Made by a program: the position numbers and the translations under genes | Source: a virus | Lineage: Duplodnaviria > Heunggongvirae > Uroviricota > Caudoviricetes | Virus record (IMG/VR): IMGVR_UViG_2568526722_000005 | Reading direction: 5' to 3' (one strand) | Length of the DNA stretch: 32,531 nucleotides | Notes under the pieces: model-generated | What the model saw: the letters and a program-made list of their open reading frames with translations, nothing else | Told to the model about the DNA's origin: nothing | Databases searched by the model: none | Shown: positions 1 to 32,531 of the stretch, one piece after another | Layout: each line of letters begins with the position of its first letter | How positions within the stretch are numbered: position 1 is the first letter of the stretch

Positions 1-348
1 CACCGCATCCAGAAAACGGGCGTAAACCTTACGCCGGACCACCGTTCCGCCGACCAGACTCTGCAGATCTTCCGCCATCCCGGTGACCATACCGTACAGG
101 TTAGAAACCGTCAGCGTGGGGCGCGTACTGGTGCCTTTGCCATTCAGTTCAAAACCACTCCCCTGAATGGGATACGGCTGATACTGTCGCCCCTGCCAGG
201 TGACCGGCTCACCTTTTTCGTTCTGCTCATTACAGAAAAAATAACGTTCTCCACCGACCTCTGTCAGATCGATTTCCCAGAGCACCACCAGGGCTGACTG
301 AGTGAGGCGTGTCGTCTCATGATGTGTTTCCTGTGGAATATCCTGCAT
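1..348 (-). CDS. L: Minor tail protein L (lambda gpL-like), N-terminal 116 codons; gene continues past the window start
   Basis: Reverse-strand translation from ATG at 348 gives MQDIPQETHHETTRLTQSALVVLWEIDLTEVGGERYFFCNEQNEKGEPVTWQGRQYQPYPIQGSGFELNGKG..., nearly identical to lambda gpL as I recall it; no stop before the window edge. Confidence 0.85.
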   Translation of the reverse strand, partial: MQDIPQETHHETTRLTQSALVVLWEIDLTEVGGERYFFCNEQNEKGEPVTWQGRQYQPYPIQGSGFELNGKGTSTRPTLTVSNLYGMVTGMAEDLQSLVGGTVVRRKVYARFLDAV

Positions 349-357
349 CAGAGCCTC

Positions 358-687
358 CTATGCCACGACCTGTTCAAAATCTGCCGTTATGGTTACCCAC
401 AGCGCCCCTACGCTCGCCGACCATTTACGACAAACCACCCTGATCGGCTTCCAGTCATAAGGTGGCGTCCACTGAAATGCGCGGACGCCACCGTGCCGTT
501 CCAGAAAGGCTTTTAAAGATGGGTGTTCACATTTACGAACACGTATCGTCACGCTGTAAGTCGACAACTGGTTATTCAGTCCCGCCACACGACGCTGTTC
601 ATAACCATCGCCCAGCTTCACTGTCACCACTTTCGGCTCTGATACCACATTCATATCCGGGCGCACTTTCCAGTGAAACGTCTCCAT
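358..687 (-). CDS. M: Minor tail protein M (lambda gpM-like), 109 aa
   Basis: 109-aa ORF METFHWKVRPDM...FEQVVA with the same length and clear similarity to lambda gpM; located between H and L as in lambda. Confidence 0.9.
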   Translation of the reverse strand: METFHWKVRPDMNVVSEPKVVTVKLGDGYEQRRVAGLNNQLSTYSVTIRVRKCEHPSLKAFLERHGGVRAFQWTPPYDWKPIRVVCRKWSASVGALWVTITADFEQVVA

Positions 688-3600
688 TACCGATATGCTC
701 CACTTAACCGACCACCATCACGGGCCTGCTGTTGCATAAAGTCCGCTGCTGCTTTTTTCCCGAGGTCATAAACCACCTTCAGGGCAGCCGGACCTATCTG
801 CCCGTTCGTGCCATCGTTATTGATCTCTATGTTGTACTGCGGGGCAAACATCGCCATACCTGAACCACCAATATCCGCCACAACCCCCAGCTTACCGTCA
901 GCATCACGACGCAGTGGCAGAATGGCTTCAGGTCCAGCTTCCCCCATCACACCCGCGCCTTTTGCAAAAGCAAAAAACGTCGGACGGTTAACCACCGTGC
1001 CACTGTAACGACTCAAATCAGCAGACTGATAAATCCCCCCATTGGCATTCAGGGAAAGGCTGCTGAGATCAAATCCCAGTACACTGCCAATCCCTTTTAT
1101 CGATTTCATCATGGTTGCCTGCGCCAGGATTTTCGCCATATCTGACAGCACAGAAGAGGTGAAGGATTTGAAATTGAGTTTGCCGGTAGTGACAAAAGTT
1201 GCCAGGCCATTTCCCATGTTGCTGAAGGCTGACGAGAACACCTGTTCTGCTGTTCCTGCCGTATTATCTGCATCCACGGTAAAATCCTGAAATGCACGCA
1301 GGACTCCGTTTTTCCAGTTACCCTGCACAACTTCAAGCTGTTGCCAGTAACGGCGATTCTCATTCAGTTGTCGGTTCAGGCTCTCCGTCAGCGCCTGCTC
1401 GGCCTTTCTGTAGTCATCCGTGTTATATGTCCCTTTCTGCTCACTATCCCGCCTCAACTGCTCCAGCTGTTGCTGGTATTTCTGGCGAAGACTCAGTTGT
1501 ACCTGATATCGCTGCTGCTGCTGATCACCCATACCCACCGTGGCGATATCCAGGTCATGTTGCTGACGCTGAGCGCGCTCTTCTTCAGCCAGTTGACTGG
1601 TCAGCTGAATTGTTTTTTTCTTCAGCTCGTTGAGTGCCGTCTGTTTCTGAAGCTCCTGCTGTTTTACATCCAGCAGCGTCAGTGCCTGAATCAGTTCATC
1701 TTTACGGGCCAGTACACTCTTTTCATCTGCCGTCAGTTTTTTCCCGTCCAGGTCGCTGATGCGCTGCTGCAGAGCCAGAAGCTGTTTATGCGCTTCTGTC
1801 ATCCTTTCCGTGGCAATGCCTGCTGACTGTCTGGCAGCAGCAATCTGTCCTTCCACCTGTGCCTGTTGCTGACTGTACTGCAGCAATAACCGGGTGGCCT
1901 CATCATTACGGGTTTCGCGTGTTTTTTTCTTACCGGATGCCAGGGCTTTCTCGTAACGTTCATTTTCACGTTGTATCGCCGCATCCCTGACAGCCTGATC
2001 GGCGTACTGCATGGCATTAATACGCGCAATTTCACGCTGATGTCGTGCTGCTTCCGTTTCATTCATCCGGTTCAGTACAGCATTTTCAGCATTACGGCGT
2101 TTCTGTTGCTCCTGATAATTCCGCTCTGCCTGCTCTTTTGCATCCTGCAAATCCTTCTGGCGTTTTTTCTCCTGAAGATCGTTAAGACGCTGCTGATCGT
2201 ATTCAACCTGAGAAGATGATGCCGTCCAGGGGAGTCTTTTCGCCCGCGACACTTTCTCCTGTAAAGCGGCAATCTGTTCATCCAGCGAGTCTTCACGACC
2301 AATATTCATGGCCGCATCCCAGAAACGACTCCATAAATCAGACAGATACTTCAGCGTACTGCCCAGCGCATTGAGGTTATTATCAATATCCGCAGTACGC
2401 CGACCGGTTTCCTCTGCCAGTGCAGACATGGCTATCCGTGCCGCATCACTGGACCGCCCCTGATCCCCAAGGACGCGTATCTGCTCAAGCTGAGTGGCAG
2501 TAAGAAAATGCAGCTCATTGTCCAGAGCCTTCGCGGCATTTACAGGATCATCCTTCAGCCGCTTAAACTGATTTATGGTATCGCTGACCGACTGGCCAAC
2601 CGATCGCTCCATCTGTGCGGCAGCTCTCGCCACCATACCGATATCGTTTCCACGAAATGCACCACTCCCCACCACCTGAGCCAGCGCACCGGCTGCAGCA
2701 TGTTGCGTGATACCATTTCCGGAAATAGCACGACTGAGCGTCCACAGCTGCCCGGCAGTGACTCCGGCATAATGCCCCGTCAGTGACAGCTGGCGGTTAA
2801 ATTCTTCCCCCTCCTTCTGACCGTCATACCAGGCTTTACCCAGACCATAGACGGCCGCGGCAATACCGCCAATAACCCCGCCCAGCATCATGCCTTTCGG
2901 TGACATCAGTGTGTCTATCCATCCGGCACGGTTAGCCAGCGTTATCCCGGTTCCCCTCAGCGCTCCTAAATTGCCACGGGCCAGTTCACCTATCAGAACG
3001 CCTATCTCCTGGCGGGCTGCTGCACTTTTCAGACCCAGCGAATGCGTGGCTTTTCCTGCCTGCTCCATTTTGCGGATATACACTTCTGCAGCACTGCTTA
3101 CCCCCAGCTGGGCTGCCCTGGCACGAAGCAACTCAGAAGATGAAAGATTCTGGCGGGTTGCCTGCTCTTTAAGCTGACGGATAAACGCCACTTTCTGTCG
3201 GGTAGCCTCTTCCTCAGCCTGTGTAAGAACACGGGTTTTCGCCGTAACCTCAGAAATCAGCGCCAGATAATCCTGCTGACCAATCCCGCCACTGTTTCTG
3301 GCCTGTCGGACCTGCTGCTGAATACGCTGTAATTCCTGCAGCCCCGCACTGGCCTGTTTCACACTGTCAATCTGACGATAAAACGCAGCAGCCGCTTTAT
3401 CCTGAGCCTCCGCCAGAGCCATGGCCTGCGCCTGTTCCTCACGCATTTTCTGGCTCAGTGCCTCCATGCGCTGGCGGGTTTTCTCCACCTCGCGGGCCAT
3501 GCGTTCATGAGCCTGTGCGTTCTTCTCCACCGTCTGCGCATGGACGGATGCGGCTGTTGCAGCCGAAGAAGCCGCCTGCGTTGTCTGCCGGGCGGCCTGA

Positions 3601-3752
3601 GTCTGACGCTCCATAAAACGCTGCATACGGGCAGAAGACCGTTCTGCATCGCTGGCTGCACCATTCAGAAGGTTTTTGATACGGGGAATTTCATTTTTAA
3701 ACTCTGCCGCATCAATCCCCAAATCAATGACCAGGTTGGCTATCTGGTCCAT
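687..3752 (-). CDS. H: Tail tape measure protein (lambda gpH-like)
   Basis: About 1020-aa ORF; N-terminus (MDQIANLVIDLGIDAAEF) and C-terminus (INNDGTNGQIGPAALKVVYD...RDGG) resemble lambda H; long Q/E/A/R-rich coiled-coil centre. Start chosen at internal Met by alignment to lambda H; longest ORF starts at 3782. Confidence 0.9.
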   Translation of the reverse strand: MDQIANLVIDLGIDAAEFKNEIPRIKNLLNGAASDAERSSARMQRFMERQTQAARQTTQAASSAATAASVHAQTVEKNAQAHERMAREVEKTRQRMEALSQKMREEQAQAMALAEAQDKAAAAFYRQIDSVKQASAGLQELQRIQQQVRQARNSGGIGQQDYLALISEVTAKTRVLTQAEEEATRQKVAFIRQLKEQATRQNLSSSELLRARAAQLGVSSAAEVYIRKMEQAGKATHSLGLKSAAARQEIGVLIGELARGNLGALRGTGITLANRAGWIDTLMSPKGMMLGGVIGGIAAAVYGLGKAWYDGQKEGEEFNRQLSLTGHYAGVTAGQLWTLSRAISGNGITQHAAAGALAQVVGSGAFRGNDIGMVARAAAQMERSVGQSVSDTINQFKRLKDDPVNAAKALDNELHFLTATQLEQIRVLGDQGRSSDAARIAMSALAEETGRRTADIDNNLNALGSTLKYLSDLWSRFWDAAMNIGREDSLDEQIAALQEKVSRAKRLPWTASSSQVEYDQQRLNDLQEKKRQKDLQDAKEQAERNYQEQQKRRNAENAVLNRMNETEAARHQREIARINAMQYADQAVRDAAIQRENERYEKALASGKKKTRETRNDEATRLLLQYSQQQAQVEGQIAAARQSAGIATERMTEAHKQLLALQQRISDLDGKKLTADEKSVLARKDELIQALTLLDVKQQELQKQTALNELKKKTIQLTSQLAEEERAQRQQHDLDIATVGMGDQQQQRYQVQLSLRQKYQQQLEQLRRDSEQKGTYNTDDYRKAEQALTESLNRQLNENRRYWQQLEVVQGNWKNGVLRAFQDFTVDADNTAGTAEQVFSSAFSNMGNGLATFVTTGKLNFKSFTSSVLSDMAKILAQATMMKSIKGIGSVLGFDLSSLSLNANGGIYQSADLSRYSGTVVNRPTFFAFAKGAGVMGEAGPEAILPLRRDADGKLGVVADIGGSGMAMFAPQYNIEINNDGTNGQIGPAALKVVYDLGKKAAADFMQQQARDGGRLSGAYR

Positions 3753-4074
3753 AACGCACACCTCCGGAAATACCTTCCCCAAGATGCATCAGTTCTTCGT
3801 CCGTTCGCTCCGGTATCCCGTTCTCTTCCGGTAAAAGGCTGAAATCAGCCACCGCAGCATCACTGCTACCGGACACCATTCTCACGATCAATGCCTTCAG
3901 CGAGGCAAACTGCGCATCCATCCACACATCACTGAAGCTCTGCATCCGGAAATAATCGCCCCACTCACCAAGCTCAGTGGCCGACATTTCCGACAGCATC
4001 CGCCGCCAGTCTGCCCGCCTGAACTCCCGGGCAAGCCGCATGACAAACTGCATTTCCCGCGTCAGGACTTTTCC
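3724..4074 (-). CDS. T: Tail assembly chaperone T segment, expressed as G-T fusion by -1 frameshift near the end of G
   Basis: ORF in the -1 frame relative to G, overlapping its 3' end; reading through the GGAAAAG run (4068..4074, minus strand) in -1 gives ...VLTREMQFVMRLAREF..., continuous with this ORF. Conserved lambda G/GT arrangement. Confidence 0.75.
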   Translation of the reverse strand, partial: GKVLTREMQFVMRLAREFRRADWRRMLSEMSATELGEWGDYFRMQSFSDVWMDAQFASLKALIVRMVSGSSDAAVADFSLLPEENGIPERTDEELMHLGEGISGGVRYGPDSQPGH

Positions 4075-4448
4075 GGCGTCAGCACCTCATGCTCCAAATC
4101 CCCGGCATTCTCAATGGCTCCCATACCGCTCAGCGACAGAACCATCTCCGCCCCCGCTCCCAGGGCATCATACGACCATGTTGTAATAACGGATGCGCAA
4201 AGCGTCTCAACATCCTGAGACTGTTCCGCATTCCACAGTGAGCGGGAAACCAGCCAGGCATTGATATCCATCCCCATCCGCAGAAAAGCAATCTGTCGTT
4301 CAGCCTCCGGCAGTTCTCCCTCTTCGGCATCAAACTTTGCCGTTCGCTGCTGAACAAACGCCAGATATTCAATTCTCTGCAGCCCGGACAGCTCACTGAG
4401 CACCACGGACTGCTTTTCATAATTAAACGTGCCCTGTTTCAGAAACAT
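4062..4448 (-). CDS. G: Tail assembly chaperone G (lambda gpG-like)
   Basis: ORF starting MFLKQGTFNYEKQSVVLSELSGLQRIEYLAF..., similar to lambda G (MFLKTESF...TLSELSALQRIEHLAL); sits between V and T/H. Confidence 0.85.
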   Translation of the reverse strand: MFLKQGTFNYEKQSVVLSELSGLQRIEYLAFVQQRTAKFDAEEGELPEAERQIAFLRMGMDINAWLVSRSLWNAEQSQDVETLCASVITTWSYDALGAGAEMVLSLSGMGAIENAGDLEHEVLTPEKS

Positions 4449-4508
4449 CATGTTCTCCACCTGCAAAAAAGCCCCGGATAACCGGGGCAAATGATGAGTA
4501 TCGTCCTG

Positions 4509-5258
4509 TTAACCTGCGGCGCTGACAGCCACCGCAGCCACTGCCACAAAATCGCCGTCAGAAGTCATGCCCACAATGCTGACACTGCCCTGCTTCACGC
4601 CTTTCACCGTGGCCACAAGCCCGTTCAGGGTCACCGTGGCAGTCTGTGGATCTGTCGAATGCACACTGATCGCTTTGTCACTGGCTCCGTCAGGTTTTAC
4701 TGTAAAGGTCAGCGTGGTGGTTGCTCCCACTTTTACACTGGCAGATGCCGGTGCCACCGTCAGCCCGGTAACGCTCACTGTTTCAGTGCCTTCCTCTGCC
4801 AGATACGGACGCCCCACACCGCTGATTTTCACTGTGCGGGTCATCACGTCTTTTGAGGCAATGGTTTTACCCAGTGAGCTCAGCCAGCCACGGAAAACAT
4901 CAACAGTGCCGTTGGGATATTTGATACGAAACGCGCAGACTTCACCGGAGTCGAACAACTGAACCAGTTTTTTCTGTCCGCTGTCACCCGGACGCCAGGC
5001 CAGCGTCGCCGAAGTATCACCGACGGATTTCTGCCCCTGTGTTGTCGTTTTCCAGTCTGCATCTTCATCATCGAGATAAGTGTCATCTTCTGCATCAGCG
5101 GTCATTTCGCCAGGTTGCAGATCCTTCACCATCGCAAGACGCAGCCAGTCAGTGTCCGATAAAGGGTTCGCAAACGCATCGCCCTTGCCGGTGTACATCC
5201 AGAACGTCGTTCCCGCACCTTTCGTTTTTGCCAGTGGATTTGGTGTGGTCATTGCCAC
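4509..5258 (-). CDS. V: Major tail protein V with C-terminal Ig-like (Big_2-type) domain
   Basis: 249 aa, size and position as lambda V; C-terminal stretch VSVTGLTVAPASASVKVGATTTLTFTVKPDGASD... is typical of the Ig-like domain of lambda V. Confidence 0.85.
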   Translation of the reverse strand: MAMTTPNPLAKTKGAGTTFWMYTGKGDAFANPLSDTDWLRLAMVKDLQPGEMTADAEDDTYLDDEDADWKTTTQGQKSVGDTSATLAWRPGDSGQKKLVQLFDSGEVCAFRIKYPNGTVDVFRGWLSSLGKTIASKDVMTRTVKISGVGRPYLAEEGTETVSVTGLTVAPASASVKVGATTTLTFTVKPDGASDKAISVHSTDPQTATVTLNGLVATVKGVKQGSVSIVGMTSDGDFVAVAAVAVSAAG

Positions 5259-5263
5259 CTCCT

Positions 5264-5677
5264 TTAATTCGTGTACGTGATCTGGTACGTGATTTCCGCC
5301 ATCGCCCAGGTGGCCATCTCATTATCACGTTGATAGTTAAAACCGAGAGGGATCAGGGTGTCGATGAGTCCGGAAAGTGCCGGTATATCATTCAGAGCCG
5401 GGAAAATGGTGCTCTCCATCCACATATCCAGCTCTGAATCCGGTGCCTGTGCCCGGATGAAGACAGCAATATGCAGAACAGCCTGCCAGTCATCTTCATC
5501 CGTCATTTTTCCGGTGTACTGAGCATCACTCAGCCACACCGCCACGGCAGGCAGTTCCTGCGCATCAATAAATGCCGGAAGCCCGTCAAAAAACGTGGCG
5601 CTGTCTCCACACTGTTCCCGAAGGCGTGCCAGTACGGCCTGGCGGATTTGTGTATGTCGGTTCATCGGGTCAGCCAT
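5264..5677 (-). CDS. U: Tail terminator protein U (lambda gpU-like)
   Basis: 137-aa ORF between Z and V; size and synteny as lambda U. Confidence 0.75.
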   Translation of the reverse strand: MADPMNRHTQIRQAVLARLREQCGDSATFFDGLPAFIDAQELPAVAVWLSDAQYTGKMTDEDDWQAVLHIAVFIRAQAPDSELDMWMESTIFPALNDIPALSGLIDTLIPLGFNYQRDNEMATWAMAEITYQITYTN

Positions 5678-6240
5678 AACCTCAGTTGTTGTTTCAGTGC
5701 ATACCCCAGCTGTTTCGGCATTTCCGCAGCAATGATGCGGTCGCGGGCATCTTCAAATGCCTGTGTCAGCGGTCCGGAAAGCGGGATTTTCACCACATCA
5801 ATGGGGTAACGATTTTTGCCATCAATACGCCGCATCACATGCCAGCGACCATTCGCCAGTTGCTGAATAAACGCATCCCGGAAAAGATATTTACCCACCT
5901 TCAGCACACTGCCACGGTACTGCAGTTTTCCACCACGCCGGGCCAGTCTGACCCGGGCTGTCCCCAGCTTAATGGCGGGCAGATTGCCCCGGTTAACGCG
6001 GATCCTGGCCGTCATTTTTCCTGACGGACTGGCTTTAAACACCCGGACACGCTGACGTACCAGTTTCAGGGGGATCCCTTTCACCTGGTTATCTCCCGCA
6101 ACGGTATTCCCGGCAACCTGCCGGGTGGCAACCGAGACCGCTTTCTGTGCCACACGGTTTATCGCCCATGCGCTGGCCTGTGGCACCATACGGGTATCAA
6201 GGCTGTTCAGATTGCGGATGGCATTCTCAAGCCCCTTCAT
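5662..6240 (-). CDS. Z: Tail completion protein Z (lambda gpZ-like)
   Basis: 192-aa ORF, same length as lambda Z, at the synteny position upstream of U; overlaps the U start. Confidence 0.75.
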   Translation of the reverse strand: MKGLENAIRNLNSLDTRMVPQASAWAINRVAQKAVSVATRQVAGNTVAGDNQVKGIPLKLVRQRVRVFKASPSGKMTARIRVNRGNLPAIKLGTARVRLARRGGKLQYRGSVLKVGKYLFRDAFIQQLANGRWHVMRRIDGKNRYPIDVVKIPLSGPLTQAFEDARDRIIAAEMPKQLGYALKQQLRLWLTR

Positions 6241-6251
6241 CCCACACCTCT

Positions 6252-6527
6252 TTACTCAATAAAGATCATTGGCTTACCGTTAAAACGTTCATGCCGTGTG
6301 ACCGTCCATTGTTGTCCGTCATAAACAACGCGATCCCCGCGCCGTGGGCGGTATCCCGAAGAAAACACCACCAGAGAGACCGCAGGTCCGGACAGAGCAT
6401 TCAGCTCTGCCAGTGTTTCGCCCGGGATCACAGCCATATCGACATCATTAATCGAGGCTGTCTTTCCCATCTTTCTGACCGTGATCGCATCCATACGCGC
6501 TGCCAGCCGGGAAAAGGGATCAGACAT
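6252..6527 (-). CDS. Head-tail connector, FII-like by position
   Basis: 91-aa ORF between the head genes and Z, translationally coupled to the upstream ORF; assignment by synteny only. Confidence 0.45.
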   Translation of the reverse strand: MSDPFSRLAARMDAITVRKMGKTASINDVDMAVIPGETLAELNALSGPAVSLVVFSSGYRPRRGDRVVYDGQQWTVTRHERFNGKPMIFIE

Positions 6528-6843
6528 TGAGTTTTACCGGCACTTCTTCTGCACTGGTTCCGGCATCTGCCCAGACAACCCCGACCAGCGGATCAGAGCC
6601 GCTGTTAGTCAGCTGAACTTTTCCGGACTTCAGATAAACCTTCTTACCCGTTTTCATGTCATCCGTTTTCAGTTTAGGCAGGATAAACACACCTTCGGTC
6701 ATGCCGTCGCCTGTTTCACCCTGTGGAATATCGGTCAGCGCCACCGCAAAAACATCACCCACCTGCACCAGATCTCCGCTGCTGATGGCTGCACTGGCAA
6801 CAATCGCCACCGTTTTTCCTTCTTCTACAAAATTCTTTGCCAT
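6520..6843 (-). CDS. Small head-associated protein (decoration or DNA-stabilisation type), function unassigned
   Basis: 107-aa ORF (MAKNFVEEGKTVAIVASAAISSGDLVQVGDV...) with GGAGA Shine-Dalgarno, immediately downstream of the capsid gene. Confidence 0.4.
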   Translation of the reverse strand: MAKNFVEEGKTVAIVASAAISSGDLVQVGDVFAVALTDIPQGETGDGMTEGVFILPKLKTDDMKTGKKVYLKSGKVQLTNSGSDPLVGVVWADAGTSAEEVPVKLNV

Positions 6844-6886
6844 AACTGTCTCCGCACAGCCCCGTTCAGGGGCTGATTTCAGGTAC

Positions 6887-6905
6887 AAAAAAAGCCCTTA
6901 CGGGC
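6887..6905 (-). terminator. Weak intrinsic terminator or attenuator downstream of the capsid gene
   Basis: Minus strand reads GCCCGTAAGGGC followed by TTTTTTT; 4-bp GC stem plus U-run just after the capsid stop. Confidence 0.3.
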
Positions 6906-6929
6906 CATCAGAGTTGTTGTCTGCGACGT

Positions 6930-8939
6930 TTACGCCGTACATTTCACCAGACCGCGGTGATCAACTGGCGCGACACCGGCGTCAATACGCACTTTCGTTG
7001 TCACGCCATCCACACTGAAGCCCTCCATCTGATCAATATATGGCGTATCCACACCGTTGAGATAAGCCACTTCAATCGTATCGGAGCCTTTTGACGCAGC
7101 CAGGTAGAAGGTGGTCTGGCTGTTATCATCAAGACGAGGCTCTGCAATAACGGTCGCAAAATCTTTCACCGGGTTAATAATACCGGCGTTAATGTCAGCC
7201 CCCTTGACACTTGAGGAGCGAATGACCTGGTTAGCAACAGACTCCATCGCCGTCGGTACCAGTACGAACGCAGGACGAATATTCAGATGACGCTCCCCCT
7301 CTTTCTGAACGCGCATCAACTGGCGGGCTTTATCCAGCGATGCCACGTCCATTGCAGCGCTCTCCAGTACGTTTGCATGTTTCGCTTTATCGAACAGACT
7401 TACATTATCTGTGGAGATTTTCGGGTTAGACGTCAGAATGGCATAAACCAGATCGGCAATAGTGGATTTCGCCGCACGGCCCAGTTTCATCGGGACATCG
7501 GTCAGCATATTCAGATCATCATTGATAATGGCCTGACGGGTGATACTGAACAGCTCGCCATAGGTCGCCAGTGCAATAGTGGCCTGTTTATCTCCGGTGG
7601 TGACGTATTTATATTCCGCCCCTTCACGCACCTGACGCAGAGCACTGAAGCCACCCATACCCACACGATGGGCAATTTTAAAATCAGACAACTGACCTTT
7701 CCGCGTCCACTGTTCATAGGTTTCAGGGGCATCTTCCCAGCCCTGCAGAATGGCTTTGTTCGCAACATCCAGCAGAATATTACCGAAGTCAGACGTACTG
7801 TGTGTGAACGCCGCACCGACCATCTGCATCGGGTTATAACTGGAAACCCCAATACCCCGTTCAGTCAGTGACATACGGGCATATTCACGCAGGGTCATCC
7901 CGTTGTAGACATTATCACGTTCGGTTTTTTCAAATCCGGCACGCGCCATCAGCGCCTGGCGGATCCCGTCCCCCACAAAATTACCGTTACCGGCATAAAT
8001 ATGAGCCGGGGTATTTTTATTGGATGGCGTGGACTCGCGCCCCATCTCGTTCAACAGCTTTTCGCGGGCCTGCTCCAGCGAACATTCAGGATCGGCAAGA
8101 CACTGAGCCTGCAGCGTCTGATAACGCCCGCCAAACATGGCAAACAGATCATTAATACCGTTTACACGCGCTTTTTGCTCTGCCAGTACCTGCGCACGGA
8201 TGCTGTTTTCATCCACCACGGGTGCTGCTGCCTGCACTGGCGTCCGGGAGGCTTCAGGTTCATTATCCTGTACGCGTGGAGCACTGTTGCGTGGCGGAGT
8301 AATCATGTTTCGAATGGATTCCGGCATCTTTTTAAATTCCTCTGTACGTTTTGACTGAATACATGCCATTGCCTTAACGGCTGGCGTTACCTGATCAGCA
8401 AATCCATGTGCCAGACATTCGGCACCGGACATCCAGGTCTCATCCGCCAGCATGGCAGCAATTTCATCGGTGGTTTTCCCGGTTTTCTGTGCATAAGCGG
8501 GTAACAGAACCGCCTCAACTTTATCGAGCAGGTCGGCATAGGTGCGCATGTCCTCCGCATCACCGCCCGTAAAGCCAAATGGTTTATGAATCATCATGAA
8601 GGTGTTTTCCGGCATAATGACCGGGTTTCCCACCATCGCAATGACCGACGCCATTGACGCCGCCACACCGTCGACATAAACGGTAATGGACGCACCATGT
8701 GTTTTCAGCGCATTAAAAATGGCGATGCCTTCAAAGACATCGCCACCCGGTGAATTAATATGGAGATTAATGTGGGTGATATCGCCCAGTGCATTCAGAT
8801 CACTGATAAACTGCTTCGCTGTAACACCCCAGAAACCAATCTCGTCATAAATATAAATATCCGCGTCACTCTGGTGACCAGCCTGCATCCTGAACCAGGA
8901 ATTATTCTTCGGACTGGTCGTCGGTGTGCTGCGGCTCAT
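6930..8939 (-). CDS. Prohead protease (ClpP/S14-like) fused to major capsid protein
   Basis: N-terminal region has ClpP-like motifs (IYIYDEIGFWG...INSPGGDVFEGIAIFNAL...ASMASVIAMVG...MMIHKP); C-terminal about 400 aa is capsid-like. Longest ORF starts at 9149 but overlaps the portal; start at about 8939 is inferred. Confidence 0.8.
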   Translation of the reverse strand: MSRSTPTTSPKNNSWFRMQAGHQSDADIYIYDEIGFWGVTAKQFISDLNALGDITHINLHINSPGGDVFEGIAIFNALKTHGASITVYVDGVAASMASVIAMVGNPVIMPENTFMMIHKPFGFTGGDAEDMRTYADLLDKVEAVLLPAYAQKTGKTTDEIAAMLADETWMSGAECLAHGFADQVTPAVKAMACIQSKRTEEFKKMPESIRNMITPPRNSAPRVQDNEPEASRTPVQAAAPVVDENSIRAQVLAEQKARVNGINDLFAMFGGRYQTLQAQCLADPECSLEQAREKLLNEMGRESTPSNKNTPAHIYAGNGNFVGDGIRQALMARAGFEKTERDNVYNGMTLREYARMSLTERGIGVSSYNPMQMVGAAFTHSTSDFGNILLDVANKAILQGWEDAPETYEQWTRKGQLSDFKIAHRVGMGGFSALRQVREGAEYKYVTTGDKQATIALATYGELFSITRQAIINDDLNMLTDVPMKLGRAAKSTIADLVYAILTSNPKISTDNVSLFDKAKHANVLESAAMDVASLDKARQLMRVQKEGERHLNIRPAFVLVPTAMESVANQVIRSSSVKGADINAGIINPVKDFATVIAEPRLDDNSQTTFYLAASKGSDTIEVAYLNGVDTPYIDQMEGFSVDGVTTKVRIDAGVAPVDHRGLVKCTA

Positions 8940-10410
8940 GTCGTTTCGTTGCGGCACTGCTGCCTCCTTTATCACTGGCCGGATCGGTATCAAATACCAG
9001 ATCCAGTTTGCGGTTTTCATCAATTTCGGCCTTGCGCCGACGTTTGACATCATCCGGATTACGACCACCAGCACGTACCCAGTCTGATTCTGTCGCCGCT
9101 CCACCACGAATCTGGATTTTCCAGGCCTCAGCCTCCTTAACAGGGTCAATCCACGGCATCACCGGTCCGGAATACACCGCGGTATACAGTGAAGAACGGT
9201 CAAGATCGCGGGGTAGCCTGATAACACCGGATGCCACAGCCTGTTTCAGCCAGGCACGATACATCGGACGGGTGACGGCACCAATAAACCAGTCCTGCAG
9301 GATCAGGTAGCCATCAGTGGATTCAACCAGCTCCTGACGCTGGGCGCTGTAAGTGCCGTTATAGTTGCGCGCTGTACTGGAAAAACTCAGACGACTGCCC
9401 GCCGCCACGGCACGCAACTGACCATTACGAAAAGTTTCAAGGTTAGGATTGGGGCGATCCGACTTCACCATTCCGATTTCTTCGCCGGGTTTCAGATCAT
9501 CGTAAATAATGCCTGGCTGAATGGTAAGCTCGCGTTCCTTATCCTTGCTGCCATTACCATCCGCTTCATAGCTCTGCCCGTCACCTTTCCGGATGTACAT
9601 CCCCAGAGCAGCGGCGATCCTTGCTGCAGTCAGCTCAGAATCTTCATACTCTTTCAGAGCACTGAGGCGGATCAGCACACCGGACAATAAAGACGTCCCG
9701 CGCATCTGGTGCAGACGGCGAACAAATTTAAGATGCAGCATTCGCTCTGCATCCACTTCTTTGGTTTCCATCTGCCGTCCGGATACGGGACGGCTTTTAT
9801 ACACCAGATATTTTTCGGGACGCCCCCAGTCATCAACAAACACGCCCTGATTCAGCCTGTTGCTCTCATCACTGGTCATGGGAATAAAGTCCGGCTCGAG
9901 CGCCTCCAGCCAGAAATGAACACCGGCAGAAGGCGTCAGGCTGTTTATGCGCCCGGAAACCATCTGGGCAAACACCTCACCATCGCGCAGCCAGGTACGA
10001 AGCATCAGACATTCCAGCATCGGACGGGTAAACTGCCCGGTGACTTCCGGGCTGACAGACCATTCACTCCATCGGGTGCGAATCTCCGCAGCCAGGTCAC
10101 GGGCAATGGCCCCATTGCGTAATACCGGATGTGGCTCGACAATAATCCCGTTTTTCCCCACCACCCGTTCTTCCAGCTTGTCAAATACACCAATAACCAG
10201 ATCGTGGTTGTTATCAAGGTAACGGGCCTGCTCACGTAACGACACGGCCCCGTACTGGCTTAACTGGTCGGCAGTTCGGTTCTCCCGTCGGGCTTTGTGT
10301 GTCCGCGTCGTTTTTACGGCCTCATAAGCCTGGATCACCGCACGGGAACGCAGCCTTGCCGCTTTCCATCCTGGTGAAAAAACGCCAATCACATCATCAA
10401 GAATTGCCAT
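8902..10410 (-). CDS. B: Portal protein (lambda gpB-like)
   Basis: About 500-aa ORF between W and the capsid gene, size as lambda B; start set at the Met whose ATG overlaps the W stop (ATGA). Confidence 0.8.
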   Translation of the reverse strand: MAILDDVIGVFSPGWKAARLRSRAVIQAYEAVKTTRTHKARRENRTADQLSQYGAVSLREQARYLDNNHDLVIGVFDKLEERVVGKNGIIVEPHPVLRNGAIARDLAAEIRTRWSEWSVSPEVTGQFTRPMLECLMLRTWLRDGEVFAQMVSGRINSLTPSAGVHFWLEALEPDFIPMTSDESNRLNQGVFVDDWGRPEKYLVYKSRPVSGRQMETKEVDAERMLHLKFVRRLHQMRGTSLLSGVLIRLSALKEYEDSELTAARIAAALGMYIRKGDGQSYEADGNGSKDKERELTIQPGIIYDDLKPGEEIGMVKSDRPNPNLETFRNGQLRAVAAGSRLSFSSTARNYNGTYSAQRQELVESTDGYLILQDWFIGAVTRPMYRAWLKQAVASGVIRLPRDLDRSSLYTAVYSGPVMPWIDPVKEAEAWKIQIRGGAATESDWVRAGGRNPDDVKRRRKAEIDENRKLDLVFDTDPASDKGGSSAATKRHEPQHTDDQSEE

Positions 10411-10622
10411 CAGAACCTCGCCAGCCGATACCCGGGATGCCCCCGTCGTCGTGTAATCAGAGCCGCAAGGCGGCGCTCCCACTCCTGCCGTCCCTGCCGG
10501 ATCTCAGATAAGTTTTCCATGGTCATCTGCTGACCATTAAAGGTGACGGATTTTCCGTCCAGCACCGCCATTTCAGCTTCCGTATAACGCTGAATCATGG
10601 CTTCGATATCATTCTGGTTCAT
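10410..10622 (-). CDS. W: Head-tail joining protein W (gpW-like)
   Basis: About 70-aa ORF between terminase and portal, ending ...RRRGHPGYRLARF like the lambda W C-terminus (...RRRGPAGFYV); ATGA overlap with the TerL stop. Confidence 0.7.
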   Translation of the reverse strand: MNQNDIEAMIQRYTEAEMAVLDGKSVTFNGQQMTMENLSEIRQGRQEWERRLAALITRRRGHPGYRLARF

Positions 10623-12718
10623 AACCATCCTCCGGAAGTCAGCCAGGGGTTAACATCGTCAGTTACTGTTTTCTTCCGTTTTTGTTTTTTAACAGGCGTG
10701 GATACCGGTTCCGGTGAGGATGATGGTTCGGTACTGTCCGGGACACACTCCAGCCAGGTTTCCCGGCTCGCCCACTCCGGTGCATCCGGCCAGCGGATCT
10801 TTTCGTATCCATGCAGAATGACCAGAGCCTCGGCATACACCATCAGGTCAAAAGCTTCGTTGGCACCGCGACCCGGCTTACTCCATTTCCCGTCACTGCT
10901 CCGCTCTTCATACGTCAGTTCGTCGTAAAACCAGCTCCCCAGCCAGTCAGGGAAATGCACATAGCCGGGACCTGGCGAGTCACGCCATAACGCGTTATTC
11001 ACCCGGTCTTTCAGTGCATCCGTCTGAAGAAGCCAGAGCGGCACATCACCTGCGGCCTGCGCCCGTCGGCCCGTTCGTCCGGTGTTATCAGGGAATGTAC
11101 GGGTGATCAGTTTTGCGCGCCGGATGCTGTCGCCCTTAAACAGGTAAATACGTTTACCAAGGCCATCACGACGGCAACGACGCCAGAATTTATAGGCATT
11201 ATCAGTGACCCCGTCTTCACCGCCGGAGTCCACCGCCATTGCCATCAGTCGCATTTGTTGAGAAGGATCGGAGGCCAGCGGCCAGCTTTTATGAAAAACA
11301 TCCGTCAGCAGGACATCCCAGTCTTCCGGATAGCTGGCCGGATCAATTCGCTGGCTCTCCCCGTCGCTGTCACCGCGCAATGACTGCGTGATGTTGTAAC
11401 GATCAATAATCCAGCGTTCGCCACGGCTGCCATAGCCCGTTACCTGAACCACAAAACGGCGATGACGTCCCGCCTGCACATCCACTGTCGCCACAAGAAA
11501 ATTAACGCCATCCGGCACACTGCGGGAAGGAACTGGCTCTGCCCGCTGCTCAAGCAGTTCACTTTTTCGTTGCTCCATGCTGGCGCGGGGAAGATAAGGT
11601 AATCCCCAGTCGGTGTTGATAACCGCCCTGAGTGTTTCTTCACTTCCTGTCGCTTCATACTCCTGTTCTGCAGTCAGTAATTTGTAAACCAGTTGCGCCC
11701 AGGTCTGATACGCAGCAGCTGGCCCTTCCATCCAGAAACTGGCGATACGGGAGCGGCGCGGTTCACCGGAAACGTTGCCGTTACAATCAATGACCTGACC
11801 TTCACGCAACCAGACTCCTGCACTATTGAGCTCACGCTTTTTCTCCGCCGTGATAATGCCGCTGCAGTGCGGGCAAAGTAGATACGCCGCCTCACTGGCT
11901 TTAAAGGGATCCGGTTCATTACGGTAGCCGGTCATGGCATCCATGGCTGGCTGAAAATATTCACCGCAGTGCGGACATGGCCAGTACCAGCGGCGGCGGT
12001 CACCACGATTGTAAAGGGAAAGAATACCAGTCGTCGGTGGCGCTTCATGAGGCGACTTACGTCGCCATTTGCTGTCGCAGATGTCACGTCCCGGCGAGCT
12101 CTCCACCAGAGTCATCCCGGCGGACATAAATGTGGTGGTACGTTTTGAGGCCAGGGAGAAACCATCACCCTCGCTGTCGATATTCTCCGGAAAACGGTCG
12201 TAATCGGTTAAGGCGACAAACCGGTAATCCGACGACGACATAATGTTGACCGAGGGCCAACCAATTTTAAGGAACGAGCCATCCCTGAACGTCTTATCAT
12301 GGACATTATTGTCATTACGACGTGGACTCATTCTTTTCTTTACCGCCGCACTGCTTCTGAACGTTCTGTCGAGGCGCTTTTTTGAATGCTCGCGGGCCTT
12401 ATCTTCGGTCATCTGCACAACGAGCATGTCCGAAGGATCGCAAACGATGGTATAGACAATCCATCCATCGATCAGACCAATGGTCTTCCCTGTTCGCGCA
12501 GGACCAACAAAAATCACCGCATCGTATTCACGCGATGCCAGGCAGTTCATGGGCTCAATGATGTAGGGTGTCAGTTCAGGATCCCATGGCACCGAGTTAC
12601 CAGCCCCCTTGGGAACACGCATGAATTTTTTAACAGCCTCCGAAATCGGCATGCGACGTGGTGGGGAAAATCCTGCCGATATGTCCCTTCCCAAATTTCG
12701 GGCTGATGAAAAACCCAT
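10619..12718 (-). CDS. A: Terminase large subunit (lambda gpA-like)
   Basis: 699-aa ORF with Walker A VGPARTGKT near the N-terminus and lambda A-like architecture; directly downstream of the Nu1-like gene. Confidence 0.9.
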   Translation of the reverse strand: MGFSSARNLGRDISAGFSPPRRMPISEAVKKFMRVPKGAGNSVPWDPELTPYIIEPMNCLASREYDAVIFVGPARTGKTIGLIDGWIVYTIVCDPSDMLVVQMTEDKAREHSKKRLDRTFRSSAAVKKRMSPRRNDNNVHDKTFRDGSFLKIGWPSVNIMSSSDYRFVALTDYDRFPENIDSEGDGFSLASKRTTTFMSAGMTLVESSPGRDICDSKWRRKSPHEAPPTTGILSLYNRGDRRRWYWPCPHCGEYFQPAMDAMTGYRNEPDPFKASEAAYLLCPHCSGIITAEKKRELNSAGVWLREGQVIDCNGNVSGEPRRSRIASFWMEGPAAAYQTWAQLVYKLLTAEQEYEATGSEETLRAVINTDWGLPYLPRASMEQRKSELLEQRAEPVPSRSVPDGVNFLVATVDVQAGRHRRFVVQVTGYGSRGERWIIDRYNITQSLRGDSDGESQRIDPASYPEDWDVLLTDVFHKSWPLASDPSQQMRLMAMAVDSGGEDGVTDNAYKFWRRCRRDGLGKRIYLFKGDSIRRAKLITRTFPDNTGRTGRRAQAAGDVPLWLLQTDALKDRVNNALWRDSPGPGYVHFPDWLGSWFYDELTYEERSSDGKWSKPGRGANEAFDLMVYAEALVILHGYEKIRWPDAPEWASRETWLECVPDSTEPSSSPEPVSTPVKKQKRKKTVTDDVNPWLTSGGWL

Positions 12719-12726
12719 TATTCCTC

Positions 12727-13266
12727 CTAGAGACTCTCTCCTTCCTCATCAGGAATTAATTCAGCAGCACAAGCCTCGTAGGATTTTTCCTGAAGAGTGT
12801 ATCGCAGGTCATCAATGGCCTGCTGTACAACGCCAACGGCCTGAGGAGTCAGGGCGCAATCGCGTTCAAGAACATCCGGAATTGTCTCCAGAACCTGGAC
12901 GACAGCCTTTCTCATGGACGAATAGACGATGACTACTTCATCAACGGGGATGAGTTTTCGCTGCTCCTTTTCCAGCTTGATCCTTTCATTTTCCGACTGG
13001 TACCAGTCCTTTCTCTCTTTCGGCTCCATACGGGATGGATCATGAACAGAGTCTGCTGCCTCATGCTTCACACTAAACAGGGCAGGCCCGACATGCTGCA
13101 GGGCGTAAACGGGGTTCCCCCTGACAGTCGCAGCCACAGGAGTGTTGGCCGCGAGGAGCCGTTTTTTTACTGTGTCCCGGTGAAGCCCAAAGGCCTCGGC
13201 GATTTTAAAAACACTCCAGTAATAAGCATCACCGATCCCGCTCACATTTGACATAAGCAACTCCAT
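12727..13266 (-). CDS. Terminase small subunit (Nu1/NohA-like)
   Basis: 179-aa ORF immediately upstream of TerL with an N-terminal HTH-like segment; size as lambda Nu1 (181 aa). Confidence 0.8.
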   Translation of the reverse strand: MELLMSNVSGIGDAYYWSVFKIAEAFGLHRDTVKKRLLAANTPVAATVRGNPVYALQHVGPALFSVKHEAADSVHDPSRMEPKERKDWYQSENERIKLEKEQRKLIPVDEVVIVYSSMRKAVVQVLETIPDVLERDCALTPQAVGVVQQAIDDLRYTLQEKSYEACAAELIPDEEGESL

Positions 13267-13394
13267 CTGGCAGGTGAAAATCAGGTTTATTTATATATTT
13301 CAATTAATTGCAAACTAGTCTAATGACAGGGAGAAAAAAATATTGTACAGCTGAAAAGAGAAATAACTTTTAATTATCAATAAATTACCAAACA

Positions 13395-13480
13395 TGCTGC
13401 CGCCGCCATGGAAATGCAAAAACTAGCCTTTTTCCGCGACGCTCCCGCCCCGTGGCAGGGCCCCCCACTGGGAGGACCCG
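13395..13480 (-). other. Candidate cos region; cosN-like core about 13439..13450
   Basis: About 170 bp upstream of the Nu1 start, minus strand reads ACGGGGCGGGAGCGTCGCGG, close to lambda ACGGGGCGGCGACCTCGCGG (recalled); flanked on the Nu1 side by an AT-rich stretch (13280..13390) as expected for cosB/IHF sites. Confidence 0.45.
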
Positions 13481-13816
13481 ACAGCCTGACAACCGTGACG
13501 AGCATCTGTAACAGAGCTTTACATAATGGCATGGGGATAATTCAGAAGGACATCACAGCATGCCCACACAAATTAGTGTGAGTGTCCTGTCTCTTACTAC
13601 GCGCAGGACTGACGAGCATGAGGGGAAAATACGAGAACCGAAATGCCTTATCTTCAGAAATGCAGCCGGCATCCGAACTGGACGATATTGTAAATTCACC
13701 TAAATACGAGGCATTGCTGTAGTTGAATTGCATTGCTGTATTAGCCTGACAGTGACAGAATACGATATTGACTCTGTCACTTGTGAAATGGTCAGAATGG
13801 TTAGCAGTTATGGTGA

Positions 13817-14023
13817 TCAGTCAACCACCAGGGAATAATCCTTCGTATTCTTATCGTGCTTTACTAACGCGGCCTCAATTGCCCTGAATGCTTCCAGAGA
13901 CACTTGATGTTCTATACATGCAATTACAACATCCGGGTAACCCATCGAAATGGTGCTATTAAGCATAGTTTTTACACGAACCTGCTCCTGGGAGGGGGCA
14001 TCAGTGTATTGATCTTTATGCAT
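13817..14023 (-). CDS. Hypothetical small protein, 68 aa
   Basis: ORF with GGAG Shine-Dalgarno about 9 nt upstream; lies between cos and the gnsB-like gene. Confidence 0.35.
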
Positions 14024-14318
14024 TTTGTCGCTCCATGCGTTTGCTCTTCACTTACGGCTAAAAATATAACGTCAAATCACTCAGCATGAAAGAGTGAAAG
14101 ATTCAGCGCGTTTCCCTTACATAATCTGTCGTTTGTATTCTCTTCAGGCATACCGAAAAGACTAGGTATTGTCACACAACCAATACCATCGACAATCGAG
14201 ATTTATACCTATTCGGTAATGTTTAAATATAACAAAACCCCGTAAAAACGAGGTTTATGGGTAATTTGTATTGTTGAATAGCATCTGATGAGAAATTGAT
14301 GCTAATGCTATAAACAGA

Positions 14319-14492
14319 CTAGATTAAATCAATCTTGATATCATAGCTTTCAAGACCAGTCATTTTTTCCCGTGCAGTAAACTGGATACTGGTAACTTCT
14401 TTCCCGGTCTTTTTCTTAAGCTCAATGATTTTTTTTGTTATATATTCAGAAATATCTGCTTCTGTTTTTGTTTTTAACTCTTCAATGTTCAT
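14319..14492 (-). CDS. gnsB: GnsA/GnsB-family small protein, 57 aa
   Basis: MNIEELKTKTEADISEYITKKIIELKKKTGKEVTSIQFTAREKMTGLESYDIKIDLI closely resembles K-12 GnsB; AGAGGA Shine-Dalgarno upstream. Confidence 0.7.
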   Translation of the reverse strand: MNIEELKTKTEADISEYITKKIIELKKKTGKEVTSIQFTAREKMTGLESYDIKIDLI

Positions 14493-14664
14493 CATTTCCT
14501 CTTTTAGTCTGTTATGACTTTCCTGGTACACAGTAGTGTCAATTATATGGAGCAAGCGTATAAAAGATAAGATGAAACATCGCAATAATCAACATACGAC
14601 GGTCTAAATTTCACACAAACAGATAAAGATGATTATCATTTATTATCAATGCATTAGAATCAAA

Positions 14665-14895
14665 TCAATTCAAGAGTCTCATTGCTGCTTCCAGAATTTC
14701 TTCTGAAGTTACATGCCGATCCGCTGCTACATAAATGACTTTATGATCTCCGGTCAGAGATGGAAACCCTGCAGCCATTACAGTGAGGTGTGTTGTTTCG
14801 CCATTTGGATATTCACGCATGATGGTGTTAACTCCGGTCATCACTGGCACTACCATTGCTGGTTCAGAGTTAAAAAAAACTATTATTTTTTTCAT
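14665..14895 (-). CDS. Hypothetical small protein, 76 aa
   Basis: ORF MKKIIVFFNSEPAMVVPVMTGV... between the csp gene and gnsB-like; start chosen at internal Met. Confidence 0.35.
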   Translation of the reverse strand: MKKIIVFFNSEPAMVVPVMTGVNTIMREYPNGETTHLTVMAAGFPSLTGDHKVIYVAADRHVTSEEILEAAMRLLN

Positions 14896-14939
14896 AATGT
14901 TACCGTAATATGTGAGTATCCATCGACTAGACACTAAGC

Positions 14940-14960
14940 AAAAAAGCTCCCGAAGGAGCC
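14940..14960 (-). terminator. Intrinsic terminator downstream of the csp gene
   Basis: Minus strand reads GGCTCC-TTCG-GGAGC followed by TTTTTT. Confidence 0.5.
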
Positions 14961-15166
14961 TTCATTTTCACTTTCTTAAATCTAACGACAGACGGCTAAC
15001 ATTTAAGTATTGTGAAATATTATCAAATGTAATCATCATTGATTTACAAAAGATACATTTTGCCCCGAAAGGATTCCTGTCAGAAACATCAAAAGATGAT
15101 GTTCTATACTGAGAACCATGGCAACACGGGCATCTAAAGTGAATATGGTTTGTAATATTTTCTACC

Positions 15167-15382
15167 TCAAAGTGCCACAACATGAACAGCCGCGGGGCCT
15201 TTAGGTCCGTTCTCAATACCAAATTCGACTTCCTGATTCTCAGTTAACGTTTTGAAATCGTTGCTCTGAATAGCTGAGAAATGGACAAACACATCTTTGC
15301 TACCATCTTTCGGCGTGATGAAACCAAAACCTTTTTCAGGGTTAAACCATTTCACTAAACCAGTCATTTTGTTAGACATCAT
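15167..15382 (-). CDS. Cold-shock protein, CspA family (CspB/CspI-like), prophage-borne
   Basis: [70 protein letters not shown] contains the RNP1/RNP2 motifs (KGFGFI, VFVHF); about 350 nt AT-rich upstream region consistent with a long csp 5' UTR. Confidence 0.9.
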
Positions 15383-15741
15383 TATTACCTTTTGAAGAAG
15401 TTAGCCCTTGGGCAGAATGGTCCGAAAAAAATATCAGAGAGAAAAACCAACAAGGAAATCTCAAGAGGTACAAATAATAAAATTATAACAATGACTGCTT
15501 CAGATAATTTTGTAACAAACCAGAACACCATTAACGCATGATTAACCAACCATAGCAAGGATTACTTTTGTAAAGAAAAACACACGAATGAAACAATAGC
15601 TTTATTTATTAATAAAACGTGTCATTCTGTCTAATGACCTTTTATCTTACCCTTAAGATTTCAAGGATTTTGACTCATGGAAGAGTCCTTTTTATTTAAA
15701 TTTCACATTCAGCGCTAAAAATAATCCGATTTAATATTAAT

Positions 15742-16769
<1,028 letters not shown>

Positions 16770-16896
16770 GGATATTTATCAGGATTTATCAGTTTCTAAT
16801 CTCTAGATATGTTAAGCACTCAGCCCGTCAGTGGTGGATACTGGCGTGTGTAATAAAGGGGGGATGGCTGATTACCTCTGATAAGGGAATGTAACT

Positions 16897-17193
16897 ATGA
16901 ACGGTATAGATCCATTCAAACCAATCAGTAAGCAACTTGATGTGGTATTACCACAACTGACAAAACACAACGACCTTCTGGATAAAGTGTTGCCTTTTTA
17001 TATTGCTGTTACCGCAAAATTATCAGGTAAAACTCGAGAAGAGGTTCTCAAATATAACATGCTGGCTTTAGAAACAATTTTTGGCTCAGAAAAAGCGGGA
17101 AAATCACCCAAAGAGCTGGCAGAATCTCAATTTGCTTATATGACAAATATAAGAGTATCCGAAATCTTTGATAAGCTACCAGACATTGAATAA
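16897..17193 (+). CDS. Hypothetical 98-aa protein; opposite-strand moron inside the lysis cassette
   Basis: AT-rich ORF convergent with the lysis genes, followed by its own intrinsic terminator; no similarity I recognise. Confidence 0.5.
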   Translation: MNGIDPFKPISKQLDVVLPQLTKHNDLLDKVLPFYIAVTAKLSGKTREEVLKYNMLALETIFGSEKAGKSPKELAESQFAYMTNIRVSEIFDKLPDIE

Positions 17194-17200
17194 TTTCTAA

Positions 17201-17228
17201 GCGGCAGTAATGCCGCTTTATATTTTTT
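17201..17228 (+). terminator. Intrinsic terminator for the 98-aa moron ORF
   Basis: GCGGCA-GTAA-TGCCGC followed by TTTATATTTTTT directly after the ORF stop. Confidence 0.55.
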
Positions 17229-17436
17229 CAGCCAAATCTCTCAAGAACTGTTTGGCATGTTTTACCGCAGTAACTTCATAATAATCCAAACCAGCTCCTT
17301 CAAGTCGCTCAAGGTTGATGTTCAGATCAAAAATTTCACCGGCAAAACGTTCTTTGTCCTGTAACGTTAAGATTACCGTAACTTTATTCTCAAAATTGCG
17401 GGTCCCTTTCACAATCAGTTCATAGTTTTTAGTCAT
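17218..17436 (-). CDS. Small conserved protein between holin and endolysin (YdfR-like by position)
   Basis: 72-aa ORF 4 nt downstream of the holin stop, same strand; occupies the position of ydfR in the K-12 Qin lysis cassette. Confidence 0.45.
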   Translation of the reverse strand: MTKNYELIVKGTRNFENKVTVILTLQDKERFAGEIFDLNINLERLEGAGLDYYEVTAVKHAKQFLRDLAEKI

Positions 17437-17440
17437 TGTC

Positions 17441-17656
17441 TTACTCTCCTCTCGCAGCCTTACGCCTGTCTTCTTTAATCTTGAAATAAAGGTTTGTCAG
17501 ATACGTCAGCATGCCAAATACCAGACTACCCAATACACCTATTGCCGCCCACTGTGAGGGTGTGACTTTATCGAGCAACTGTAAAAACCAGTAGCCAGCA
17601 CTGCCTGCAGAGGTGCTGTAGGCGATGCCCGTTGTTAACTTATCCATGGATTTCAT
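17441..17656 (-). CDS. Class II holin of phage 21 S type (pinholin) with dual-start motif
   Basis: 71 aa, [71 protein letters not shown], near-identical to S21 as I recall it; M-K-S-M gives the antiholin/holin start pair. Confidence 0.9.
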
Positions 17657-17937
17657 AGCCTCACCTCCGCAGATAACGGATGGTGTACACGGTTTGGTTC
17701 GAAGAAGGAAAGAAAGTAGGAAAGTTCTTTAAGTGATCGGTCGTACTCATCTATCTTTCATACTTACTCTCAACTATCAAAAGTACAGGATTTATTATGA
17801 AGTTATGGCCTGTGTTGACTGGCATTGCACTCTCTTTCACTCTTATAGCATGTAAGGCCCCGACACCACCTAAAGGTGTGCAGCCGATTACAAATTTTGA
17901 CGCCAACTGATCCTACCCACGTAATATGGACACAGGC

Positions 17938-18804
17938 CTAAGCGAGGTTCTTGTTTTCAAATTGTTCCGGACTGAGGCCGCCACACCAACTGTGCCGCCG
18001 CCACCGATTGTAATCACATTCGATATAATTAAACACCGTTGCCCGCATTATTTCCCGGCTGATAAAGTGTTCTCCATGGATACATTCCACTTTCAGCGAA
18101 TGAAAGAAGCTTTCCACGCAGGCATTATCGTAGCAGCAACCTTTTGCGCTCATACTTCCACGCAGATTATGCCGCTTCAGTTGCGCCTGATAATCTGCTG
18201 AACAGTACTGGCCTCCACGGTCCGTGTGAACGATAACGTTCCGGGGCCTCTTACGCCGCCACAGCGCCATCTGCAGGGCATCGCAGGCCAGTTGCGCCGT
18301 CATGCGTGGCGACATTGACCAGCCAATAACGGCACGTGACCACAGGTCAATGACCACTGCCAGATACAGCCAGCCTTCATCTGTACGTAAGTACGTGATG
18401 TCTCCTGCCCACTTCTGGTTCGGGCCACTGGCGTAAAAATCCTGCTCCAACAGATTTTCTGACACAGGCAGGCCGTGTGCGCGGTAGCTGACCGGGCTGA
18501 ACTTCCGGGAGGCCTTTGCCCTCAGTCCCTGACGGCGCAGGCTTGCCGCCACGGTTTTTACGTTAAAGGGGTAACCCTGAGCACGCAGTTCATCCGTCAG
18601 GCGTGGGGCACCGTAACGCTGTTTTGACCGGGTAAAAGCCGCGAGGACAACGCTGTCGCAGTGTTGGCGGAACTGCTGACGCGTGCTTATCCTTGTCCGC
18701 CGCTGACACCACGTATACCAGCCGCTGCGGGCCACCCGGAGCACGCGGCACATTGCTTTGATGCTGAACTCAGCCTGATGTTTTTCAATAAAGACATACT
18801 TCAT
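17938..18804 (-). CDS. insF: IS3 transposase OrfB (InsF)
   Basis: 288-aa [35 protein letters not shown]... recognised as IS3 InsF, with the DDE integrase-like core. Confidence 0.95.
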
Positions 18805-19100
18805 TTCAGGCGCTTCGCGAAGTATGTCGCGGCCTTTTGGAGGATAGCCAGCTCTTCATCCCGTTCTGCCAGCTGGCGTTTGAGACGTGCAATCTCGGTA
18901 GACATCTCCAGTTCACGTTCAGAAGACGTCTGCTGATTTTGCTGTTTACTGCGCCAGTTGTAGAGTTGTGATTCATACAGGCTGAGTTCACGGGCTGCGG
19001 CAGTAACACCGATGCGTTCAGCAAGCTTCAGGGCTTCACTGCGAAATTCAGGCGAATGCTGTTTACGGGGTTTTTTACTGGTTGATACTGTTTTTGTCAT
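18801..19100 (-). CDS. insE: IS3 OrfA (InsE), HTH protein; overlaps OrfB for frameshift fusion
   Basis: [53 protein letters not shown]... recognised as IS3 InsE. Confidence 0.9.
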
Positions 19101-19610
19101 GTGAGTCACCTCTGACTGAGAGTTTACTCACTTAGCCGCGTGTCCACTATTGCTGGGTAAGATCAAACCGCTACCTCGGAAAATGGTATGAAATAGCTCG
19201 CCTCGAGAACTGGTTCGAACGTGGTCTGGAACAGGTCAGCGCTACTTATGAAAAACGGAACGACGGAGGGATTCGCGTACTTAACCGTGGATACGATCCA
19301 ACGAAAAACAAATGGAGCGAGAGCGAAGGTAAAGCATACTTTACTGGAGATACTAAAACTGCAGCGTTGAAAGTTTCGTTTTTTGGCCCCTTCTATGGTG
19401 GCTATAATGTAATCAAGCTGGATGATGAGTATAAGTATGCTCTTGTCAGTGGTCCGAACAGAGAATACCTATGGATTCTGGCAAGGACCCAAACTATTCC
19501 AGATAATGTAAAAGCAGACTATGTGCGTACCGCTCAAAAGTTGGGATTCAATGTCAATGAACTATTATGGGTTAAACAATAAAATCCCCACCCGAAATGA
19601 TACTTATTAG

Positions 19611-19638
19611 AAAAAAACCAGCCTTTGGGGAGGCTGGC
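19611..19638 (-). terminator. Intrinsic terminator downstream of Q (tR'-like)
   Basis: Minus strand reads CCAGCCT-CCCCAA-AGGCTGG followed by TTTTTTT; about 100 bp downstream of the Q stop. Confidence 0.6.
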
Positions 19639-19737
19639 TAAATCAGGAAACAAGCTGTTATATGATAATAACTACGTTGCGATTCCAACATTTAAAATGT
19701 TAGACTAATGAAAATCAGACAGCAACTTTTCCTTTAA
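19639..19737 (-). promoter_or_regulatory. Candidate late promoter PR' with qut region
   Basis: Between Q stop and terminator: minus-strand TTGGAA (19683..19688), 17-nt spacer, TCATAT (19660..19665); layout matches the short PR'-tR' leaders of phage 82/QuuD-type Q systems. Confidence 0.4.
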
Positions 19738-20115
19738 TTATTTCGAACAATCAGCATCCATCTCCAATCGGAGATCCAACACCATCAGCATGCCCTCCAC
19801 TACGCCCTCAGCTTTCTGGAGCATCCTGCCAACCCAACAATCAGATCGCCCATGCTTACGTGCAAGCGCCATAAAAGTCATGCCGCCGACATAATAGTCC
19901 ACCAATAAATCATGTAAATCGCTGTTGTTTTTTTTCAGGCGAGCCATACATTCACAAATGATCATCGCGTCATCGTCACAGCATTGCGGACGAGATCTTA
20001 CTTTTGAAGGAATTAATCCCTTAAAACCGGCGGCAATGGACGACCAGGTCACATCTTCATGATTATTAGCCGCCCATGCCCCCCAACGCTCAAGAACCAT
20101 CTGAATATCACGCAT
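19738..20115 (-). CDS. Late-gene antiterminator Q (QuuD/phage 82-type)
   Basis: [76 protein letters not shown]... closely resembles K-12 QuuD. Confidence 0.85.
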
Positions 20116-20132
20116 CAACTTACTCCACAAAA

Positions 20133-21182
20133 TTAGGCCAGCACACCAATTGCCAGCGCGCGATCGATAAATCGAAAAATCAGCTCCAGTTGGGAGCCAT
20201 ACTTCTCTTCAAATGCCACGGTATCCGTATGCAACTCGTCGTGATGCTTTCTGCACAAAGGCAACACAAAGAGATCATGTGCTTTGGTTCCCATTCCGCC
20301 CTGCCCGTGACCAATCAGATGATGCGGATCGTCGGCTGGCATACCGCAGCAAGCACACGGCTGTGTCTTAACCCAGCGTGTGTATTTCTCCTTAACCCAA
20401 CGGTGACGTTTAGGCAGCTTCATGAAAGATTCCGGAGACTCAGGATCAACGGTGATGCTTACCACCGTTTTTTCCTGTGATGGGTTTTGTTGCTGGTGGG
20501 CGTGAGGCAACGGTGCAAGATTTTTTGTGCGCTGTTTCAATATGCTGGTGGCGGTCTGCTCTCCCGGTACGATGTCGCTTTCGCGGTACACCGAGCAGTT
20601 TTTTTCCGCTGGTAATCCCAGCGAGCGACGTAATACCGCTTCCGGTAGCGCGTCCGCCACCTGATTGCGGACCGCCCACCAGGATAATTCAGCCAGAGAT
20701 AATTCACGCTCCTGCGTACCGCTTATTGCGTGACCGATGACGTCAATCATCCATGCTGACAGGTTTTGATGAGCAAGTTGCTCGAGTGATTCGGATGTCT
20801 GGTCACGCAGCTGGTTGTCGCAGTGCCAGCACAACACCATTGCGCCGGTACCATAACGGTGAATAACGGTTTCGCTGTGATGATAATCGCCGTGTGGCCA
20901 CTGGCAGGATTTAATATGGCGCAACAGCCAGTCAGACAATGCACCAGCACCACCAGCAGTACGAATTACCCGTGCATTACTGAAAAACGGCAGCAATGTT
21001 TTGTCTTCCACCAGCGGCTGGCGAACGGCAGGAACGACCCCGGACGGCAGATTACGCATGCTTTTCGGTTCCGGCTCCACCAGTACCCGGGTATTGTGGA
21101 ATACCGGCATGGATTCACGGCCCGGCTTAACGACCACCAGCCCGAGTTCCGGTACCAGAACAGGTCGAAGTAATACCCGCAC
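20133..21182 (-). CDS. DUF968/YdfU-like protein with C-terminal HNH-like zinc-finger nuclease motif
   Basis: 349 aa, same size and position (next to Q) as K-12 YdfU; C-terminal Cys/His cluster [18 protein letters not shown]...CRKHHDELH. Confidence 0.7.
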
Positions 21183-21183
21183 G

Positions 21184-21462
21184 TTACCTCCAGATGCGTT
21201 GCTGGAATGTACGGGACGGACGCGGTGGGCGTTCGGAGTAAGGCAATCTGACTGAGATTATCCAGTGACGGTAGTCGAGACTAAGAGCTTTCTTAACCTC
21301 GTATCCGCGCCTGCGGTAACACTGAATTATCCATTCAGCCTGCTCTTCAGTGCATGGAGGGTGCTGGAACCATTCAGACTTGAATGCGTGAGAATACCGC
21401 TCGTGCGTGCAGGCAAGAACGGGCGAATTATCAGAATTGTAATATTTTACGTTGCGTGCCAT
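21184..21462 (-). CDS. Hypothetical 92-aa protein, translationally coupled to the DUF968 gene
   Basis: ORF whose stop lies 2 nt from the downstream ORF start; no recognised similarity. Confidence 0.4.
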   Translation of the reverse strand: MARNVKYYNSDNSPVLACTHERYSHAFKSEWFQHPPCTEEQAEWIIQCYRRRGYEVKKALSLDYRHWIISVRLPYSERPPRPSRTFQQRIWR

Positions 21463-21528
21463 CGGTTTTCTCCGGTGGCACGGTGTTACTCAGCGGGAGT
21501 TCAGCCCCGCGCAAGATTGTAGATGAGT

Positions 21529-21780
21529 TTATTCTTCTGCAAAAGCTGAAAAGCCTGCTTTTATTCCGATCTCTTTCAGTGCCTGTAATGAAGTGACAAA
21601 CTCACCTTCGCGCAAGATAAATCCGTCTGTCACTCGACCATCCACAAAATTAATTAACGCAGCCCCATTCTTTCGCAAACACATAATGCGGTAATGACTA
21701 ACAAGATTTCCATTTTCAACGCACACAGCATAGAGGCCATCTTCACAAAAAATTTTACGCAGTTCTTCGATGTTCATCAT
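21529..21780 (-). CDS. Hypothetical 83-aa protein (Rem-like by size and position) with its own promoter
   Basis: 83-aa ORF; upstream minus-strand TTGAAG (21883..21888), about 17-18 nt spacer, TAGAAT (21859..21864), and GGAAGGA Shine-Dalgarno. Confidence 0.4.
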   Translation of the reverse strand: MMNIEELRKIFCEDGLYAVCVENGNLVSHYRIMCLRKNGAALINFVDGRVTDGFILREGEFVTSLQALKEIGIKAGFSAFAEE

Positions 21781-21900
21781 CAGAATCCTTCCGGATAATT
21801 AGCTCTCCCCTTTAAGGGACCATCCCTCTTATCCCTGCGCGCTACTTAAGTATTTTTGATTCTATTCCGGCACCGTCCAGAACTTCAAACGCGTTGAAAA

Positions 21901-21928
21901 TAAAAACAAAAACCCGCCGAAGCGGGTT
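21901..21928 (-). terminator. Intrinsic terminator at the 3' end of the hokD transcript
   Basis: Minus strand reads AACCCGC-TTCG-GCGGGTT followed by TTTGTTTTT. Confidence 0.65.
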
Positions 21929-21996
21929 AAGTGCGGGTGCGTTGAGGATGCCTGCCACATCAGAGGTGGCGAGGGATTTCTCCCTCGCCGGGTCTC

Positions 21997-22152
21997 TTAC
22001 TCCTCAGGTTCGTAAGCTGTGAAGACAGCGACCTCCGTCTGGCCGGTTCGGATTCGTACCTCGCAGAGGTCTTTCCTCGTTACCAGTGCCGTCACTATGA
22101 CGGTTAAACAGATGACGATCAGGGCGATTAACATCGCCTTTTGCTGCTTCAT
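21997..22152 (-). CDS. hokD: Hok/Gef-family membrane toxin (HokD/RelF-like), 51 aa
   Basis: MKQQKAMLIALIVICLTVIVTALVTRKDLCEVRIRTGQTEVAVFTAYEPEE matches K-12 HokD as I recall it; AGGAGAAG Shine-Dalgarno; the longer ORF to 22209 is an in-frame upstream extension. Confidence 0.9.
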   Translation of the reverse strand: MKQQKAMLIALIVICLTVIVTALVTRKDLCEVRIRTGQTEVAVFTAYEPEE

Positions 22153-22409
22153 AGCCTGCTTCTCCTTGCCTTTCGGCACGTAAGAGGCTAACCTACATGT
22201 GTCTAGCATGAAATTGGCCTCAGATTAATGTTAAGCGTCTTGCAGGACGCGTAATGTTAACTGGGGCTTTTCTCTACCTGCCGTTGGTGTTCGTGCCCGA
22301 GGCAGATAGCCTCAAGCACCCGCAGTCATTCTACTTAACTAAGATTTCCCCGCAAACCGTTTTGTCCAGCACAGTAAATATCCAACTAAACCAATGGAGT
22401 TCGCTGTAT

Positions 22410-22589
22410 TTACCGCCAGTATTCAATGCACATGACCGCCATGAACACCCCTAAAAAAAGGGCATTTATATATCCAAATATTAATATCAAAACATCAACT
22501 TTTTCCATATACCTTGCTGTGAAGATGATGGGCATACATGATGCGAACAACCAGAACGCAACAAACAAAAACTGCAATGCGTTTTTCAT
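22410..22589 (-). CDS. Small two-TM hydrophobic protein, 59 aa, unknown function
   Basis: MKNALQFLFVAFWLFASCMPIIFTARYMEKVDVLILIFGYINALFLGVFMAVMCIEYWR; GGGGGA Shine-Dalgarno 5 nt upstream; AT-rich context upstream of hokD. Confidence 0.5.
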   Translation of the reverse strand: MKNALQFLFVAFWLFASCMPIIFTARYMEKVDVLILIFGYINALFLGVFMAVMCIEYWR

Positions 22590-23071
22590 TATTCCCCCTA
22601 CAATCAATGTGCAATAACATTTAAACACACCTCAATTTAGCCGGACATATAAATATCTAAACCAGAAAAAATCACTTACATAGCGTTACAAACTCTTTAG
22701 TCTAAATATTCATCGTAAAACATTCCCCATACTTATCAGCCCGTTCTGCGCCAGGTAGCTCATTGCCTTATCTGGGAACCTGTAATCAGGTTTCCGGATG
22801 CTGGTGGATTTTCGCGTTTTAGTTGTTCATAAAAGTGCACAGCTTTAACCAGTTCTTCTGATGTAACCGGGACTGGCGGGGCAGTGAATAAGGCCTGAAT
22901 TTCATAGTTCGGCCTATCGTTACAATCCTCTTTTTTCGGTACATATTTCCAGTCACCAGACCACTACTTCCCCTGAAAGTCCGTAACGCCTTTTTTTCAC
23001 GTAGCGATATCGCCATGCCACTGTTTTTGCTTGCCCCGCCGTTTCATGCCCTTCCTGATAATTAACCTCGC

Positions 23072-23248
23072 TCATTCATCGCCCCACTCATCACAATATG
23101 CTTCGACCGGAGTTTTTCCTGCTTCATAATCATCACGCCATGCTTCAGCATCAGCAGCACTGCCACCACGTAACTCTGCATAGTCCATTAACAGTTCATG
23201 CCATTCTTCAAAACCGACGTTGTATTTAGTTGAACCAAAATCAGCCAT
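23072..23248 (-). CDS. Small acidic protein, 58 aa, unknown function
   Basis: MADFGSTKYNVGFEEWHELLMDYAELRGGSAADAEAWRDDYEAGKTPVEAYCDEWGDE; GAGGAAG Shine-Dalgarno about 8 nt upstream; below the 60-aa cutoff of the supplied track. Confidence 0.45.
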   Translation of the reverse strand: MADFGSTKYNVGFEEWHELLMDYAELRGGSAADAEAWRDDYEAGKTPVEAYCDEWGDE

Positions 23249-23285
23249 TTTGTTCTTCCTCTTCGTCTTTTATTTCGTGATATGA

Positions 23286-23423
23286 TTAATTGCAGTAGTT
23301 AAAGAAAATATCTTTTGCTTCGTCATGTATTTCATCAGGCGTCGCATCATTATCCACTTCGAATTCATCCTCGAAATCTCCACCGGCTATTCCCGTTTCA
23401 ATAATTATTTTAAACTTTCGCAT
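23286..23423 (-). CDS. Small acidic protein, 45 aa, unknown function
   Basis: MRKFKIIIETGIAGGDFEDEFEVDNDATPDEIHDEAKDIFFNYCN; AGGAGG lies upstream with a GNRA-tetraloop hairpin between it and the ATG. Confidence 0.4.
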   Translation of the reverse strand: MRKFKIIIETGIAGGDFEDEFEVDNDATPDEIHDEAKDIFFNYCN

Positions 23424-23930
23424 TTAACTACCGCCCTTTCGGGCGGCCTCCTGATGTTCTGAGGGTGCAGAAATCCCTCCGGTTAAGGATTAAATTTTTA
23501 ACAGTGCTAAATTTAATTATTCAGTTCTGGATTTTGTCACCCTGCGTATCCGCGCTTTCCCGTTACGCTCAATCTGAATTAGCTTTTCTATATTTTTTCG
23601 CCTTTCCCGTTCCTCCTGGCGCAAGAGCCTTACATCATCTGCCAGTCTGGTTTCTCTTTTCGCCACAGAGAGCATCCAGTCAAATGGCTCCACAACTGCA
23701 CCTCAGATTTTACAGCGGACCTGACGCTCTTTTTCGTCAACCCGGACAGAAGCGTGATGGCAATATGGTCTTTCCGATGGCTCATAAAGAAAATTAACCT
23801 GATTACGAGGGTCATCCTCTTTTATCGGAAATAAAACGATATTGCTTAACTAATCCTCTGGTTTTATTTCCATGCTCCTCTCCTTTGATGCGAATGCCAG
23901 CGGTAATTGAAGCCTGATAGCTAATTTCAC

Positions 23931-24353
23931 TCACAGTACCGCCTCCTGAAAATTACCCTGATAGAAAGCCAGTACACGCTGCATAGCTTCACTCTTCCGG
24001 CACTCGCGACAGATTATGTTTAGACGACTGTCGTAGCGACGTATTTCTCCATCAGGTAACGACCAGATAAGGTCCGGATCAACCACAGCTGTTTTCTTCA
24101 CCTTTGCCCTCGAGAGTTTTTTGCGGGCGTTTTGCCAGTCCTTACGCGCCTGTTCAGACGGGAATAACCCGTAGCCGGAGTTGTATACATCGCCACTGGC
24201 TACCAGCTCTCTGGCAAGAACGCTCATCAGATATCTAGTCGCACCTGTTTTAGCTTCCAGTTGCCGTAACGTCTCACGACCGCTCTGGCGCACGAGTTCC
24301 ACCACCTGCCCTTTAATTTTTTCCCGCTCTTCTTGTGTAAAAACTTTTGCCAC
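23931..24353 (-). CDS. Hypothetical 140-aa protein downstream of the replication initiator
   Basis: ORF MAKVFTQEEREKIKGQVVELVRQSG... co-directional with and 40 nt downstream of the O-like gene; no recognised similarity. Confidence 0.5.
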   Translation of the reverse strand: MAKVFTQEEREKIKGQVVELVRQSGRETLRQLEAKTGATRYLMSVLARELVASGDVYNSGYGLFPSEQARKDWQNARKKLSRAKVKKTAVVDPDLIWSLPDGEIRRYDSRLNIICRECRKSEAMQRVLAFYQGNFQEAVL

Positions 24354-24393
24354 AAGTCCCCCTTAAAATTACCTCATGACCTGAAATCAAAAC

Positions 24394-25362
24394 TTATCCT
24401 CTGAAACCAGGCGGAATTTCTGTATCCGGTTCAGAAATATGATTAACACAACGCTGTACAGGTGAACGCCCCAGGCGGATGACCAGTTCGTCCCATTTTT
24501 CGCGGAGCTTTGACGGGCTCATGATGTTTTTTACCCAGAATGGATCCCGCTGTACCCGACCAAACATTTCACAAATTTGTCTGTGGCTTCTGCCATCCAG
24601 CATCCGCATTGTGCGCACATCATTGGCCCAGACAGTCCAGTTAGGCTCTTTTGGTCGCATGATCTCGCCATCATCACTGGCGGCCTGTTCGTAGAGACCC
24701 ACGATCCGCCCCCATATCCACTGCGCACACGCCAGATCCTCCTGGCTACCCCACTGGCGTTTTTTCGCACTAAACACAACTGCGCCAGGGTGCCGGATTA
24801 AAAAATCCTGTTCAGCCGTCTGCGGGTCCGGTTGCGAAGCTTCCGGACGAAAAGTGTTTTTATTCTCTGTAGTAATCTCTGTTGTATTCTCTGTAGGATC
24901 ATCGGGCCATTTTGACCCGATGACATTGGGTCGTTTTGAACCAATGGAGCGTTTCATTTTGACCTCTTCCATCGTGTCATTTTGACCTGATGGAGCGGCG
25001 CATTTTGAACCGATGGATTCGCTCAATTTGCCATCATCTAAAAGCTCGCTCCCATAGTTAATCGTGTAGAAATTGGTCATATCGCGCTTTGATTTATTGA
25101 GCTTTTCACAACGCAAAAGCCCCAGCGTTTTCAGACTTGCAAACGCGCGCTTTAACGTTGACTCTGACCAGAATGGGAACTGTTCCAGCCATTGTTCCGT
25201 TGTGTTGTAAATCCAGCGAACACCATCACATTCCATGCCGGAATTGGTATCTCTCAACCAGTAATGCAACTGCTGCAACACAATGGCTTCATTTAAGCCA
25301 ATCTTCATCGCAAGCTGTGTGTTTATAACCAGTGGGCGTTCAGCAAAAAGAAGGCTCATAAT
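24394..25362 (-). CDS. Replication initiator (lambda O-like replisome organiser) containing the iteron origin
   Basis: N-terminal HTH-like domain (MSLLFAERPLVINTQLAMKIGLNEAIVLQQLHYWL...); the middle of the gene holds five about-23-bp direct repeats encoding the reiterated IGSK motif, followed by an AT-rich stretch, the hallmark of lambdoid O/ori. Confidence 0.7.
   Translation of the reverse strand: MMSLLFAERPLVINTQLAMKIGLNEAIVLQQLHYWLRDTNSGMECDGVRWIYNTTEQWLEQFPFWSESTLKRAFASLKTLGLLRCEKLNKSKRDMTNFYTINYGSELLDDGKLSESIGSKCAAPSGQNDTMEEVKMKRSIGSKRPNVIGSKWPDDPTENTTEITTENKNTFRPEASQPDPQTAEQDFLIRHPGAVVFSAKKRQWGSQEDLACAQWIWGRIVGLYEQAASDDGEIMRPKEPNWTVWANDVRTMRMLDGRSHRQICEMFGRVQRDPFWVKNIMSPSKLREKWDELVIRLGRSPVQRCVNHISEPDTEIPPGFRG
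24908..25019 (-). repeat. Five iterons (ori-like direct repeats, consensus about CATTTTGA(A/C)C(C/T)GATGGAG, period 22-24 bp) within the initiator gene
   Basis: Plus-strand repeats start at 24908, 24932, 24955, 24979 and 25001; the adjacent AT-rich segment 24841..24900 carries a duplicated ATTCTCTGTAG. Confidence 0.65.
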
Positions 25363-25861
25363 TCCATCCAGCTTTTTGTTGGTATTGCTGTCGATACGCA
25401 AGTTTGAAAGCAATTGCTTTTTCTATAAGTTCGTCAGTTTCACGATCCACTACGGCAGGATCAGCAAAAAGCAGTCCGGATTCCACCACATCGCCATATT
25501 CTTTGTTTAACCCGGCGATCATGTACGTGATGCTTTTTCCGTCACTAATTTCACGATACAACCTGAAATCATTAATCCGGATAGCCTCCATAATTGCAGG
25601 CACTAGCGCCGTGAACTTTTCACGCTTATCCCTGGTGTCGATAGCCTTCCAGCGTTCGAATATCTTCACTCGATTAACGCCAAGCGCTCGCTGATCAACC
25701 GCGCCACCTTCATCTGTGACACGCTGAACATCGATGTTCGGGCGCTCTTTCAAAGCCCAGAATGCTTCAGTGATTAATATCGTCGCCTGCTCCTGTGTCA
25801 TTCCTGGTCGACATATCCAGGCATCCAGAGCCTCACGAGCCTGTTCAGGAGTGATTTTCAT
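25340..25861 (-). CDS. YdaT/CII-like early protein (hypothetical regulator), 173 aa
   Basis: ORF immediately downstream of the Cro-like gene, the position occupied by ydaT in Rac-type prophages; assignment by synteny only. Confidence 0.4.
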   Translation of the reverse strand: MKITPEQAREALDAWICRPGMTQEQATILITEAFWALKERPNIDVQRVTDEGGAVDQRALGVNRVKIFERWKAIDTRDKREKFTALVPAIMEAIRINDFRLYREISDGKSITYMIAGLNKEYGDVVESGLLFADPAVVDRETDELIEKAIAFKLAYRQQYQQKAGWNYEPSFC

Positions 25862-26072
25862 TGTTCAACCGCCCCGCCCGCTTCGTCTTACGATATTCGT
25901 CATAAACCTTGGGATCATACAGAAGCTCGCCGCCAGATGCCTCCTGTAGACGCATCGCGCGACCTTCAGGAACCAGCTCTTGCCATTGAGAAACAGCAGA
26001 TGGGTCAACGCCAGCAGCTTTCGCTACTTTGGCTTTCGTACCGTAAAAATTAATTACGTCTGATTTAAACAT
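25845..26072 (-). CDS. dicC: Cro-like HTH regulator (DicC-type)
   Basis: About 75-aa protein with a Cro-type HTH segment (NFYGTKAKVAKAAGVDPSAVSQWQELVPEGRAMRLQEASGGEL); divergent from the dicA-like repressor; GGAGG Shine-Dalgarno. Confidence 0.75.
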   Translation of the reverse strand: MFKSDVINFYGTKAKVAKAAGVDPSAVSQWQELVPEGRAMRLQEASGGELLYDPKVYDEYRKTKRAGRLNNENHS

Positions 26073-26083
26073 CGCACCTCCAG

Positions 26084-26101
26084 CATTGAGTTTTCTCAAT
26101 G
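26084..26101. promoter_or_regulatory. Operator palindrome in the dicC/dicA divergent promoter region
   Basis: Perfect 7-4-7 palindrome CATTGAG-TTTT-CTCAATG between the two divergent start codons. Confidence 0.55.
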
Positions 26102-26149
26102 CTAATCACTCAAGGAATCTCAAGTCAAGGGTTATTAAGATATCTAAAT

Positions 26150-26557
26150 ATGAACGAGAAAACTTTAGGTCAACGCATTAGAGAAAGACGTAAGCAGGTA
26201 GGCTTAAGTCAAAACGGTTTAAGCAAAGCTGCTGGCGTATCTGGCTCATCAATTTCATTATGGGAAAGTGACCATACAGCCCCGCGCGGGCAAAATTTGC
26301 ATCGCCTCGCCGAGGTATTGCAATGTTCACCAACCTGGATACTGTTTGGCGACGAGGACAAAACACCAGCTCCCCCTGTTTCACTCGATAGTGCCTTAGA
26401 CTTATCGGAAGATGAGTTAGAGATGCTGCGTTTGTATCGCGCACTTCCTAAATCAGAGCAACAAGCACAACTCAGCGAACTCCGCGCCCGCGTTGAGAAT
26501 TTTAATCGCCTGTTCACCGAGCTATTAGAGGCTCGCAAACGCAACAAGCATCAATAA
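26150..26557 (+). CDS. dicA: XRE-family HTH repressor, DicA-like
   Basis: 135-aa protein MNEKTLGQRIRERRKQVGLSQNGLSKAAGVSGSSISLWESDHTAPRGQNLHRLAEVLQCSPTWILFGDEDK... closely resembles K-12 DicA. Confidence 0.85.
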   Translation: MNEKTLGQRIRERRKQVGLSQNGLSKAAGVSGSSISLWESDHTAPRGQNLHRLAEVLQCSPTWILFGDEDKTPAPPVSLDSALDLSEDELEMLRLYRALPKSEQQAQLSELRARVENFNRLFTELLEARKRNKHQ

Positions 26558-26621
26558 TCATCCCTTCACAAAATTTTAAAGCCTTACATTTCAATGTATT
26601 GGCTTTATCTTGCGCCAATAC

Positions 26622-26673
26622 TTGAGTTTTCTCATCAAAAAGCCTTGACGAAAAATAATGAGAAAACTAAATT
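26622..26673 (+). promoter_or_regulatory. Candidate dicB-operon promoter with two further copies of the operator motif
   Basis: TTGAGTTTTCTCA at 26622..26634; TTGACG -35 (26645..26650), 17-nt spacer, TAAATT -10 (26668..26673); inverted operator-like TGAGAAAACTAA (26659..26670) overlapping the spacer and -10. Confidence 0.45.
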
Positions 26674-26749
26674 ACCTCCATCAACACACCGCACGGTGTT
26701 CTCAGCAAACAGTTCCGCTACCCCGGCGTTAAGGGGAAATGAGGTCAGC

Positions 26750-26902
26750 ATGGATACTATCGATCTTGGCAACAGCGAATCTCTGGTATGTGGCGTGTTC
26801 CCCAACCAGGACGGTACGTTCACCGCGATGACATATACCAAAAGCAAAACGTTTAAAACCGAATCTGGCGCGCGTTGCTGGTTAGCCAGAAACACTGACT
26901 GA
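26750..26902 (+). CDS. ydfA: YdfA-like small protein, 50 aa
   Basis: MDTIDLGNSESLVCGVFPNQDGTFTAMTYTKSKTFKTESGARCWLARNTD closely resembles K-12 YdfA; GAGG Shine-Dalgarno. Confidence 0.75.
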   Translation: MDTIDLGNSESLVCGVFPNQDGTFTAMTYTKSKTFKTESGARCWLARNTD

Positions 26903-26913
26903 TGAGGCTGACG

Positions 26914-27279
26914 ATGGAATTTAAAGATTTACCGTCTGATGTACAGAAAACAGCAGCTCATACATTGCATTCTGTGCTGCGAGAAATCGGGAAAGATATT
27001 GCAAGCGAGCCAGCAAAAGATCTGGCCCGGAAAATCAAGACCGCTTTCGTTGAGCTTTATAATGTTGGCACTGACTCTGAAACTGTCGAGACCAAGACCG
27101 TAAGTTCACCAATATTCTCACTTGAGCCAGGCGTATTAGCAGGTGAAATATGCACCGAGATTTCCAGCGAACTGCTTCCGGTAATACGAGAAGCAATTTG
27201 CCGTCGCGGTTTGGATGGAAGTTACGATCATGACGTCCTGCAAGTTCTCAGGACAATGGTGACTTCACTGGGGATTTGA
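26914..27279 (+). CDS. Hypothetical 121-aa protein in the dicB operon (ydfB/ydfC position)
   Basis: ORF MEFKDLPSDVQKTAAHTLHSVLREIG... with GAGG Shine-Dalgarno, translationally close to ydfA. Confidence 0.5.
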   Translation: MEFKDLPSDVQKTAAHTLHSVLREIGKDIASEPAKDLARKIKTAFVELYNVGTDSETVETKTVSSPIFSLEPGVLAGEICTEISSELLPVIREAICRRGLDGSYDHDVLQVLRTMVTSLGI

Positions 27280-27448
27280 TCCCTGCGTCCTCTAACCTTT
27301 TGATATAGCGGTCCTCCAAGAAGCGGTAAATTTTGTCGAAATCATCTTTCCCCTCTGGTTTATTCAGAGGATTACAGGACCCGTAAGTAGCGGCATACAT
27401 TTCAACCGTTTTATCAAAAATATAAGAGACAAATTCTTCTTTAGTCAT
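27248..27448 (-). CDS. Hypothetical 66-aa protein, antisense within the dicB operon
   Basis: MTKEEFVSYIFDKTVEMYAATYGSCNPLNKPEGKDDFDKIYRFLEDRYIKRLEDAGIKSPVKSPLS; AAGGA Shine-Dalgarno 8 nt upstream; convergent with the upstream plus-strand ORF and overlapping its 3' end. Confidence 0.4.
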   Translation of the reverse strand: MTKEEFVSYIFDKTVEMYAATYGSCNPLNKPEGKDDFDKIYRFLEDRYIKRLEDAGIKSPVKSPLS

Positions 27449-27723
27449 ATAGATTTCCTTCTTGGTTATTCGGGATAAGAAGGATACCACCTCGCCTGAC
27501 GTGGTTAAAAGCAGGCACACAACACGAAAGCGCACGGCGAAGTTCGTCTCACTGTACGGTGTCGTTAAATTTAATTCGACCGTGCGCTTCCGGTTGTGGC
27601 AACCCGCGAAATGGCGCGGCGGTAAGTATGGCGGGGTTATTCCTTCCCCGTTGAGGACACCGAGTTGTCAGGTTGACCATACGCTTAAGTGACAACCCCG
27701 CTGCAACGCCCTCTGTTATCAAT

Positions 27724-27780
27724 TTTCTGGTGACGTTTGGCGGTATCAGTTTTACTCCGTGACTGCTCTGCCGCCGTTTT
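27724..27780 (+). ncRNA. dicF: DicF small regulatory RNA
   Basis: TTTCTGGTGACGTTTGGCGGTATCAGTTTTACTCCGTGACTGCTCTGCCGCC followed by GTTTTT matches the K-12 DicF sRNA as I recall it; located between the ydfABC-like genes and dicB as in Qin; preceded by a highly structured region. Confidence 0.85.
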
Positions 27781-27950
27781 TAAAGTGAATTTTGTGATGC
27801 GGTGAATGCGGCTAAGCGCACGCGGAACAGTTAAAACCAAAAACAGTGTTATGGGTGGATTCTCTGTATCCGGCGTTAATTGTTAACTGGTTAACGTCAC
27901 CTGGAGGCACCAGGCACTGCATCACAAAATTCATTGTTGAGGACGCGATA

Positions 27951-28139
27951 ATGAAAACGTTATTACCAAACGTTAATACGTCTGAAGGTTGTTTTGAAAT
28001 TGGTGTCACTATCAGTAACCCTGTATTTACTGAAGATGCCATTAACAAGAGAAAACAAGAACGGGAGCTATTAAATAAAATATGCATTGTTTCAATGCTG
28101 GCTCGTTTACGTCTGATGCCAAAAGGATGTGCACAATGA
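27951..28139 (+). CDS. dicB: Cell-division inhibitor DicB, 62 aa
   Basis: MKTLLPNVNTSEGCFEIGVTISNPVFTEDAINKRKQERELLNKICIVSMLARLRLMPKGCAQ matches K-12 DicB. Confidence 0.9.
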   Translation: MKTLLPNVNTSEGCFEIGVTISNPVFTEDAINKRKQERELLNKICIVSMLARLRLMPKGCAQ

Positions 28140-28327
28140 ATTCAGCATTTGCGCTTGTTCTGACAGTTTTTCTTGTTTCCGGAGAGCCAGTTGATATTGC
28201 AGTCAGTGTTCACAAGACAATGCAGGAGTGTATGACTGCAGCAACCGAACAGAAAATTCCCGGTAACTGTTACCCGGTCGATAAAGTTATTCACCAGGAT
28301 AATATCGAAATCCCGGCAGGTCTTTAA
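28136..28327 (+). CDS. ydfD: YdfD-like small membrane/lysis protein, 63 aa
   Basis: MNSAFALVLTVFLVSGEPVDIAVSVHKTMQECMTAATEQKIPGNCYPVDKVIHQDNIEIPAGL matches K-12 YdfD; start overlaps the dicB stop (ATGA). Confidence 0.85.
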   Translation: MNSAFALVLTVFLVSGEPVDIAVSVHKTMQECMTAATEQKIPGNCYPVDKVIHQDNIEIPAGL

Positions 28328-28420
28328 AACAGTTCCGTAATAAATATCCGGTTTCATTCTTATATGCCAGCAATGGCAGGGATTTGTTCATCCTTAAATC
28401 TGTCATGAGGTTAAAACAAA

Positions 28421-30892
28421 ATGAGTAAAGTCTTTATTTGCGCCGCTATTCCTGACGAACTGGCAACAAGGGAAGAAGGCGCTGTGGCTGTAGCCACAGC
28501 CATTGAAGCTGGCGACGAACGCCGTGCTCGAGCAAAATTTCACTGGCAGTTCCTGGAACATTATCCGGCTGCTCAGGACTGCGCTTATAAATTTATTGTC
28601 TGCGAGGATAAACCTGGCATACCCCGCCCTGCCCTCGATTCATGGGATGCTGAATATATGCAGGAAAACCGCTGGGATGAGGAGTCTGCTTCTTTTGTCC
28701 CGGTTGAGACTAAATCCGATCCGATGAACGTCACTTTTGACAAGCTGGCCCCTGAAGTACAGAACGCTGTCATGGTTAAGTTCGACACATGTGAAAACAT
28801 CACCGTTGATATGGTTATTAGCGCACAGGAATTGTTGCAGGAAGACATGGCAACATTCGACGGACATATCGTTGAAGCGTTGATGAAAATGCCAGAAGTT
28901 AACGCCATGTTTCCGGAGCTTAAGTTGCACGCCATTGGGTGGGTTAAGCATAAATGTATTCCTGGTGCTAAATGGCCCGAAATTCAGGCAGAGATGCGCA
29001 TCTGGAAAAAACGTCGCGAAGGTGAACGCAAGGAAACCGGAAAATACACGTCTGTTGTTGATCTCGCCCGCACCAGAGCCAATCAACAGTACACTGAAAA
29101 TTCAACAGGAAAAATCAGCCCGGTCATTGCTGCCATTCATCGCGAATACAAGCAGACATGGAAAACACTGGATGACGAACTGGCCTACGCTCTCTGGCCT
29201 GGTGATGTGGATGCCGGAAACATTGACGGCAGCATCCATCGCTGGGCAAAAAAAGAAGTTATCGACAACGACCGCGAAGACTGGAAGCGTATCTCGGCAT
29301 CAATGCGCAAACAGCCTGATGCCCTTCGCTACGCCCGCCAAACTATTTTTGGCCTTGTCCGTGAGCGTCCGATCGACATTCACAAAGATCCCGTAGCACT
29401 GAACAAATATATCTGCGAATACCTGACGACAAAGGGCGTGTTTGAGAATGAAGAAACAGACCTGGGCACTGTTGATGTTCTCCAGTCATCAGAAACACAA
29501 ACTGATGCAGTGGAAACTGAGGTATCTGATATCCCAAAAAATGAAACCGCGCCGGAAGCTGAACCATCTGTAGAGCGTGAGGGGCCGTTCTATTTCCTCT
29601 TCGCAGATAAGGACGGAGAAAAATACGGTCGCGCAAACAAACTTTCTGGTCTGGATAAGGCACTGGCTGCTGGCGCCACTGAAATCACAAAAGAAGAATA
29701 TTTTGCCCGAAAAAATGGCACATACACGGGCTTACCGCAAAATGTAGATACCGCTGAAGATTCAGAACAACCAGAACCGATAAAAGTTACCGCTGACGAA
29801 GTAAACAAAATTATGCAGGCAGCCAATATCAGCCAGCCTGACGCCGATAAGTTGCTTGCTGCATCACGTGGTGAATTTGTTGAAGGGATTAGTGACCCGA
29901 ATGATCCGAAATGGGTTAAGGGGATCCAGACCCGCGATTCTGTGAACCAGAACCAGCATGAATCGGAACGGAACTACCAAAAAGCGGAACAAAACAGCCC
30001 AAATGCGTTACAAAACGAGCCAGAAACGAAACAGCCTGAACCAGTGGCGCAACAGGAAGTGGAAAAAGTCTGCACCGCCTGCGGTCAGACCGGCGGCGGC
30101 AACTGCCCTGATTGTGGCGCGGTGATGGGCGACGCAACATACCAAGAAACATTCGATGAAGAGTATCAGGTTGAAGTTCAGGAAGATGATCCGGAGGAAA
30201 TGGAAGGCGCTGAACATCCACACAAGGAGAACACTGGCGGCAATCAGCATCACAATAGCGATAATGAAACTGGCGAGACGGCAGATCACTCAATTAAGGT
30301 GAACGGTCATCACGAAATCACATCCACTAGCAGGACGTGTGACCATCTAATGATCGACCTTGAAACCATGGGAAAAAATCCTGATGCCCCGATCATCTCA
30401 ATAGGTGCAATATTTTTCGATCCGCAAACCGGAGATATGGGACCGGAATTTAGTAAGACTATCGATCTGGAAACTGCTGGCGGAGTCATTGATCGGGACA
30501 CCATTAAATGGTGGCTTAAGCAATCACGCGAAGCGCAATCTGCCATTATGACCGATGAAATCCCGTTAGATGATGCACTGTTACAATTGCGGGAATTTAT
30601 CGACGAAAACTCCGGTGAATTTTTTGTTCAGGTTTGGGGAAATGGAGCCAACTTCGACAACACGATTTTGCGCCGTTCATACGAACGGCAGGGGATCCCC
30701 TGCCCGTGGCGTTACTACAACGATCGCGATGTACGCACAATCGTTGAGCTGGGGAAAGCCATAGACTTCGATGCCAGAACGGCTATTCCATTCGAAGGTG
30801 AGCGCCATAATGCACTTGATGACGCCCGTTACCAGGCAAAATACGTTTCAGTTATCTGGCAAAAACTGATCCCGAGTCAGGCTGATTCTTAA
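28421..30892 (+). CDS. RecE/YdfE-like 823-aa protein with C-terminal DnaQ-like (DEDDh) 3'-5' exonuclease domain and internal zinc-ribbon motif
   Basis: N-terminal and central regions resemble RecE/YdfE-family prophage proteins (segment KLLAASRGEFVEGISDPNDPKWVKGIQTRD recalled from RecE); C-terminal about 200 aa carry exo motifs MIDLET, WGNGANFD and HNALDDARYQ; CTACGQTGGGNCPDCG Cys4 motif at about 30060..30125. Confidence 0.75.
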   Translation: MSKVFICAAIPDELATREEGAVAVATAIEAGDERRARAKFHWQFLEHYPAAQDCAYKFIVCEDKPGIPRPALDSWDAEYMQENRWDEESASFVPVETKSDPMNVTFDKLAPEVQNAVMVKFDTCENITVDMVISAQELLQEDMATFDGHIVEALMKMPEVNAMFPELKLHAIGWVKHKCIPGAKWPEIQAEMRIWKKRREGERKETGKYTSVVDLARTRANQQYTENSTGKISPVIAAIHREYKQTWKTLDDELAYALWPGDVDAGNIDGSIHRWAKKEVIDNDREDWKRISASMRKQPDALRYARQTIFGLVRERPIDIHKDPVALNKYICEYLTTKGVFENEETDLGTVDVLQSSETQTDAVETEVSDIPKNETAPEAEPSVEREGPFYFLFADKDGEKYGRANKLSGLDKALAAGATEITKEEYFARKNGTYTGLPQNVDTAEDSEQPEPIKVTADEVNKIMQAANISQPDADKLLAASRGEFVEGISDPNDPKWVKGIQTRDSVNQNQHESERNYQKAEQNSPNALQNEPETKQPEPVAQQEVEKVCTACGQTGGGNCPDCGAVMGDATYQETFDEEYQVEVQEDDPEEMEGAEHPHKENTGGNQHHNSDNETGETADHSIKVNGHHEITSTSRTCDHLMIDLETMGKNPDAPIISIGAIFFDPQTGDMGPEFSKTIDLETAGGVIDRDTIKWWLKQSREAQSAIMTDEIPLDDALLQLREFIDENSGEFFVQVWGNGANFDNTILRRSYERQGIPCPWRYYNDRDVRTIVELGKAIDFDARTAIPFEGERHNALDDARYQAKYVSVIWQKLIPSQADS

Positions 30893-30964
30893 TGTTCAAC
30901 TGTCGCCGGTTGTGACTGGTATTCTGCAACCGGCGCTCGTCTGATGTAAGAGATAAAGAAATCG

Positions 30965-31216
30965 ATGAGCGAAGTAATCATGATTGTCTCTCCCGGCAAA
31001 TGGGTATCCGAAGAGCAGTTAATTGCGCTGAAAGGAATAAAAAAAGGTACGTTAAAAAAGGCCCGGGAAAAATCGTTTATGGAAGGAAGGGAATATAAGC
31101 ATGTCGCTCATGACGGTATGCCATGGGATAACAGTCCATGCTTTTACAACCTGGAAGAAATTGATCGCTGGATTGAGCGCCAGGCATCAGCGAGACCAAG
31201 ACGTCATCTTACTTGA
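30965..31216 (+). CDS. xis: Excisionase-like protein (lambda Xis family-like)
   Basis: 83-aa protein immediately upstream of the integrase with a W...GREY-containing segment reminiscent of lambda Xis. Confidence 0.65.
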   Translation: MSEVIMIVSPGKWVSEEQLIALKGIKKGTLKKAREKSFMEGREYKHVAHDGMPWDNSPCFYNLEEIDRWIERQASARPRRHLT

Positions 31217-31250
31217 CTAAAAGCCACACTAACTAATGAGAGAAGTTGAA

Positions 31251-32531
31251 ATGAAATATCCGACAGGCGTGGAAAACCATGGAGGGAAATTACGTATCTG
31301 GTTTGTTTATAAAGGCGTAAGAGTCAGGGAAAATCTGGGGGTTCCTGACACAGCAAAAAACAGGCGCGTTGCAGGTGAACTACGCTCCTCTGTTTGTTAC
31401 GCAATAAAAACTGGTGTTTTCGACTATGCAAAACAGTTTCCCTCCTCACGCAATCTGGAAAAATTTGGTGAGGCCCGACAAGATTTAACCATAAAAGAAC
31501 TGGCTGAAAAATTTCTGGCACTGAAAGAAAATGAAGTCGCCAAAACATCACTCAACACATACCGTGCCGTCATCAAAAATATCCTGAGCATAATCGGTGA
31601 AAAAAATCTTGCCTCATCGATTAATAAAGAAAAATTACTGGAGGTTCGTAAAGAGCTACTGACTGGATACCAGATCCCCAAAAGTAACTATATTGTTACA
31701 CAACCAGGGAGATCGGCTGTAACTGTAAATAATTACATGACAAATCTTAACGCCGTGTTCCAGTTTGGTGTTGATAACGGTTACCTGGCAGATAATCCGT
31801 TTAAGGGGATCTCGCCATTAAAGGAATCAAGAACCATTCCGGATCCTCTTTCGCGGGAGGAATTTATCCGTCTTATCGATGCGTGCAGAAATCAGCAAGC
31901 AAAAAATTTATGGTGTGTTTCTGTTTATACTGGCGTTCGCCCTGGTGAGCTGTGTGCACTTGGATGGGAGGACATAGATCTGAAAAATGGAACAATGATG
32001 ATCAGGAGAAATTTAGCAAAAGACCGTTTCACGGTACCAAAAACACAGGCGGGAACCAATCGGGTCATTCATCTTATTAAGCCAGCAATCGACGCTCTCC
32101 GGAGTCAGATGACATTAACGAGACTGAGTAAAGAGCATATCATTGATGTTCACCTCAGAGAGTATGGCAGAACAGAAAAACAAAAATGCACCTTTGTTTT
32201 TCAACCTGAAGTGTCAGCGAGAGTAAAAAATTATGGTGACCATTTTACCGTTGACTCAATAAGGCAGATGTGGGACGCAGCGATAAAACGTGCCGGACTC
32301 CGCCATCGAAAATCATATCAGTCGAGACATACTTATGCCTGCTGGTCGCTGACAGCTGGTGCTAACCCCGCATTTATAGCAAACCAGATGGGCCATGCAG
32401 ATGCGCAAATGGTATTTCAGGTATACGGAAAATGGATGTCTGAAAACAATAATGCACAGGTAGCTTTGTTAAATACACAGTTAAGCGAGTTTGCCCCAAC
32501 CATGCCCCATAACGAAGCAATAAAAAATTAA
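31251..32531 (+). CDS. int: Tyrosine integrase (lambda Int family)
   Basis: About 426 aa with tyrosine-recombinase catalytic region (TGVRPGE, RHTYA, C-terminal Tyr); ends at the window edge with TAA; start taken at the second ATG, which has the better Shine-Dalgarno. Confidence 0.9.
   Translation: MKYPTGVENHGGKLRIWFVYKGVRVRENLGVPDTAKNRRVAGELRSSVCYAIKTGVFDYAKQFPSSRNLEKFGEARQDLTIKELAEKFLALKENEVAKTSLNTYRAVIKNILSIIGEKNLASSINKEKLLEVRKELLTGYQIPKSNYIVTQPGRSAVTVNNYMTNLNAVFQFGVDNGYLADNPFKGISPLKESRTIPDPLSREEFIRLIDACRNQQAKNLWCVSVYTGVRPGELCALGWEDIDLKNGTMMIRRNLAKDRFTVPKTQAGTNRVIHLIKPAIDALRSQMTLTRLSKEHIIDVHLREYGRTEKQKCTFVFQPEVSARVKNYGDHFTVDSIRQMWDAAIKRAGLRHRKSYQSRHTYACWSLTAGANPAFIANQMGHADAQMVFQVYGKWMSENNNAQVALLNTQLSEFAPTMPHNEAIKN

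Follow-up and report, generated by a model that had tools for sequence, protein, structure and literature searches.

A close relative that has been described is mEp460_ev081, a temperate phage obtained from the faecal viromes of infants and reported to be functional, with dicB, dicF, dicAC and rem (PMC10448788). The same study showed that Rem derepresses DicA, and the antirepressor role that we assign to Rem is taken from there. Spontaneously induced, plaque-forming temperate coliphages, the mEp460 type among them, have been recovered as well (PMC6969025), and a Qin-like phage that is functional has already been described. A second close relative, HannyBb (PP925841.1), enters the comparison on the basis of its GenBank phage record only.

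The window, that is, the whole stretch of 32,531 nucleotides analyzed here, is a single contiguous piece of a lambdoid prophage. It begins within tail gene L, ends on the integrase stop codon and covers roughly three quarters of what is otherwise an ordinary element of this kind. The comparison of its genes leads us to conclude, with a probability of roughly 85%, that it represents about 32.5 kb of a lambdoid temperate prophage of the HannyBb/mEp460_ev081 type with an estimated size of 44 kb, gene-complete within the window, and, at that same confidence, that the element is the gene-complete counterpart of the decayed Qin prophage of K-12. Judged from relatives, about 13.5 kb lie beyond the window, with the rest of L, K, I, J, lom, the side tail fibre gene stf, tfa, the pin invertase gene and both att sites. 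If the absent part matches that of the prophage in E. coli EC20-72C-1, the total genome would come to about 43.7 kb, near that of HannyBb (45.3 kb). The initial annotation had all modules intact within the window; this statement does not hold for the genes of tail tip, tail fibre and invertase or for the two att sites, none of which the window contains, and completeness of the whole element cannot be claimed from the window alone.

HannyBb matches about 80% of the window at 97-99.5% identity and mEp460_ev081 (LR597641.1) matches it at 96-98%, both in collinear blocks. The 40-odd genes held in common with these two phages are full length and 87-100% identical at the amino acid level, with a lower value for Z to HannyBb (80%) and with the exception of two packaging genes that are of another type in mEp460_ev081. 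Internal stops are absent from every gene with a counterpart in either phage, and the regulatory DNA (cos region, iterons, immunity intergenic regions, the region upstream of rem and that downstream of Q) reaches 96-100% identity with the phages or with the nearest prophages. Both phages share with the window the gene order from terminase to int, the DicA-type repressor and Rem (100%), DicC (99-100%), the replication module of O and DUF977, the arm dicF-dicB-ydfD-exonuclease-xis-int, the cspI/gnsB island, Rz, the lysozyme and the att core. They differ in Q, which has 125 aa and is QuuD-like in the window but is of a 250-aa or other type in the phages, and the window further departs from both in the blc accessory gene with its IS3 between Q and holin, in the nin-like block 22342-23928 and in a replaced holin-lysozyme segment (16780-17275). 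The ydfB/C segment sets it apart from HannyBb, while its small terminase subunit is of the HannyBb type and only 42% identical to that of mEp460_ev081.

Among chromosomal relatives, the prophage of EC20-72C-1 (NZ_AP026961.1) is 99.2% identical over the full length of the window and carries the same genes in unchanged order. It differs in that HTH and YbgA accessory genes are kept and blc is intact, and in that IS3 is found at another site, together with an IS5 about 35 bp downstream of Q. In our collection of 5426 complete E. coli genomes the best matches reach 99.2-99.9% over parts, and 343 genomes cover at least 80% of the window's first 25 kb. The Q-Blc module, the nin-like block and the structural block are each present in isolated phages; phage cdtI is 98.0% identical at the nucleotide level over 1-13450, up to the cdtI cos end, whereas its early and lysis regions are largely unrelated. 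The element is thus real, not new, and already known from near-identical isolated coliphages and prophages of hundreds of sequenced E. coli. As such prophages are annotated in hundreds of genomes and mEp460_ev081 provides a precedent, it should not surprise a specialist.

The order cos-terminase-head-tail ... int-xis-early left-repressor/cro-replication-nin-Q-lysis follows the lambda plan, with the distal tail outside the window. For the classical genetic definition of a lambdoid phage, recombination with lambda and formation of viable particles, the near-identical deposited phages provide indirect support only. No tRNA genes were found in the window by tRNA search. The tail, head and packaging genes are as follows.

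1-348, minus strand: minor tail protein L, N-terminal 116 codons, running off the window start; 93% aa identity to lambda L and HannyBb L
358-6240, minus strand: tail shaft module, all genes full length
358-687, minus strand: M, tail shaft
687-3752, minus strand: tape measure H, tail shaft
3724-4053, minus strand: T, tail shaft
4062-4448, minus strand: G, tail shaft
4509-5252, minus strand: major tail protein V, tail shaft
5264-5665, minus strand: U, tail shaft
5662-6240, minus strand: Z, tail shaft (Pfam Minor_tail_Z)
6252-10622, minus strand: head module, 98-100% identical to HannyBb and mEp460_ev081
6252-6527, minus strand: head-tail connector, Gifsy-2 family (Pfam Gifsy-2)
6520-6843, minus strand: cement/decoration protein (Pfam Phage_cement_2)
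6930-8957, minus strand: ClpP-protease/major-capsid fusion (Pfam CLP_protease and Phage_capsid_4)
8902-10410, minus strand: portal
10410-10622, minus strand: W-like adaptor, head module
10619-12718, minus strand: terminase large subunit; 99% to HannyBb, 88% to the other type in mEp460_ev081
12727-13254, minus strand: terminase small subunit (Pfam DUF1441); 100% to HannyBb, other type in mEp460_ev081
13439-13450, minus strand: putative cosN, GGGCGGGAGCGT

A full L gene is found at 9650-10348 of relative L001. The tail shaft proteins are 93-100% identical to those of HannyBb and mEp460_ev081, Z to HannyBb excepted, and 25-56% identical to their lambda homologues. The G/T overlap, ...CCGGAAAAGTCCTGA, showed no canonical slippery heptamer (GGGAAAG), and both proteins are 93-100% identical to those of isolated phages. 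The description of the morphogenesis genes as lambda-like is correct for gene order and tail genes (L 93%, M 56%, V 55%, U 54%, Z 50%), but it fails for head and packaging, where TerL (24%) has a remote match only, the portal (22%) is the only remote match in the head module, and none was found in lambda for the small terminase subunit, the protease-capsid fusion, the cement protein or the head-tail connectors. By sequence, the head is of the cdtI/mEp460 protease-capsid fusion type. The window is also without lambda-type N, P, Exo/Bet/Gam and cleavable CI. The putative cosN cut site is placed where the cdtI record exactly begins, and its sequence resembles the left cohesive end of lambda, GGGCGGCGACCT; HannyBb shares 98.2% identity over the cos region 13255-13816.

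Replication and immunity functions are encoded in the following region.

20133-21182, minus strand: ydfU, DUF968/HNH-like (Pfam DUF968)
21184-21462, minus strand: small ORF between ydfU and rem
21529-21780, minus strand: rem antirepressor homologue, 96% to K-12 Rem
21997-22152, minus strand: hokD, next to sok
22147-22321, minus strand: sok RNA (Rfam, 108 bits)
22331-23930, minus strand: nin-like block of small ORFs, 98.4% to phages vB_EcoS-640R1 and 813R8
23931-24353, minus strand: DUF977 'Ren-like' protein, replication module
24394-25359, minus strand: O-like initiator (PHROG 391 'replication initiation O-like', E = 3e-92)
24861-24896, minus strand: 12-bp triple repeat adjoining the iterons
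24900-25038, minus strand: origin-like iterons in the O gene, about 5-6 copies at 23-24-bp spacing
25340-25861, minus strand: YdaT/CII-like gene, in the immunity region 25340-26557
25845-26072, minus strand: dicC/cro-like gene, 70% to K-12 DicC
26150-26557, plus strand: dicA-like repressor (Pfam HTH_3 only; longest ORF from 26099)

Two of the small nin-like ORFs are degraded and flagged as pseudogenes in RefSeq relatives (L001). Over the iterons, HannyBb and mEp460_ev081 are 98% identical to the window, and by analogy to the lambda ori inside O this region is the putative replication origin. The hallmarks of a lambdoid switch, a divergent repressor/cro pair (HTH_3) and a Q-type late antiterminator (Phage_antitermQ), are both present; dicC is annotated as a member of the Cro/CI family in relatives, and in the immunity intergenic regions the two phages share 96-99% identity with the window. 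As the repressor is only 57% identical to K-12 DicA, the phage is probably heteroimmune to K-12 Qin. An S24 peptidase domain was not found in the repressor by Pfam. The LexA box CTGT-N8-ACAG has no exact match in the window, and with one mismatch 13 sites were found versus 10 expected, none of them in the region upstream of rem (21781-21996), so that this search provided no supporting evidence for SOS control of rem or of the switch.

The early left arm and the integrase complete the window on the plus strand.

26750-28327, plus strand: dicBF operon
26750-26902, plus strand: ydfA, dicBF operon
26902-27279, plus strand: ydfB/C-like ORF, dicBF operon
27725-27776, plus strand: DicF sRNA (Rfam, 72.5 bits)
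27951-28139, plus strand: dicB, 100% to K-12
28136-28327, plus strand: ydfD, 97% to K-12
28421-30892, plus strand: 823-aa exonuclease with a C-terminal Rv2179c-like DEDD exonuclease domain (E = 2e-67); 99% to HannyBb
30965-31216, plus strand: excisionase, between exonuclease and integrase
31236 or 31251 to 32531, plus strand: tyrosine integrase

An assignment to RecE/RecT-type recombination was rejected, as the exonuclease matches only the middle of Rac RecE (39%) and has the DEDD Rv2179c-like C-terminal domain; no RecT or Bet partner was found in the window. The immunity and division cassette had been called Qin-like, and so it is with respect to the dicBF operon and to DicC, but the repressor is a different allele.

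Between packaging genes and Q, an accessory island is followed by the lysis cassette.

13817-15741, minus strand: AT-rich accessory island
13817-14023, minus strand: ybcW-like ORF, no K-12 Qin counterpart
14319-14492, minus strand: gnsB, accessory island
14665-14895, minus strand: ynfN, accessory island
14968-15156, minus strand: ynfQ, accessory island
15167-15379, minus strand: cspI with 5'-UTR thermoregulator (Rfam cspA thermoregulator 15121-15536, 111 bits)
15742-17656, minus strand: lysis cassette (Rz/Rz1, lysozyme, DUF1327, holin)
15742-16239, minus strand: Rz (PHROG Rz-like spanin)
within 15792-16088, minus strand: embedded Rz1, lipobox LTSC read from the sequence; nearly identical to K-12 RzoQ
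16236-16769, minus strand: lysozyme with SAR-like N-terminus (Pfam Phage_lysozyme; PDB match)
16897-17193, plus strand: antisense accessory ORF inside the lysis cassette
17218-17436, minus strand: short DUF1327 (ydfR-like; Pfam DUF1327), 72 aa vs 103 aa, C-terminal part missing
17441-17656, minus strand: S21-type holin (Pfam PF04971 Phage_holin_2_1 'P21 holin S', E = 2e-34)

The island genes are 98-100% identical to HannyBb/mEp460_ev081 and, except for the ybcW-like ORF, 93-100% identical to K-12 Qin. The holin shows an MKSMDK dual start, as read from the sequence. Matches to PDB entries 3hde and 4zpu were obtained in the lysis cassette; the GH24 lysozyme aligns to the phage 21 lysozyme structure 3hde over residues 12-174 (E = 2e-16), and its Ala/Gly-rich N-terminus appears SAR-like by eye. 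The view that the lysis genes are phage 21-like can be retained for the holin (94% to DLP12 EssD), the Q gene (86% to DLP12 QuuD) and the general design, which are 21/DLP12-like, whereas lysozyme and Rz are of the Qin type, the former with 95% identity to RrrQ versus only 34% to RrrD.

The region from the holin to Q carries the deletion and the IS3 insertion.

17714/17715: private deletion junction, about 2.3 kb gone, with the HTH and YbgA-family genes of IS-free relatives
17797-19582, plus strand: Blc-type lipocalin lipoprotein gene, accessory and antisense to the late operon, in two parts, 17797-17907 and 19166-19582
17908-19165, minus strand: IS3, 1258 bp, 100% to K-12 IS3C, with an AAC 3-bp target duplication
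17938-18804, minus strand: IS3 orfB
18801-19109, minus strand: IS3 orfA
19639-19616, minus strand: terminator-like hairpin at the tR' position, about 100 nt downstream of Q (terminator scan)
19738-20115, minus strand: Q antiterminator (Pfam Phage_antitermQ, E = 7e-51)

Over 19583-19737 strain IBS28 shows 100% identity to the window, and the assignment of PR'/qut is putative. The Q-Blc junction is common to many isolated lambda-like phages, and the matching module was found in IdasGreatGrand, in 1H12 and in phages of the Lambda_ev group; PhiR47_1 was rejected as a carrier of the window's Q, as it has the 250-aa type. In agreement with the initial annotation, an IS3 with ends TGATCCTACCC.../TGATCTTACCC... 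and the size, orfA/orfB and duplication of that element splits blc after codon 37; the rejoined parts reproduce the 174-aa lipocalin of relative L001. The terminator scan showed no terminator-like site inside IS3 on the late strand. This insertion had been considered the only obvious lesion, to which the 2.3-kb deletion and the C-terminally short DUF1327 have to be added. The deletion joins positions 27715 and 31299 of relative L001, and the IS-free arrangement is seen in strain IBS28. The IS3/blc junction has no single-piece match in the 5426 complete E. coli genomes and the deletion junction is covered by none of them, so that both are private to this genome. As IS3 and deletion touch only accessory genes between Q and holin, the genes of the window are compatible with a working phage.

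From homology, the following course can be proposed. The short, HTH-only DicA-type repressor would keep the divergent early promoters closed; RecA cleavage of such a repressor is not expected, and derepression should therefore come via Rem, which would lift DicA-type repression. Rightward early transcripts would then yield DicC (Cro-like), the YdaT/CII-like protein and an O-type initiator acting on the iterons in its own gene, and continue past the nin-like block, hok/sok and rem to Q, while leftward transcripts would provide DicF, DicB, YdfD, exonuclease, Xis and Int. Q would load RNA polymerase at a promoter just 3' of its own gene, and the loaded polymerase would pass tR', the antisense blc and IS3 into the lysis genes (pinholin, putative SAR lysozyme, Rz/Rz1), followed by cos-terminase, the cdtI/mEp460-type head and the lambda-type tail genes. 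Passage through IS3 is our inference; lambda Q-modified polymerase ignores terminators. Note that for a repressor without an S24 peptidase domain a mitomycin C test may mislead, the practical lesson being that mitomycin C is probably the wrong inducer. We consider the chance that the whole element still gives infectious particles to be slightly better than even. The more specific reading of a still-active Qin-type phage, whose lysogeny is released solely via Rem acting on a non-cleavable DicA-type repressor, is tentative and falls somewhat short of even odds.

Also below even odds is a cryptic prophage that is intact in looks only, grounded by a lesion outside the window, by polarity of IS3, by the private deletion or by the absence of the signal that induces the Rem/DicA switch. 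The tail tip, fibres and att sites belong to the quarter of the element outside the window, IS3 stands between the Q-dependent promoter and all late genes and could be polar if antitermination were inefficient, and the 17714/17715 deletion is unique among the genomes searched. Relatives at the same locus moreover gather insertion sequences (IS5 and IS3 in EC20-72C-1; IS2, ISApl1 and IS1203 in others), which suggests that many copies are decaying. On the other hand, the essential genes in the window are undamaged and the regulatory DNA is conserved with isolated phages, and the disregard of terminators established for lambda Q, together with the lack of terminator-like sites on the late strand of IS3 in the scan, speaks against polarity.

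K-12 MG1655 Qin (1,632,277-1,652,745) aligns to 26% of the window in eight separate blocks of 82-99% identity that keep order and orientation. The best preserved are intQ (99.3% over 1160 nt and 97% at the amino acid level, within an overall range of 97-99%) and the dicF-dicB-ydfD block (98%; 98.0% at the nucleotide level over 27507-29187), followed by ydfU-rem-hokD (94%) and gnsB-cspI-Rz-lysozyme (92%). Absent from Qin are the complete head/tail block, O with its origin, and xis; int lacks its 5' end, and the exonuclease gene, cut by IS2, lacks its last two thirds. In their place Qin has relBE, flxA and cspB/cspF. The ydfE, ydfX and intQ genes of K-12 match the window's exonuclease, ydaT and int genes in truncated form, ydfE corresponding to residues 1-256 only of the exonuclease and intQ lacking the first 35 codons.

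The attachment site adds to this relationship. An 11-bp core, GAAATCCATAA, flanks K-12 Qin (in ydfJ) and likewise the EC20-72C-1 prophage on both sides and occurs a single time in the attP of HannyBb and of mEp460_ev081, whose attP arms match the phage-side sequence at both K-12 Qin junctions. A 12-mer seed gave no att repeats between the two ends of a relative; the core came to light in K-12 once the seed was shortened, and the other sequences then bore it out. It is not in the window, which ends on the int stop codon, and in relatives the int-side core follows 38 bp beyond that end. The closest chromosomal relative sits between ydfJ' and rspB, the position of Qin in K-12, and the element analyzed here is almost certainly inserted in ydfJ beside rspB as well. 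That the phage is not kin to Qin by descent, sharing dicB, cspI, gnsB and hokD through lambdoid mosaicism and residing at another chromosomal site, is improbable: the small and scattered alignment, the differing repressor allele and the flanks outside our view would fit such a history, but the integrase identity, the collinear blocks, the truncated K-12 genes and the 99.2% relative at ydfJ/rspB with Qin's own core argue against it. The proposal of a gene-complete mosaic Qin relative, possibly still active, is therefore supported by the identity to HannyBb/mEp460_ev081, by intQ, by the locus of the relative and by the common attP core, with module origins from lambda, phage 21 and Qin each right in part only.

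The mosaic structure is also evident from base composition. GC content is strongly heterogeneous, with a standard deviation of 0.056 in 500-bp windows, whereas 200 shuffles averaged 0.022 and never exceeded 0.027; the structural genes (1-13254) have 53.5% GC and the remainder 45.6%. AT-rich islands are found between packaging and lysis (13817-15741, 36.1% GC), inside the lysis cassette (16770-17440, 37.9%), between Q and holin (19166-19737, 41.1%) and in the nin-like region (22331-23930, 42.0%). The 500-bp values and the shuffles agree with the earlier picture of GC-rich morphogenesis genes and AT-rich junction islands. That the mosaic is an assembly artefact, made by collapsing or joining several lambdoid prophages from a single genome, is very improbable, for although the window as a query matches a median of 7 places per E. 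coli genome, so that misjoins are possible, and the 17714/17715 junction is absent from all other genomes, the window is, bar IS3 and deletion, collinear with independent complete genomes and two phage genomes, IS3 has a clean 3-bp duplication, and the reading frames are unbroken at all block boundaries.

The main use of the gene-complete Qin counterpart lies in annotation, as it shows K-12 Qin before its decay. It exposes what Qin has lost, namely head, tail, O/origin, xis and parts of the int and exonuclease genes, and what it has retained: dicBF, rem, hokD, cspI and the lysis genes. It also presents an intact DicA/Rem/DicC switch in a phage setting, as already pointed out for mEp460_ev081. 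If the element is indeed active and released by Rem, the IS3 in its late operon would mean that an insertion sequence of 1.26 kb is tolerated by Q antitermination, and prophage and host would form a natural pair in which the physiological trigger of Rem, and hence of DicB/DicF expression, may be found via phage production.

The window of 32,531 bases is a single contiguous lambdoid prophage segment. Most morphogenesis, lysis, late and replication genes lie on the minus strand and the early-left arm on the plus strand, and tRNA genes are absent from the window. From left to right it contains the following features.

From the window start: tail gene L, first 116 codons, with the remainder beyond the window edge
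Tail shaft genes: M, H, T, G, V, U and Z
Head genes: head-tail connector, cement protein, fusion of ClpP protease and major capsid protein, portal, W-like adaptor
Packaging genes: large terminase subunit and DUF1441 small subunit, then the cos region
AT-rich island: gnsB, ynfN, ynfQ and cspI, with a cspA-type thermoregulator 5' of cspI (Rfam)
Lysis cassette: Rz/Rz1, lysozyme, antisense ORF, short DUF1327 gene, holin
Lipocalin (blc) gene interrupted by IS3, next the Q gene
ydfU, rem and hokD/sok (sok at 22147-22321, Rfam), next small nin-like ORFs
Replication genes: DUF977 and O-like initiator gene
Immunity genes: YdaT/CII-like gene, dicC and dicA-like repressor gene
ydfA, ydfB/C-like ORF, DicF (27725-27776, Rfam), dicB, ydfD
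823-aa exonuclease gene, xis and int, whose stop codon ends on the final window base

The initial annotation had described an apparently complete relative of Qin, the cryptic prophage of E. coli K-12 MG1655, and this main idea stands: the element is a real and well-preserved prophage with a plan common to deposited phages. Two deposited genomes, the Escherichia phages HannyBb (PP925841.1, 45.3 kb) and mEp460_ev081 (LR597641.1), have nearly the whole plan in common with it. HannyBb matches at 97-99.5% over 1-16779, 20133-22341, 23929-26893 and 27480-32531, and mEp460_ev081 at 93-98% over 1-12622, 13408-16779, 20140-22341 and 23949-32531. All window genes with a counterpart in either phage are full length. 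Their identity is 87-100%, the exceptions being the mEp460_ev081 terminase subunits, which are of a different type, HannyBb Z (80%) and the DUF1327 allele; the DUF977 match to mEp460_ev081 ends 7 residues early. Identity to both phages is 100% for the repressor and for Rem and 99-100% for DicC. The control regions are conserved as well, at 98.2% for cos (to HannyBb), 98% for the iterons, 96-97% between dicC and dicA, 98.4% between dicA and ydfA and 99.5-100% upstream of rem. The parts of the window that are unlike these two phages themselves occur in isolated phages, the Q-blc junction in IdasGreatGrand (96.7%), 1H12 and the Lambda_ev series, and the nin-like block in vB_EcoS-640R1 and 813R8 (98.4%). 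Phage cdtI matches the structural block at 98.0%, and its record opens precisely at window position 13450 with GGGCGGGAGCGT, the likely cohesive end.

E. coli EC20-72C-1 (NZ_AP026961.1) carries the closest sequence of all, a prophage that is 99.2% identical and collinear except for IS elements and a deletion. Coverage of the first 25 kb of the window reaches 80% or more in 343 of 5426 complete genomes. The portal ORF (8902-10410) encodes 502 residues, as do the portals of HannyBb and mEp460_ev081; the EC20-72C-1 portal (18935-20410 in the locus compared) is annotated as 11 codons shorter at its C-terminus. The EC20-72C-1 prophage is flanked by 5'-truncated ydfJ and by rspB, the position also occupied by K-12 Qin. 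To Qin itself only 26% of the window aligns, in collinear blocks that comprise gnsB to lysozyme (92%), ydfU-rem-hokD (94%), ydfX/dicC (98%), dicF-dicB-ydfD with the 5' part of the exonuclease gene (98%) and int (99.3%). K-12 ydfE, ydfX and intQ are truncated forms of the exonuclease, ydaT-like and int genes of the window, ydfE corresponding to exonuclease codons 1-256. The 11-bp att core GAAATCCATAA flanks the EC20-72C-1 prophage on both sides and likewise marks each annotated end of K-12 Qin. It is present as a single copy adjoining int in HannyBb and in mEp460_ev081, where its arms equal the phage-side sequence of both K-12 junctions. K-12 Qin, the EC20-72C-1 prophage, HannyBb and mEp460_ev081 are therefore one phage lineage with one site. 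In the relatives this core lies 38 bp past the window end.

Compositional breaks at module boundaries, as first described, are far above chance. The standard deviation of GC content over 500-bp windows is 0.056, compared to a mean of 0.022 and a maximum of 0.027 in 200 shuffles; the structural block (1-13254) has 53.5% GC and the rest of the window 45.6%, and the minima sit at module junctions, at 13817-15741 (36.1%), 16770-17440 (37.9%), 19166-19737 (41.1%) and 22331-23930 (42.0%). The affinities originally assigned to the modules were correct in part. Morphogenesis is lambda-like in gene order and in the tail genes, with identities of 93% for L, 56% for M, 55% for V, 54% for U, 50% for Z, 38% for T, 33% for G and 25% for H, but the genes for head and packaging belong to the cdtI/mEp460 type, with remote matches to lambda for TerL (24%) and portal (22%) and none for the others. 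Lysis is 21-like in its holin, Q gene (86% to QuuD) and design, whereas lysozyme and Rz are of the Qin type. The immunity and division cassette is Qin-like in dicF-dicB-ydfD, but its repressor is another allele, with 57% identity to K-12 DicA. Only scraps are shared with Rac (ydfA/ydaF 84%, the middle of RecE 39%, Int 42%).

Upstream of the cos region, a 68-aa ORF (13817-14023, minus strand) is 79% identical to an unnamed lambda ORF (47738-47944) and to DLP12 ybcW, and its region aligns to lambda DNA at 82.6%, which is rare outside the tail genes. At the G/T overlap (4050-4075, minus strand) the sequence is CCGGAAAAGTCCTGA and the canonical lambda slippery heptamer GGGAAAG is absent.

The holin belongs to the S21 family (Pfam P21 holin S), has the dual start MKSMDK and is 94% identical to DLP12 EssD. 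The lysozyme is a GH24 enzyme with a putative SAR-like, Ala/Gly-rich N-terminus, 95% identical to RrrQ and only 34% to the 21-type RrrD, and the Rz1 lipoprotein gene is embedded in Rz. Some 100 nt beyond Q, at the expected place of tR', there is a terminator-like hairpin, and the late strand of IS3 shows no terminator-like site.

Contrary to the initial annotation, the window does not contain all modules. The rest of L as well as K, I, J, lom, the side tail fibre, tfa and the invertase region lie left of position 1, a missing part of about 13.5 kb as judged from relatives, and both att sites fall outside. The disrupted accessory gene had been recognized correctly: IS3 (1258 bp, 17908-19165), 100% identical to K-12 IS3C and with an AAC duplication on both sides, breaks a Blc-type lipocalin gene of 174 codons, the break following codon 37. 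It is, however, not the only lesion. At 17714/17715 a deletion of about 2.3 kb has removed an HTH gene and a YbgA-family gene, both of which the IS-free relative strain IBS28 keeps between holin and blc, and the DUF1327 gene is C-terminally short, with 72 aa versus 103 aa in K-12 YdfR and HannyBb. Among 5426 complete E. coli genomes, the deletion junction occurs in none and the exact IS3/blc junction has no contiguous match. The deletion endpoints have only a short GGAAAG-type repeat in common (GGAAAGAA / AGTAGGAAAG), and IS3 lies away from the junction; the gene loss therefore resembles simple illegitimate deletion and not an IS-mediated event. Two small nin-like ORFs carry pseudogene flags in relatives. 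Neither the changes in these flagged ORFs nor IS3, the deletion or the short DUF1327 gene affect any gene of established need for phage growth.

The segment 16780-17275 replaces the 3' third of the DUF1327 gene and holds the 98-aa antisense ORF (16897-17193, plus strand), which is flanked by the lysozyme gene and, towards the holin, by the DUF1327 gene. This ORF (phrog_25324, no Pfam match, function not assigned) is present in the closest prophages and absent from HannyBb, mEp460_ev081 and K-12. The Q-to-holin interval (17700-19740) is an IS landing zone across the prophage family: EC20-72C-1 has IS3 at another site and IS5 some 35 bp beyond Q, several genomes have IS3-family ends a few hundred bp or less from blc, and in others IS2, IS1203 or ISApl1 is annotated somewhere in the matched prophage.

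Within the O gene, at 24900-25038, internally palindromic repeats with a spacing of 23-24 bp adjoin a 12-bp triple repeat, the layout of the lambda origin inside O, and we regard this as a putative origin. The iterons number about 5-6 copies with a consensus near CATCGGGCCATTTTGACCCGATG and are followed by three tandem 12-mers TATTCTCTGTAG (span 24861-25038). O is followed by DUF977 alone, with no gene for a P-like or DnaC-like helicase loader, and the isolated phages are arranged in the same way. The exonuclease adjoining xis (28421-30892, plus strand) is a composite protein, in which residues 262-625 are 39% identical to the non-catalytic middle of Rac RecE and the C-terminal 180 residues form a DEDD 3'-5' exonuclease domain, Rv2179c-like (E = 2e-67). 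This C-terminal domain is not a nuclease of the RecE type; a RecT or Bet partner gene is not present.

The repressor has HTH_3 as its sole domain, K-12 DicA is without a RecA cleavage site and is inactivated by the antirepressor Rem (PMC10448788), and no LexA box was found near rem. Release from lysogeny is therefore expected to proceed through Rem. A lambdoid cascade would follow, from DicC to O acting on the origin and to Q-dependent late transcription, which would pass through blc::IS3, lying in antisense, to reach the genes for lysis and morphogenesis, while Xis and Int would be supplied by the leftward operon. Because the repressor allele differs from that of K-12 and is divergent in its N-terminal HTH half, the phage is probably heteroimmune to Qin. 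In the alignment of the DicA homologue (26150-26557) with the K-12 DicA comparison sequence (19935-20342) the C-terminal half (...VLQCSPTWILFGDEDK...) is conserved, and this distribution suggests another operator specificity with conservation of the part for Rem interaction or dimerisation.

Since IS3 sits in the late operon and a quarter of the element lies outside the window, we rate the chance that this copy is active at slightly better than even. Private to it are IS3 in blc and the 2.3-kb accessory-gene deletion, both trivial. The kind of element is already known: hundreds of complete genomes have near-identical prophages in their annotation, and near-identical phages have been deposited. 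That functional Qin-like phages exist has likewise been published, mEp460_ev081 being a functional phage with dicB, dicF, dicAC and rem (PMC10448788), and mEp460-type phages are spontaneously released and have been recovered as plaque formers (PMC6969025).

Follow-up and report, generated by a model that had tools for sequence, protein, structure and literature searches.

Here we report on a gene of 98 codons that lies against the late genes, between holin and endolysin, in an E. coli prophage, a virus of the Caudoviricetes (IMG/VR record IMGVR_UViG_2568526722_000005; the whole stretch analysed, 32,531 nt, is called the window). From sequence comparison, the gene appears to be headed by a putative promoter and a structured RNA leader, a head that is shared by at least 24 unrelated small prophage genes and has no Rfam listing. 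With a probability of roughly 0.55, we regard the unit as a mobile moron cassette that would be expressed in the lysogen and has the layout of a noncontiguous operon, inside the Q-dependent late (lysis) operon. The features are as follows (positions in the window):

15742-16239, minus (late) strand: Rz, a lysis gene
16236-16769, minus strand: endolysin (phage lysozyme; PF00959, E 8.3e-23), adjoining the module on its downstream late-strand side
16786-16813, plus strand: putative promoter-like region, with a -35-like TTATCA (16786-16791), a 16-nt spacer and a -10-like TATGTT (16808-16813)
16818-16905, plus strand: full extent of the leader according to covariance model R1, with box A, P2, linker, P3, Shine-Dalgarno sequence AAGGGA (16884-16889) and AUG (16897)
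16820-16825, plus strand: box A, UCAGCC, where the transcript is predicted to begin; it complements the P3 loop exactly, and the two would pair as helix P1
16826-16846, plus strand: leader hairpin P2, 8 bp (CGUCAGUG / UACUGGCG) with loop GUGGA
16858-16879, plus strand: leader hairpin P3, GGGGG / CCUCU with the conserved loop GAUGGCUGAUUA (GGCUGA at 16866-16871)
16897-17193, plus strand: 98-aa cargo gene (WP_001013163-type, phrog_25324), an ORF for a predicted four-helix cytoplasmic protein
17199-17228, plus strand: intrinsic-terminator-like hairpin and U-run, ending the predicted 98-aa transcript
17218-17436, minus strand: short DUF1327/YdfR-family protein of 72 aa (PF07041), beta-beta-beta-alpha, converging on the 98-aa gene
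17441-17656, minus strand: S21-type (class II) holin (PF04971, E 2.3e-34), first gene of the lysis cassette into which the module is set

The initial annotation had described an opposite-strand moron inside the lysis operon, and its elements (the 98-aa ORF, the convergence, the AT-richness and the hairpin with T-run) were all found where it had placed them. A moron, in the definition of Juhala and colleagues, is said to be extra DNA of differing composition with its own promoter and terminator, expressed from the repressed prophage. The 98-aa unit is extra DNA relative to mEp460, differs in base composition (G+C 0.35-0.38 across 16900-17300 vs about 0.50 in holin and endolysin) and has its own factor-independent terminator, which bears the description out in part. 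Cassettes of the mEp460 type, like most in E. coli, read holin-ydfR-endolysin and lack the 98-aa gene; mEp460 itself has a clean 311-bp deletion, with the head and most of a cargo gone. On its left the module joins the cassette at the shared sequence GGATATTTATCAGGAT, beside the endolysin start codon. How often the insert occurs, a point that had been left for counting, can be given as 57-58 of 5426 complete E. coli genomes, plus phage Evi, LR597642, for the full arrangement; most S21-type cassettes are without the 98-aa gene. The view that holin and endolysin are normally near-contiguous is true only in part, because a DUF1327/YdfR gene commonly separates S21-type holins from endolysins (e.g. 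in Qin and mEp460).

The 98-codon ORF is a genuine protein-coding gene from a tiny enterobacterial family. Relatives of the protein formed 16 clusters among 5.8e9 proteins and numbered 6 among 1.84e9 representatives. The family alignment has 27 invariant columns, protein length is kept across E. coli, Cronobacter, Serratia, Buttiauxella and Yersinia, and a dN/dS of 0.07-0.19 (where dS is unsaturated) indicates purifying selection. The AF2 model (pLDDT 85) has four helices and no signal peptide or membrane segment. Profile and structure searches, which the initial annotation had proposed, returned phrog_25324 (E 6.8e-61), an entry with no assigned function, and no fold relative. Searches of Pfam, NCBIfam and PADLOC with the protein and its distant relatives gave no match, no Foldseek match in PDB or BFVD had an E below about 1, and none from a profile search against PDB sequences fell below 0.05, all in keeping with the initial impression of a protein that has no recognisable motif.

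The hairpin between the convergent genes (AAGCGGC-AGUAAU-GCCGCUU, 17199-17218, 8-bp) is followed by UAUAUUUUUU and is the strongest of the terminator-like sites that a generic scan found in the region. Its energy (-13.2 kcal/mol, z -3.7 vs shuffles) and plus-strand orientation agree with the 'strong hairpin plus T-run' noted earlier. It is oriented to stop the plus-strand transcript, since on the minus strand it is followed by UUAGAAAUUA. In phage Evi the stem is retained although the loop has changed. The U-run doubles as the final codons (E-K-I-stop) of the 72-aa ORF.

The 72-aa ORF, previously taken as part of the insert, belongs to a common lysis-cassette family, and only its 3' part travels with the 98-aa gene. 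It matches PF07041 with E 2.2e-26 and 92.3 bits (cut-off 25) over profile positions 1-72 of 93, all 23 homologues found for it carry the same domain, and the family is widespread between holin and endolysin, so that the profile search proposed for this protein placed it in a family without bearing out its novelty. The initial annotation had held that a widely conserved lysis-associated gene would speak against its reading; the 72-aa ORF is of a widely conserved family, and the 98-aa gene belongs to a tiny family and occurs in tail clusters too. The ORF (AF2 model, pLDDT 80) is mosaic. Over its 5' part it shares about 91% identity with resident ydfR genes; the 3' part, a diverged third, is co-inherited with the 98-aa gene, and in Cronobacter too the 98-aa gene comes with this short form, which ends in ..AEKI. 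The ORF is equivalent to residues 1-72 of Qin YdfR and differs from the 103-104-aa forms in lacking their C-terminal 30-residue tail. In two-hybrid assays, residues 1-72 of YdfR bind the catalytic (N-terminal) half of RNase E and also RNase G, and full-length YdfR binds RNase E in co-purification (PMC13232886).

Partners of the DUF1327 class are present also at loci L030-L034, and the late-strand partner side has a conserved start, MTLEQRVEALEK. DUF1327 genes mostly have no intact cargo gene beside them, which weakens the idea of a dedicated antidote. In the 98-aa family the partner is either DUF1327 or an unrelated-looking 93-aa class and is not cargo-specific; homology between the two classes was considered and dropped (hhalign probability 0.4%).

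The cargo gene and its small convergent partner move together among late-region positions of enterobacterial lambdoid prophages, and the cassette is not lysis-specific. At all 16 loci examined, a gene of the 98-aa family is oriented opposite to the late genes around it, and a partner ORF lies 13-30 nt past its stop; the positions are among lysis genes, post-spanin or in tail-gene clusters. Homologues of 57-66% identity are found far from lysis genes, flanked by tape-measure and minor-tail genes or beside gpJ, and the tail-locus copies have a late-strand terminator just past the cassette.

Upstream of the 98-aa gene, the initial annotation had the gene and its terminator right and passed over a conserved structured leader (16820-16896). 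The leader (about 80 nt) and the promoter-like region are conserved though synonymous sites are saturated. The gene is preceded by a conserved sigma-70-like geometry, which marks a putative promoter. In the window the two boxes have 8 of 12 consensus matches, a weak score below the 9/12 threshold of the generic scan, which missed them. Among 130 distinct homologous upstream regions, 100 have TAnnnT at -12 to -7 relative to the T of TCAGCC, with a GTTRCT -35-like box 16 nt upstream. The arrangement does not fit a sigma-54 promoter, as the GG/GC spacing is off and not conserved.

Hairpins P2 and P3 are maintained by compensatory changes on the transcribed strand. In 61 distinct leaders, P2 has such changes at 7 of its 8 pairs, with 96.7% of cells paired; P3 has them at 4 of 6 pairs. 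Within the P3 loop, UGGCUGA, the UGGCUG is invariant. Double-sided changes occur at 11 pairs of the leader, 92.9% of cells are paired (vs 28-49% when partners are slid), and the covariation score of 0.236 (vs 0.145 in shuffles) was reached in none of 500 shuffles. In P2, G.U wobbles are confined to the plus strand. Model R1 matches the leader with 75.5 bits (E 2.6e-18) as the sole copy in the window, whose sequence is part of the R1 seed; the minus strand at this position scores 5.6 bits, so the match is strand-specific.

The first IMG/VR retrieval of leaders demanded TCAGCCC and ATGGCTGAT, and the invariance of both in alignment A9 is therefore built in. The second retrieval used P2 only, and 67 of the 75 leaders so obtained have GGCTGA 17-24 nt past P2 (4% by chance). 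In 12 leaders retrieved via the protein only, box A is invariant bar one A-to-G change that keeps a G.U pair. RNAalifold predicts the helix between box A and the P3 loop (P1). Compensatory changes were sought for it in the leader alignments and none was seen, so this pairing is inferred, and its support is conservation. Locus L039, where UCACCC occurs along with GGUGA at the ribosome-binding site, is a candidate for a natural double substitution of box A and loop.

At gathering score, Rfam 15 matched in the window only cspA, sok and DicF, all away from the leader; on the leader region itself there were chance-level matches (E 2-9, all under gathering), and on the leader at eight homologous loci no match at E <= 0.1. 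Several readings of the leader were set aside. A mini-ORF (AUG GCU GAU UAC CUC UGA) has neither its start codon nor its frame conserved in loci L010 and L012, which also lack the GGA in the P3 loop, so that CsrA sites there and at the Shine-Dalgarno sequence are not general. A switch hiding the Shine-Dalgarno sequence changes its modelled accessibility little between folds (0.46 vs 0.51). The anti-sRNAs AgvB/AsxR (Tree et al. 2014) are at a different site, downstream of pR', and Rfam gave no such match.

The leader head was found in at least 152 instances before at least 87 distinct cargo proteins, which form at least 24 BLAST clusters; by sequence, one putative promoter and leader head are common to at least 24 unrelated small ORFs. 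The cargos have 48-210 aa (median 81) and are mostly soluble-looking, and in essentially all copies P3 is followed, at a short and constant spacing, by a Shine-Dalgarno sequence and a start codon. Convergent cargo and partner genes often overlap at their 3' ends, and some cargos have no small partner. The head signature is present in about 4% of complete E. coli genomes.

Two genes of classic phages, HK022 gp23 and ES18 gp25, carry the head with 84-85% identity. They belong to the same cassette family (HK022 gp22/gp23 'srb'; ES18 gp24/gp25) and run counter to the tail genes. ES18 gp25 has a convergent DUF1327 neighbour (gp24), as the 98-aa gene does in the window; both phage genes differ from it in position and in their cargo proteins (73 and 95 aa), which by BLAST are unrelated to the 98-aa family. 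The records label both 'moron' or 'possible moron' with no function given. In the literature on 'srb'/HK022, DUF1883 and the ES18 morons, no functional data or published function were found, and the shared leader was not found mentioned in the HK022/ES18 sources.

Phage biology currently takes an interest in morons and in opposite-strand pairs of the 'defence plus self-immunity' kind, which have so far been found singly. Here a short RNA/promoter signature marks at least 24 unrelated families, HK022 and ES18 included. Because it marks a whole gene set, it could serve for a systematic listing of candidate genes for lysogenic conversion or anti-phage action, and it suggests a common post-transcriptional control of these genes. 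DUF1327/YdfR, an enigmatic RNase E-binding family, gains a defined genetic partner. If the 98-aa gene were inert, the finding would shrink to one more uncharacterised moron.

In the reading that we prefer, a sigma-70-type promoter would start a plus-strand transcript at or near UCAGCC (16820), which would carry a leader of about 80 nt (box A at the 5' end, P2, then P3 with its loop complementary to box A), continue through the 98-aa cargo and end at the hairpin and U-run. With the late operon silent in the lysogen, the cargo's own promoter would supply it; this lysogenic expression is suggested by analogy. Upon induction, Q-modified polymerase would pass the terminator and cross the cargo gene antisense, so that the partner is made and the cargo is damped. 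The cargo would most likely counter superinfecting phages or otherwise benefit the lysogen, its late-strand partner may safeguard lytic growth of the prophage itself, and the leader probably sets mRNA stability or translation via competing folds (box A with the P3 loop vs P3). Both the defence function and the control of the cargo by its leader are inferred, the former from the analogy to Tab/anti-Tab, Tai/Ati and Tha/Ith.

Tab of Pseudomonas phage JBD26 (83 aa) is encoded on the opposite strand with its own promoter; it acts against tape-measure proteins and has been demonstrated to be neutralised by anti-Tab, the product of the adjacent late-operon gene (PMC10884400). Tab and Tai of phi80 have been studied experimentally as lysogen-expressed genes in an opposite-strand layout (PMC10884400, PMC11364771). 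Tai/Ati forms a noncontiguous operon under Q control (PMC11364771), a layout also described for Tha/Ith of S. aureus prophages (PMC11087260). The window and 16/16 homologous loci have the opposite-strand gene within the late operon, beside a small late-strand gene. The 98-aa unit resembles Tab/anti-Tab in that a small opposite-strand cargo (98 vs 83 aa) has its own, here putative, promoter, a small convergent late-strand gene directly precedes it in the direction of late transcription, and both are classed as morons with no known domain. It differs in host, phage type and position (Tab lies between terminase genes), there is no sequence or detectable fold kinship, and no shared structured leader has been reported for Tab. 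With Tai/Ati it has in common an opposite-strand gene set within a lambdoid coliphage's late operon that Q controls, an adjoining small late-strand gene, and a model in which one gene is lysogenic and the other lytic. The deposited taiEcA (PHI80_63), in contrast, has a CDS of 615 nt, for about 204 aa, and is oriented divergently, not convergently, with respect to ati; neither the 98-aa nor the 72-aa protein showed homology to phi80 Tai/Ati, and the region upstream of phi80 tai is without the box A-P2-P3 leader. Against a defence pair stands that the unit resembles neither Tab nor Tai nor any PADLOC model in sequence or fold, and searches of PADLOC, Pfam, NCBIfam, PDB and BFVD gave no match to a described defence or counter-defence protein.

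It is possible, and we propose it tentatively, that box A-P2-P3 represents an undescribed class of cis-regulatory RNA, including a two-state switch, which is the common head of a large, interchangeable arsenal of small proteins in Enterobacterales prophages. A hypervariable payload would then lie between the conserved promoter and leader and the conserved start of the late-strand partner. In one state of the leader the 5' end would be paired to the loop of P3, in the other P3 would be formed, and the payload would be silent or low until the switch is flipped, for instance by an infecting phage, by processing (RNase E or 5'-end) or by the DUF1327 partner.

Unlikely, in our view, is a toxin-antitoxin-like or addiction module, in which cargo and partner, or their overlapping transcripts, would act as a post-segregational or an abortive-infection pair, under the control of antisense RNA and of a primary transcript that stays inactive until its 5' end is processed (cf. 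hok/sok, tisB). The type I toxins hok and tisB have inert primary transcripts whose 5' end is locked by long-range pairing, and the leader resembles them in its 5'-terminal sequence complementary to an internal element, its predicted sequestration of the 5' end and its two near iso-energetic folds. The convergence of the genes with often overlapping 3' ends points the same way, as does the late-strand terminator past the tail-locus cassettes, which suggests late-strand transcription without Q. However, the long-range helix of the leader has no covariation support, no dedicated antisense RNA gene is evident, the cargos, by their size range, mostly look like soluble proteins and not like short hydrophobic peptides, the 98-aa cargo is no small membrane toxin, and the partner is variable or absent. 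In the window the intergenic hairpin should limit transcript overlap, and neither gene matches a toxin or antitoxin family. A type II system does not fit either, as the genes converge and no toxin-antitoxin domain was found in Pfam, NCBIfam or PADLOC.

We also consider it improbable that the ORFs are passengers, with the leader or a 5' fragment acting in trans as an sRNA, or with the head and the partner start serving as homology arms for recombination. The head is far better conserved than any cargo and common to unrelated ORFs, MTLEQRVEALEK is conserved on the other side, and the deletion in mEp460 is clean. Yet the cargo examined is under strong purifying selection, the Shine-Dalgarno sequence and start codon follow P3 closely in essentially all copies, no terminator separates leader and ORF, and the compensatory changes and plus-strand G.U pairs point to selection on RNA structure and not to DNA homology alone.

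A role in counter-defence or host takeover, with small proteins that inhibit host defences or enzymes and are made constitutively and right after infection, seems quite doubtful. The cargos resemble typical phage inhibitor proteins in being small, soluble and very diverse, and the putative promoter, by its sequence, needs no phage activator. In favour of such a role, the neighbouring DUF1327 family also binds RNase E (PMC13232886). However, the known anti-defence genes of lambdoid phages cluster in early operons and not against the late strand, no anti-defence family was matched, and the convergent late-strand partner is left unexplained.

Finally, it is very unlikely that the 98-aa protein is an accessory of the lytic cycle or lysis timing that works with holin, DUF1327 and endolysin in a functional position: its place between holin and endolysin, the strong tie of the neighbouring DUF1327 family to lysis cassettes and the same arrangement in the deposited genome of phage Evi are outweighed by the 57-66%-identical homologues in tail clusters or beside gpJ, the opposite strand and own terminator of the gene, its absence from most S21-type cassettes and a four-helix model with no signal peptide or membrane segment. 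In CP019271, which has the identical region, the holin is annotated as essD.

The minus strand of the window carries a lambdoid lysis cassette in which a 98-aa ORF, on the plus strand, sits between a 72-aa ORF and the lysozyme gene. The cassette and neighbouring features are as follows:

15121-15536, minus strand, cspA-type thermoregulator leader, just beyond Rz (Rfam)
15742-16239, minus strand, Rz-like spanin
16236-16769, minus strand, phage lysozyme (endolysin; PF00959)
16897-17193, plus strand, 98-aa ORF
17218-17436, minus strand, 72-aa ORF (DUF1327/YdfR, PF07041)
17441-17656, minus strand, S21-type holin (PF04971)
17938-18804, minus strand, IS3 orfB
18801-19109, minus strand, IS3 orfA
22147-22321, minus strand, sok antitoxin RNA of hok/sok (Rfam)
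27725-27776, plus strand, DicF (Rfam)

By the three Rfam matches, all above the gathering score, the window is recognised as a lambdoid prophage of Qin/Rac-like type. The G + C content is 0.35-0.38 at the 98-aa ORF versus approximately 0.50 in the holin and lysozyme genes. An 8-bp hairpin (-13.2 kcal/mol, z -3.7 versus shuffles) begins five bases past the stop codon of the 98-aa ORF and is followed by UAUAUUUUUU on the plus strand versus UUAGAAAUUA on the other, so its orientation is that of a terminator for the 98-aa transcript; the U-run doubles as the end of the 72-aa ORF, covering its last three codons and its stop codon. The initial annotation correctly described a convergent, AT-rich ORF with hairpin and T-run between holin and endolysin. 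Its premise that these two genes are normally near-contiguous is only partly true, because in this lineage ydfR very commonly lies between them, as it does in Qin and other E. coli prophages and in mEp460 among the phages. The 72-aa ORF, for which it had proposed profile searches, belongs to this known family (PF07041, 92 bits, profile positions 1-72 of 93); its structure model (pLDDT 80) combines three strands with a long helix. In the region 17797-19109, an IS3-family element interrupts a lipocalin/Blc-like lipoprotein gene after 37 codons (17797-17910; NF007786, E 6.9e-11); it lies between the Q region and the lysis genes, immediately upstream of the holin gene. In strain 13P460A, whose prophage is otherwise identical, the lipocalin gene is intact and the IS3 element lies in Rz instead.

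The 98-aa gene is real, rare and mobile. Its family comprises 16 clusters among 5.8 billion proteins, its profile has 6 matches among 1.84 billion representatives, and its hosts are E. coli, Cronobacter, Serratia, Buttiauxella, Yersinia and an Escherichia species. Length is kept at 97-100 aa with 27 invariant residues in common, and dN/dS is 0.07-0.19, counted where synonymous sites are unsaturated. The AlphaFold model is confident (four helices, pLDDT 85). As the initial annotation had seen no recognisable motif, so the sequence has no relative in Pfam, NCBIfam or PADLOC and the model none in PDB or BFVD; the PHROGs entry (phrog_25324) is listed as 'function unknown'. The full arrangement is present in 57-58 of the 5426 complete E. 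coli genomes and, among deposited phages, only in Escherichia phage Evi. The 98-aa gene is not a lysis gene: the Cronobacter copy lies past the spanin and ahead of the packaging genes, the Serratia copy adjoins a gpJ-like tail gene, and the copies of the Escherichia species and of another E. coli lie between tape-measure and minor-tail genes. In all 16 loci examined, the gene opposes the flanking late genes, and a small convergent late-strand ORF (the partner) lies 13-30 nt past it. One metagenomic IMG/VR contig (L024, approximately 4001-4210) has a premature stop that shortens the 98-aa gene to 69 codons, with the 72-aa partner intact.

Compared with mEp460, the left junction is sharp (directly after GGATATTTATCAGGAT, beside the endolysin start codon), and the right junction falls within the DUF1327 gene, which is a mosaic of a 5' part approximately 91% identical to resident ydfR genes and a diverged 3' part with an early end. 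The mEp460 locus is no empty site; it has a clean 311-bp deletion relative to strain NC101 (L002, the mEp460 locus, 1789-1850 versus L037, the NC101 locus, 2501-2811), through which a 79-aa opposite-strand ORF, different from that of the window, has lost its promoter, its leader and most of its own length. Since mEp460 retains the last approximately 45 nt of this ORF, apparently empty sites may be decayed cassettes.

The approximately 110 nt directly upstream of the 98-aa ORF are conserved, although the proteins are only about 60% identical and synonymous sites are saturated. In the window, this region contains the following elements:

16786, plus strand, -35-like TTATCA
16808, plus strand, -10-like TATGTT
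16820, plus strand, box A, UCAGCC
16826-16846, plus strand, hairpin P2 (8 bp), followed by a linker
16858-16879, plus strand, hairpin P3, with loop UGGCUGA as exact complement of box A
3' of P3, plus strand, Shine-Dalgarno sequence and start codon

This leader is maintained by selection on RNA structure. In an alignment of 61 distinct leaders, partly retrieved through motifs whose invariance it then shows, 92.9% of cells are paired, versus 28-49% after a shift of the 3' partners by 1-3 columns; compensatory changes occur in seven of the eight P2 pairs and four of the six P3 pairs, and none of 500 shuffles reached the covariation score. The G.U pairs of the helices lie on the plus strand, and a covariance model, whose seed included the window sequence, scored 75.5 bits on that strand versus 5.6 bits on the minus strand; it found no second copy in the window. 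The promoter-like geometry is also conserved: in 100 of the 130 distinct upstream regions, a TAnnnT -10-like hexamer stands at -12 to -7, counted from the T of UCAGCC, with a GTTRCT -35-like box 16 nt further upstream. From this spacing, the RNA is predicted to begin right at box A. Rfam 15 contains no family matching the leader, which is apparently undescribed. A six-codon mini-ORF in P3 (AUG GCU GAU UAC CUC UGA; 16865-16882) is probably incidental, because its start codon and frame vary among other leaders.

Single-sequence folds alternate between two states, with either box A paired to the P3 loop or P3 formed. The median difference between ensemble energies with either helix enforced is only -1.3 kcal/mol, consistent with two folds in competition; modelled Shine-Dalgarno accessibility is nearly the same in both (0.46 versus 0.51). 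The box A:loop helix has no compensatory support. Among leaders retrieved via P2 alone, GGCTGA stands at a fixed distance in 67 of 75 (4% by chance), and variants have single changes at the helix ends. A single leader (L039, E. coli TB4328, approximately 1490-1596) combines UCACCC as box A with GGUGA within the ribosome-binding site and lacks the GGCUGA loop; it may be a compensated variant whose 5' end pairs directly with the Shine-Dalgarno region. We infer that a helix-locked 5' end would shield the mRNA from 5'-end-dependent decay.

In enterobacterial prophages, the leader is the mark of a large family of cassettes for interchangeable small genes. Using blastn, the window module and, separately, a consensus leader each matched 222-238 of 5426 complete E. 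coli genomes, and the leader part alone was matched in approximately 180 further genomes; none of these matches is annotated. In the latter genomes, the leader stands ahead of other small opposite-strand ORFs, either at the corresponding site or upstream of holins, which encode proteins of 95, 79, 86, 104 and 48 aa as well as a DUF1883 protein. Pooled with the earlier loci, the hits of two IMG/VR pattern scans amounted to at least 152 leader instances, followed by at least 87 distinct cargo proteins in at least 24 BLAST clusters. Among the matches listed, the median cargo length is 81 aa, most clusters are mutually unrelated by profile comparison, the only Pfam matches are DUF1883, a single retropepsin-like protein and a single zinc ribbon, and flanking ORFs are on the other strand in 331 cases versus 128. 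The promoter-like region and leader also precede HK022 gp23, annotated as 'srb protein; moron gene product' and located between the gpI-like and the gpJ-like tail gene, and ES18 gp25 ('possible moron'), which converges on the DUF1327 protein gp24; they occur in HK633, mEp213, mEp043, SPN3UB and others as well. Through this common head, the gene in the window belongs to a cassette family called morons since 2000, for which the literature searched gave neither a function nor a mention of the leader. Tail-cluster copies have a strong late-strand terminator (GCCACC..GGTGGC plus T-run) just beyond the head and directly before the start of the next late gene (HK022 locus L162, 2465-2500; loci L008, L010, L013, L026 and L030); the lysis-cassette copy of the window has none.

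The 98-aa gene is an uncharacterised moron that opposes the late strand, has its own terminator and moves together with a small late-strand partner. The same layout is known from experimentally studied systems. Pseudomonas phage JBD26 has Tab, an 83-aa minus-strand moron that has a promoter of its own, is made in the lysogen and stops tail assembly of invaders; it is countered by anti-Tab, encoded by the adjacent late-operon gene 30 (PMC10884400). Tai/Ati of phi80 and Tha/Ith of S. aureus prophages are described as late-controlled noncontiguous operons (PMC11364771, PMC11087260). By analogy, the 98-aa gene is likely a lysogen-expressed moron in a noncontiguous operon; upon induction, Q-modified polymerase would ignore the hairpin, so that the 72-aa partner would be made and the cargo gene read in antisense. 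Expression from the lysogen, as proposed by the initial annotation, is a reasonable hypothesis. The analogy extends to an anti-phage cargo with the partner as its antidote, to which we would give roughly one chance in three. A dedicated antidote is disfavoured because the 98-aa family has two partner classes, a short DUF1327 protein (in Cronobacter with the same ..AEKI end) or a 93-95-aa protein with no demonstrable relation to DUF1327 (hhalign probability 0.4%), because some cargos, such as those of the HK022 gp23 type, come with just a terminator and lack a small partner, and because DUF1327 genes usually lack an intact cargo gene alongside.

The 72-aa ORF keeps exactly residues 1-72 of YdfR, the fragment that a 2026 study isolated in two-hybrid assays as binding RNase G and the RNase E N-terminal half; for full-length YdfR, binding was confirmed by co-purification, with RNA co-purifying too (PMC13232886). 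Many partner ORFs (e.g. at loci L050, L053, L065, L111, L118 and L134) open with a MTLEQRVEALEK-like coiled-coil segment that is conserved together with the DNA before it, and have variable C-terminal parts that often overlap the cargo 3' end by up to approximately 50 nt, which leaves the cassette conserved at both ends and variable in between. Cargo ORFs of 65-69 aa at four loci (L073, L146, L044 and L053) resemble the partner type, with strand-rich N-termini and a C-terminal helix with ..IE(K/A)xAIxxA.. reminiscent of DUF1327, and two clusters of such partner-like cargos are related by hhalign (87.8% probability).

What the first reader, a model, noticed from the sequence alone, without database searches (positions are those of the whole stretch)
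17797..19582. IS3 has split a prophage-borne blc-like lipocalin moron between Q/tR' and the holin
A Blc-type outer-membrane lipocalin gene sits in the classic moron slot between the Q-dependent late promoter and the holin (where stx or nmpC sit in other lambdoid phages). It is cut after codon 37 by a complete IS3 with a clean 3-bp AAC duplication, and rejoining the halves restores an intact reading frame. The intact ends and clean duplication suggest a fairly recent event. The IS also sits in the late-operon leader, co-oriented with late transcription, so it could be polar on holin/endolysin expression.
Basis: partly seen in the sequence, partly recalled or inferred. Interest (0 to 1): 0.55.

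Follow-up and report, generated by a model that had tools for sequence, protein, structure and literature searches.

The report
IS3-split lipocalin gene in E. coli prophage
A common jumping gene (IS3) has cleanly knocked out an accessory outer-membrane lipocalin gene in a Qin-like E. coli prophage; this is ordinary, but the same short stretch of the prophage has been hit by IS3 dozens of separate times in other strains.

Summary
A complete 1258-bp IS3 (17908-19165) with a 3-bp AAC duplication splits a 174-codon Blc-type lipocalin gene after codon 37.

The interpretation needs three corrections:
- The lipocalin lies on the strand opposite Q, holin, endolysin and Rz. It is an antisense, self-contained accessory gene, not Q-driven cargo like stx.
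- It abuts the holin only because this lineage also lost 2322 bp (a ybgA-like gene and an AraC-type HTH gene) at 17714|17715. Viable phages and about 1100 E. coli genomes carry Q - lipocalin - ybgA - HTH - holin.
- Polarity on lysis genes is unlikely, because Q-modified polymerase ignores terminators and none is predicted inside IS3.

The prophage lipocalin is already published as a lambda moron, and similar IS3-split alleles are annotated as pseudogenes in RefSeq.

The unexpected part is recurrence. I counted at least 20 independent IS3 insertions at 17 positions in this 525-bp gene, plus about 9 in the neighbouring ybgA-like gene and about 11 in Q, against 1 in the endolysin. Codon 37 was hit in both orientations, and once by IS2. 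Sites share a weak G-NN-[TSD]-NN-C signature. The cause of the regional clustering is unresolved.

The parts
17797..17907 (+). Lipocalin gene, 5' fragment: codons 1-37, covering the lipoprotein signal peptide (lipobox L-I-A-C, Cys19) plus 18 mature residues. As it stands the ORF stops at the TGA formed by the first bases of IS3 (17908-17910).
   Evidence: The 37-aa product is called as a gene on 22 public contigs.
17905..17907 (.). Left copy of the 3-bp target-site duplication (AAC, codon 37).
17908..19165 (-). Complete IS3, 1258 bp. The transposase reads on the - strand, so IRL is at the 19165 end and IRR at the 17908 end. orfA is 19100-18801 and orfB is 18804-17938. The slippery A-AAA-G lies at about 18838-18834 on the - strand.
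   Evidence: Pfam hits HTH_Tnp_1, HTH_21 and rve. 1258/1258 identity to RefSeq-annotated IS3 copies with programmed frameshift.
19166..19168 (.). Right copy of the target-site duplication (AAC).
19169..19582 (+). Lipocalin gene, 3' fragment: codons 38-174 plus the stop codon. It has no in-frame start at its 5' end.
19606..19639 (-). tR'-like intrinsic terminator of the late leader: a 9-bp GC-rich hairpin followed by a T-run. It lies 24 nt beyond the lipocalin stop codon, so the same hairpin may also end the lipocalin transcript.
   Evidence: Pattern scan. The hairpin is present in both the MFE and the centroid fold.
19738..20115 (-). Antiterminator Q gene (Phage_antitermQ family, a distant relative of Q21).
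   Evidence: Pfam 8e-51. PDB 6p18 Q protein 5e-9. RefSeq homologue WP_001204787.1, 378 nt.
17714..17715 (.). Junction of a 2322-bp deletion relative to all related prophages and phages. The lost segment held a ybgA-like gene (DUF523/DUF1722, '2-thiouracil desulfurase family') and an AraC-type HTH gene. There is no microhomology at the junction.
   Evidence: The junction is absent from 5426 complete E. coli genomes. A contig from SRR28255153 is 100% identical on both sides, carries the same IS3 junction and still has the segment.
17441..17656 (-). Class II holin (phage 21 S type), the first lysis gene downstream of the insertion on the late strand.
   Evidence: Pfam Phage_holin_2_1 2.3e-34.
15742..16769 (-). 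Endolysin (16236-16769) and Rz-like spanin (15742-16239). Both ORFs are intact.
   Evidence: Pfam Phage_lysozyme and DUF2514. 99.96% identity to strain M23917.

Best explanation
The segment is the late-regulatory and accessory region of a Qin-like lambdoid prophage of E. coli. The closest relatives sit next to rspB/ynfA and still carry terminase, portal, capsid and tail genes.

Just downstream of Q and its tR'-like terminator, on the opposite strand, lies a self-contained lysogenic-conversion gene. It encodes an outer-membrane lipoprotein lipocalin, 63% identical to chromosomal Blc.

An IS3 copy inserted after codon 37 by the usual IS3-family copy-out/paste-in route and duplicated 3 bp (AAC). 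What remains can encode only a signal peptide plus 18 residues, and the 3' fragment has no start codon, so this is a null allele.

The same lineage later lost the neighbouring 2322 bp (the ybgA-like and HTH genes), which brought the broken lipocalin next to the holin.

The insertion probably has little effect on lysis-gene expression after induction. Q-modified polymerase reads through terminators, and IS3 carries no predicted terminator.

The insertion landed here because this stretch, and this exact nucleotide, is a preferred target of IS3-family elements. The window's site, GCC[AAC]CGC, fits the weak palindromic G-NN-[TSD]-NN-C preference seen across insertions.

Shown: the anatomy, the restoration of the frame, the strand layout, the deletion, and the recurrence. 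Inferred: loss of function, the order of events, the lack of polarity, and target preference as the cause.
For: - Anatomy and restoration.
- Domain and fold family.
- IS3 identity.
- Strand layout, Q, holin, endolysin, terminator.
- Intact gene in 1045-1140 of 5426 complete E. coli genomes, including BL21 and strain C.
- Intact gene in viable phages with the module Q - lipocalin (antisense) - ybgA - HTH - holin.
- Published as a moron in more than 50% of 19 infant-gut Lambdaviruses: PMC6969025.
- Deletion. Likely precursor allele.
- Recurrence: at least 20 junction-defined IS3 events at 17 positions in the gene.
- Positions 31, 111 and 172 were hit in both orientations (P about 0.005-0.007 under uniform choice).
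- Codon 37 also carries IS3 in the opposite orientation on other prophage backgrounds, and an IS2 end.
- Motif: G at -3 in 14/21 unique sites and C at +3 in 16/21 (p about 1e-6 each). On sites outside the set used to derive it, 9/17 half-sites fit (p = 0.004).
- Relatives integrated beside rspB/ynfA with full structural genes.
Against: - No expression data exist: the lipocalin promoter is not identified. The sigma-70 scan finds nothing upstream of the ATG on the + strand.
- Loss of function and lack of polarity are both inferred.
- The order 'IS3 first, deletion second' rests on one read-level contig. An independent hit at this hot spot could mimic it.
- The G..C motif is as frequent in the endolysin, which is rarely hit, as in the lipocalin. 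It therefore cannot explain the regional clustering.
- Insertion counts come from anchor-plus-IS-end BLAST queries. These miss rearranged or divergent loci and are not normalised by phylogeny.
Confidence: 0.85

Rival explanations
1. The IS3 insertion is polar on the late operon and was selected because it silences holin/endolysin. It would be a step in domesticating the prophage, and the many IS3 hits in Q, the lipocalin and ybgA in other strains would be convergent silencing of lysis.
For: - IS3 lies between the late promoter and the holin, co-oriented with late transcription.
- Q itself, which is required for late expression, is hit about 11 times.
- The Rz gene is hit in 13P460A.
- The Q-lipocalin-ybgA stretch is hit far more often than the endolysin.
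Against: - Insertions in the lipocalin occur about equally in both orientations: 9 A and 11 B.
- No terminator-like site is predicted in IS3 on either strand.
- Q-modified polymerase is terminator-resistant (established knowledge).
- If blocking lysis were the target, holin and endolysin should be hit as often, yet the endolysin has 1 event.
- Exact-site reuse and a shared flanking motif point to a mutational preference.
Confidence: 0.12
2. The lipocalin is late-operon cargo, expressed from the Q-dependent promoter on induction as stx is. The IS3 would then interrupt a phage-regulated gene.
For: Position alone: it lies between Q/tR' and the holin.
Against: - The gene is on the opposite strand from Q, holin, endolysin and Rz, both here and in viable phages.
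- Late transcription would produce its antisense RNA.
Confidence: 0.02
3. The clustering of IS3 in this region is only apparent. It would reflect neutral tolerance of insertions in dispensable prophage DNA plus sampling of clonal genomes, not a true target preference.
For: - Prophage accessory genes are dispensable.
- Several insertion alleles are shared by many near-identical genomes, for example position 375.
- My counts are not corrected for phylogeny.
Against: - Events were counted by distinct junctions, not by genomes.
- Three positions were reused in opposite orientations, which homologous recombination between IS copies cannot produce.
- IS2 sits at the same nucleotide.
- The equally dispensable endolysin segment, present in 3911 genomes, has 1 event.
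- IS3 is a low-activity element in mutation-accumulation lines: 10 of 758 new insertions (PMC5009759).
Confidence: 0.2

Closest known systems
Chromosomal Blc of E. coli (outer-membrane lipoprotein lipocalin; PDB 1QWD, 2ACO, 3MBT)
   Same: - Full-length Lipocalin_2 domain.
- Ungapped alignment at 62.6% identity.
- Lipoprotein signal peptide with the Cys at the same place, followed by the PTPP(K/R)GV motif.
   Different: - Phage-borne paralogue, 174 aa.
- Sits antisense inside a late-operon leader.
- Regulation is unknown.
- Insertionally inactivated here.
blc moron of temperate Lambdaviruses from infant-gut E. coli (Mathieu et al. 2020, PMC6969025); phages 1H12, Lambda_ev series, IdasGreatGrand
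   Same: The same gene at 96-97% protein identity, in the same place and orientation next to a Q-like gene.
   Different: Those copies are intact and are followed by the ybgA-like and HTH genes. The window's copy is split by IS3, and the two neighbouring genes are deleted.
IS3 of E. coli (IS3 family, IS3 group; insE/insF in K-12)
   Same: - 1258 bp with TG..CA ends and imperfect inverted repeats.
- orfA/orfB with a -1 frameshift.
- HTH plus DDE (rve) domains.
- 3-bp target duplication.
   Different: No difference in the element itself. Only its location is particular.
nmpC::IS5 in the DLP12 prophage of E. coli K-12 (recalled from memory, not tested here)
   Same: An accessory outer-membrane-protein gene lying between the Q gene and the holin of a cryptic lambdoid prophage, broken by an insertion sequence.
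   Different: - A different gene (a porin) and a different IS.
- As I recall it, nmpC is co-oriented with the late genes, whereas this lipocalin is antisense.

Membership tests
IS3 (IS3 family insertion sequence) | Length of about 1258 bp with terminal 5'-TG...CA-3' and imperfect terminal inverted repeats | tested here: met
   17908-19165 is 1258 bp, running TGATCC...GATCA. 29 of the first 45 end positions match.
IS3 (IS3 family insertion sequence) | Two overlapping ORFs (orfA with an HTH, orfB with a DDE/rve domain) joined by a programmed -1 frameshift | tested here: met
   - orfA 19100-18801 hits HTH_Tnp_1; orfB 18804-17938 hits HTH_21 and rve.
- An identical copy is annotated 'programmed frameshift' in RefSeq.
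- An A-AAA-G motif is visible in the overlap. Its role as the slip site is from memory.
IS3 (IS3 family insertion sequence) | 3-bp target-site duplication | tested here: met
   AAC on both sides. 3-bp duplications were found at all 17 other insertions in the Q-holin module where both flanks mapped to the empty site, and at 5 more examined later.
IS3 (IS3 family insertion sequence) | Near-identity to the ISfinder IS3 reference | not testable with these tools
   ISfinder is not available. The proxy is 100% identity over 1258 bp to copies that RefSeq names IS3.
Blc-type bacterial lipocalin | Complete lipocalin beta-barrel domain (Pfam Lipocalin_2) once the two halves are rejoined | tested here: met
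   Residues 35-174 cover profile positions 2-146 of 146, E = 7.5e-43. Ungapped alignment to PDB 3mbt, E = 8e-67.
Blc-type bacterial lipocalin | Lipoprotein signal peptide with a lipobox cysteine | tested here: met
   Read directly from the sequence: MKLWPVLTGIALSFTLIAC|K, with L-I-A-C at residues 16-19. No dedicated signal-peptide predictor was run.
Blc-type bacterial lipocalin | Outer-membrane location, lipid or lysophospholipid binding, stationary-phase (RpoS) expression | not testable with these tools
   These need experiments. No sigma-70-like promoter was found upstream.
Moron (autonomous accessory transcription unit in a prophage) | Gene dispensable for the phage, present in some relatives and absent in others, inserted between conserved phage genes | tested here: met
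   - Carried by viable phages and by about 21% of E. coli genomes.
- Listed as a moron in PMC6969025.
- GC content 44% against 48.9% for the window.
Moron (autonomous accessory transcription unit in a prophage) | Own promoter and terminator, expressed from the repressed prophage | tested here: inconclusive
   The opposite strand orientation implies an own promoter, but none was identified. The only nearby hairpin has its T-run on the other strand.
Q-dependent late-operon cargo (stx-like) | Co-oriented with, and transcribed from, the Q-dependent late promoter | tested here: not met
   The lipocalin is on the + strand. Q, holin, endolysin and Rz are on the - strand. Phages 1H12 and IdasGreatGrand show the same layout.

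The most novel reading that the evidence does not exclude
The Q - lipocalin - ybgA stretch of Qin-like and lambda-like E. coli prophages is a genuine hot spot for IS3-family transposition.

It would be defined by some local DNA property beyond the weak G-NN-[TSD]-NN-C preference. Candidates are bending by the A-tracts that flank codon 37, or converging transcription. Single nucleotides are reused in both orientations and by IS2 as well as IS3.

If so, IS3 would be a recurrent, semi-targeted agent of prophage decay at the late-gene switch, and the segment would serve as a natural target for studying how IS3-family transposases choose sites.
Probability: 0.4. Interest if true: 0.45.

Novelty: already known. 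Interest (0 to 1): 0.22.

Why it matters
The finding itself is a routine pseudogene: a known insertion sequence in a known, published prophage accessory gene. It matters mainly for annotation. The two lipocalin fragments should be joined as one disrupted gene, and the gene should not be read as late-operon cargo.

The wider pattern could matter more. A low-activity element has hit roughly 2.4 kb around the Q gene and its accessory genes at least 40 separate times across sequenced E. coli, sometimes at the same base. If this reflects target choice, it gives a defined natural substrate for studying IS3-family site selection. If it reflects selection, it bears on how hosts disarm prophages.

Tried and rejected
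1. Orientation bias. The first junction search found 25 genomes with IS3 in the lipocalin, all in the window's orientation, which suggested a bias. The mirror-image query found 10 more in the opposite orientation. The final count is 9 A and 11 B events, so there is no bias.

2. Source and spread of the allele. No complete E. coli genome and no GTDB species representative has the exact junction. An exact-protein look-up of the 37-aa stub found it.

3. Microhomology or an IS end at the 2322-bp deletion junction. None was found. The deletion ends 193 bp from IS3, so it is not a simple IS-adjacent deletion.

4. Whether the G..C target motif explains the regional clustering. It does not: motif density is 0.059 in the lipocalin and 0.071 in the endolysin.

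5. Literature on an IS3 target consensus or a prophage hot spot. Nothing specific turned up in the papers I opened. ISfinder and older subscription papers could not be checked.

6. My first guess about the 'Lambda_ev' phage records was wrong. I took them for laboratory recombinants, but they are the infant-gut isolates of PMC6969025.

7. Rfam scan of the whole window. Nothing was found in 17400-19750.

Full report
**1. What is in the sequence**

The + strand reads ...TTTGACGCCAAC | TGATCCTACCCACG ... GGGTAAGATCA | AACCGCTACCTC....
- The inserted element is 17908-19165, 1258 bp, with TG...CA ends and imperfect terminal inverted repeats.
- It is flanked by AAC at 17905-17907 and at 19166-19168.
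- On the - strand it carries orfA (19100-18801, HTH_Tnp_1) and orfB (18804-17938, HTH_21 plus rve).
- It is identical at all 1258 positions to copies in E. coli M23917 and J3 that RefSeq annotates as 'IS3-like element IS3 family transposase, programmed frameshift'.

Joining 17797-17907 to 19169-19582 gives a 174-codon ORF.
- It covers Pfam Lipocalin_2 end to end (7.5e-43).
- It aligns without gaps to E. coli Blc (PDB 3mbt, 8e-67; 97/155 identical).
- It starts with a lipoprotein signal peptide, ...FTLIAC|K.

Its suggested test deletion (17908..19158) is not: it leaves seven IS bases and shifts the frame. The correct excision is 1261 bp.

**2. Where the window comes from, and whether the junction is real**

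An exact-sequence look-up of the 37-aa N-terminal stub found it on 22 public contigs.
- One is NCBI GCA_000492275.1 scaffold KI535409.1. It is 100% identical to the window with the same coordinates, so the window is the first 32.5 kb of that scaffold.
- Read-level assemblies SRR850816 and SRR28255153 carry the same lipocalin|IS3 junction. It is therefore not a scaffolding artefact.
- No complete E. coli genome in RefSeq (0 of 5426) and no GTDB species representative has this exact junction.

**3. Context**

The window is a Qin-like lambdoid prophage.
- Its closest relatives (99.5% over 25 kb) are in strains EC20-72C-1 and 13P460A.
- In 13P460A it lies beside rspB-rspA-ynfA and has integrase, exonuclease, dicB, the O-like replication gene, hokD, rem, ydfU, Q, lysis genes, cspI, gnsB, terminase, portal, a ClpP/capsid fusion and tail genes.
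- Rfam finds the expected DicF, sok and cspA-type leader elsewhere in the window, and nothing in the region of interest.

**4. Strand layout: the main correction**

Q (19738-20115), the holin (17441-17656), a DUF1327 gene, the endolysin and Rz are all on the - strand.
- Between the Q stop and the lipocalin stop, on the - strand, lies a 9-bp GC-rich hairpin followed by a T-run (19639-19606). It is found by the pattern scan and kept in both the MFE and centroid folds.
- This hairpin is in the position expected for tR'.
- Q is a distant relative of Q21 (PDB 6p18, 5e-9).

The lipocalin is on the + strand. It is therefore antisense to late transcription and convergent with Q.

This is not peculiar to the window. 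In the viable phages 1H12 (Jouyvirus) and IdasGreatGrand the order is Q, lipocalin on the opposite strand, a ybgA-like gene, an HTH/hypothetical gene, holin. The gene occupies the stx/nmpC position, but it cannot be expressed from the Q-dependent promoter. The ybgA-like and HTH genes are the ones co-oriented with the late operon.

**5.

Relative to every relative examined, the window lacks 2322 bp between 17714 and 17715.
- The lost segment held the ybgA-like gene (DUF523/DUF1722, '2-thiouracil desulfurase family') and an AraC-type HTH gene.
- This is why the lipocalin appears to sit directly beside the holin.
- The junction has no microhomology and lies 193 bp from IS3.
- It occurs in none of 5426 complete genomes.

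A contig from SRR28255153 is 100% identical to the window on both sides, has the same IS3 junction in the same orientation, and still carries the 2322 bp. The simplest order is IS3 insertion first, deletion second. An independent hit at this hot spot cannot be excluded.

**6. How common the intact gene is, and whether it is known**

- The rejoined 762-bp segment matches 1140 of 5426 complete E. coli genomes, 1045 of them over at least 80% in one piece. These include BL21 and strain C.
- Two genomes are 100% identical to the rejoined segment.
- Mathieu et al. 2020 list 'blc, a bacterial lipocalin' among morons present in more than half of 19 temperate Lambdaviruses from infant-gut E. coli (PMC6969025). 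Those are the Lambda_ev/1H12 records found here.
- RefSeq already annotates IS3-split copies as 'lipocalin family protein, incomplete'.

The elements and the kind of event are therefore known.

**7. Likely consequences**

The split allele can encode only the signal peptide plus 18 residues, and the 3' part has no start codon. It is a null allele (inference).

Polarity on the lysis genes is nonetheless unlikely.
- No terminator-like site is predicted inside IS3 on either strand.
- Q-modified polymerase reads through terminators (established knowledge of lambdoid Q proteins).
- This was not tested.

**8. Recurrence: the unexpected part**

I built queries from a short anchor plus one or both IS3 ends, then read the junctions in fetched loci. 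This gave at least 20 junction-defined IS3 insertions at 17 positions in or just upstream of this 525-bp gene.
- Window's orientation: gene positions 11, 31, 65, 111 (the window), 172, 238, 375, 406, 502.
- Opposite orientation: -29, 31, 85, 111, 134, 144, 153, 172, 214, 216, 439.
- Wherever both flanks survive, the duplication is 3 bp.

Positions 31, 111 and 172 were each hit in both orientations. Homologous recombination between IS copies cannot produce this, because it preserves which IS end abuts a given flank. Under uniform choice, three such coincidences have P of about 0.005-0.007.

Codon 37 itself carries several different insertions:
- IS3 in the opposite orientation in strain ES2, with an adjacent deletion.
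- IS3 in the opposite orientation in GCA_045610745.1 on a 95-97% diverged prophage background, with both halves kept.
- An end I recognise from memory as IS2 in SRR35246386.

The same query design gave these counts in neighbouring and control segments:

| Segment searched | Distinct IS3 positions |
|---|---|
| 605 bp of the ybgA-like gene | about 9 |
| Q plus the start of ydfU | about 11 |
| Endolysin | 1 |

The endolysin segment is present in 3911 genomes, although mostly at 90-95% identity. Other strains have IS3 in the HTH-ybgA spacer, IS3 in Rz, IS5 between the lipocalin and Q, or two inverted IS3 copies bracketing the lipocalin.

IS3 is a low-activity element in mutation-accumulation lines: 10 of 758 new insertions (PMC5009759).

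**9. A target signature**

Aligning the insertion sites on their duplications shows G three bases before the duplication and C three bases after it.
- G at -3: 14 of 21 unique sites, against a 18% background.
- C at +3: 16 of 21 unique sites, against a 23% background.
- Each has p of about 1e-6.
- On IS3 ends outside the set of sites used to derive the logo, 9 of 17 half-sites fit, p = 0.004.
- The window's site, GCC[AAC]CGC, fits.

This is a weak palindromic preference. It is as frequent in the endolysin (0.071 per position) as in the lipocalin (0.059). It can help explain exact-site reuse but not the regional excess.

Codon 37 is flanked on both sides, at about 13-14 bp, by A-tracts (AAATTTT and GGAAAAT). 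Whether bending matters is speculation. I could not check ISfinder or the older literature for a published IS3 target consensus.

**10. Verdict**

The finding is an ordinary, already-understood kind of event: a null allele of a published prophage accessory gene, made by a textbook IS.

The cause of that clustering (target preference, selection to disarm the prophage, or both) is open, and my counts are not phylogenetically corrected.

Noticed in passing
window 17714|17715: A 2322-bp deletion relative to all related prophages and phages removes a ybgA-like gene (DUF523/DUF1722, '2-thiouracil desulfurase family') and an AraC-type HTH gene. There is no microhomology at the junction, and the junction is absent from 5426 complete E. 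coli genomes. A read-level contig (SRR28255153) that is 100% identical on both sides and has the same IS3 junction still carries the segment.
   Followed up: yes
window 17797-19582 and homologous loci L001-L038: At least 20 independent IS3 insertions lie at 17 positions in this 525-bp lipocalin gene across public E. coli genomes. A further ~9 lie in 605 bp of the neighbouring ybgA-like gene and ~11 in Q plus the start of ydfU, against 1 in the endolysin. Positions 31, 111 and 172 of the gene were hit in both orientations.
   Followed up: partly
window 17899-17907 / 19166-19174 (GCC[AAC]CGC) and 21 other unique sites in the fetched loci: IS3 insertion sites show a weak palindromic flank preference: G at -3 and C at +3 of the 3-bp duplication (14/21 and 16/21 unique sites). 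On sites outside the discovery set, 9/17 half-sites fit. I could not check whether this is already documented for IS3.
   Followed up: partly
L030 (SRR35246386 contig) position 6111/6112, equivalent to window 17907/17908: A different element abuts codon 37 at exactly the same nucleotide. Its end reads TAGACTGGCCCCCTGAATCTCCAGACA, which I recognise from memory as an IS2 terminus. Two further contigs on lambda-like backgrounds (L031, L032) break at the same base.
   Followed up: partly
L033 (E. coli ATCC 8739) and L034 (strain E4): Two inverted IS3 copies, one in the ybgA-like gene and one in Q, bracket an intact lipocalin gene and form a composite-transposon-like unit. I did not test whether it moves.
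   Followed up: no
L007 16542-17799 (strain 13P460A); L003 (strain EC20-72C-1): The two closest relatives of the window's prophage (99.5% identical) keep the lipocalin intact but carry their own IS hits in the same late region. 13P460A has IS3 in Rz. EC20-72C-1 has IS3 beside the HTH gene plus IS5 between the lipocalin and Q.
   Followed up: partly
window 16897-17193 (+) and 17218-17436 (-): A 98-aa ORF with no Pfam match lies on the + strand between the DUF1327 gene and the endolysin. Here the DUF1327 gene is 72 aa, whereas other Qin-like prophages without this ORF have a 103-104 aa ydfR. This is a small mosaic replacement inside the lysis cassette.
   Followed up: no
window 15121-15536 (-), 22147-22321 (-), 27725-27776 (+): Rfam matches above the gathering score: a cspA-type thermoregulator leader (upstream of cspI), the sok antitoxin RNA (with hokD), and the DicF sRNA. 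All are expected for a Qin-like prophage.
   Followed up: no
window 13266-15742: A cold-shock and toxin cluster (gnsB, ynfN, ymcF/ynfQ, cspI, by homology to annotated relatives) lies between the Rz gene and the terminase small-subunit region, on the late strand. It is a second block of accessory genes in the late operon.
   Followed up: no

Follow-up and report, generated by a model that had tools for sequence, protein, structure and literature searches.

Comparable to the genes considered here are the open reading frames (ORFs) of the exo-xis, or ea22, region of lambda and Stx phages (orf60a, orf61, orf63, orf73 and ea8.5), likewise small, non-essential early accessory genes beside Ead/Ea22-like genes, which have been treated previously (PMC7093339; PMC8614690). 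Those ORFs lie between exo and xis, whereas the module in our window is placed after the replication genes; in phage ArgO145, the module stands in the early-left region, between two Ead/Ea22-like genes. Phage lambda was absent among the matches listed in tblastn searches with the 58-aa and 60-aa module proteins, 139 records of the 58-aa search falling outside the listing. Two of the module's products share small size and strong negative charge with T7 Gp2, phi29-family p56, T7 gp5.9, Ocr and ArdA, and the leader of one gene recalls T4 genes 38 and 25, in which split Shine-Dalgarno sites are reportedly bridged by a hairpin.

Prophage context and composition of the module

The window, by which we mean the whole 32,531-nucleotide stretch of DNA that was analysed (IMG/VR record IMGVR_UViG_2568526722_000005), is a Qin-type lambdoid prophage of E. 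coli. DicF, sok/hokD and a cspA-type leader lie within it, and a relative with 100% identity is annotated, in order, with an integrase (beside rspB), dicB, an immunity region, YdaT, an O-like gene, DUF977, the module, hokD, rem, Q and structural genes. The small-gene module lies on the minus strand, 3' of the O-like replication gene and of the DUF977/LygF gene (annotated by RefSeq in L001, a near-identical relative, and in L025), and runs from a 118-aa zinc-ribbon protein through a 60-aa DUF7167 protein and a 58-aa acidic protein with three predicted helices to an Ead/Ea22-related protein. These four genes would constitute an accessory module of the early-right (replication, or nin-like) operon, and it is highly probable that this four-gene module of a Qin-type operon is undergoing inactivation in the lineage of the window, only the 58-aa gene remaining intact. 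In the direction of the module, the features are as follows.

23931..24353, minus strand: upstream context gene, intact, for a DUF977/LygF/Ren-like protein of 140 aa (Pfam DUF977, 1.2e-29; phrog_142, 5.4e-48)
23874..23930, minus strand: intergenic spacer of 57 nt with the Shine-Dalgarno sequence AAAGGAGAGGAG of the 118-aa gene (from the sequence)
23517..23873, minus strand: pseudogene of a 118-aa protein with a zinc ribbon and a basic coiled coil (PHROG 1621; codon alignment to intact copies)
23424..23516, minus strand: intergenic region of 93 nt with two hairpins (RNA folding)
23286..23423, minus strand: acidic ORF of 45 aa, a DUF7167 gene cut by Y46* (Pfam PF23768; phrog_1997)
23072..23248, minus strand: intact acidic ORF of 58 aa, from a family borne on mobile genetic elements (phrog_519, 5.5e-22; RefSeq WP_000753057.1)
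22710..23075, minus strand: pseudogene of PHROG 660, akin to the C-terminal region of Ead/Ea22-like proteins (alignment; phrog_660, 4.2e-26)

Stop and start codons overlap among the last three module genes, which suggests that their translation is coupled: the ancestral 60-aa DUF7167 frame runs on to 23241 and shares 8 nt with the start of the 58-aa gene (ATGGCTGA), and the stop of the latter overlaps the start ATG of the PHROG 660 gene (ATGA). The 118-aa, 60-aa and 58-aa genes are all intact in 9 of the 12 copies sampled, and the intact 118-aa and 60-aa proteins are each found on at least 1000 contigs.

Lesions and conservation of the reading frames

The stretch 23424..23930, which the sequence-only reading took for some 500 bp without a convincing ORF, aligns in frame with an intact protein gene over 357 of its 507 nt. 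The alignment, at 23517..23873, is codon for codon with the intact 118-aa gene of phage vB_EcoS-640R1, phage ArgO145 and many E. coli prophages, the same gene being encoded in Stx2a phages. Similarity to PHROG 1621 extends over the whole length (phrog_1621, 1.8e-56, as scanned with the intact vB_EcoS-640R1 protein), and a weak match to Zn_Ribbon_TF (1.6e-4) falls under the Pfam cut-off. The window copy lacks the uninterrupted frame of this family, as stops stand at codons 8 and 57: E8* (TAG, 23850-23852) arose from G>T at 23852, and C57* (TGA, 23703-23705) from C>A at 23703, destroying the second cysteine of a CxxC motif. With both stops restored to sense, only three residues (V17I, A105G, A112V) separate it from the intact protein. 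Since the 118-aa gene carries these nonsense mutations, the supposedly non-coding stretch is, on the evidence of the codon alignment, a pseudogene with two short spacers, the truly intergenic sequence being confined to 23874..23930 (57 nt) and 23424..23516 (93 nt). The earlier suggestion that it might be degraded sequence was thus borne out, and RefSeq already flags the pseudogene with "internal stop". The mini-ORF at 23850..23873 (24 nt), also pointed out in that reading for its strong Shine-Dalgarno sequence, is present with AAAGGAGAGGAG upstream; rather than a separate feature, it comprises the first seven codons of the 118-aa gene at its true start, RefSeq placing the start of the intact gene at the ATG equivalent to 23873. 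Among intact copies, 21 of 28 variable sites fall at the third codon position, and a 110-aa plus-strand ORF (23465..23797) was ruled out, as this variation follows the minus-strand frame.

The two adjacent acidic ORFs of 45 and 58 aa are present on the minus strand as described, and both are strongly acidic. As its alignment indicates, the 45-aa ORF is a nonsense-truncated allele of the 60-aa gene, in which C>A at 23286 converted TAC to TAA (Y46*). It occupies the gene position of the 60-aa DUF7167 gene of ArgO145, Stx2a phages and many E. coli prophages, and matches PF23768 well above the gathering cut-off (41 bits against 24.4; E = 2.1e-10), from residue 1 over profile positions 1-52 of 60, and phrog_1997 over positions 1-45 of 57. 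Members of DUF7167 are 55-60 aa long (60 aa in phages and prophages), with a C-terminal aromatic strand and an acidic tail; the window copy is shorter and has lost the C-terminal motif C[NS][YF]x[YFW]x[ED][IV], which is kept in homologues from Klebsiella and Enterococcus phages. The AF2 model of DUF7167 comprises strands at 2-9, 16-23 and 46-51 (beta3) and a helix at 29-39. The truncated allele is probably non-functional, and truncation removes the 8-nt overlap together with whatever coupling of translation it provided to the 58-aa gene. Other inactivations of DUF7167 include K37*, in copy L024 and in 15 of 54 IMG/VR copies beginning MRKFKIII, and several frameshift alleles.

In the PHROG 660 gene, an extra A in the run at 22991-22997 (A7 in the window, A6 in intact copies) shifts the frame, a TAG follows at 22964-22966, and the 3' end diverges from the intact 119-129-aa copies from about 22800; RefSeq flags the gene as "frameshifted; internal stop". 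In total, the window lineage carries two nonsense mutations in the 118-aa gene, one in DUF7167, a frameshift and a nonsense mutation in the PHROG 660 gene, and none in the 58-aa gene. The derived stops E8*, C57* and Y46* are shared with none of the nine other copies and are present in L001. Comparison of the copies thereby shows a module that is being inactivated in this prophage lineage, and pN/pS ratios among intact copies show purifying selection on the 118-aa (0.08), 60-aa (0.09) and 58-aa (0.15) genes. The state of the module is the ordinary decay of a resident prophage.

Other accounts of these frames were weighed against such decay. Both acidic ORFs are short (45 and 58 aa), and might for that reason be chance ORFs that are not translated. 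This account has next to no probability: conservation across families effectively refutes it, with homologues at 37-60% identity in unrelated phage groups and plasmids, and with HMM matches for both ORFs, 203 clusters for the 58-aa family and a confident fold prediction for its product. Conservation of the frames in related prophages had been put forward as a check by the sequence-only reading, and both are indeed kept there and in distant phages and plasmids, at pN/pS 0.09-0.15. Equally hard to credit is a still functional 118-aa gene with recoded stops, whether by read-through or by insertion of selenocysteine at TGA; the change of TGC to TGA at a zinc-ligand cysteine bears a superficial likeness to Cys/Sec exchange, but this lineage also acquired the TAG at codon 8 and another stop in the adjacent gene, Rfam detected no SECIS-like RNA, and the gene further downstream is frameshifted too. 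All three stops are simple G:C>T:A changes found, among the 12 copies, only in the window and the near-identical L001, and L024 is an independently decayed copy with other stops in all three genes. More deserving of consideration, if quite unlikely, is that the 45-aa product still works as a short isoform of DUF7167, and that both acidic proteins continue to act together in the window prophage. The truncated allele is common (at least 1000 contigs carry the exact 45-aa sequence), exceeds the Pfam cut-off even so and keeps strands beta1 and beta2 and the helix; against this, the strand and acidic tail preserved from E. coli to Enterococcus phages are missing from it, Y46* is derived and its lineage has four further inactivating lesions in the genes alongside, and the stop/start overlap is abolished. 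It is also possible, though unlikely, that the nonsense mutations were positively selected, as adaptive silencing of a toxic takeover module whose leaky expression harms the lysogen, rather than accumulated by neutral decay. Three of six lineage-specific substitutions are nonsense and none is synonymous, where about 5% nonsense would be expected (P = 0.0025), or 15% within G:C>T:A changes (P = 0.004), and DUF7167 has been independently inactivated elsewhere, as outlined above. This test was, however, post hoc, in a region chosen for looking broken, and it draws on very few counts; in the lysogen, the operon would be expected to be repressed, most E. coli copies are intact, and other pseudogenes in the same prophage type, such as the tape measure gene of a relative, are as expected from general decay.

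The hairpin element before the DUF7167 gene

The 93-nt spacer preceding DUF7167 folds at -30.9 kcal/mol (z = -2.4 against shuffles). Its core consists of AGGAGG (23447-23452), a stem of CCGCCC (23441-23446) and GGGCGG (23431-23436) closed by a GAAA loop (23437-23440), and TAGTTAA leading to the ATG at 23423. The ribosome-binding sites that the sequence-only reading had assigned to both acidic ORFs therefore differ: that of the 58-aa ORF stands, with GAGGAAG 7-8 nt 5' of its ATG, whereas that of the 45-aa ORF does not in its simple form, as AGGAGG lies 23 nt from the AUG, with the 16-nt GNRA-capped hairpin in between, a distance of about 7 nt once folded. An exact 25-mer of the element occurs on at least 120 IMG/VR contigs, where it precedes, by 4-7 nt, the ATG of genes from at least four unrelated families, and the 67-nt core is found by itself before a DUF4014 gene in O157:H7 prophages. 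Variants of the stem mostly keep pairing through G.U, and there is one compensatory change, from G-C to A-T, in L021.

These features give it the look of a structured element for translation initiation, or of a junction. Taken on geometry and conservation only, its most likely role before DUF7167 is that of a split Shine-Dalgarno site, in which folding of the 16-nt hairpin would bring AGGAGG to within about 7 nt of the AUG. It shares with the T4 sites the order AGGAGG, hairpin, AUG, and before different genes the hairpin keeps 4-7 nt from the AUG, which likewise suits such a site. The element may in addition be a common joint where one gene is exchanged for another, or indeed may simply be a recombination junction common to mosaic modules. 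We consider it very improbable that 23424..23930 encodes a regulatory or small RNA instead of a dead gene, as had earlier been offered as a possibility. The better-than-shuffled fold of the 93-nt spacer, and the conservation of the 67-nt core independently of its flanking genes, would suit such an RNA, but scanning 22900..24000 against Rfam 15 returned no match at E<=1 (the only matches in the whole window, cspA, sok and DicF, all lie outside this interval), and a promoter and terminator scan found no promoter- or terminator-like site on the minus (coding) strand. Nor is the hairpin at 23431-23446, followed as it is by UAGUUAAAUG, a tR2-like intrinsic terminator. The in-frame alignment of most of the stretch to an intact protein gene, and the concentration of variable sites at third codon positions, likewise argue for a dead gene, and the constant position of the conserved element, 4-7 nt before a start codon, fits the leader of an mRNA rather than a stand-alone RNA.

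The acidic proteins and their possible role

The 58-aa protein belongs to a family for which Pfam holds no model. Its match to PHROG 519 is significant, with the invariant or near-invariant residues F13, W16, W37, Y41 and G44 all present, although the protein covers only profile positions 76-137 of 143 and the PHROG also includes longer fused members. The signature FxEW...GGSAADAxAWRxDYxxGKTP...DEWG is common to proteins of Ackermannviridae, phiKDA1, Mecenats66 and IncI2 plasmids. By tblastn, the family was found in 199 phage records and 561 plasmids, most of them conjugative, spanning lambdoid and Stx phages, Ackermannviridae, Autographiviridae, IncI2 and other plasmids. Its 203 clusters at 50% identity contain mainly stand-alone proteins of 48-75 aa, and its gene neighbours vary, from capsid genes in Ackermannviridae to SPFH/NfeD in IncI2 plasmids. 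The domain is also fused to NADAR, to GemA and to a ParB-like protein (the last by eye, without a Pfam match); such fusions are few and heterogeneous, and some, among them the DUF1187 fusion in P0301, may be artefacts of read-through or misassembly. One further candidate, P0050, comes from a 667-bp contig and has a SIS-like N-terminus that meets the family sequence at the GGSAADA motif; it is probably a chimera. The label "DUF5419" given to a Morganella phage homologue could not be reproduced with Pfam. The AF2 model (pLDDT 88.8) predicts a three-helix domain, with helices at 13-27, 34-42 and 47-55. Foldseek comparison of this model with PDB gave no match (best E 4.6), and comparison with BFVD returned only uncharacterized family members. 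Sequence searches of PDB yielded no match for the 58-aa or the 45-aa protein, and nothing meaningful for the restored 118-aa protein.

The sequence-only reading had likened the small acidic proteins to DNA mimics and to factors of host takeover or anti-defence. In charge density the likeness holds, at -12 over 58 aa (D+E/K+R 16/4, pI ~4.05) and -9 over 45 aa (13/4, pI ~4.05), the 60-aa form reaching -15. In sequence or fold, no relation to the characterized mimics and inhibitors (Ocr, ArdA, gp5.9, p56, Gp2) was found. Both p56 and T7 Gp2 are among the top Foldseek PDB matches of the DUF7167 model, with a beta-beta-alpha-beta layout, but at non-significant values (E = 0.96-1.9, TM at most 0.56) that make them a lead at most, and hhalign of DUF7167 against T7 Gp2 gave a probability of 0.4%. 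Searches of NCBIfam and PADLOC, the latter comprising models of defence systems only and none for anti-defence, returned no match for the acidic proteins, and a literature search on DUF7167, DUF5419 and the PHROG identifiers found nothing functional. In Klebsiella Guernseyvirinae and Enterococcus Herelleviridae, DUF7167 adjoins exonuclease genes; a link to these was not adopted, given that gene order differs between the two groups and the adjacency is absent in lambdoid phages. A "PD-(D/E)XK" label on a 55-aa DUF7167 protein itself looks like mis-annotation.

We infer that the two acidic proteins would bind a host protein, either in the lytic phase or when the phage or plasmid enters the cell, and would act as inhibitors or adaptors rather than as enzymes, because they are tiny, without catalytic motifs, and restricted to mobile elements whose lifestyles differ widely, and because the 58-aa domain occurs at the termini of unrelated DNA-related proteins, in the fusions with NADAR, GemA and the ParB-like protein. 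A bolder combination of these findings, which we regard as doubtful, is that the 58-aa protein, whose family is present in both temperate and virulent enterobacterial phages as well as in IncI2 plasmids, is the founding member of a family that binds host factors in anti-defence or takeover, that the clustered nonsense mutations of its neighbours reflect host selection against a harmful early module, and, separately, that the hairpin is a portable structured ribosome-binding site, reused by lambdoid phages before interchangeable accessory genes.

The pseudogenes, the truncated ORF and the 58-aa gene are all annotated in RefSeq already. For this locus, the analysis corrects the earlier description: what had been taken for non-coding early sequence is a pseudogene, and of the two "small acidic proteins" one is a truncated allele. 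More broadly, the AGGAGG-hairpin before several unrelated accessory genes could make a simple model in which to study structured ribosome-binding sites and the exchange of mosaic modules. Carried by many phages and conjugative plasmids, the 58-aa family is subject to purifying selection, has a confidently predicted fold and lacks a Pfam entry, and is a reasonable candidate for screens of small phage and plasmid proteins that target host factors.

Decay of the small-gene module

The stretch of about 500 bp at 23424..23930, in which the sequence-only reading had found no convincing ORF, is literally without one, but the cause is not a lack of coding origin: 23517..23873 is a pseudogene. When the window was aligned with phage vB_EcoS-640R1 (96.9% identity across a 1.7-kb query) and the near-identical E. 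coli strain 1EC213, an intact vB_EcoS-640R1 gene proved colinear with 23517..23873, with zero indels. As RefSeq starts this 118-aa gene at the ATG matching window position 23873, the 24-nt mini-ORF at 23850..23873, correctly described as having a strong Shine-Dalgarno (SD), constitutes its first seven codons. In the window copy codon 8 is changed from GAG to TAG (G>T at 23852) and codon 57 from TGC to TGA (C>A at 23703), the latter abolishing the second Cys in the second CxxC of a zinc ribbon; in RefSeq the pseudogene already carries the flag "internal stop". The restored form that was scanned is the intact vB_EcoS-640R1 protein rather than the stop-restored window copy, from which it differs at three residues; it matches PHROG 1621 (1.8e-56), and Zn_Ribbon_TF at sub-threshold level only. 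In the eight intact copies compared, 28 sites vary, 21 of them at third codon positions of the 118-aa frame, and pN/pS is 0.08; this rules out the 110-aa antisense ORF. The spacer at 23874..23930 is intergenic and holds the SD of the 118-aa gene.

Both strongly acidic minus-strand ORFs recognized from the sequence are present, at 23072..23248 (58 aa, net charge -12) and 23286..23423 (45 aa, net charge -9), with pI ~4.05. The shorter is what truncation has left of a DUF7167 gene. Its score of 41 bits exceeds the Pfam threshold of 24.4, but the match spans model positions 1-52 of 60 only, and positions 1-45 of 57 in PHROG 1997. The gene encodes 60 aa in every phage copy and most prophage copies, and codon 46 in the window has changed from TAC to TAA (C>A at 23286). 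Distant homologues of 55-56 aa, from Guernseyvirinae of Klebsiella and Herelleviridae of Enterococcus, have in common a C-terminal motif, C-[NS]-[YF]-x-[YFW]-x-[ED]-[IV], and behind it an acidic tail; the window copy has neither. AlphaFold2 modeling of the 60-aa protein (8-sequence alignment, mean pLDDT 78.9) gave three strands (2-9, 16-23, 46-51) and one helix (29-39); on this model, truncation costs one of the predicted strands. In the intact arrangement the DUF7167 stop and the 58-aa start share 8 nt (ATGGCTGA), and the premature stop removes this overlap, together with the presumed translational coupling to the 58-aa gene.

In Klebsiella Guernseyvirinae the distant DUF7167 genes are immediately followed by a gene for a 454-aa exonuclease; in Enterococcus Herelleviridae they are immediately preceded by one for a 180-aa exonuclease. 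The PD-(D/E)XK label on the 55-aa DUF7167 protein itself, in phage 37P2, is probably a mis-annotation.

DUF7167 genes beside exonuclease genes in sampled loci
L004, 3501-3671
L005, 3501-3668
L006, 3501-3671

A second, independent truncation, K37*, was observed in another sampled locus (L024, 882-1064), and 36-aa products in 15 of the 54 IMG/VR DUF7167 loci beginning MRKFKIII presumably represent the same allele. Frameshifted alleles also occur among database proteins (P0273, P0281, P0289, P0293). DUF7167 is repeatedly lost in E. coli prophages.

Downstream, the PHROG 660 gene (22710..23075), which begins at the 58-aa stop through an ATGA overlap, is likewise broken, by an A7 run at 22991-22997 (A6 in intact copies) and a TAG at 22964-22966, and is flagged "frameshifted; internal stop" in RefSeq. 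This minus-strand run varies in length, reaching A8 in vB_EcoS-640R1; the site is prone to slippage, with a change of frame as the result.

The first three module genes are intact in 9 of 12 sampled copies; the window has one lesion set in common with L001, a near-identical relative, and L024 carries different, independent stops in all three. Six substitutions within 23000..23960 are private to the window lineage; three are nonsense, three missense and none synonymous. All three premature stops (23852, 23703 and 23286, in two genes) are private G:C>T:A transversions, a class of which 15% are expected to create stops, as are ~5% of random substitutions. This nonsense excess (post-hoc P ~0.002-0.004) could reflect selection for silencing of the module; however, because the region was picked for looking broken and the counts are tiny, selection is a minor rival only. 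An oxidative-damage mutation spectrum could alternatively account for the pattern. The state of the module is ordinary prophage decay, and its features already have RefSeq annotations (DUF7167 family protein, hypothetical protein, pseudogenes). The earlier observation is partly confirmed, and its interpretation partly supported.

Prophage setting

The window is an E. coli lambdoid prophage at the Qin position, marked as Qin-like by three matches at Rfam gathering level.

Rfam matches in the window
15121-15536, minus strand, cspA-type thermoregulator leader (cspI)
22147-22321, minus strand, sok antitoxin RNA (with hokD)
27725-27776, plus strand, DicF

An annotated relative of 100% identity, NZ_AP021891, carries in order an integrase beside rspB, exonuclease, ydfD, dicB, the immunity region, a YdaT-family protein, an O-like protein, DUF977, the region of interest, hokD, rem, DUF968, Q, lysis genes, cspI and structural genes, and the module therefore lies on the minus strand, in what corresponds to the nin region of the early-right operon. 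Of 5426 complete E. coli genomes, 4227 have matches to the 1.7 kb enclosing the module (826 of them across at least 80% of its length), as do 27 phage records. In the otherwise identical NZ_AP021891 an ISApl1 (IS30-like) insertion, absent from the window, separates the DUF977 gene from the pseudogene (9266-10240), corresponding to about window 23880-23930.

The 58-aa family and the acidic proteins

The intact 58-aa ORF is a member of a broad, unnamed family. It matches PHROG 519 (5.5e-22) and nothing in Pfam, NCBIfam or PDB. With HMMER, 1.84 billion representatives were searched in full (E<=1e-3) and 203 clusters recovered, nearly all of stand-alone proteins of 48-75 aa. Family conservation centers on F13, W16, L20, A24, W37, Y41, G44 and G56 and the signature GGSAADAxAWRxDYxxGKTP. 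By tblastn, the family is present in 199 phage records, including the lambdoid Stx phage ArgO145, Morganella phage Mecenats66, autographivirus phiKDA1 and Ackermannviridae of the genera Kuttervirus and Taipeivirus; and in 561 plasmids, 516 of them conjugative. Many of the plasmids listed are ~60 kb, like the IncI2 plasmid examined, in which the gene is flanked by a DUF1187 gene and SPFH/NfeD genes. AlphaFold2 (48 sequences, pLDDT 88.8) confidently predicts a three-helix domain (13-27, 34-42, 47-55), for which Foldseek returned no relative in PDB, and uncharacterized family members only in BFVD. Across intact copies pN/pS is 0.15.

A few longer proteins bear the domain at one end.

C-terminal 58-aa domains (fusion proteins P0372, P0404, P0301 and that of L010)
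L010, 2006-2662, NADAR protein of phage EP_H11
Mu GemA-like protein
P0404, no Pfam match, ParB-like by eye

In P0301 the domain also follows a DUF1187 domain, which may represent read-through of the adjacent IncI2 genes. P0050 (84 aa, from an ENA contig of 667 bp) is most likely an assembly chimera: its N-terminus resembles a SIS domain, and the junction with the 58-aa family falls precisely on the GGSAADA motif common to both.

Both acidic proteins are tiny, contain no catalytic motifs and evolve under purifying selection; their families are confined to mobile elements of very different lifestyles, and the 58-aa domain recurs as an end-module on unrelated DNA-related proteins. Binding of a host protein, as inhibitor or adaptor, is the leading candidate mechanism, proposed tentatively and at less than even odds; DNA mimicry, as suggested from acidity, is much less certain. 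The sole structural hint, that the DUF7167 model resembles p56 and T7 Gp2, is non-significant (E ~1-2, TM <=0.56) and received no support from hhalign. In the window prophage, no module gene other than the 58-aa one could still be functional.

A hairpin between AGGAGG and the start codon

The spacer upstream of DUF7167 folds into two hairpins (23424..23516; -30.9 kcal/mol, z = -2.4), and its core reads AGGAGG, CCGCCC-GAAA-GGGCGG, TA, then 5 nt and ATG.

SD-hairpin element in the window
23429-23453, minus strand, exact 25-mer, within 23424-23516

The exact 25-mer occurs in at least 120 IMG/VR contigs, always 4-7 nt ahead of a start codon, and precedes at least four unrelated gene families, among them DUF7167, DUF4014 and two 131-aa families. 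A 67-nt piece of the spacer alone occupies the equivalent position in O157:H7 prophages, but 5' of a DUF4014 gene. Most stem variants keep all six pairs via G.U, and a sampled locus (L021) carries a G-C to A-T double change. The element has no Rfam match, and was rejected as a terminator because no U-run follows the hairpin. ArgO145-type phages carry an extra 70-aa ORF (MLNTQKAINAEKYNEW...) between the 118-aa gene and the element, directly 5' of the latter, where the window has a 22-nt hairpin-forming segment instead.

Extra 70-aa ORF
L003, 4101-4313 (ArgO145 gp16), and 21 of 120 IMG/VR loci

AGGAGG lies 23 nt from AUG in linear sequence, and ~7 nt from it once the hairpin is formed. We infer that the element may act as a split Shine-Dalgarno, in which the folded hairpin would bring AGGAGG within reach of the start codon, a likeness to the leaders of T4 genes 38 and 25; it would also be a common junction at which modules are exchanged. 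Within a module in ordinary decay, this cassette and the unnamed 58-aa family constitute two small leads.

Follow-up and report, generated by a model that had tools for sequence, protein, structure and literature searches.

What is the folded RNA that stands ahead of the small RNA DicF in a prophage of the Qin type: a familiar processing signal, or in part something that phages use elsewhere as well? We analyzed this for a stretch of 32,531 nucleotides from IMG/VR virus record IMGVR_UViG_2568526722_000005 (hereafter the window). The window is a Qin-like prophage adjoining rspB, the same site as that of Qin in E. coli K-12, and it includes integrase, excisionase, terminase, portal, and tail genes. 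Its set of terminase, portal, capsid, and tail genes makes it far more complete than K-12 Qin; relative to the latter, it also has an intact exonuclease, xis, and int, and no IS2. The immunity genes are located upstream on the strands expected for a Qin-type pL operon and are followed by ydfA, as in a dicBF operon (Table 1). The cassette, with the DicF sRNA and two small proteins, DicB and YdfD, is a portion of the leftward early (pL-type) operon. The same gene order is found in K-12, phage mEp460_ev081, and phage Tritos, and dicB and ydfD are annotated in an identical E. coli locus in RefSeq.

Table 1. Features of the dicBF region and its surroundings (positions refer to the window).
Feature	Position	Strand	Evidence
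P22_Cro-type gene	25845-26072	-	Pfam/annotation
HTH_3 repressor (DicA/DicC-type immunity)	26150-26557	+	Pfam/annotation
ydfA homologue (DUF1391), first gene of dicBF-type operon	26750..26902	+	Pfam DUF1391, 94 bits; annotated as DUF1391 family protein in identical E. coli locus
125-aa ORF in place of K-12 ydfB/ydfC	26902..27279 (annotated from 26914, 121 aa)	+	phrog_33007, E = 4.6e-82
66-aa ORF, antisense to operon transcript	27248..27448	-	phrog_34441, E = 1.5e-50; hypothetical protein WP_000159335.1
S1, long imperfect stem	27515..27600 (5' arm 27515-27541; 3' arm about 27575-27600)	+	Inverted repeats and MFE fold
U, conserved multi-helix domain, ~115 nt	27593..27707	+	Own covariance model R1, 151 bits at 27590-27715
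U closing stem	27593-27600/27700-27707		
U hairpin A (CCGCG/CGCGG)	27604-27608/27615-27619		
U stem P3	27620-23/27659-62		
U proposed pseudoknot	27626-31/27677-82		
U hairpin B, pyrimidine-rich loop	27632-36/27646-50		
U hairpin C (GTTGTCA/TGACAAC)	27664-27670/27690-27696		
A/U-rich single-stranded linker	27708..27723	+	Predicted RNase E cut at 27723/27724, the 5' end of 53-nt DicF (K-12 5' end aligns to 27724)
DicF sRNA (53 nt), terminator hairpin and U5 tract	27724..27781 (sRNA 27724-27776; U5 27777-27781)	+	Rfam RF00039, 72.5 bits (gathering score 48); identity to K-12 b1574
D, structured DicF-dicB spacer (long helix core 27785-27804 with 27915-27934 around three hairpins)	27777..27943	+	
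dicB, cell-division inhibitor, 62 aa	27951..28139	+	Pfam DicB (PF05358), 136.8 bits (cut-off 27); 100% identity to K-12
ydfD, lysis protein (DUF1482, PF07358), 63 aa	28136..28327	+	Pfam, 91.8 bits (cut-off 25); 61/63 identical to K-12
Exonuclease gene, intact, 823 aa	28421..30892	+	Pfam Rv2179c-like exonuclease domain, 226.5 bits, residues 642-813; annotated exonuclease

A first-pass annotation had recognized DicF by its sequence and proposed a covariance-model search as a check. This search bears out the assignment: the Rfam model RF00039 matches the plus strand at 27725-27776 over its full length (1-52; E = 2.5e-14). The 53-nt DicF of K-12 (b1574) aligns to 27724-27776 with 52 of 53 nt identical, the sole difference being a C to G change at the last base, 27776. 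The seed is identical to that of K-12, and the single-stranded 5' seed and the loop that pair with ftsZ, xylR, pykA, and manX are the same. DicF ends in its own Rho-independent terminator, consisting of a GGCGG...CCGCC hairpin followed by the U5 tract. A scan of the genome collection with a DicF pattern returned 8 loci. As had also been proposed, dicB and ydfD follow DicF and overlap by an ATGA (28136-28139); DicB is identical to its K-12 counterpart, and YdfD differs by two substitutions, A6V and K27R. The description of the cassette as "membrane-targeting" fared less well. The identification of YdfD holds, but the label fits this protein only loosely, since the literature presents YdfD as a lysis protein acting on the MEP pathway through inhibition of IspG (PMC8835842).

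In comparison with dicBF of K-12 Qin (DicF b1574, dicB b1575, ydfD b1576), the order and spacing are the same from the RNase III stem through ydfD, and only 7 mismatches occur across positions 27560 to 28420 (about 860 nt). Of 5426 complete E. coli genomes, 4750 have a match to part of the 1181-nt stretch 27240-28420, in which DicF, dicB, and ydfD lie. We put the probability at roughly 0.9 that we are dealing with the dicBF cassette from a lambdoid prophage of the Qin/mEp460 type, for which processing and functions can be carried over from K-12 and to which the putative RNase III sites S1 and D and the proposed domain U are added here. Research on DicF, DicB, YdfD, and DicF maturation through RNase III and RNase E dates to 1989-1990. 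The DicF-dicB-ydfD cassette of a Qin-like E. coli prophage is therefore already known and belongs to textbook biology: it is ordinary because it consists of a well-studied sRNA with dicB and ydfD. As originally worded, the finding is of little importance. Less familiar is that the folded RNA upstream of DicF includes a conserved domain, which other phages have without DicF.

By near-identity with K-12, the operon should be transcribed from a DicA-repressed promoter upstream of ydfA. RNase III would cleave the long stem 5' of DicF to yield a 190-nt species, and RNase E would cleave the A/U-rich linker to yield the 53-nt DicF, the 3' end of which would be provided by its own intrinsic terminator. 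In read-through transcripts, a cut by RNase III in the long downstream helix would release a 72-nt DicF and a free dicB-ydfD message. Indeed, in K-12 the 190-nt species depends on RNase III and the 53-nt species on RNase E (PMC10448788), and the 72-nt form is an RNase III product (PMC5069750, PMC9438474). Both stems and the linker of the DicF unit are conserved with K-12, and the linker sequence AUCAAU/UUUCUG appears to fit the usual A/U-rich context of RNase E. As in K-12, DicF together with Hfq would repress ftsZ, xylR, pykA, and manX, so that here, too, repression of ftsZ translation and filamentation are predicted. DicB would direct MinC to the septum and block phages that use ManYZ, while YdfD would cause lysis via inhibition of IspG.

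The first-pass annotation had also quoted three inverted repeats upstream of DicF, in an interval starting at 27480, and read them as consistent with a processed precursor. All three repeats are present. The repeat GCGCACGG/CCGTGCGC forms the core of stem S1, in which CGAAAGCGCACGG at 27525-27537 pairs with CCGTGCGCTTCCG at 27580-27592, and the repeats CCGCG...CGCGG and TTGTCA...TGACAA are hairpins within U. The repeats do belong to a processed precursor, as borne out by the K-12 species of 190 nt, made by RNase III, and of 53 nt, made by RNase E (PMC10448788). One qualification is that the first ~35 nt of the interval (27480-27514) do not clearly belong to the DicF fold; they lie just upstream of the start of the opposite-strand 66-aa ORF (27448) and, within the stem module, are conserved with a locus in Salmonella. 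We placed the RNase III cuts by counting RNA lengths: 190 nt back from 27776-27781 leads to about 27587-27592 as the predicted 5' end of that species, a position within the GCGCACGG/CCGTGCGC stem, on its 3' arm. This points to S1 as the probable RNase III site that generates this end. The S1 stem is kept in K-12 and in Salmonella despite differences in the loop and in part of the arm sequences, and its pairing persists across a mosaic boundary with K-12.

On the other side of DicF, the spacer to dicB contains the strongest fold of the interval (27777-27960: MFE -65.5 kcal/mol, z = -5.42, 0 of 200 shuffles as stable). Its long helix, which the first-pass annotation did not mention, comprises 20-30 bp, including a 19-nt inverted repeat that is 95% complementary, and is kept in 15 variants with changes of the wobble type only. 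Because the end of the 72-nt DicF predicted by length, at about 27795, falls inside D, we assign the D helix to the RNase III site of the 72-nt form. S1 (27515-27600) and D (27777-27943) would then be the two RNase III sites of the unit. The spacer also resembles the prophage sRNA STnc100 (RF02076) over its full length (34.5 bits, E = 1e-5), a score below the gathering score of 47; the match takes in the hairpin CACCUGGAGGCACCAGGCAC. STnc100 and PasD are located in late regions near Q and lysis genes (bioRxiv 10.64898/2026.05.13.724894), which differs from the position of the spacer here, between an sRNA and a division inhibitor. In the MFE structure, 27777-27783 pairs with 27937-43, which could suggest that the U tract of the DicF terminator masks the dicB Shine-Dalgarno sequence. 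However, these are weak U-G pairs, which the consensus fold lacks in variants that have other genes downstream, and we make no such claim.

Between S1 and the RNase E site lie about 115 nt that appear to form a discrete conserved domain, U, which would make up the structured 5' part of the 190-nt species. The alternative that the upstream inverted repeats are incidental, i.e. chance palindromes or a by-product of protein-coding constraint, draws on thermodynamics. The folding check that had been proposed (27480-27790) gave a z-score of -2.46, and 27515-27724 gave -2.39; U alone scored only -0.5, which is not significant. The thermodynamic case for upstream folding is therefore modest, and the case for a real structure is based on comparative pairing evidence. 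Among 29 distinct homologues, 94.7% of the cells of the proposed pairs were paired and 10 pairs had changed on both sides, compared to 29-56% and 1-4 pairs in a slid-partner control; this covariation is drawn from few independent lineages, namely Qin/cdtI-type lambdoids, P1, and P7. Compensatory changes occur in four nested helices and in the pseudoknot, the latter being supported by one covarying pair in the alignment. RNAalifold independently predicted the same helices with 7 covarying pairs, and the single-sequence MFE structure reproduces them. As for coding constraint, both strands have ORFs of 31-76 aa in the region, and the records of cdtI, mEp460, and pPE4 place hypothetical proteins over U. 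However, hairpin B carries indels of -1, +1, +2, +3, and +4 nt among the homologues, and we reject the protein-coding explanation of U because of these frame-breaking indels and the compensatory changes. Taken with S1 pairing that outlives the replacement of its loop and with the RNase III dependence of the 190-nt species, shown experimentally (PMC10448788), incidental repeats are very improbable.

U did not correspond to a known RNA family. A search of 27200-28000 against Rfam at E <= 10 returned only DicF, the STnc100 match below threshold between DicF and dicB, and tsr32 by chance, with no family for U or for the upstream fold as a whole. A tRNA- or tmRNA-like element was likewise rejected, as ARAGORN found no genes in the whole window and Rfam gave no tRNA match. 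Other lambdoid phages have the domain without a canonical DicF, as does the ban-operon leader of P1 and P7. Between lambdoid phages and P1/P7 its identity is 78-89%, whereas the flanks are unalignable. Among plasmids in PLSDB, copies of U were confined to P1/P7-like and F1055-like ones. Loop and junction nucleotides are nearly invariant. The stem of hairpin B varies by compensatory changes and indels, while its loop always reads UCCUU, CUCC, or UCUU.

Among the systems closest to the cassette is the "dicF-like region" of the P1/P7 ban-operon leader. A U homologue (identity 78-83%; R1 score 97-107 bits) is present there, with an intrinsic terminator behind it, and the setting is again a repressor-controlled early operon. 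The region differs in that it has neither a DicF seed nor an Rfam DicF match, its terminator hairpin is unrelated, and tRNA genes and tciA/terB are located downstream, where the cassette described here has dicB. In P1, transcription from Pban starts ~22-25 nt before U, and the distance from the promoter to the terminator (GCCCAUCUUCGGGUGGGC-U6) is ~179 nt, close to the length of the 190-nt species. Because U starts so soon after the promoter in P1/P7, no RNase III stem is needed there. In the window, by comparison, the closing stem of U would form only once the 5' arm of S1, its competitor, has been cut away by RNase III.

What U does can be read in several ways. We consider it possible, although with less than even odds, that U represents a new family of structured RNAs that has its own function. 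Modular phage RNAs would then share this pseudoknotted domain as their constant 5' part and join it to a swappable seed/terminator hairpin, with DicF as the commonest cargo. Located at the head of repressor-controlled early operons in lambdoids and P1-like phage-plasmids, U could control read-through or processing at the terminator, or act in trans via its invariant loops. For the cassette itself, U most probably stabilizes the 190-nt intermediate or positions the RNase E cleavage on it.

The arrangement of U and terminators would also suit a cis-acting regulator of transcription past the following terminator, i.e. a put-like processive antiterminator or an attenuator that responds to a ligand or protein. 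Such an element would determine how much polymerase passes the DicF terminator and goes on to dicB, ydfD, and the genes for recombination, excision, and integration, and DicF would be a by-product of the "off" state. A hairpin resembling an intrinsic terminator is located directly after U, within 42-79 nt, in 130 of 132 copies, and the hairpin sequences vary. U heads repressor-controlled early operons with genes beyond the terminator, as in P1/P7 after the C1-controlled Pban and in phage cdtI, where it is found ~280 nt after a pL-like promoter (11/12 consensus matches). In addition, an N-like antiterminator gene is not annotated in these pL-type operons, and the near-invariant loops and junctions are reminiscent of an aptamer. 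On the other hand, Northern blots in K-12 revealed the terminated ydfABC-dicF transcript as a major species and nothing longer than ydfD (PMC10448788), which argues against processive antitermination. Each prophage carries a single copy of U, with none in the rightward operon, and Salmonella has a DicF-like terminator without U. A conserved alternative pairing of U with the varied terminators was not seen: in a by-eye check of the 3' strand of U against the 5' arm of the terminator, the DicF version offered only 4 bp (CCGC/GCGG), none of them conserved with the terminators of P1 or F1055, so that a riboswitch-style switch between terminator and antiterminator is unsupported. We regard regulation in cis of this kind as unlikely.

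Homology to the put antiterminator RNAs of HK022 in particular was rejected. The put element consists of two stem-loops, is not known to form a pseudoknot, and is present twice in a genome; U combines three hairpins with a closing stem and the proposed pseudoknot and, unlike put in HK022, is found once per prophage. The two are alike in position only, as structured RNAs early in a pL-type transcript, before the first terminator, of lambdoids without an annotated N gene. No homology of HK022 put to U was detected by blastn, and with filters off R1 gave only noise below 8 bits in HK022 nt 22000-36000.

It is similarly doubtful that U is itself the active RNA, such that the ~180-190-nt species works in trans via U and the variable 3' hairpin serves mainly as terminator and Hfq handle. 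U could then be a protein- or ribosome-binding RNA, or could act through the pyrimidine-rich, anti-Shine-Dalgarno-like loop of hairpin B. This would account for the fact that U is much better conserved than the sRNA module behind it, and that hairpin B retains its loop sequence while the stem changes. In stationary phase, moreover, K-12 accumulates the 190-nt species in stable form (PMC10448788). Nevertheless, the 53-nt RNA alone reproduces the published DicF phenotypes, U has no known target or partner, and any pyrimidine-rich loop looks complementary to a Shine-Dalgarno sequence.

The DicF unit resembles sRNAs of the MicL, CpxQ, and SroC type, in which a stable sRNA with its own terminator is freed by RNase E cleavage in an A/U-rich linker flanked by structure (PMC9438474). 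Unlike these, the DicF unit would be bracketed by two RNase III sites, and its 5' body is a conserved, transferable domain and not specific to the locus. Lambdoids and P1 keep U ahead of a terminator while swapping the sRNA behind it, which sets U apart from a locus-specific spacer. If U governs sRNA maturation or terminator read-through, this would explain the expression of dicB and recombination genes past the terminator in phages without an annotated N gene, and it would define a reusable scaffold for phage-borne sRNAs.

The locus departs from K-12 further upstream. The alignment to K-12 drops off at the 125-aa ORF, for which a Pfam search gave no match: where K-12 Qin has ydfB/ydfC, the window has this ORF and the antisense 66-aa ORF, the two sharing 32 nt at the end of the former. 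These differences upstream of 27515 could alter transcript levels or produce additional double-stranded RNA. The antisense ORF is also found in the viable phage mEp460_ev081. Downstream, K-12 retains only the pseudogene ydfE at the position of the intact exonuclease gene. With its intact exonuclease, xis, and int, together with rem, the locus offers a useful natural phage form of the cassette that seems complete, and the viable phage mEp460 has an identical arrangement.

The first-pass annotation had recognised DicF followed by dicB and ydfD, and database searches bear this out. When the whole window was scanned with Rfam, three matches exceeded the gathering score, among them DicF (RF00039) with 72.5 bits (cut-off 48). 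Alignment to E. coli K-12 MG1655 places the 53-nt DicF at 27724-27776; the sole difference from K-12 is the last base, 27776 (G here, C in K-12), and no divergence was found at the seed positions. The reading frames of dicB and ydfD share the ATGA that had been described (28136-28139). DicB is 100% identical to its K-12 counterpart, and YdfD is identical at 61 of 63 residues (substitutions A6V and K27R). From 27560 to at least 28420, only seven mismatches separate the window from Qin, the cryptic prophage of K-12 (27663, 27776, 27800, 27814, 28022, 28152 and 28215), and the similarity ends upstream of approximately 27515. Several E. coli chromosomes are 100% identical over 27240-28420; this interval is covered to at least 80% in 500 of 5426 complete E. 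coli genomes and partly matched in 4750 of them. The finding is real and its interpretation correct, and the cassette is already known: it is the standard dicBF in a fairly complete Qin/mEp460-type prophage.

Features of the dicBF region and of the surrounding prophage
Feature	Position	Strand	Remarks
cspA-type thermoregulator, cspI leader	15121-15536	-	Rfam, 111.1 bits
sok antitoxin RNA, beside hokD	22147-22321	-	Rfam, 107.8 bits
66-aa ORF	27248-27448	-	phrog_34441, function unknown
125-aa ORF			phrog_33007, function unknown; replaces K-12 ydfB/ydfC
S1	27515-27600		long imperfect stem
U	27593-27707		conserved RNA domain
U closing stem	27593-27600 with 27700-27707		proposed
U hairpin A			CCGCG/CGCGG, proposed
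U stem P3			4 bp, proposed
U hairpin B			variable, proposed
U hairpin C			TTGTCA/TGACAA, proposed
U pseudoknot	27626-27631 with 27677-27682		GUAUGG with CCAUAC (hairpin C loop), proposed
Linker	27708-27723		A/U-rich
DicF	27725-27776	+	RF00039
D	27777-27943		structured DicF-dicB spacer
dicB	27951-28139	+	Pfam DicB, 136.8 bits
ydfD	28136-28327	+	Pfam DUF1482, 91.8 bits
Terminator-like hairpin	28365-28388	+	weak
Exonuclease gene	28421-30892	+	823 aa, intact

The window is a Qin-like prophage adjoining rspB. It carries genes for an integrase, an excisionase and the 823-aa exonuclease as well as rem, hokD/sok, cspI and Q, together with lysis, terminase, portal, capsid and tail genes. In place of K-12 ydfB and ydfC it has the 125-aa ORF and, on the opposite strand, the 66-aa ORF. 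The viable phage mEp460_ev081 shows the same arrangement from repressor to excisionase, antisense ORF included; phage Tritos is arranged as K-12. The 66-aa ORF is antisense to the dicBF operon transcript and shares 32 nt with the 125-aa ORF at the latter's 3' end; convergent transcription here could lead to dsRNA formation or interfere with the operon. In a Salmonella enterica locus (L005, approximately 3860-4090), an unrelated antisense ORF occupies the same slot.

Downstream of ydfD, the exonuclease gene is intact, while in K-12 only the IS2-interrupted pseudogene ydfE is left. The protein has a long acidic, low-complexity middle and a C-terminal Rv2179c-like 3'-5' exoribonuclease-type domain (residues 642-813, 226.5 bits). 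The hairpin in the gap between the two genes, TGCCAGCAATGGCA, is followed by a T-rich tail and could be the point at which the 1608-nt ydfABC-dicFB-ydfD transcript, as reported in K-12, ends. In a related annotated genome, rem, which encodes the antirepressor of DicA, is likewise assigned to this prophage. In the closest annotated genome, NZ_AP021891.1, the prophage is interrupted by ISApl1 (L137, 10756-11826), which is missing from the window (23826-23828), and window positions 17908-19165 do not align to NZ_AP021891.1.

In K-12, transcription of the polycistronic RNA begins at dicBp, which precedes ydfA, and no internal promoter was found; a 190-nt DicF species requires RNase III, and the 53-nt DicF requires RNase E, upon whose inactivation the 190-nt form builds up (PMC10448788). 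According to the passages of PMC5069750 and PMC9438474 that cite Faubladier et al. 1990, the 3' end of the 53-nt DicF arises by Rho-independent termination, and a 72-nt form is a read-through transcript cut by RNase III. Counting 190 nt back from 27776-27781 puts the 5' end of the longer species at 27587-27592, inside the 3' arm of the stem S1. Its core, GCGCACGG/CCGTGCGC, is among the three inverted repeats pointed out in the first-pass annotation, all of which were recovered by a repeat finder. K-12 preserves the S1 pairing with an unrelated loop, all arm changes being wobble-compatible; the Salmonella locus is paired too, with different arm sequences.

Counting 72 nt from 27724 leads to 27795, midway along the 5' arm of a helix of 20-30 bp by which the entire spacer D is closed. 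This helix had escaped the first-pass annotation. D is the strongest fold of the interval (-65.5 kcal/mol, z = -5.42, 0 of 200 shuffles as stable). The long helix is kept across 15 variants, including those with a kil-like gene or another small ORF in place of dicB; all changes are one-sided and wobble-compatible, with no compensatory double change among the 15. In cdtI-type phages, a non-homologous stem of approximately 20 bp stands at the place of D. The spacer (27774-27983, +) also matches Rfam STnc100 over its full length (E = 1e-5), but 34.5 bits are below the cut-off of 47, and D was not assigned to this family. The matching stretch contains the hairpin CACCUGGAGGCACCAGGCAC, and parts of the spacer match P7 and D6 directly upstream of terB.

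When 27500-27960 was compared with phage genomes by a distant BLAST, 27593-27715 proved to occur independently of its surroundings. Identity is 88.6% in cdtI, Stx2c-converting phages, Ayreon and 2H10, 81-85% in Salmonella phage F1055 and phage pPE4, and 78-83% in P1, P7 and about 500 P1-like plasmids. Rfam detected no DicF in these homologues, and their flanks are unalignable. A pattern scan of IMG/VR yielded 120 further loci and 82 distinct sequences. The domain, here named U, is a conserved RNA domain common to the window and the P1 ban leader, and it is coupled to interchangeable sRNA and terminator modules. The similarity in P1 had already been noticed, because the P1 record carries the mark 'dicF-like region' at this site. 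U has no Rfam match, and the literature searched, which leaves key older papers outside, offered no structural description of it; a prior description is possible.

In a structure-aware alignment of 29 distinct U sequences, drawn from few lineages, 94.7% of the cells in the proposed helices are paired, compared to 29-56% for slid partners, and ten pairs have changed on both sides (1-4 with slid partners). In 500 shuffles the covariation score was never matched, and a MAFFT alignment agrees. RNAalifold independently predicts the nested helices with seven covarying pairs; the pseudoknot has one (U-A, U-G, C-G). The minimum free energy fold of 27590-27710 alone recovers the helices, with a stability no better than that of shuffles (z = -0.5). 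A fold due to chance or coding constraint is disfavoured. Hairpin B carries indels of -1 to +4 nt among homologues, which rules out a coding origin, and its loop invariably retains a pyrimidine motif (UCCUU, CUCC or UCUU). Since GUUGUG is both the 5' strand of the closing stem and the end of the S1 3' arm, U would be expected to close only after the 5' arm of S1 has been cut off by RNase III.

Best supported is the mechanism published for K-12, transferred by near-identity of sequence. The operon would be transcribed from the DicA-controlled promoter, and the transcript would be cut by RNase III at S1 and by RNase E in the linker. Transcripts would either stop at the DicF hairpin or, having passed it, be cut by RNase III in D, and DicF, DicB and YdfD would then act as in K-12 (PMC5069750, PMC6832061, PMC8835842, PMC10448788). 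To this we add that U would be the folded 5' portion of the 190-nt intermediate, which it may stabilise, or it may position the RNase E cut.

A hairpin with a T-run lies 42-79 nt downstream of U in 130 of 132 copies, and at approximately 87 nt in the remaining U type. That U regulates read-through at this terminator agrees with its position and with the lack of an annotated N gene, but is improbable: K-12 Northern blots indicate termination at DicF and nothing past ydfD, each prophage has one U copy, and U has no similarity to HK022 put. A predicted role as a trans-acting RNA, with which the invariant loops and the conservation of U above that of its cargo are in line, also seems unlikely to us. 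Returning to U as part of a processed precursor, the module behind it comes in about ten sequence variants, canonical DicF being present in approximately 80 of 135 copies. In several variants the stem base is still GGCGG/CCGCC, with other loops and another single-stranded sequence on the 5' side; unrelated hairpins are found in the P1 and F1055 types. In Salmonella enterica (L005, 3640-3800, -), a DicF-like hairpin (60.6 bits, above the Rfam gathering score) has neither U nor the DicF 5' seed and is directly abutted by S1, an RNase III-type stem. In pPE4 (L134, 2590-2770), the sRNA/terminator module is duplicated in tandem behind U and followed by a D-type spacer and, in the position of dicB, a kil-like gene. 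From U without DicF, the pPE4 tandem and the Salmonella locus without U, it follows that S1, U, the sRNA module and D behave as separable.

In P1, U starts approximately 22-25 nt past the Pban start (promoter to terminator approximately 179 nt); in pPE4, it is flanked by a DicA-type repressor gene and kil; in cdtI, it is found approximately 280 nt past a strong pL-like promoter. The latter (L012, 2184-2500) is near-consensus, TTGACA-16-CATAAT, with a flanking operator-like palindrome. No ORF is annotated on that strand in the approximately 280 nt between promoter and U, and the minus-strand hypothetical ORF annotated over U in cdtI is probably spurious.
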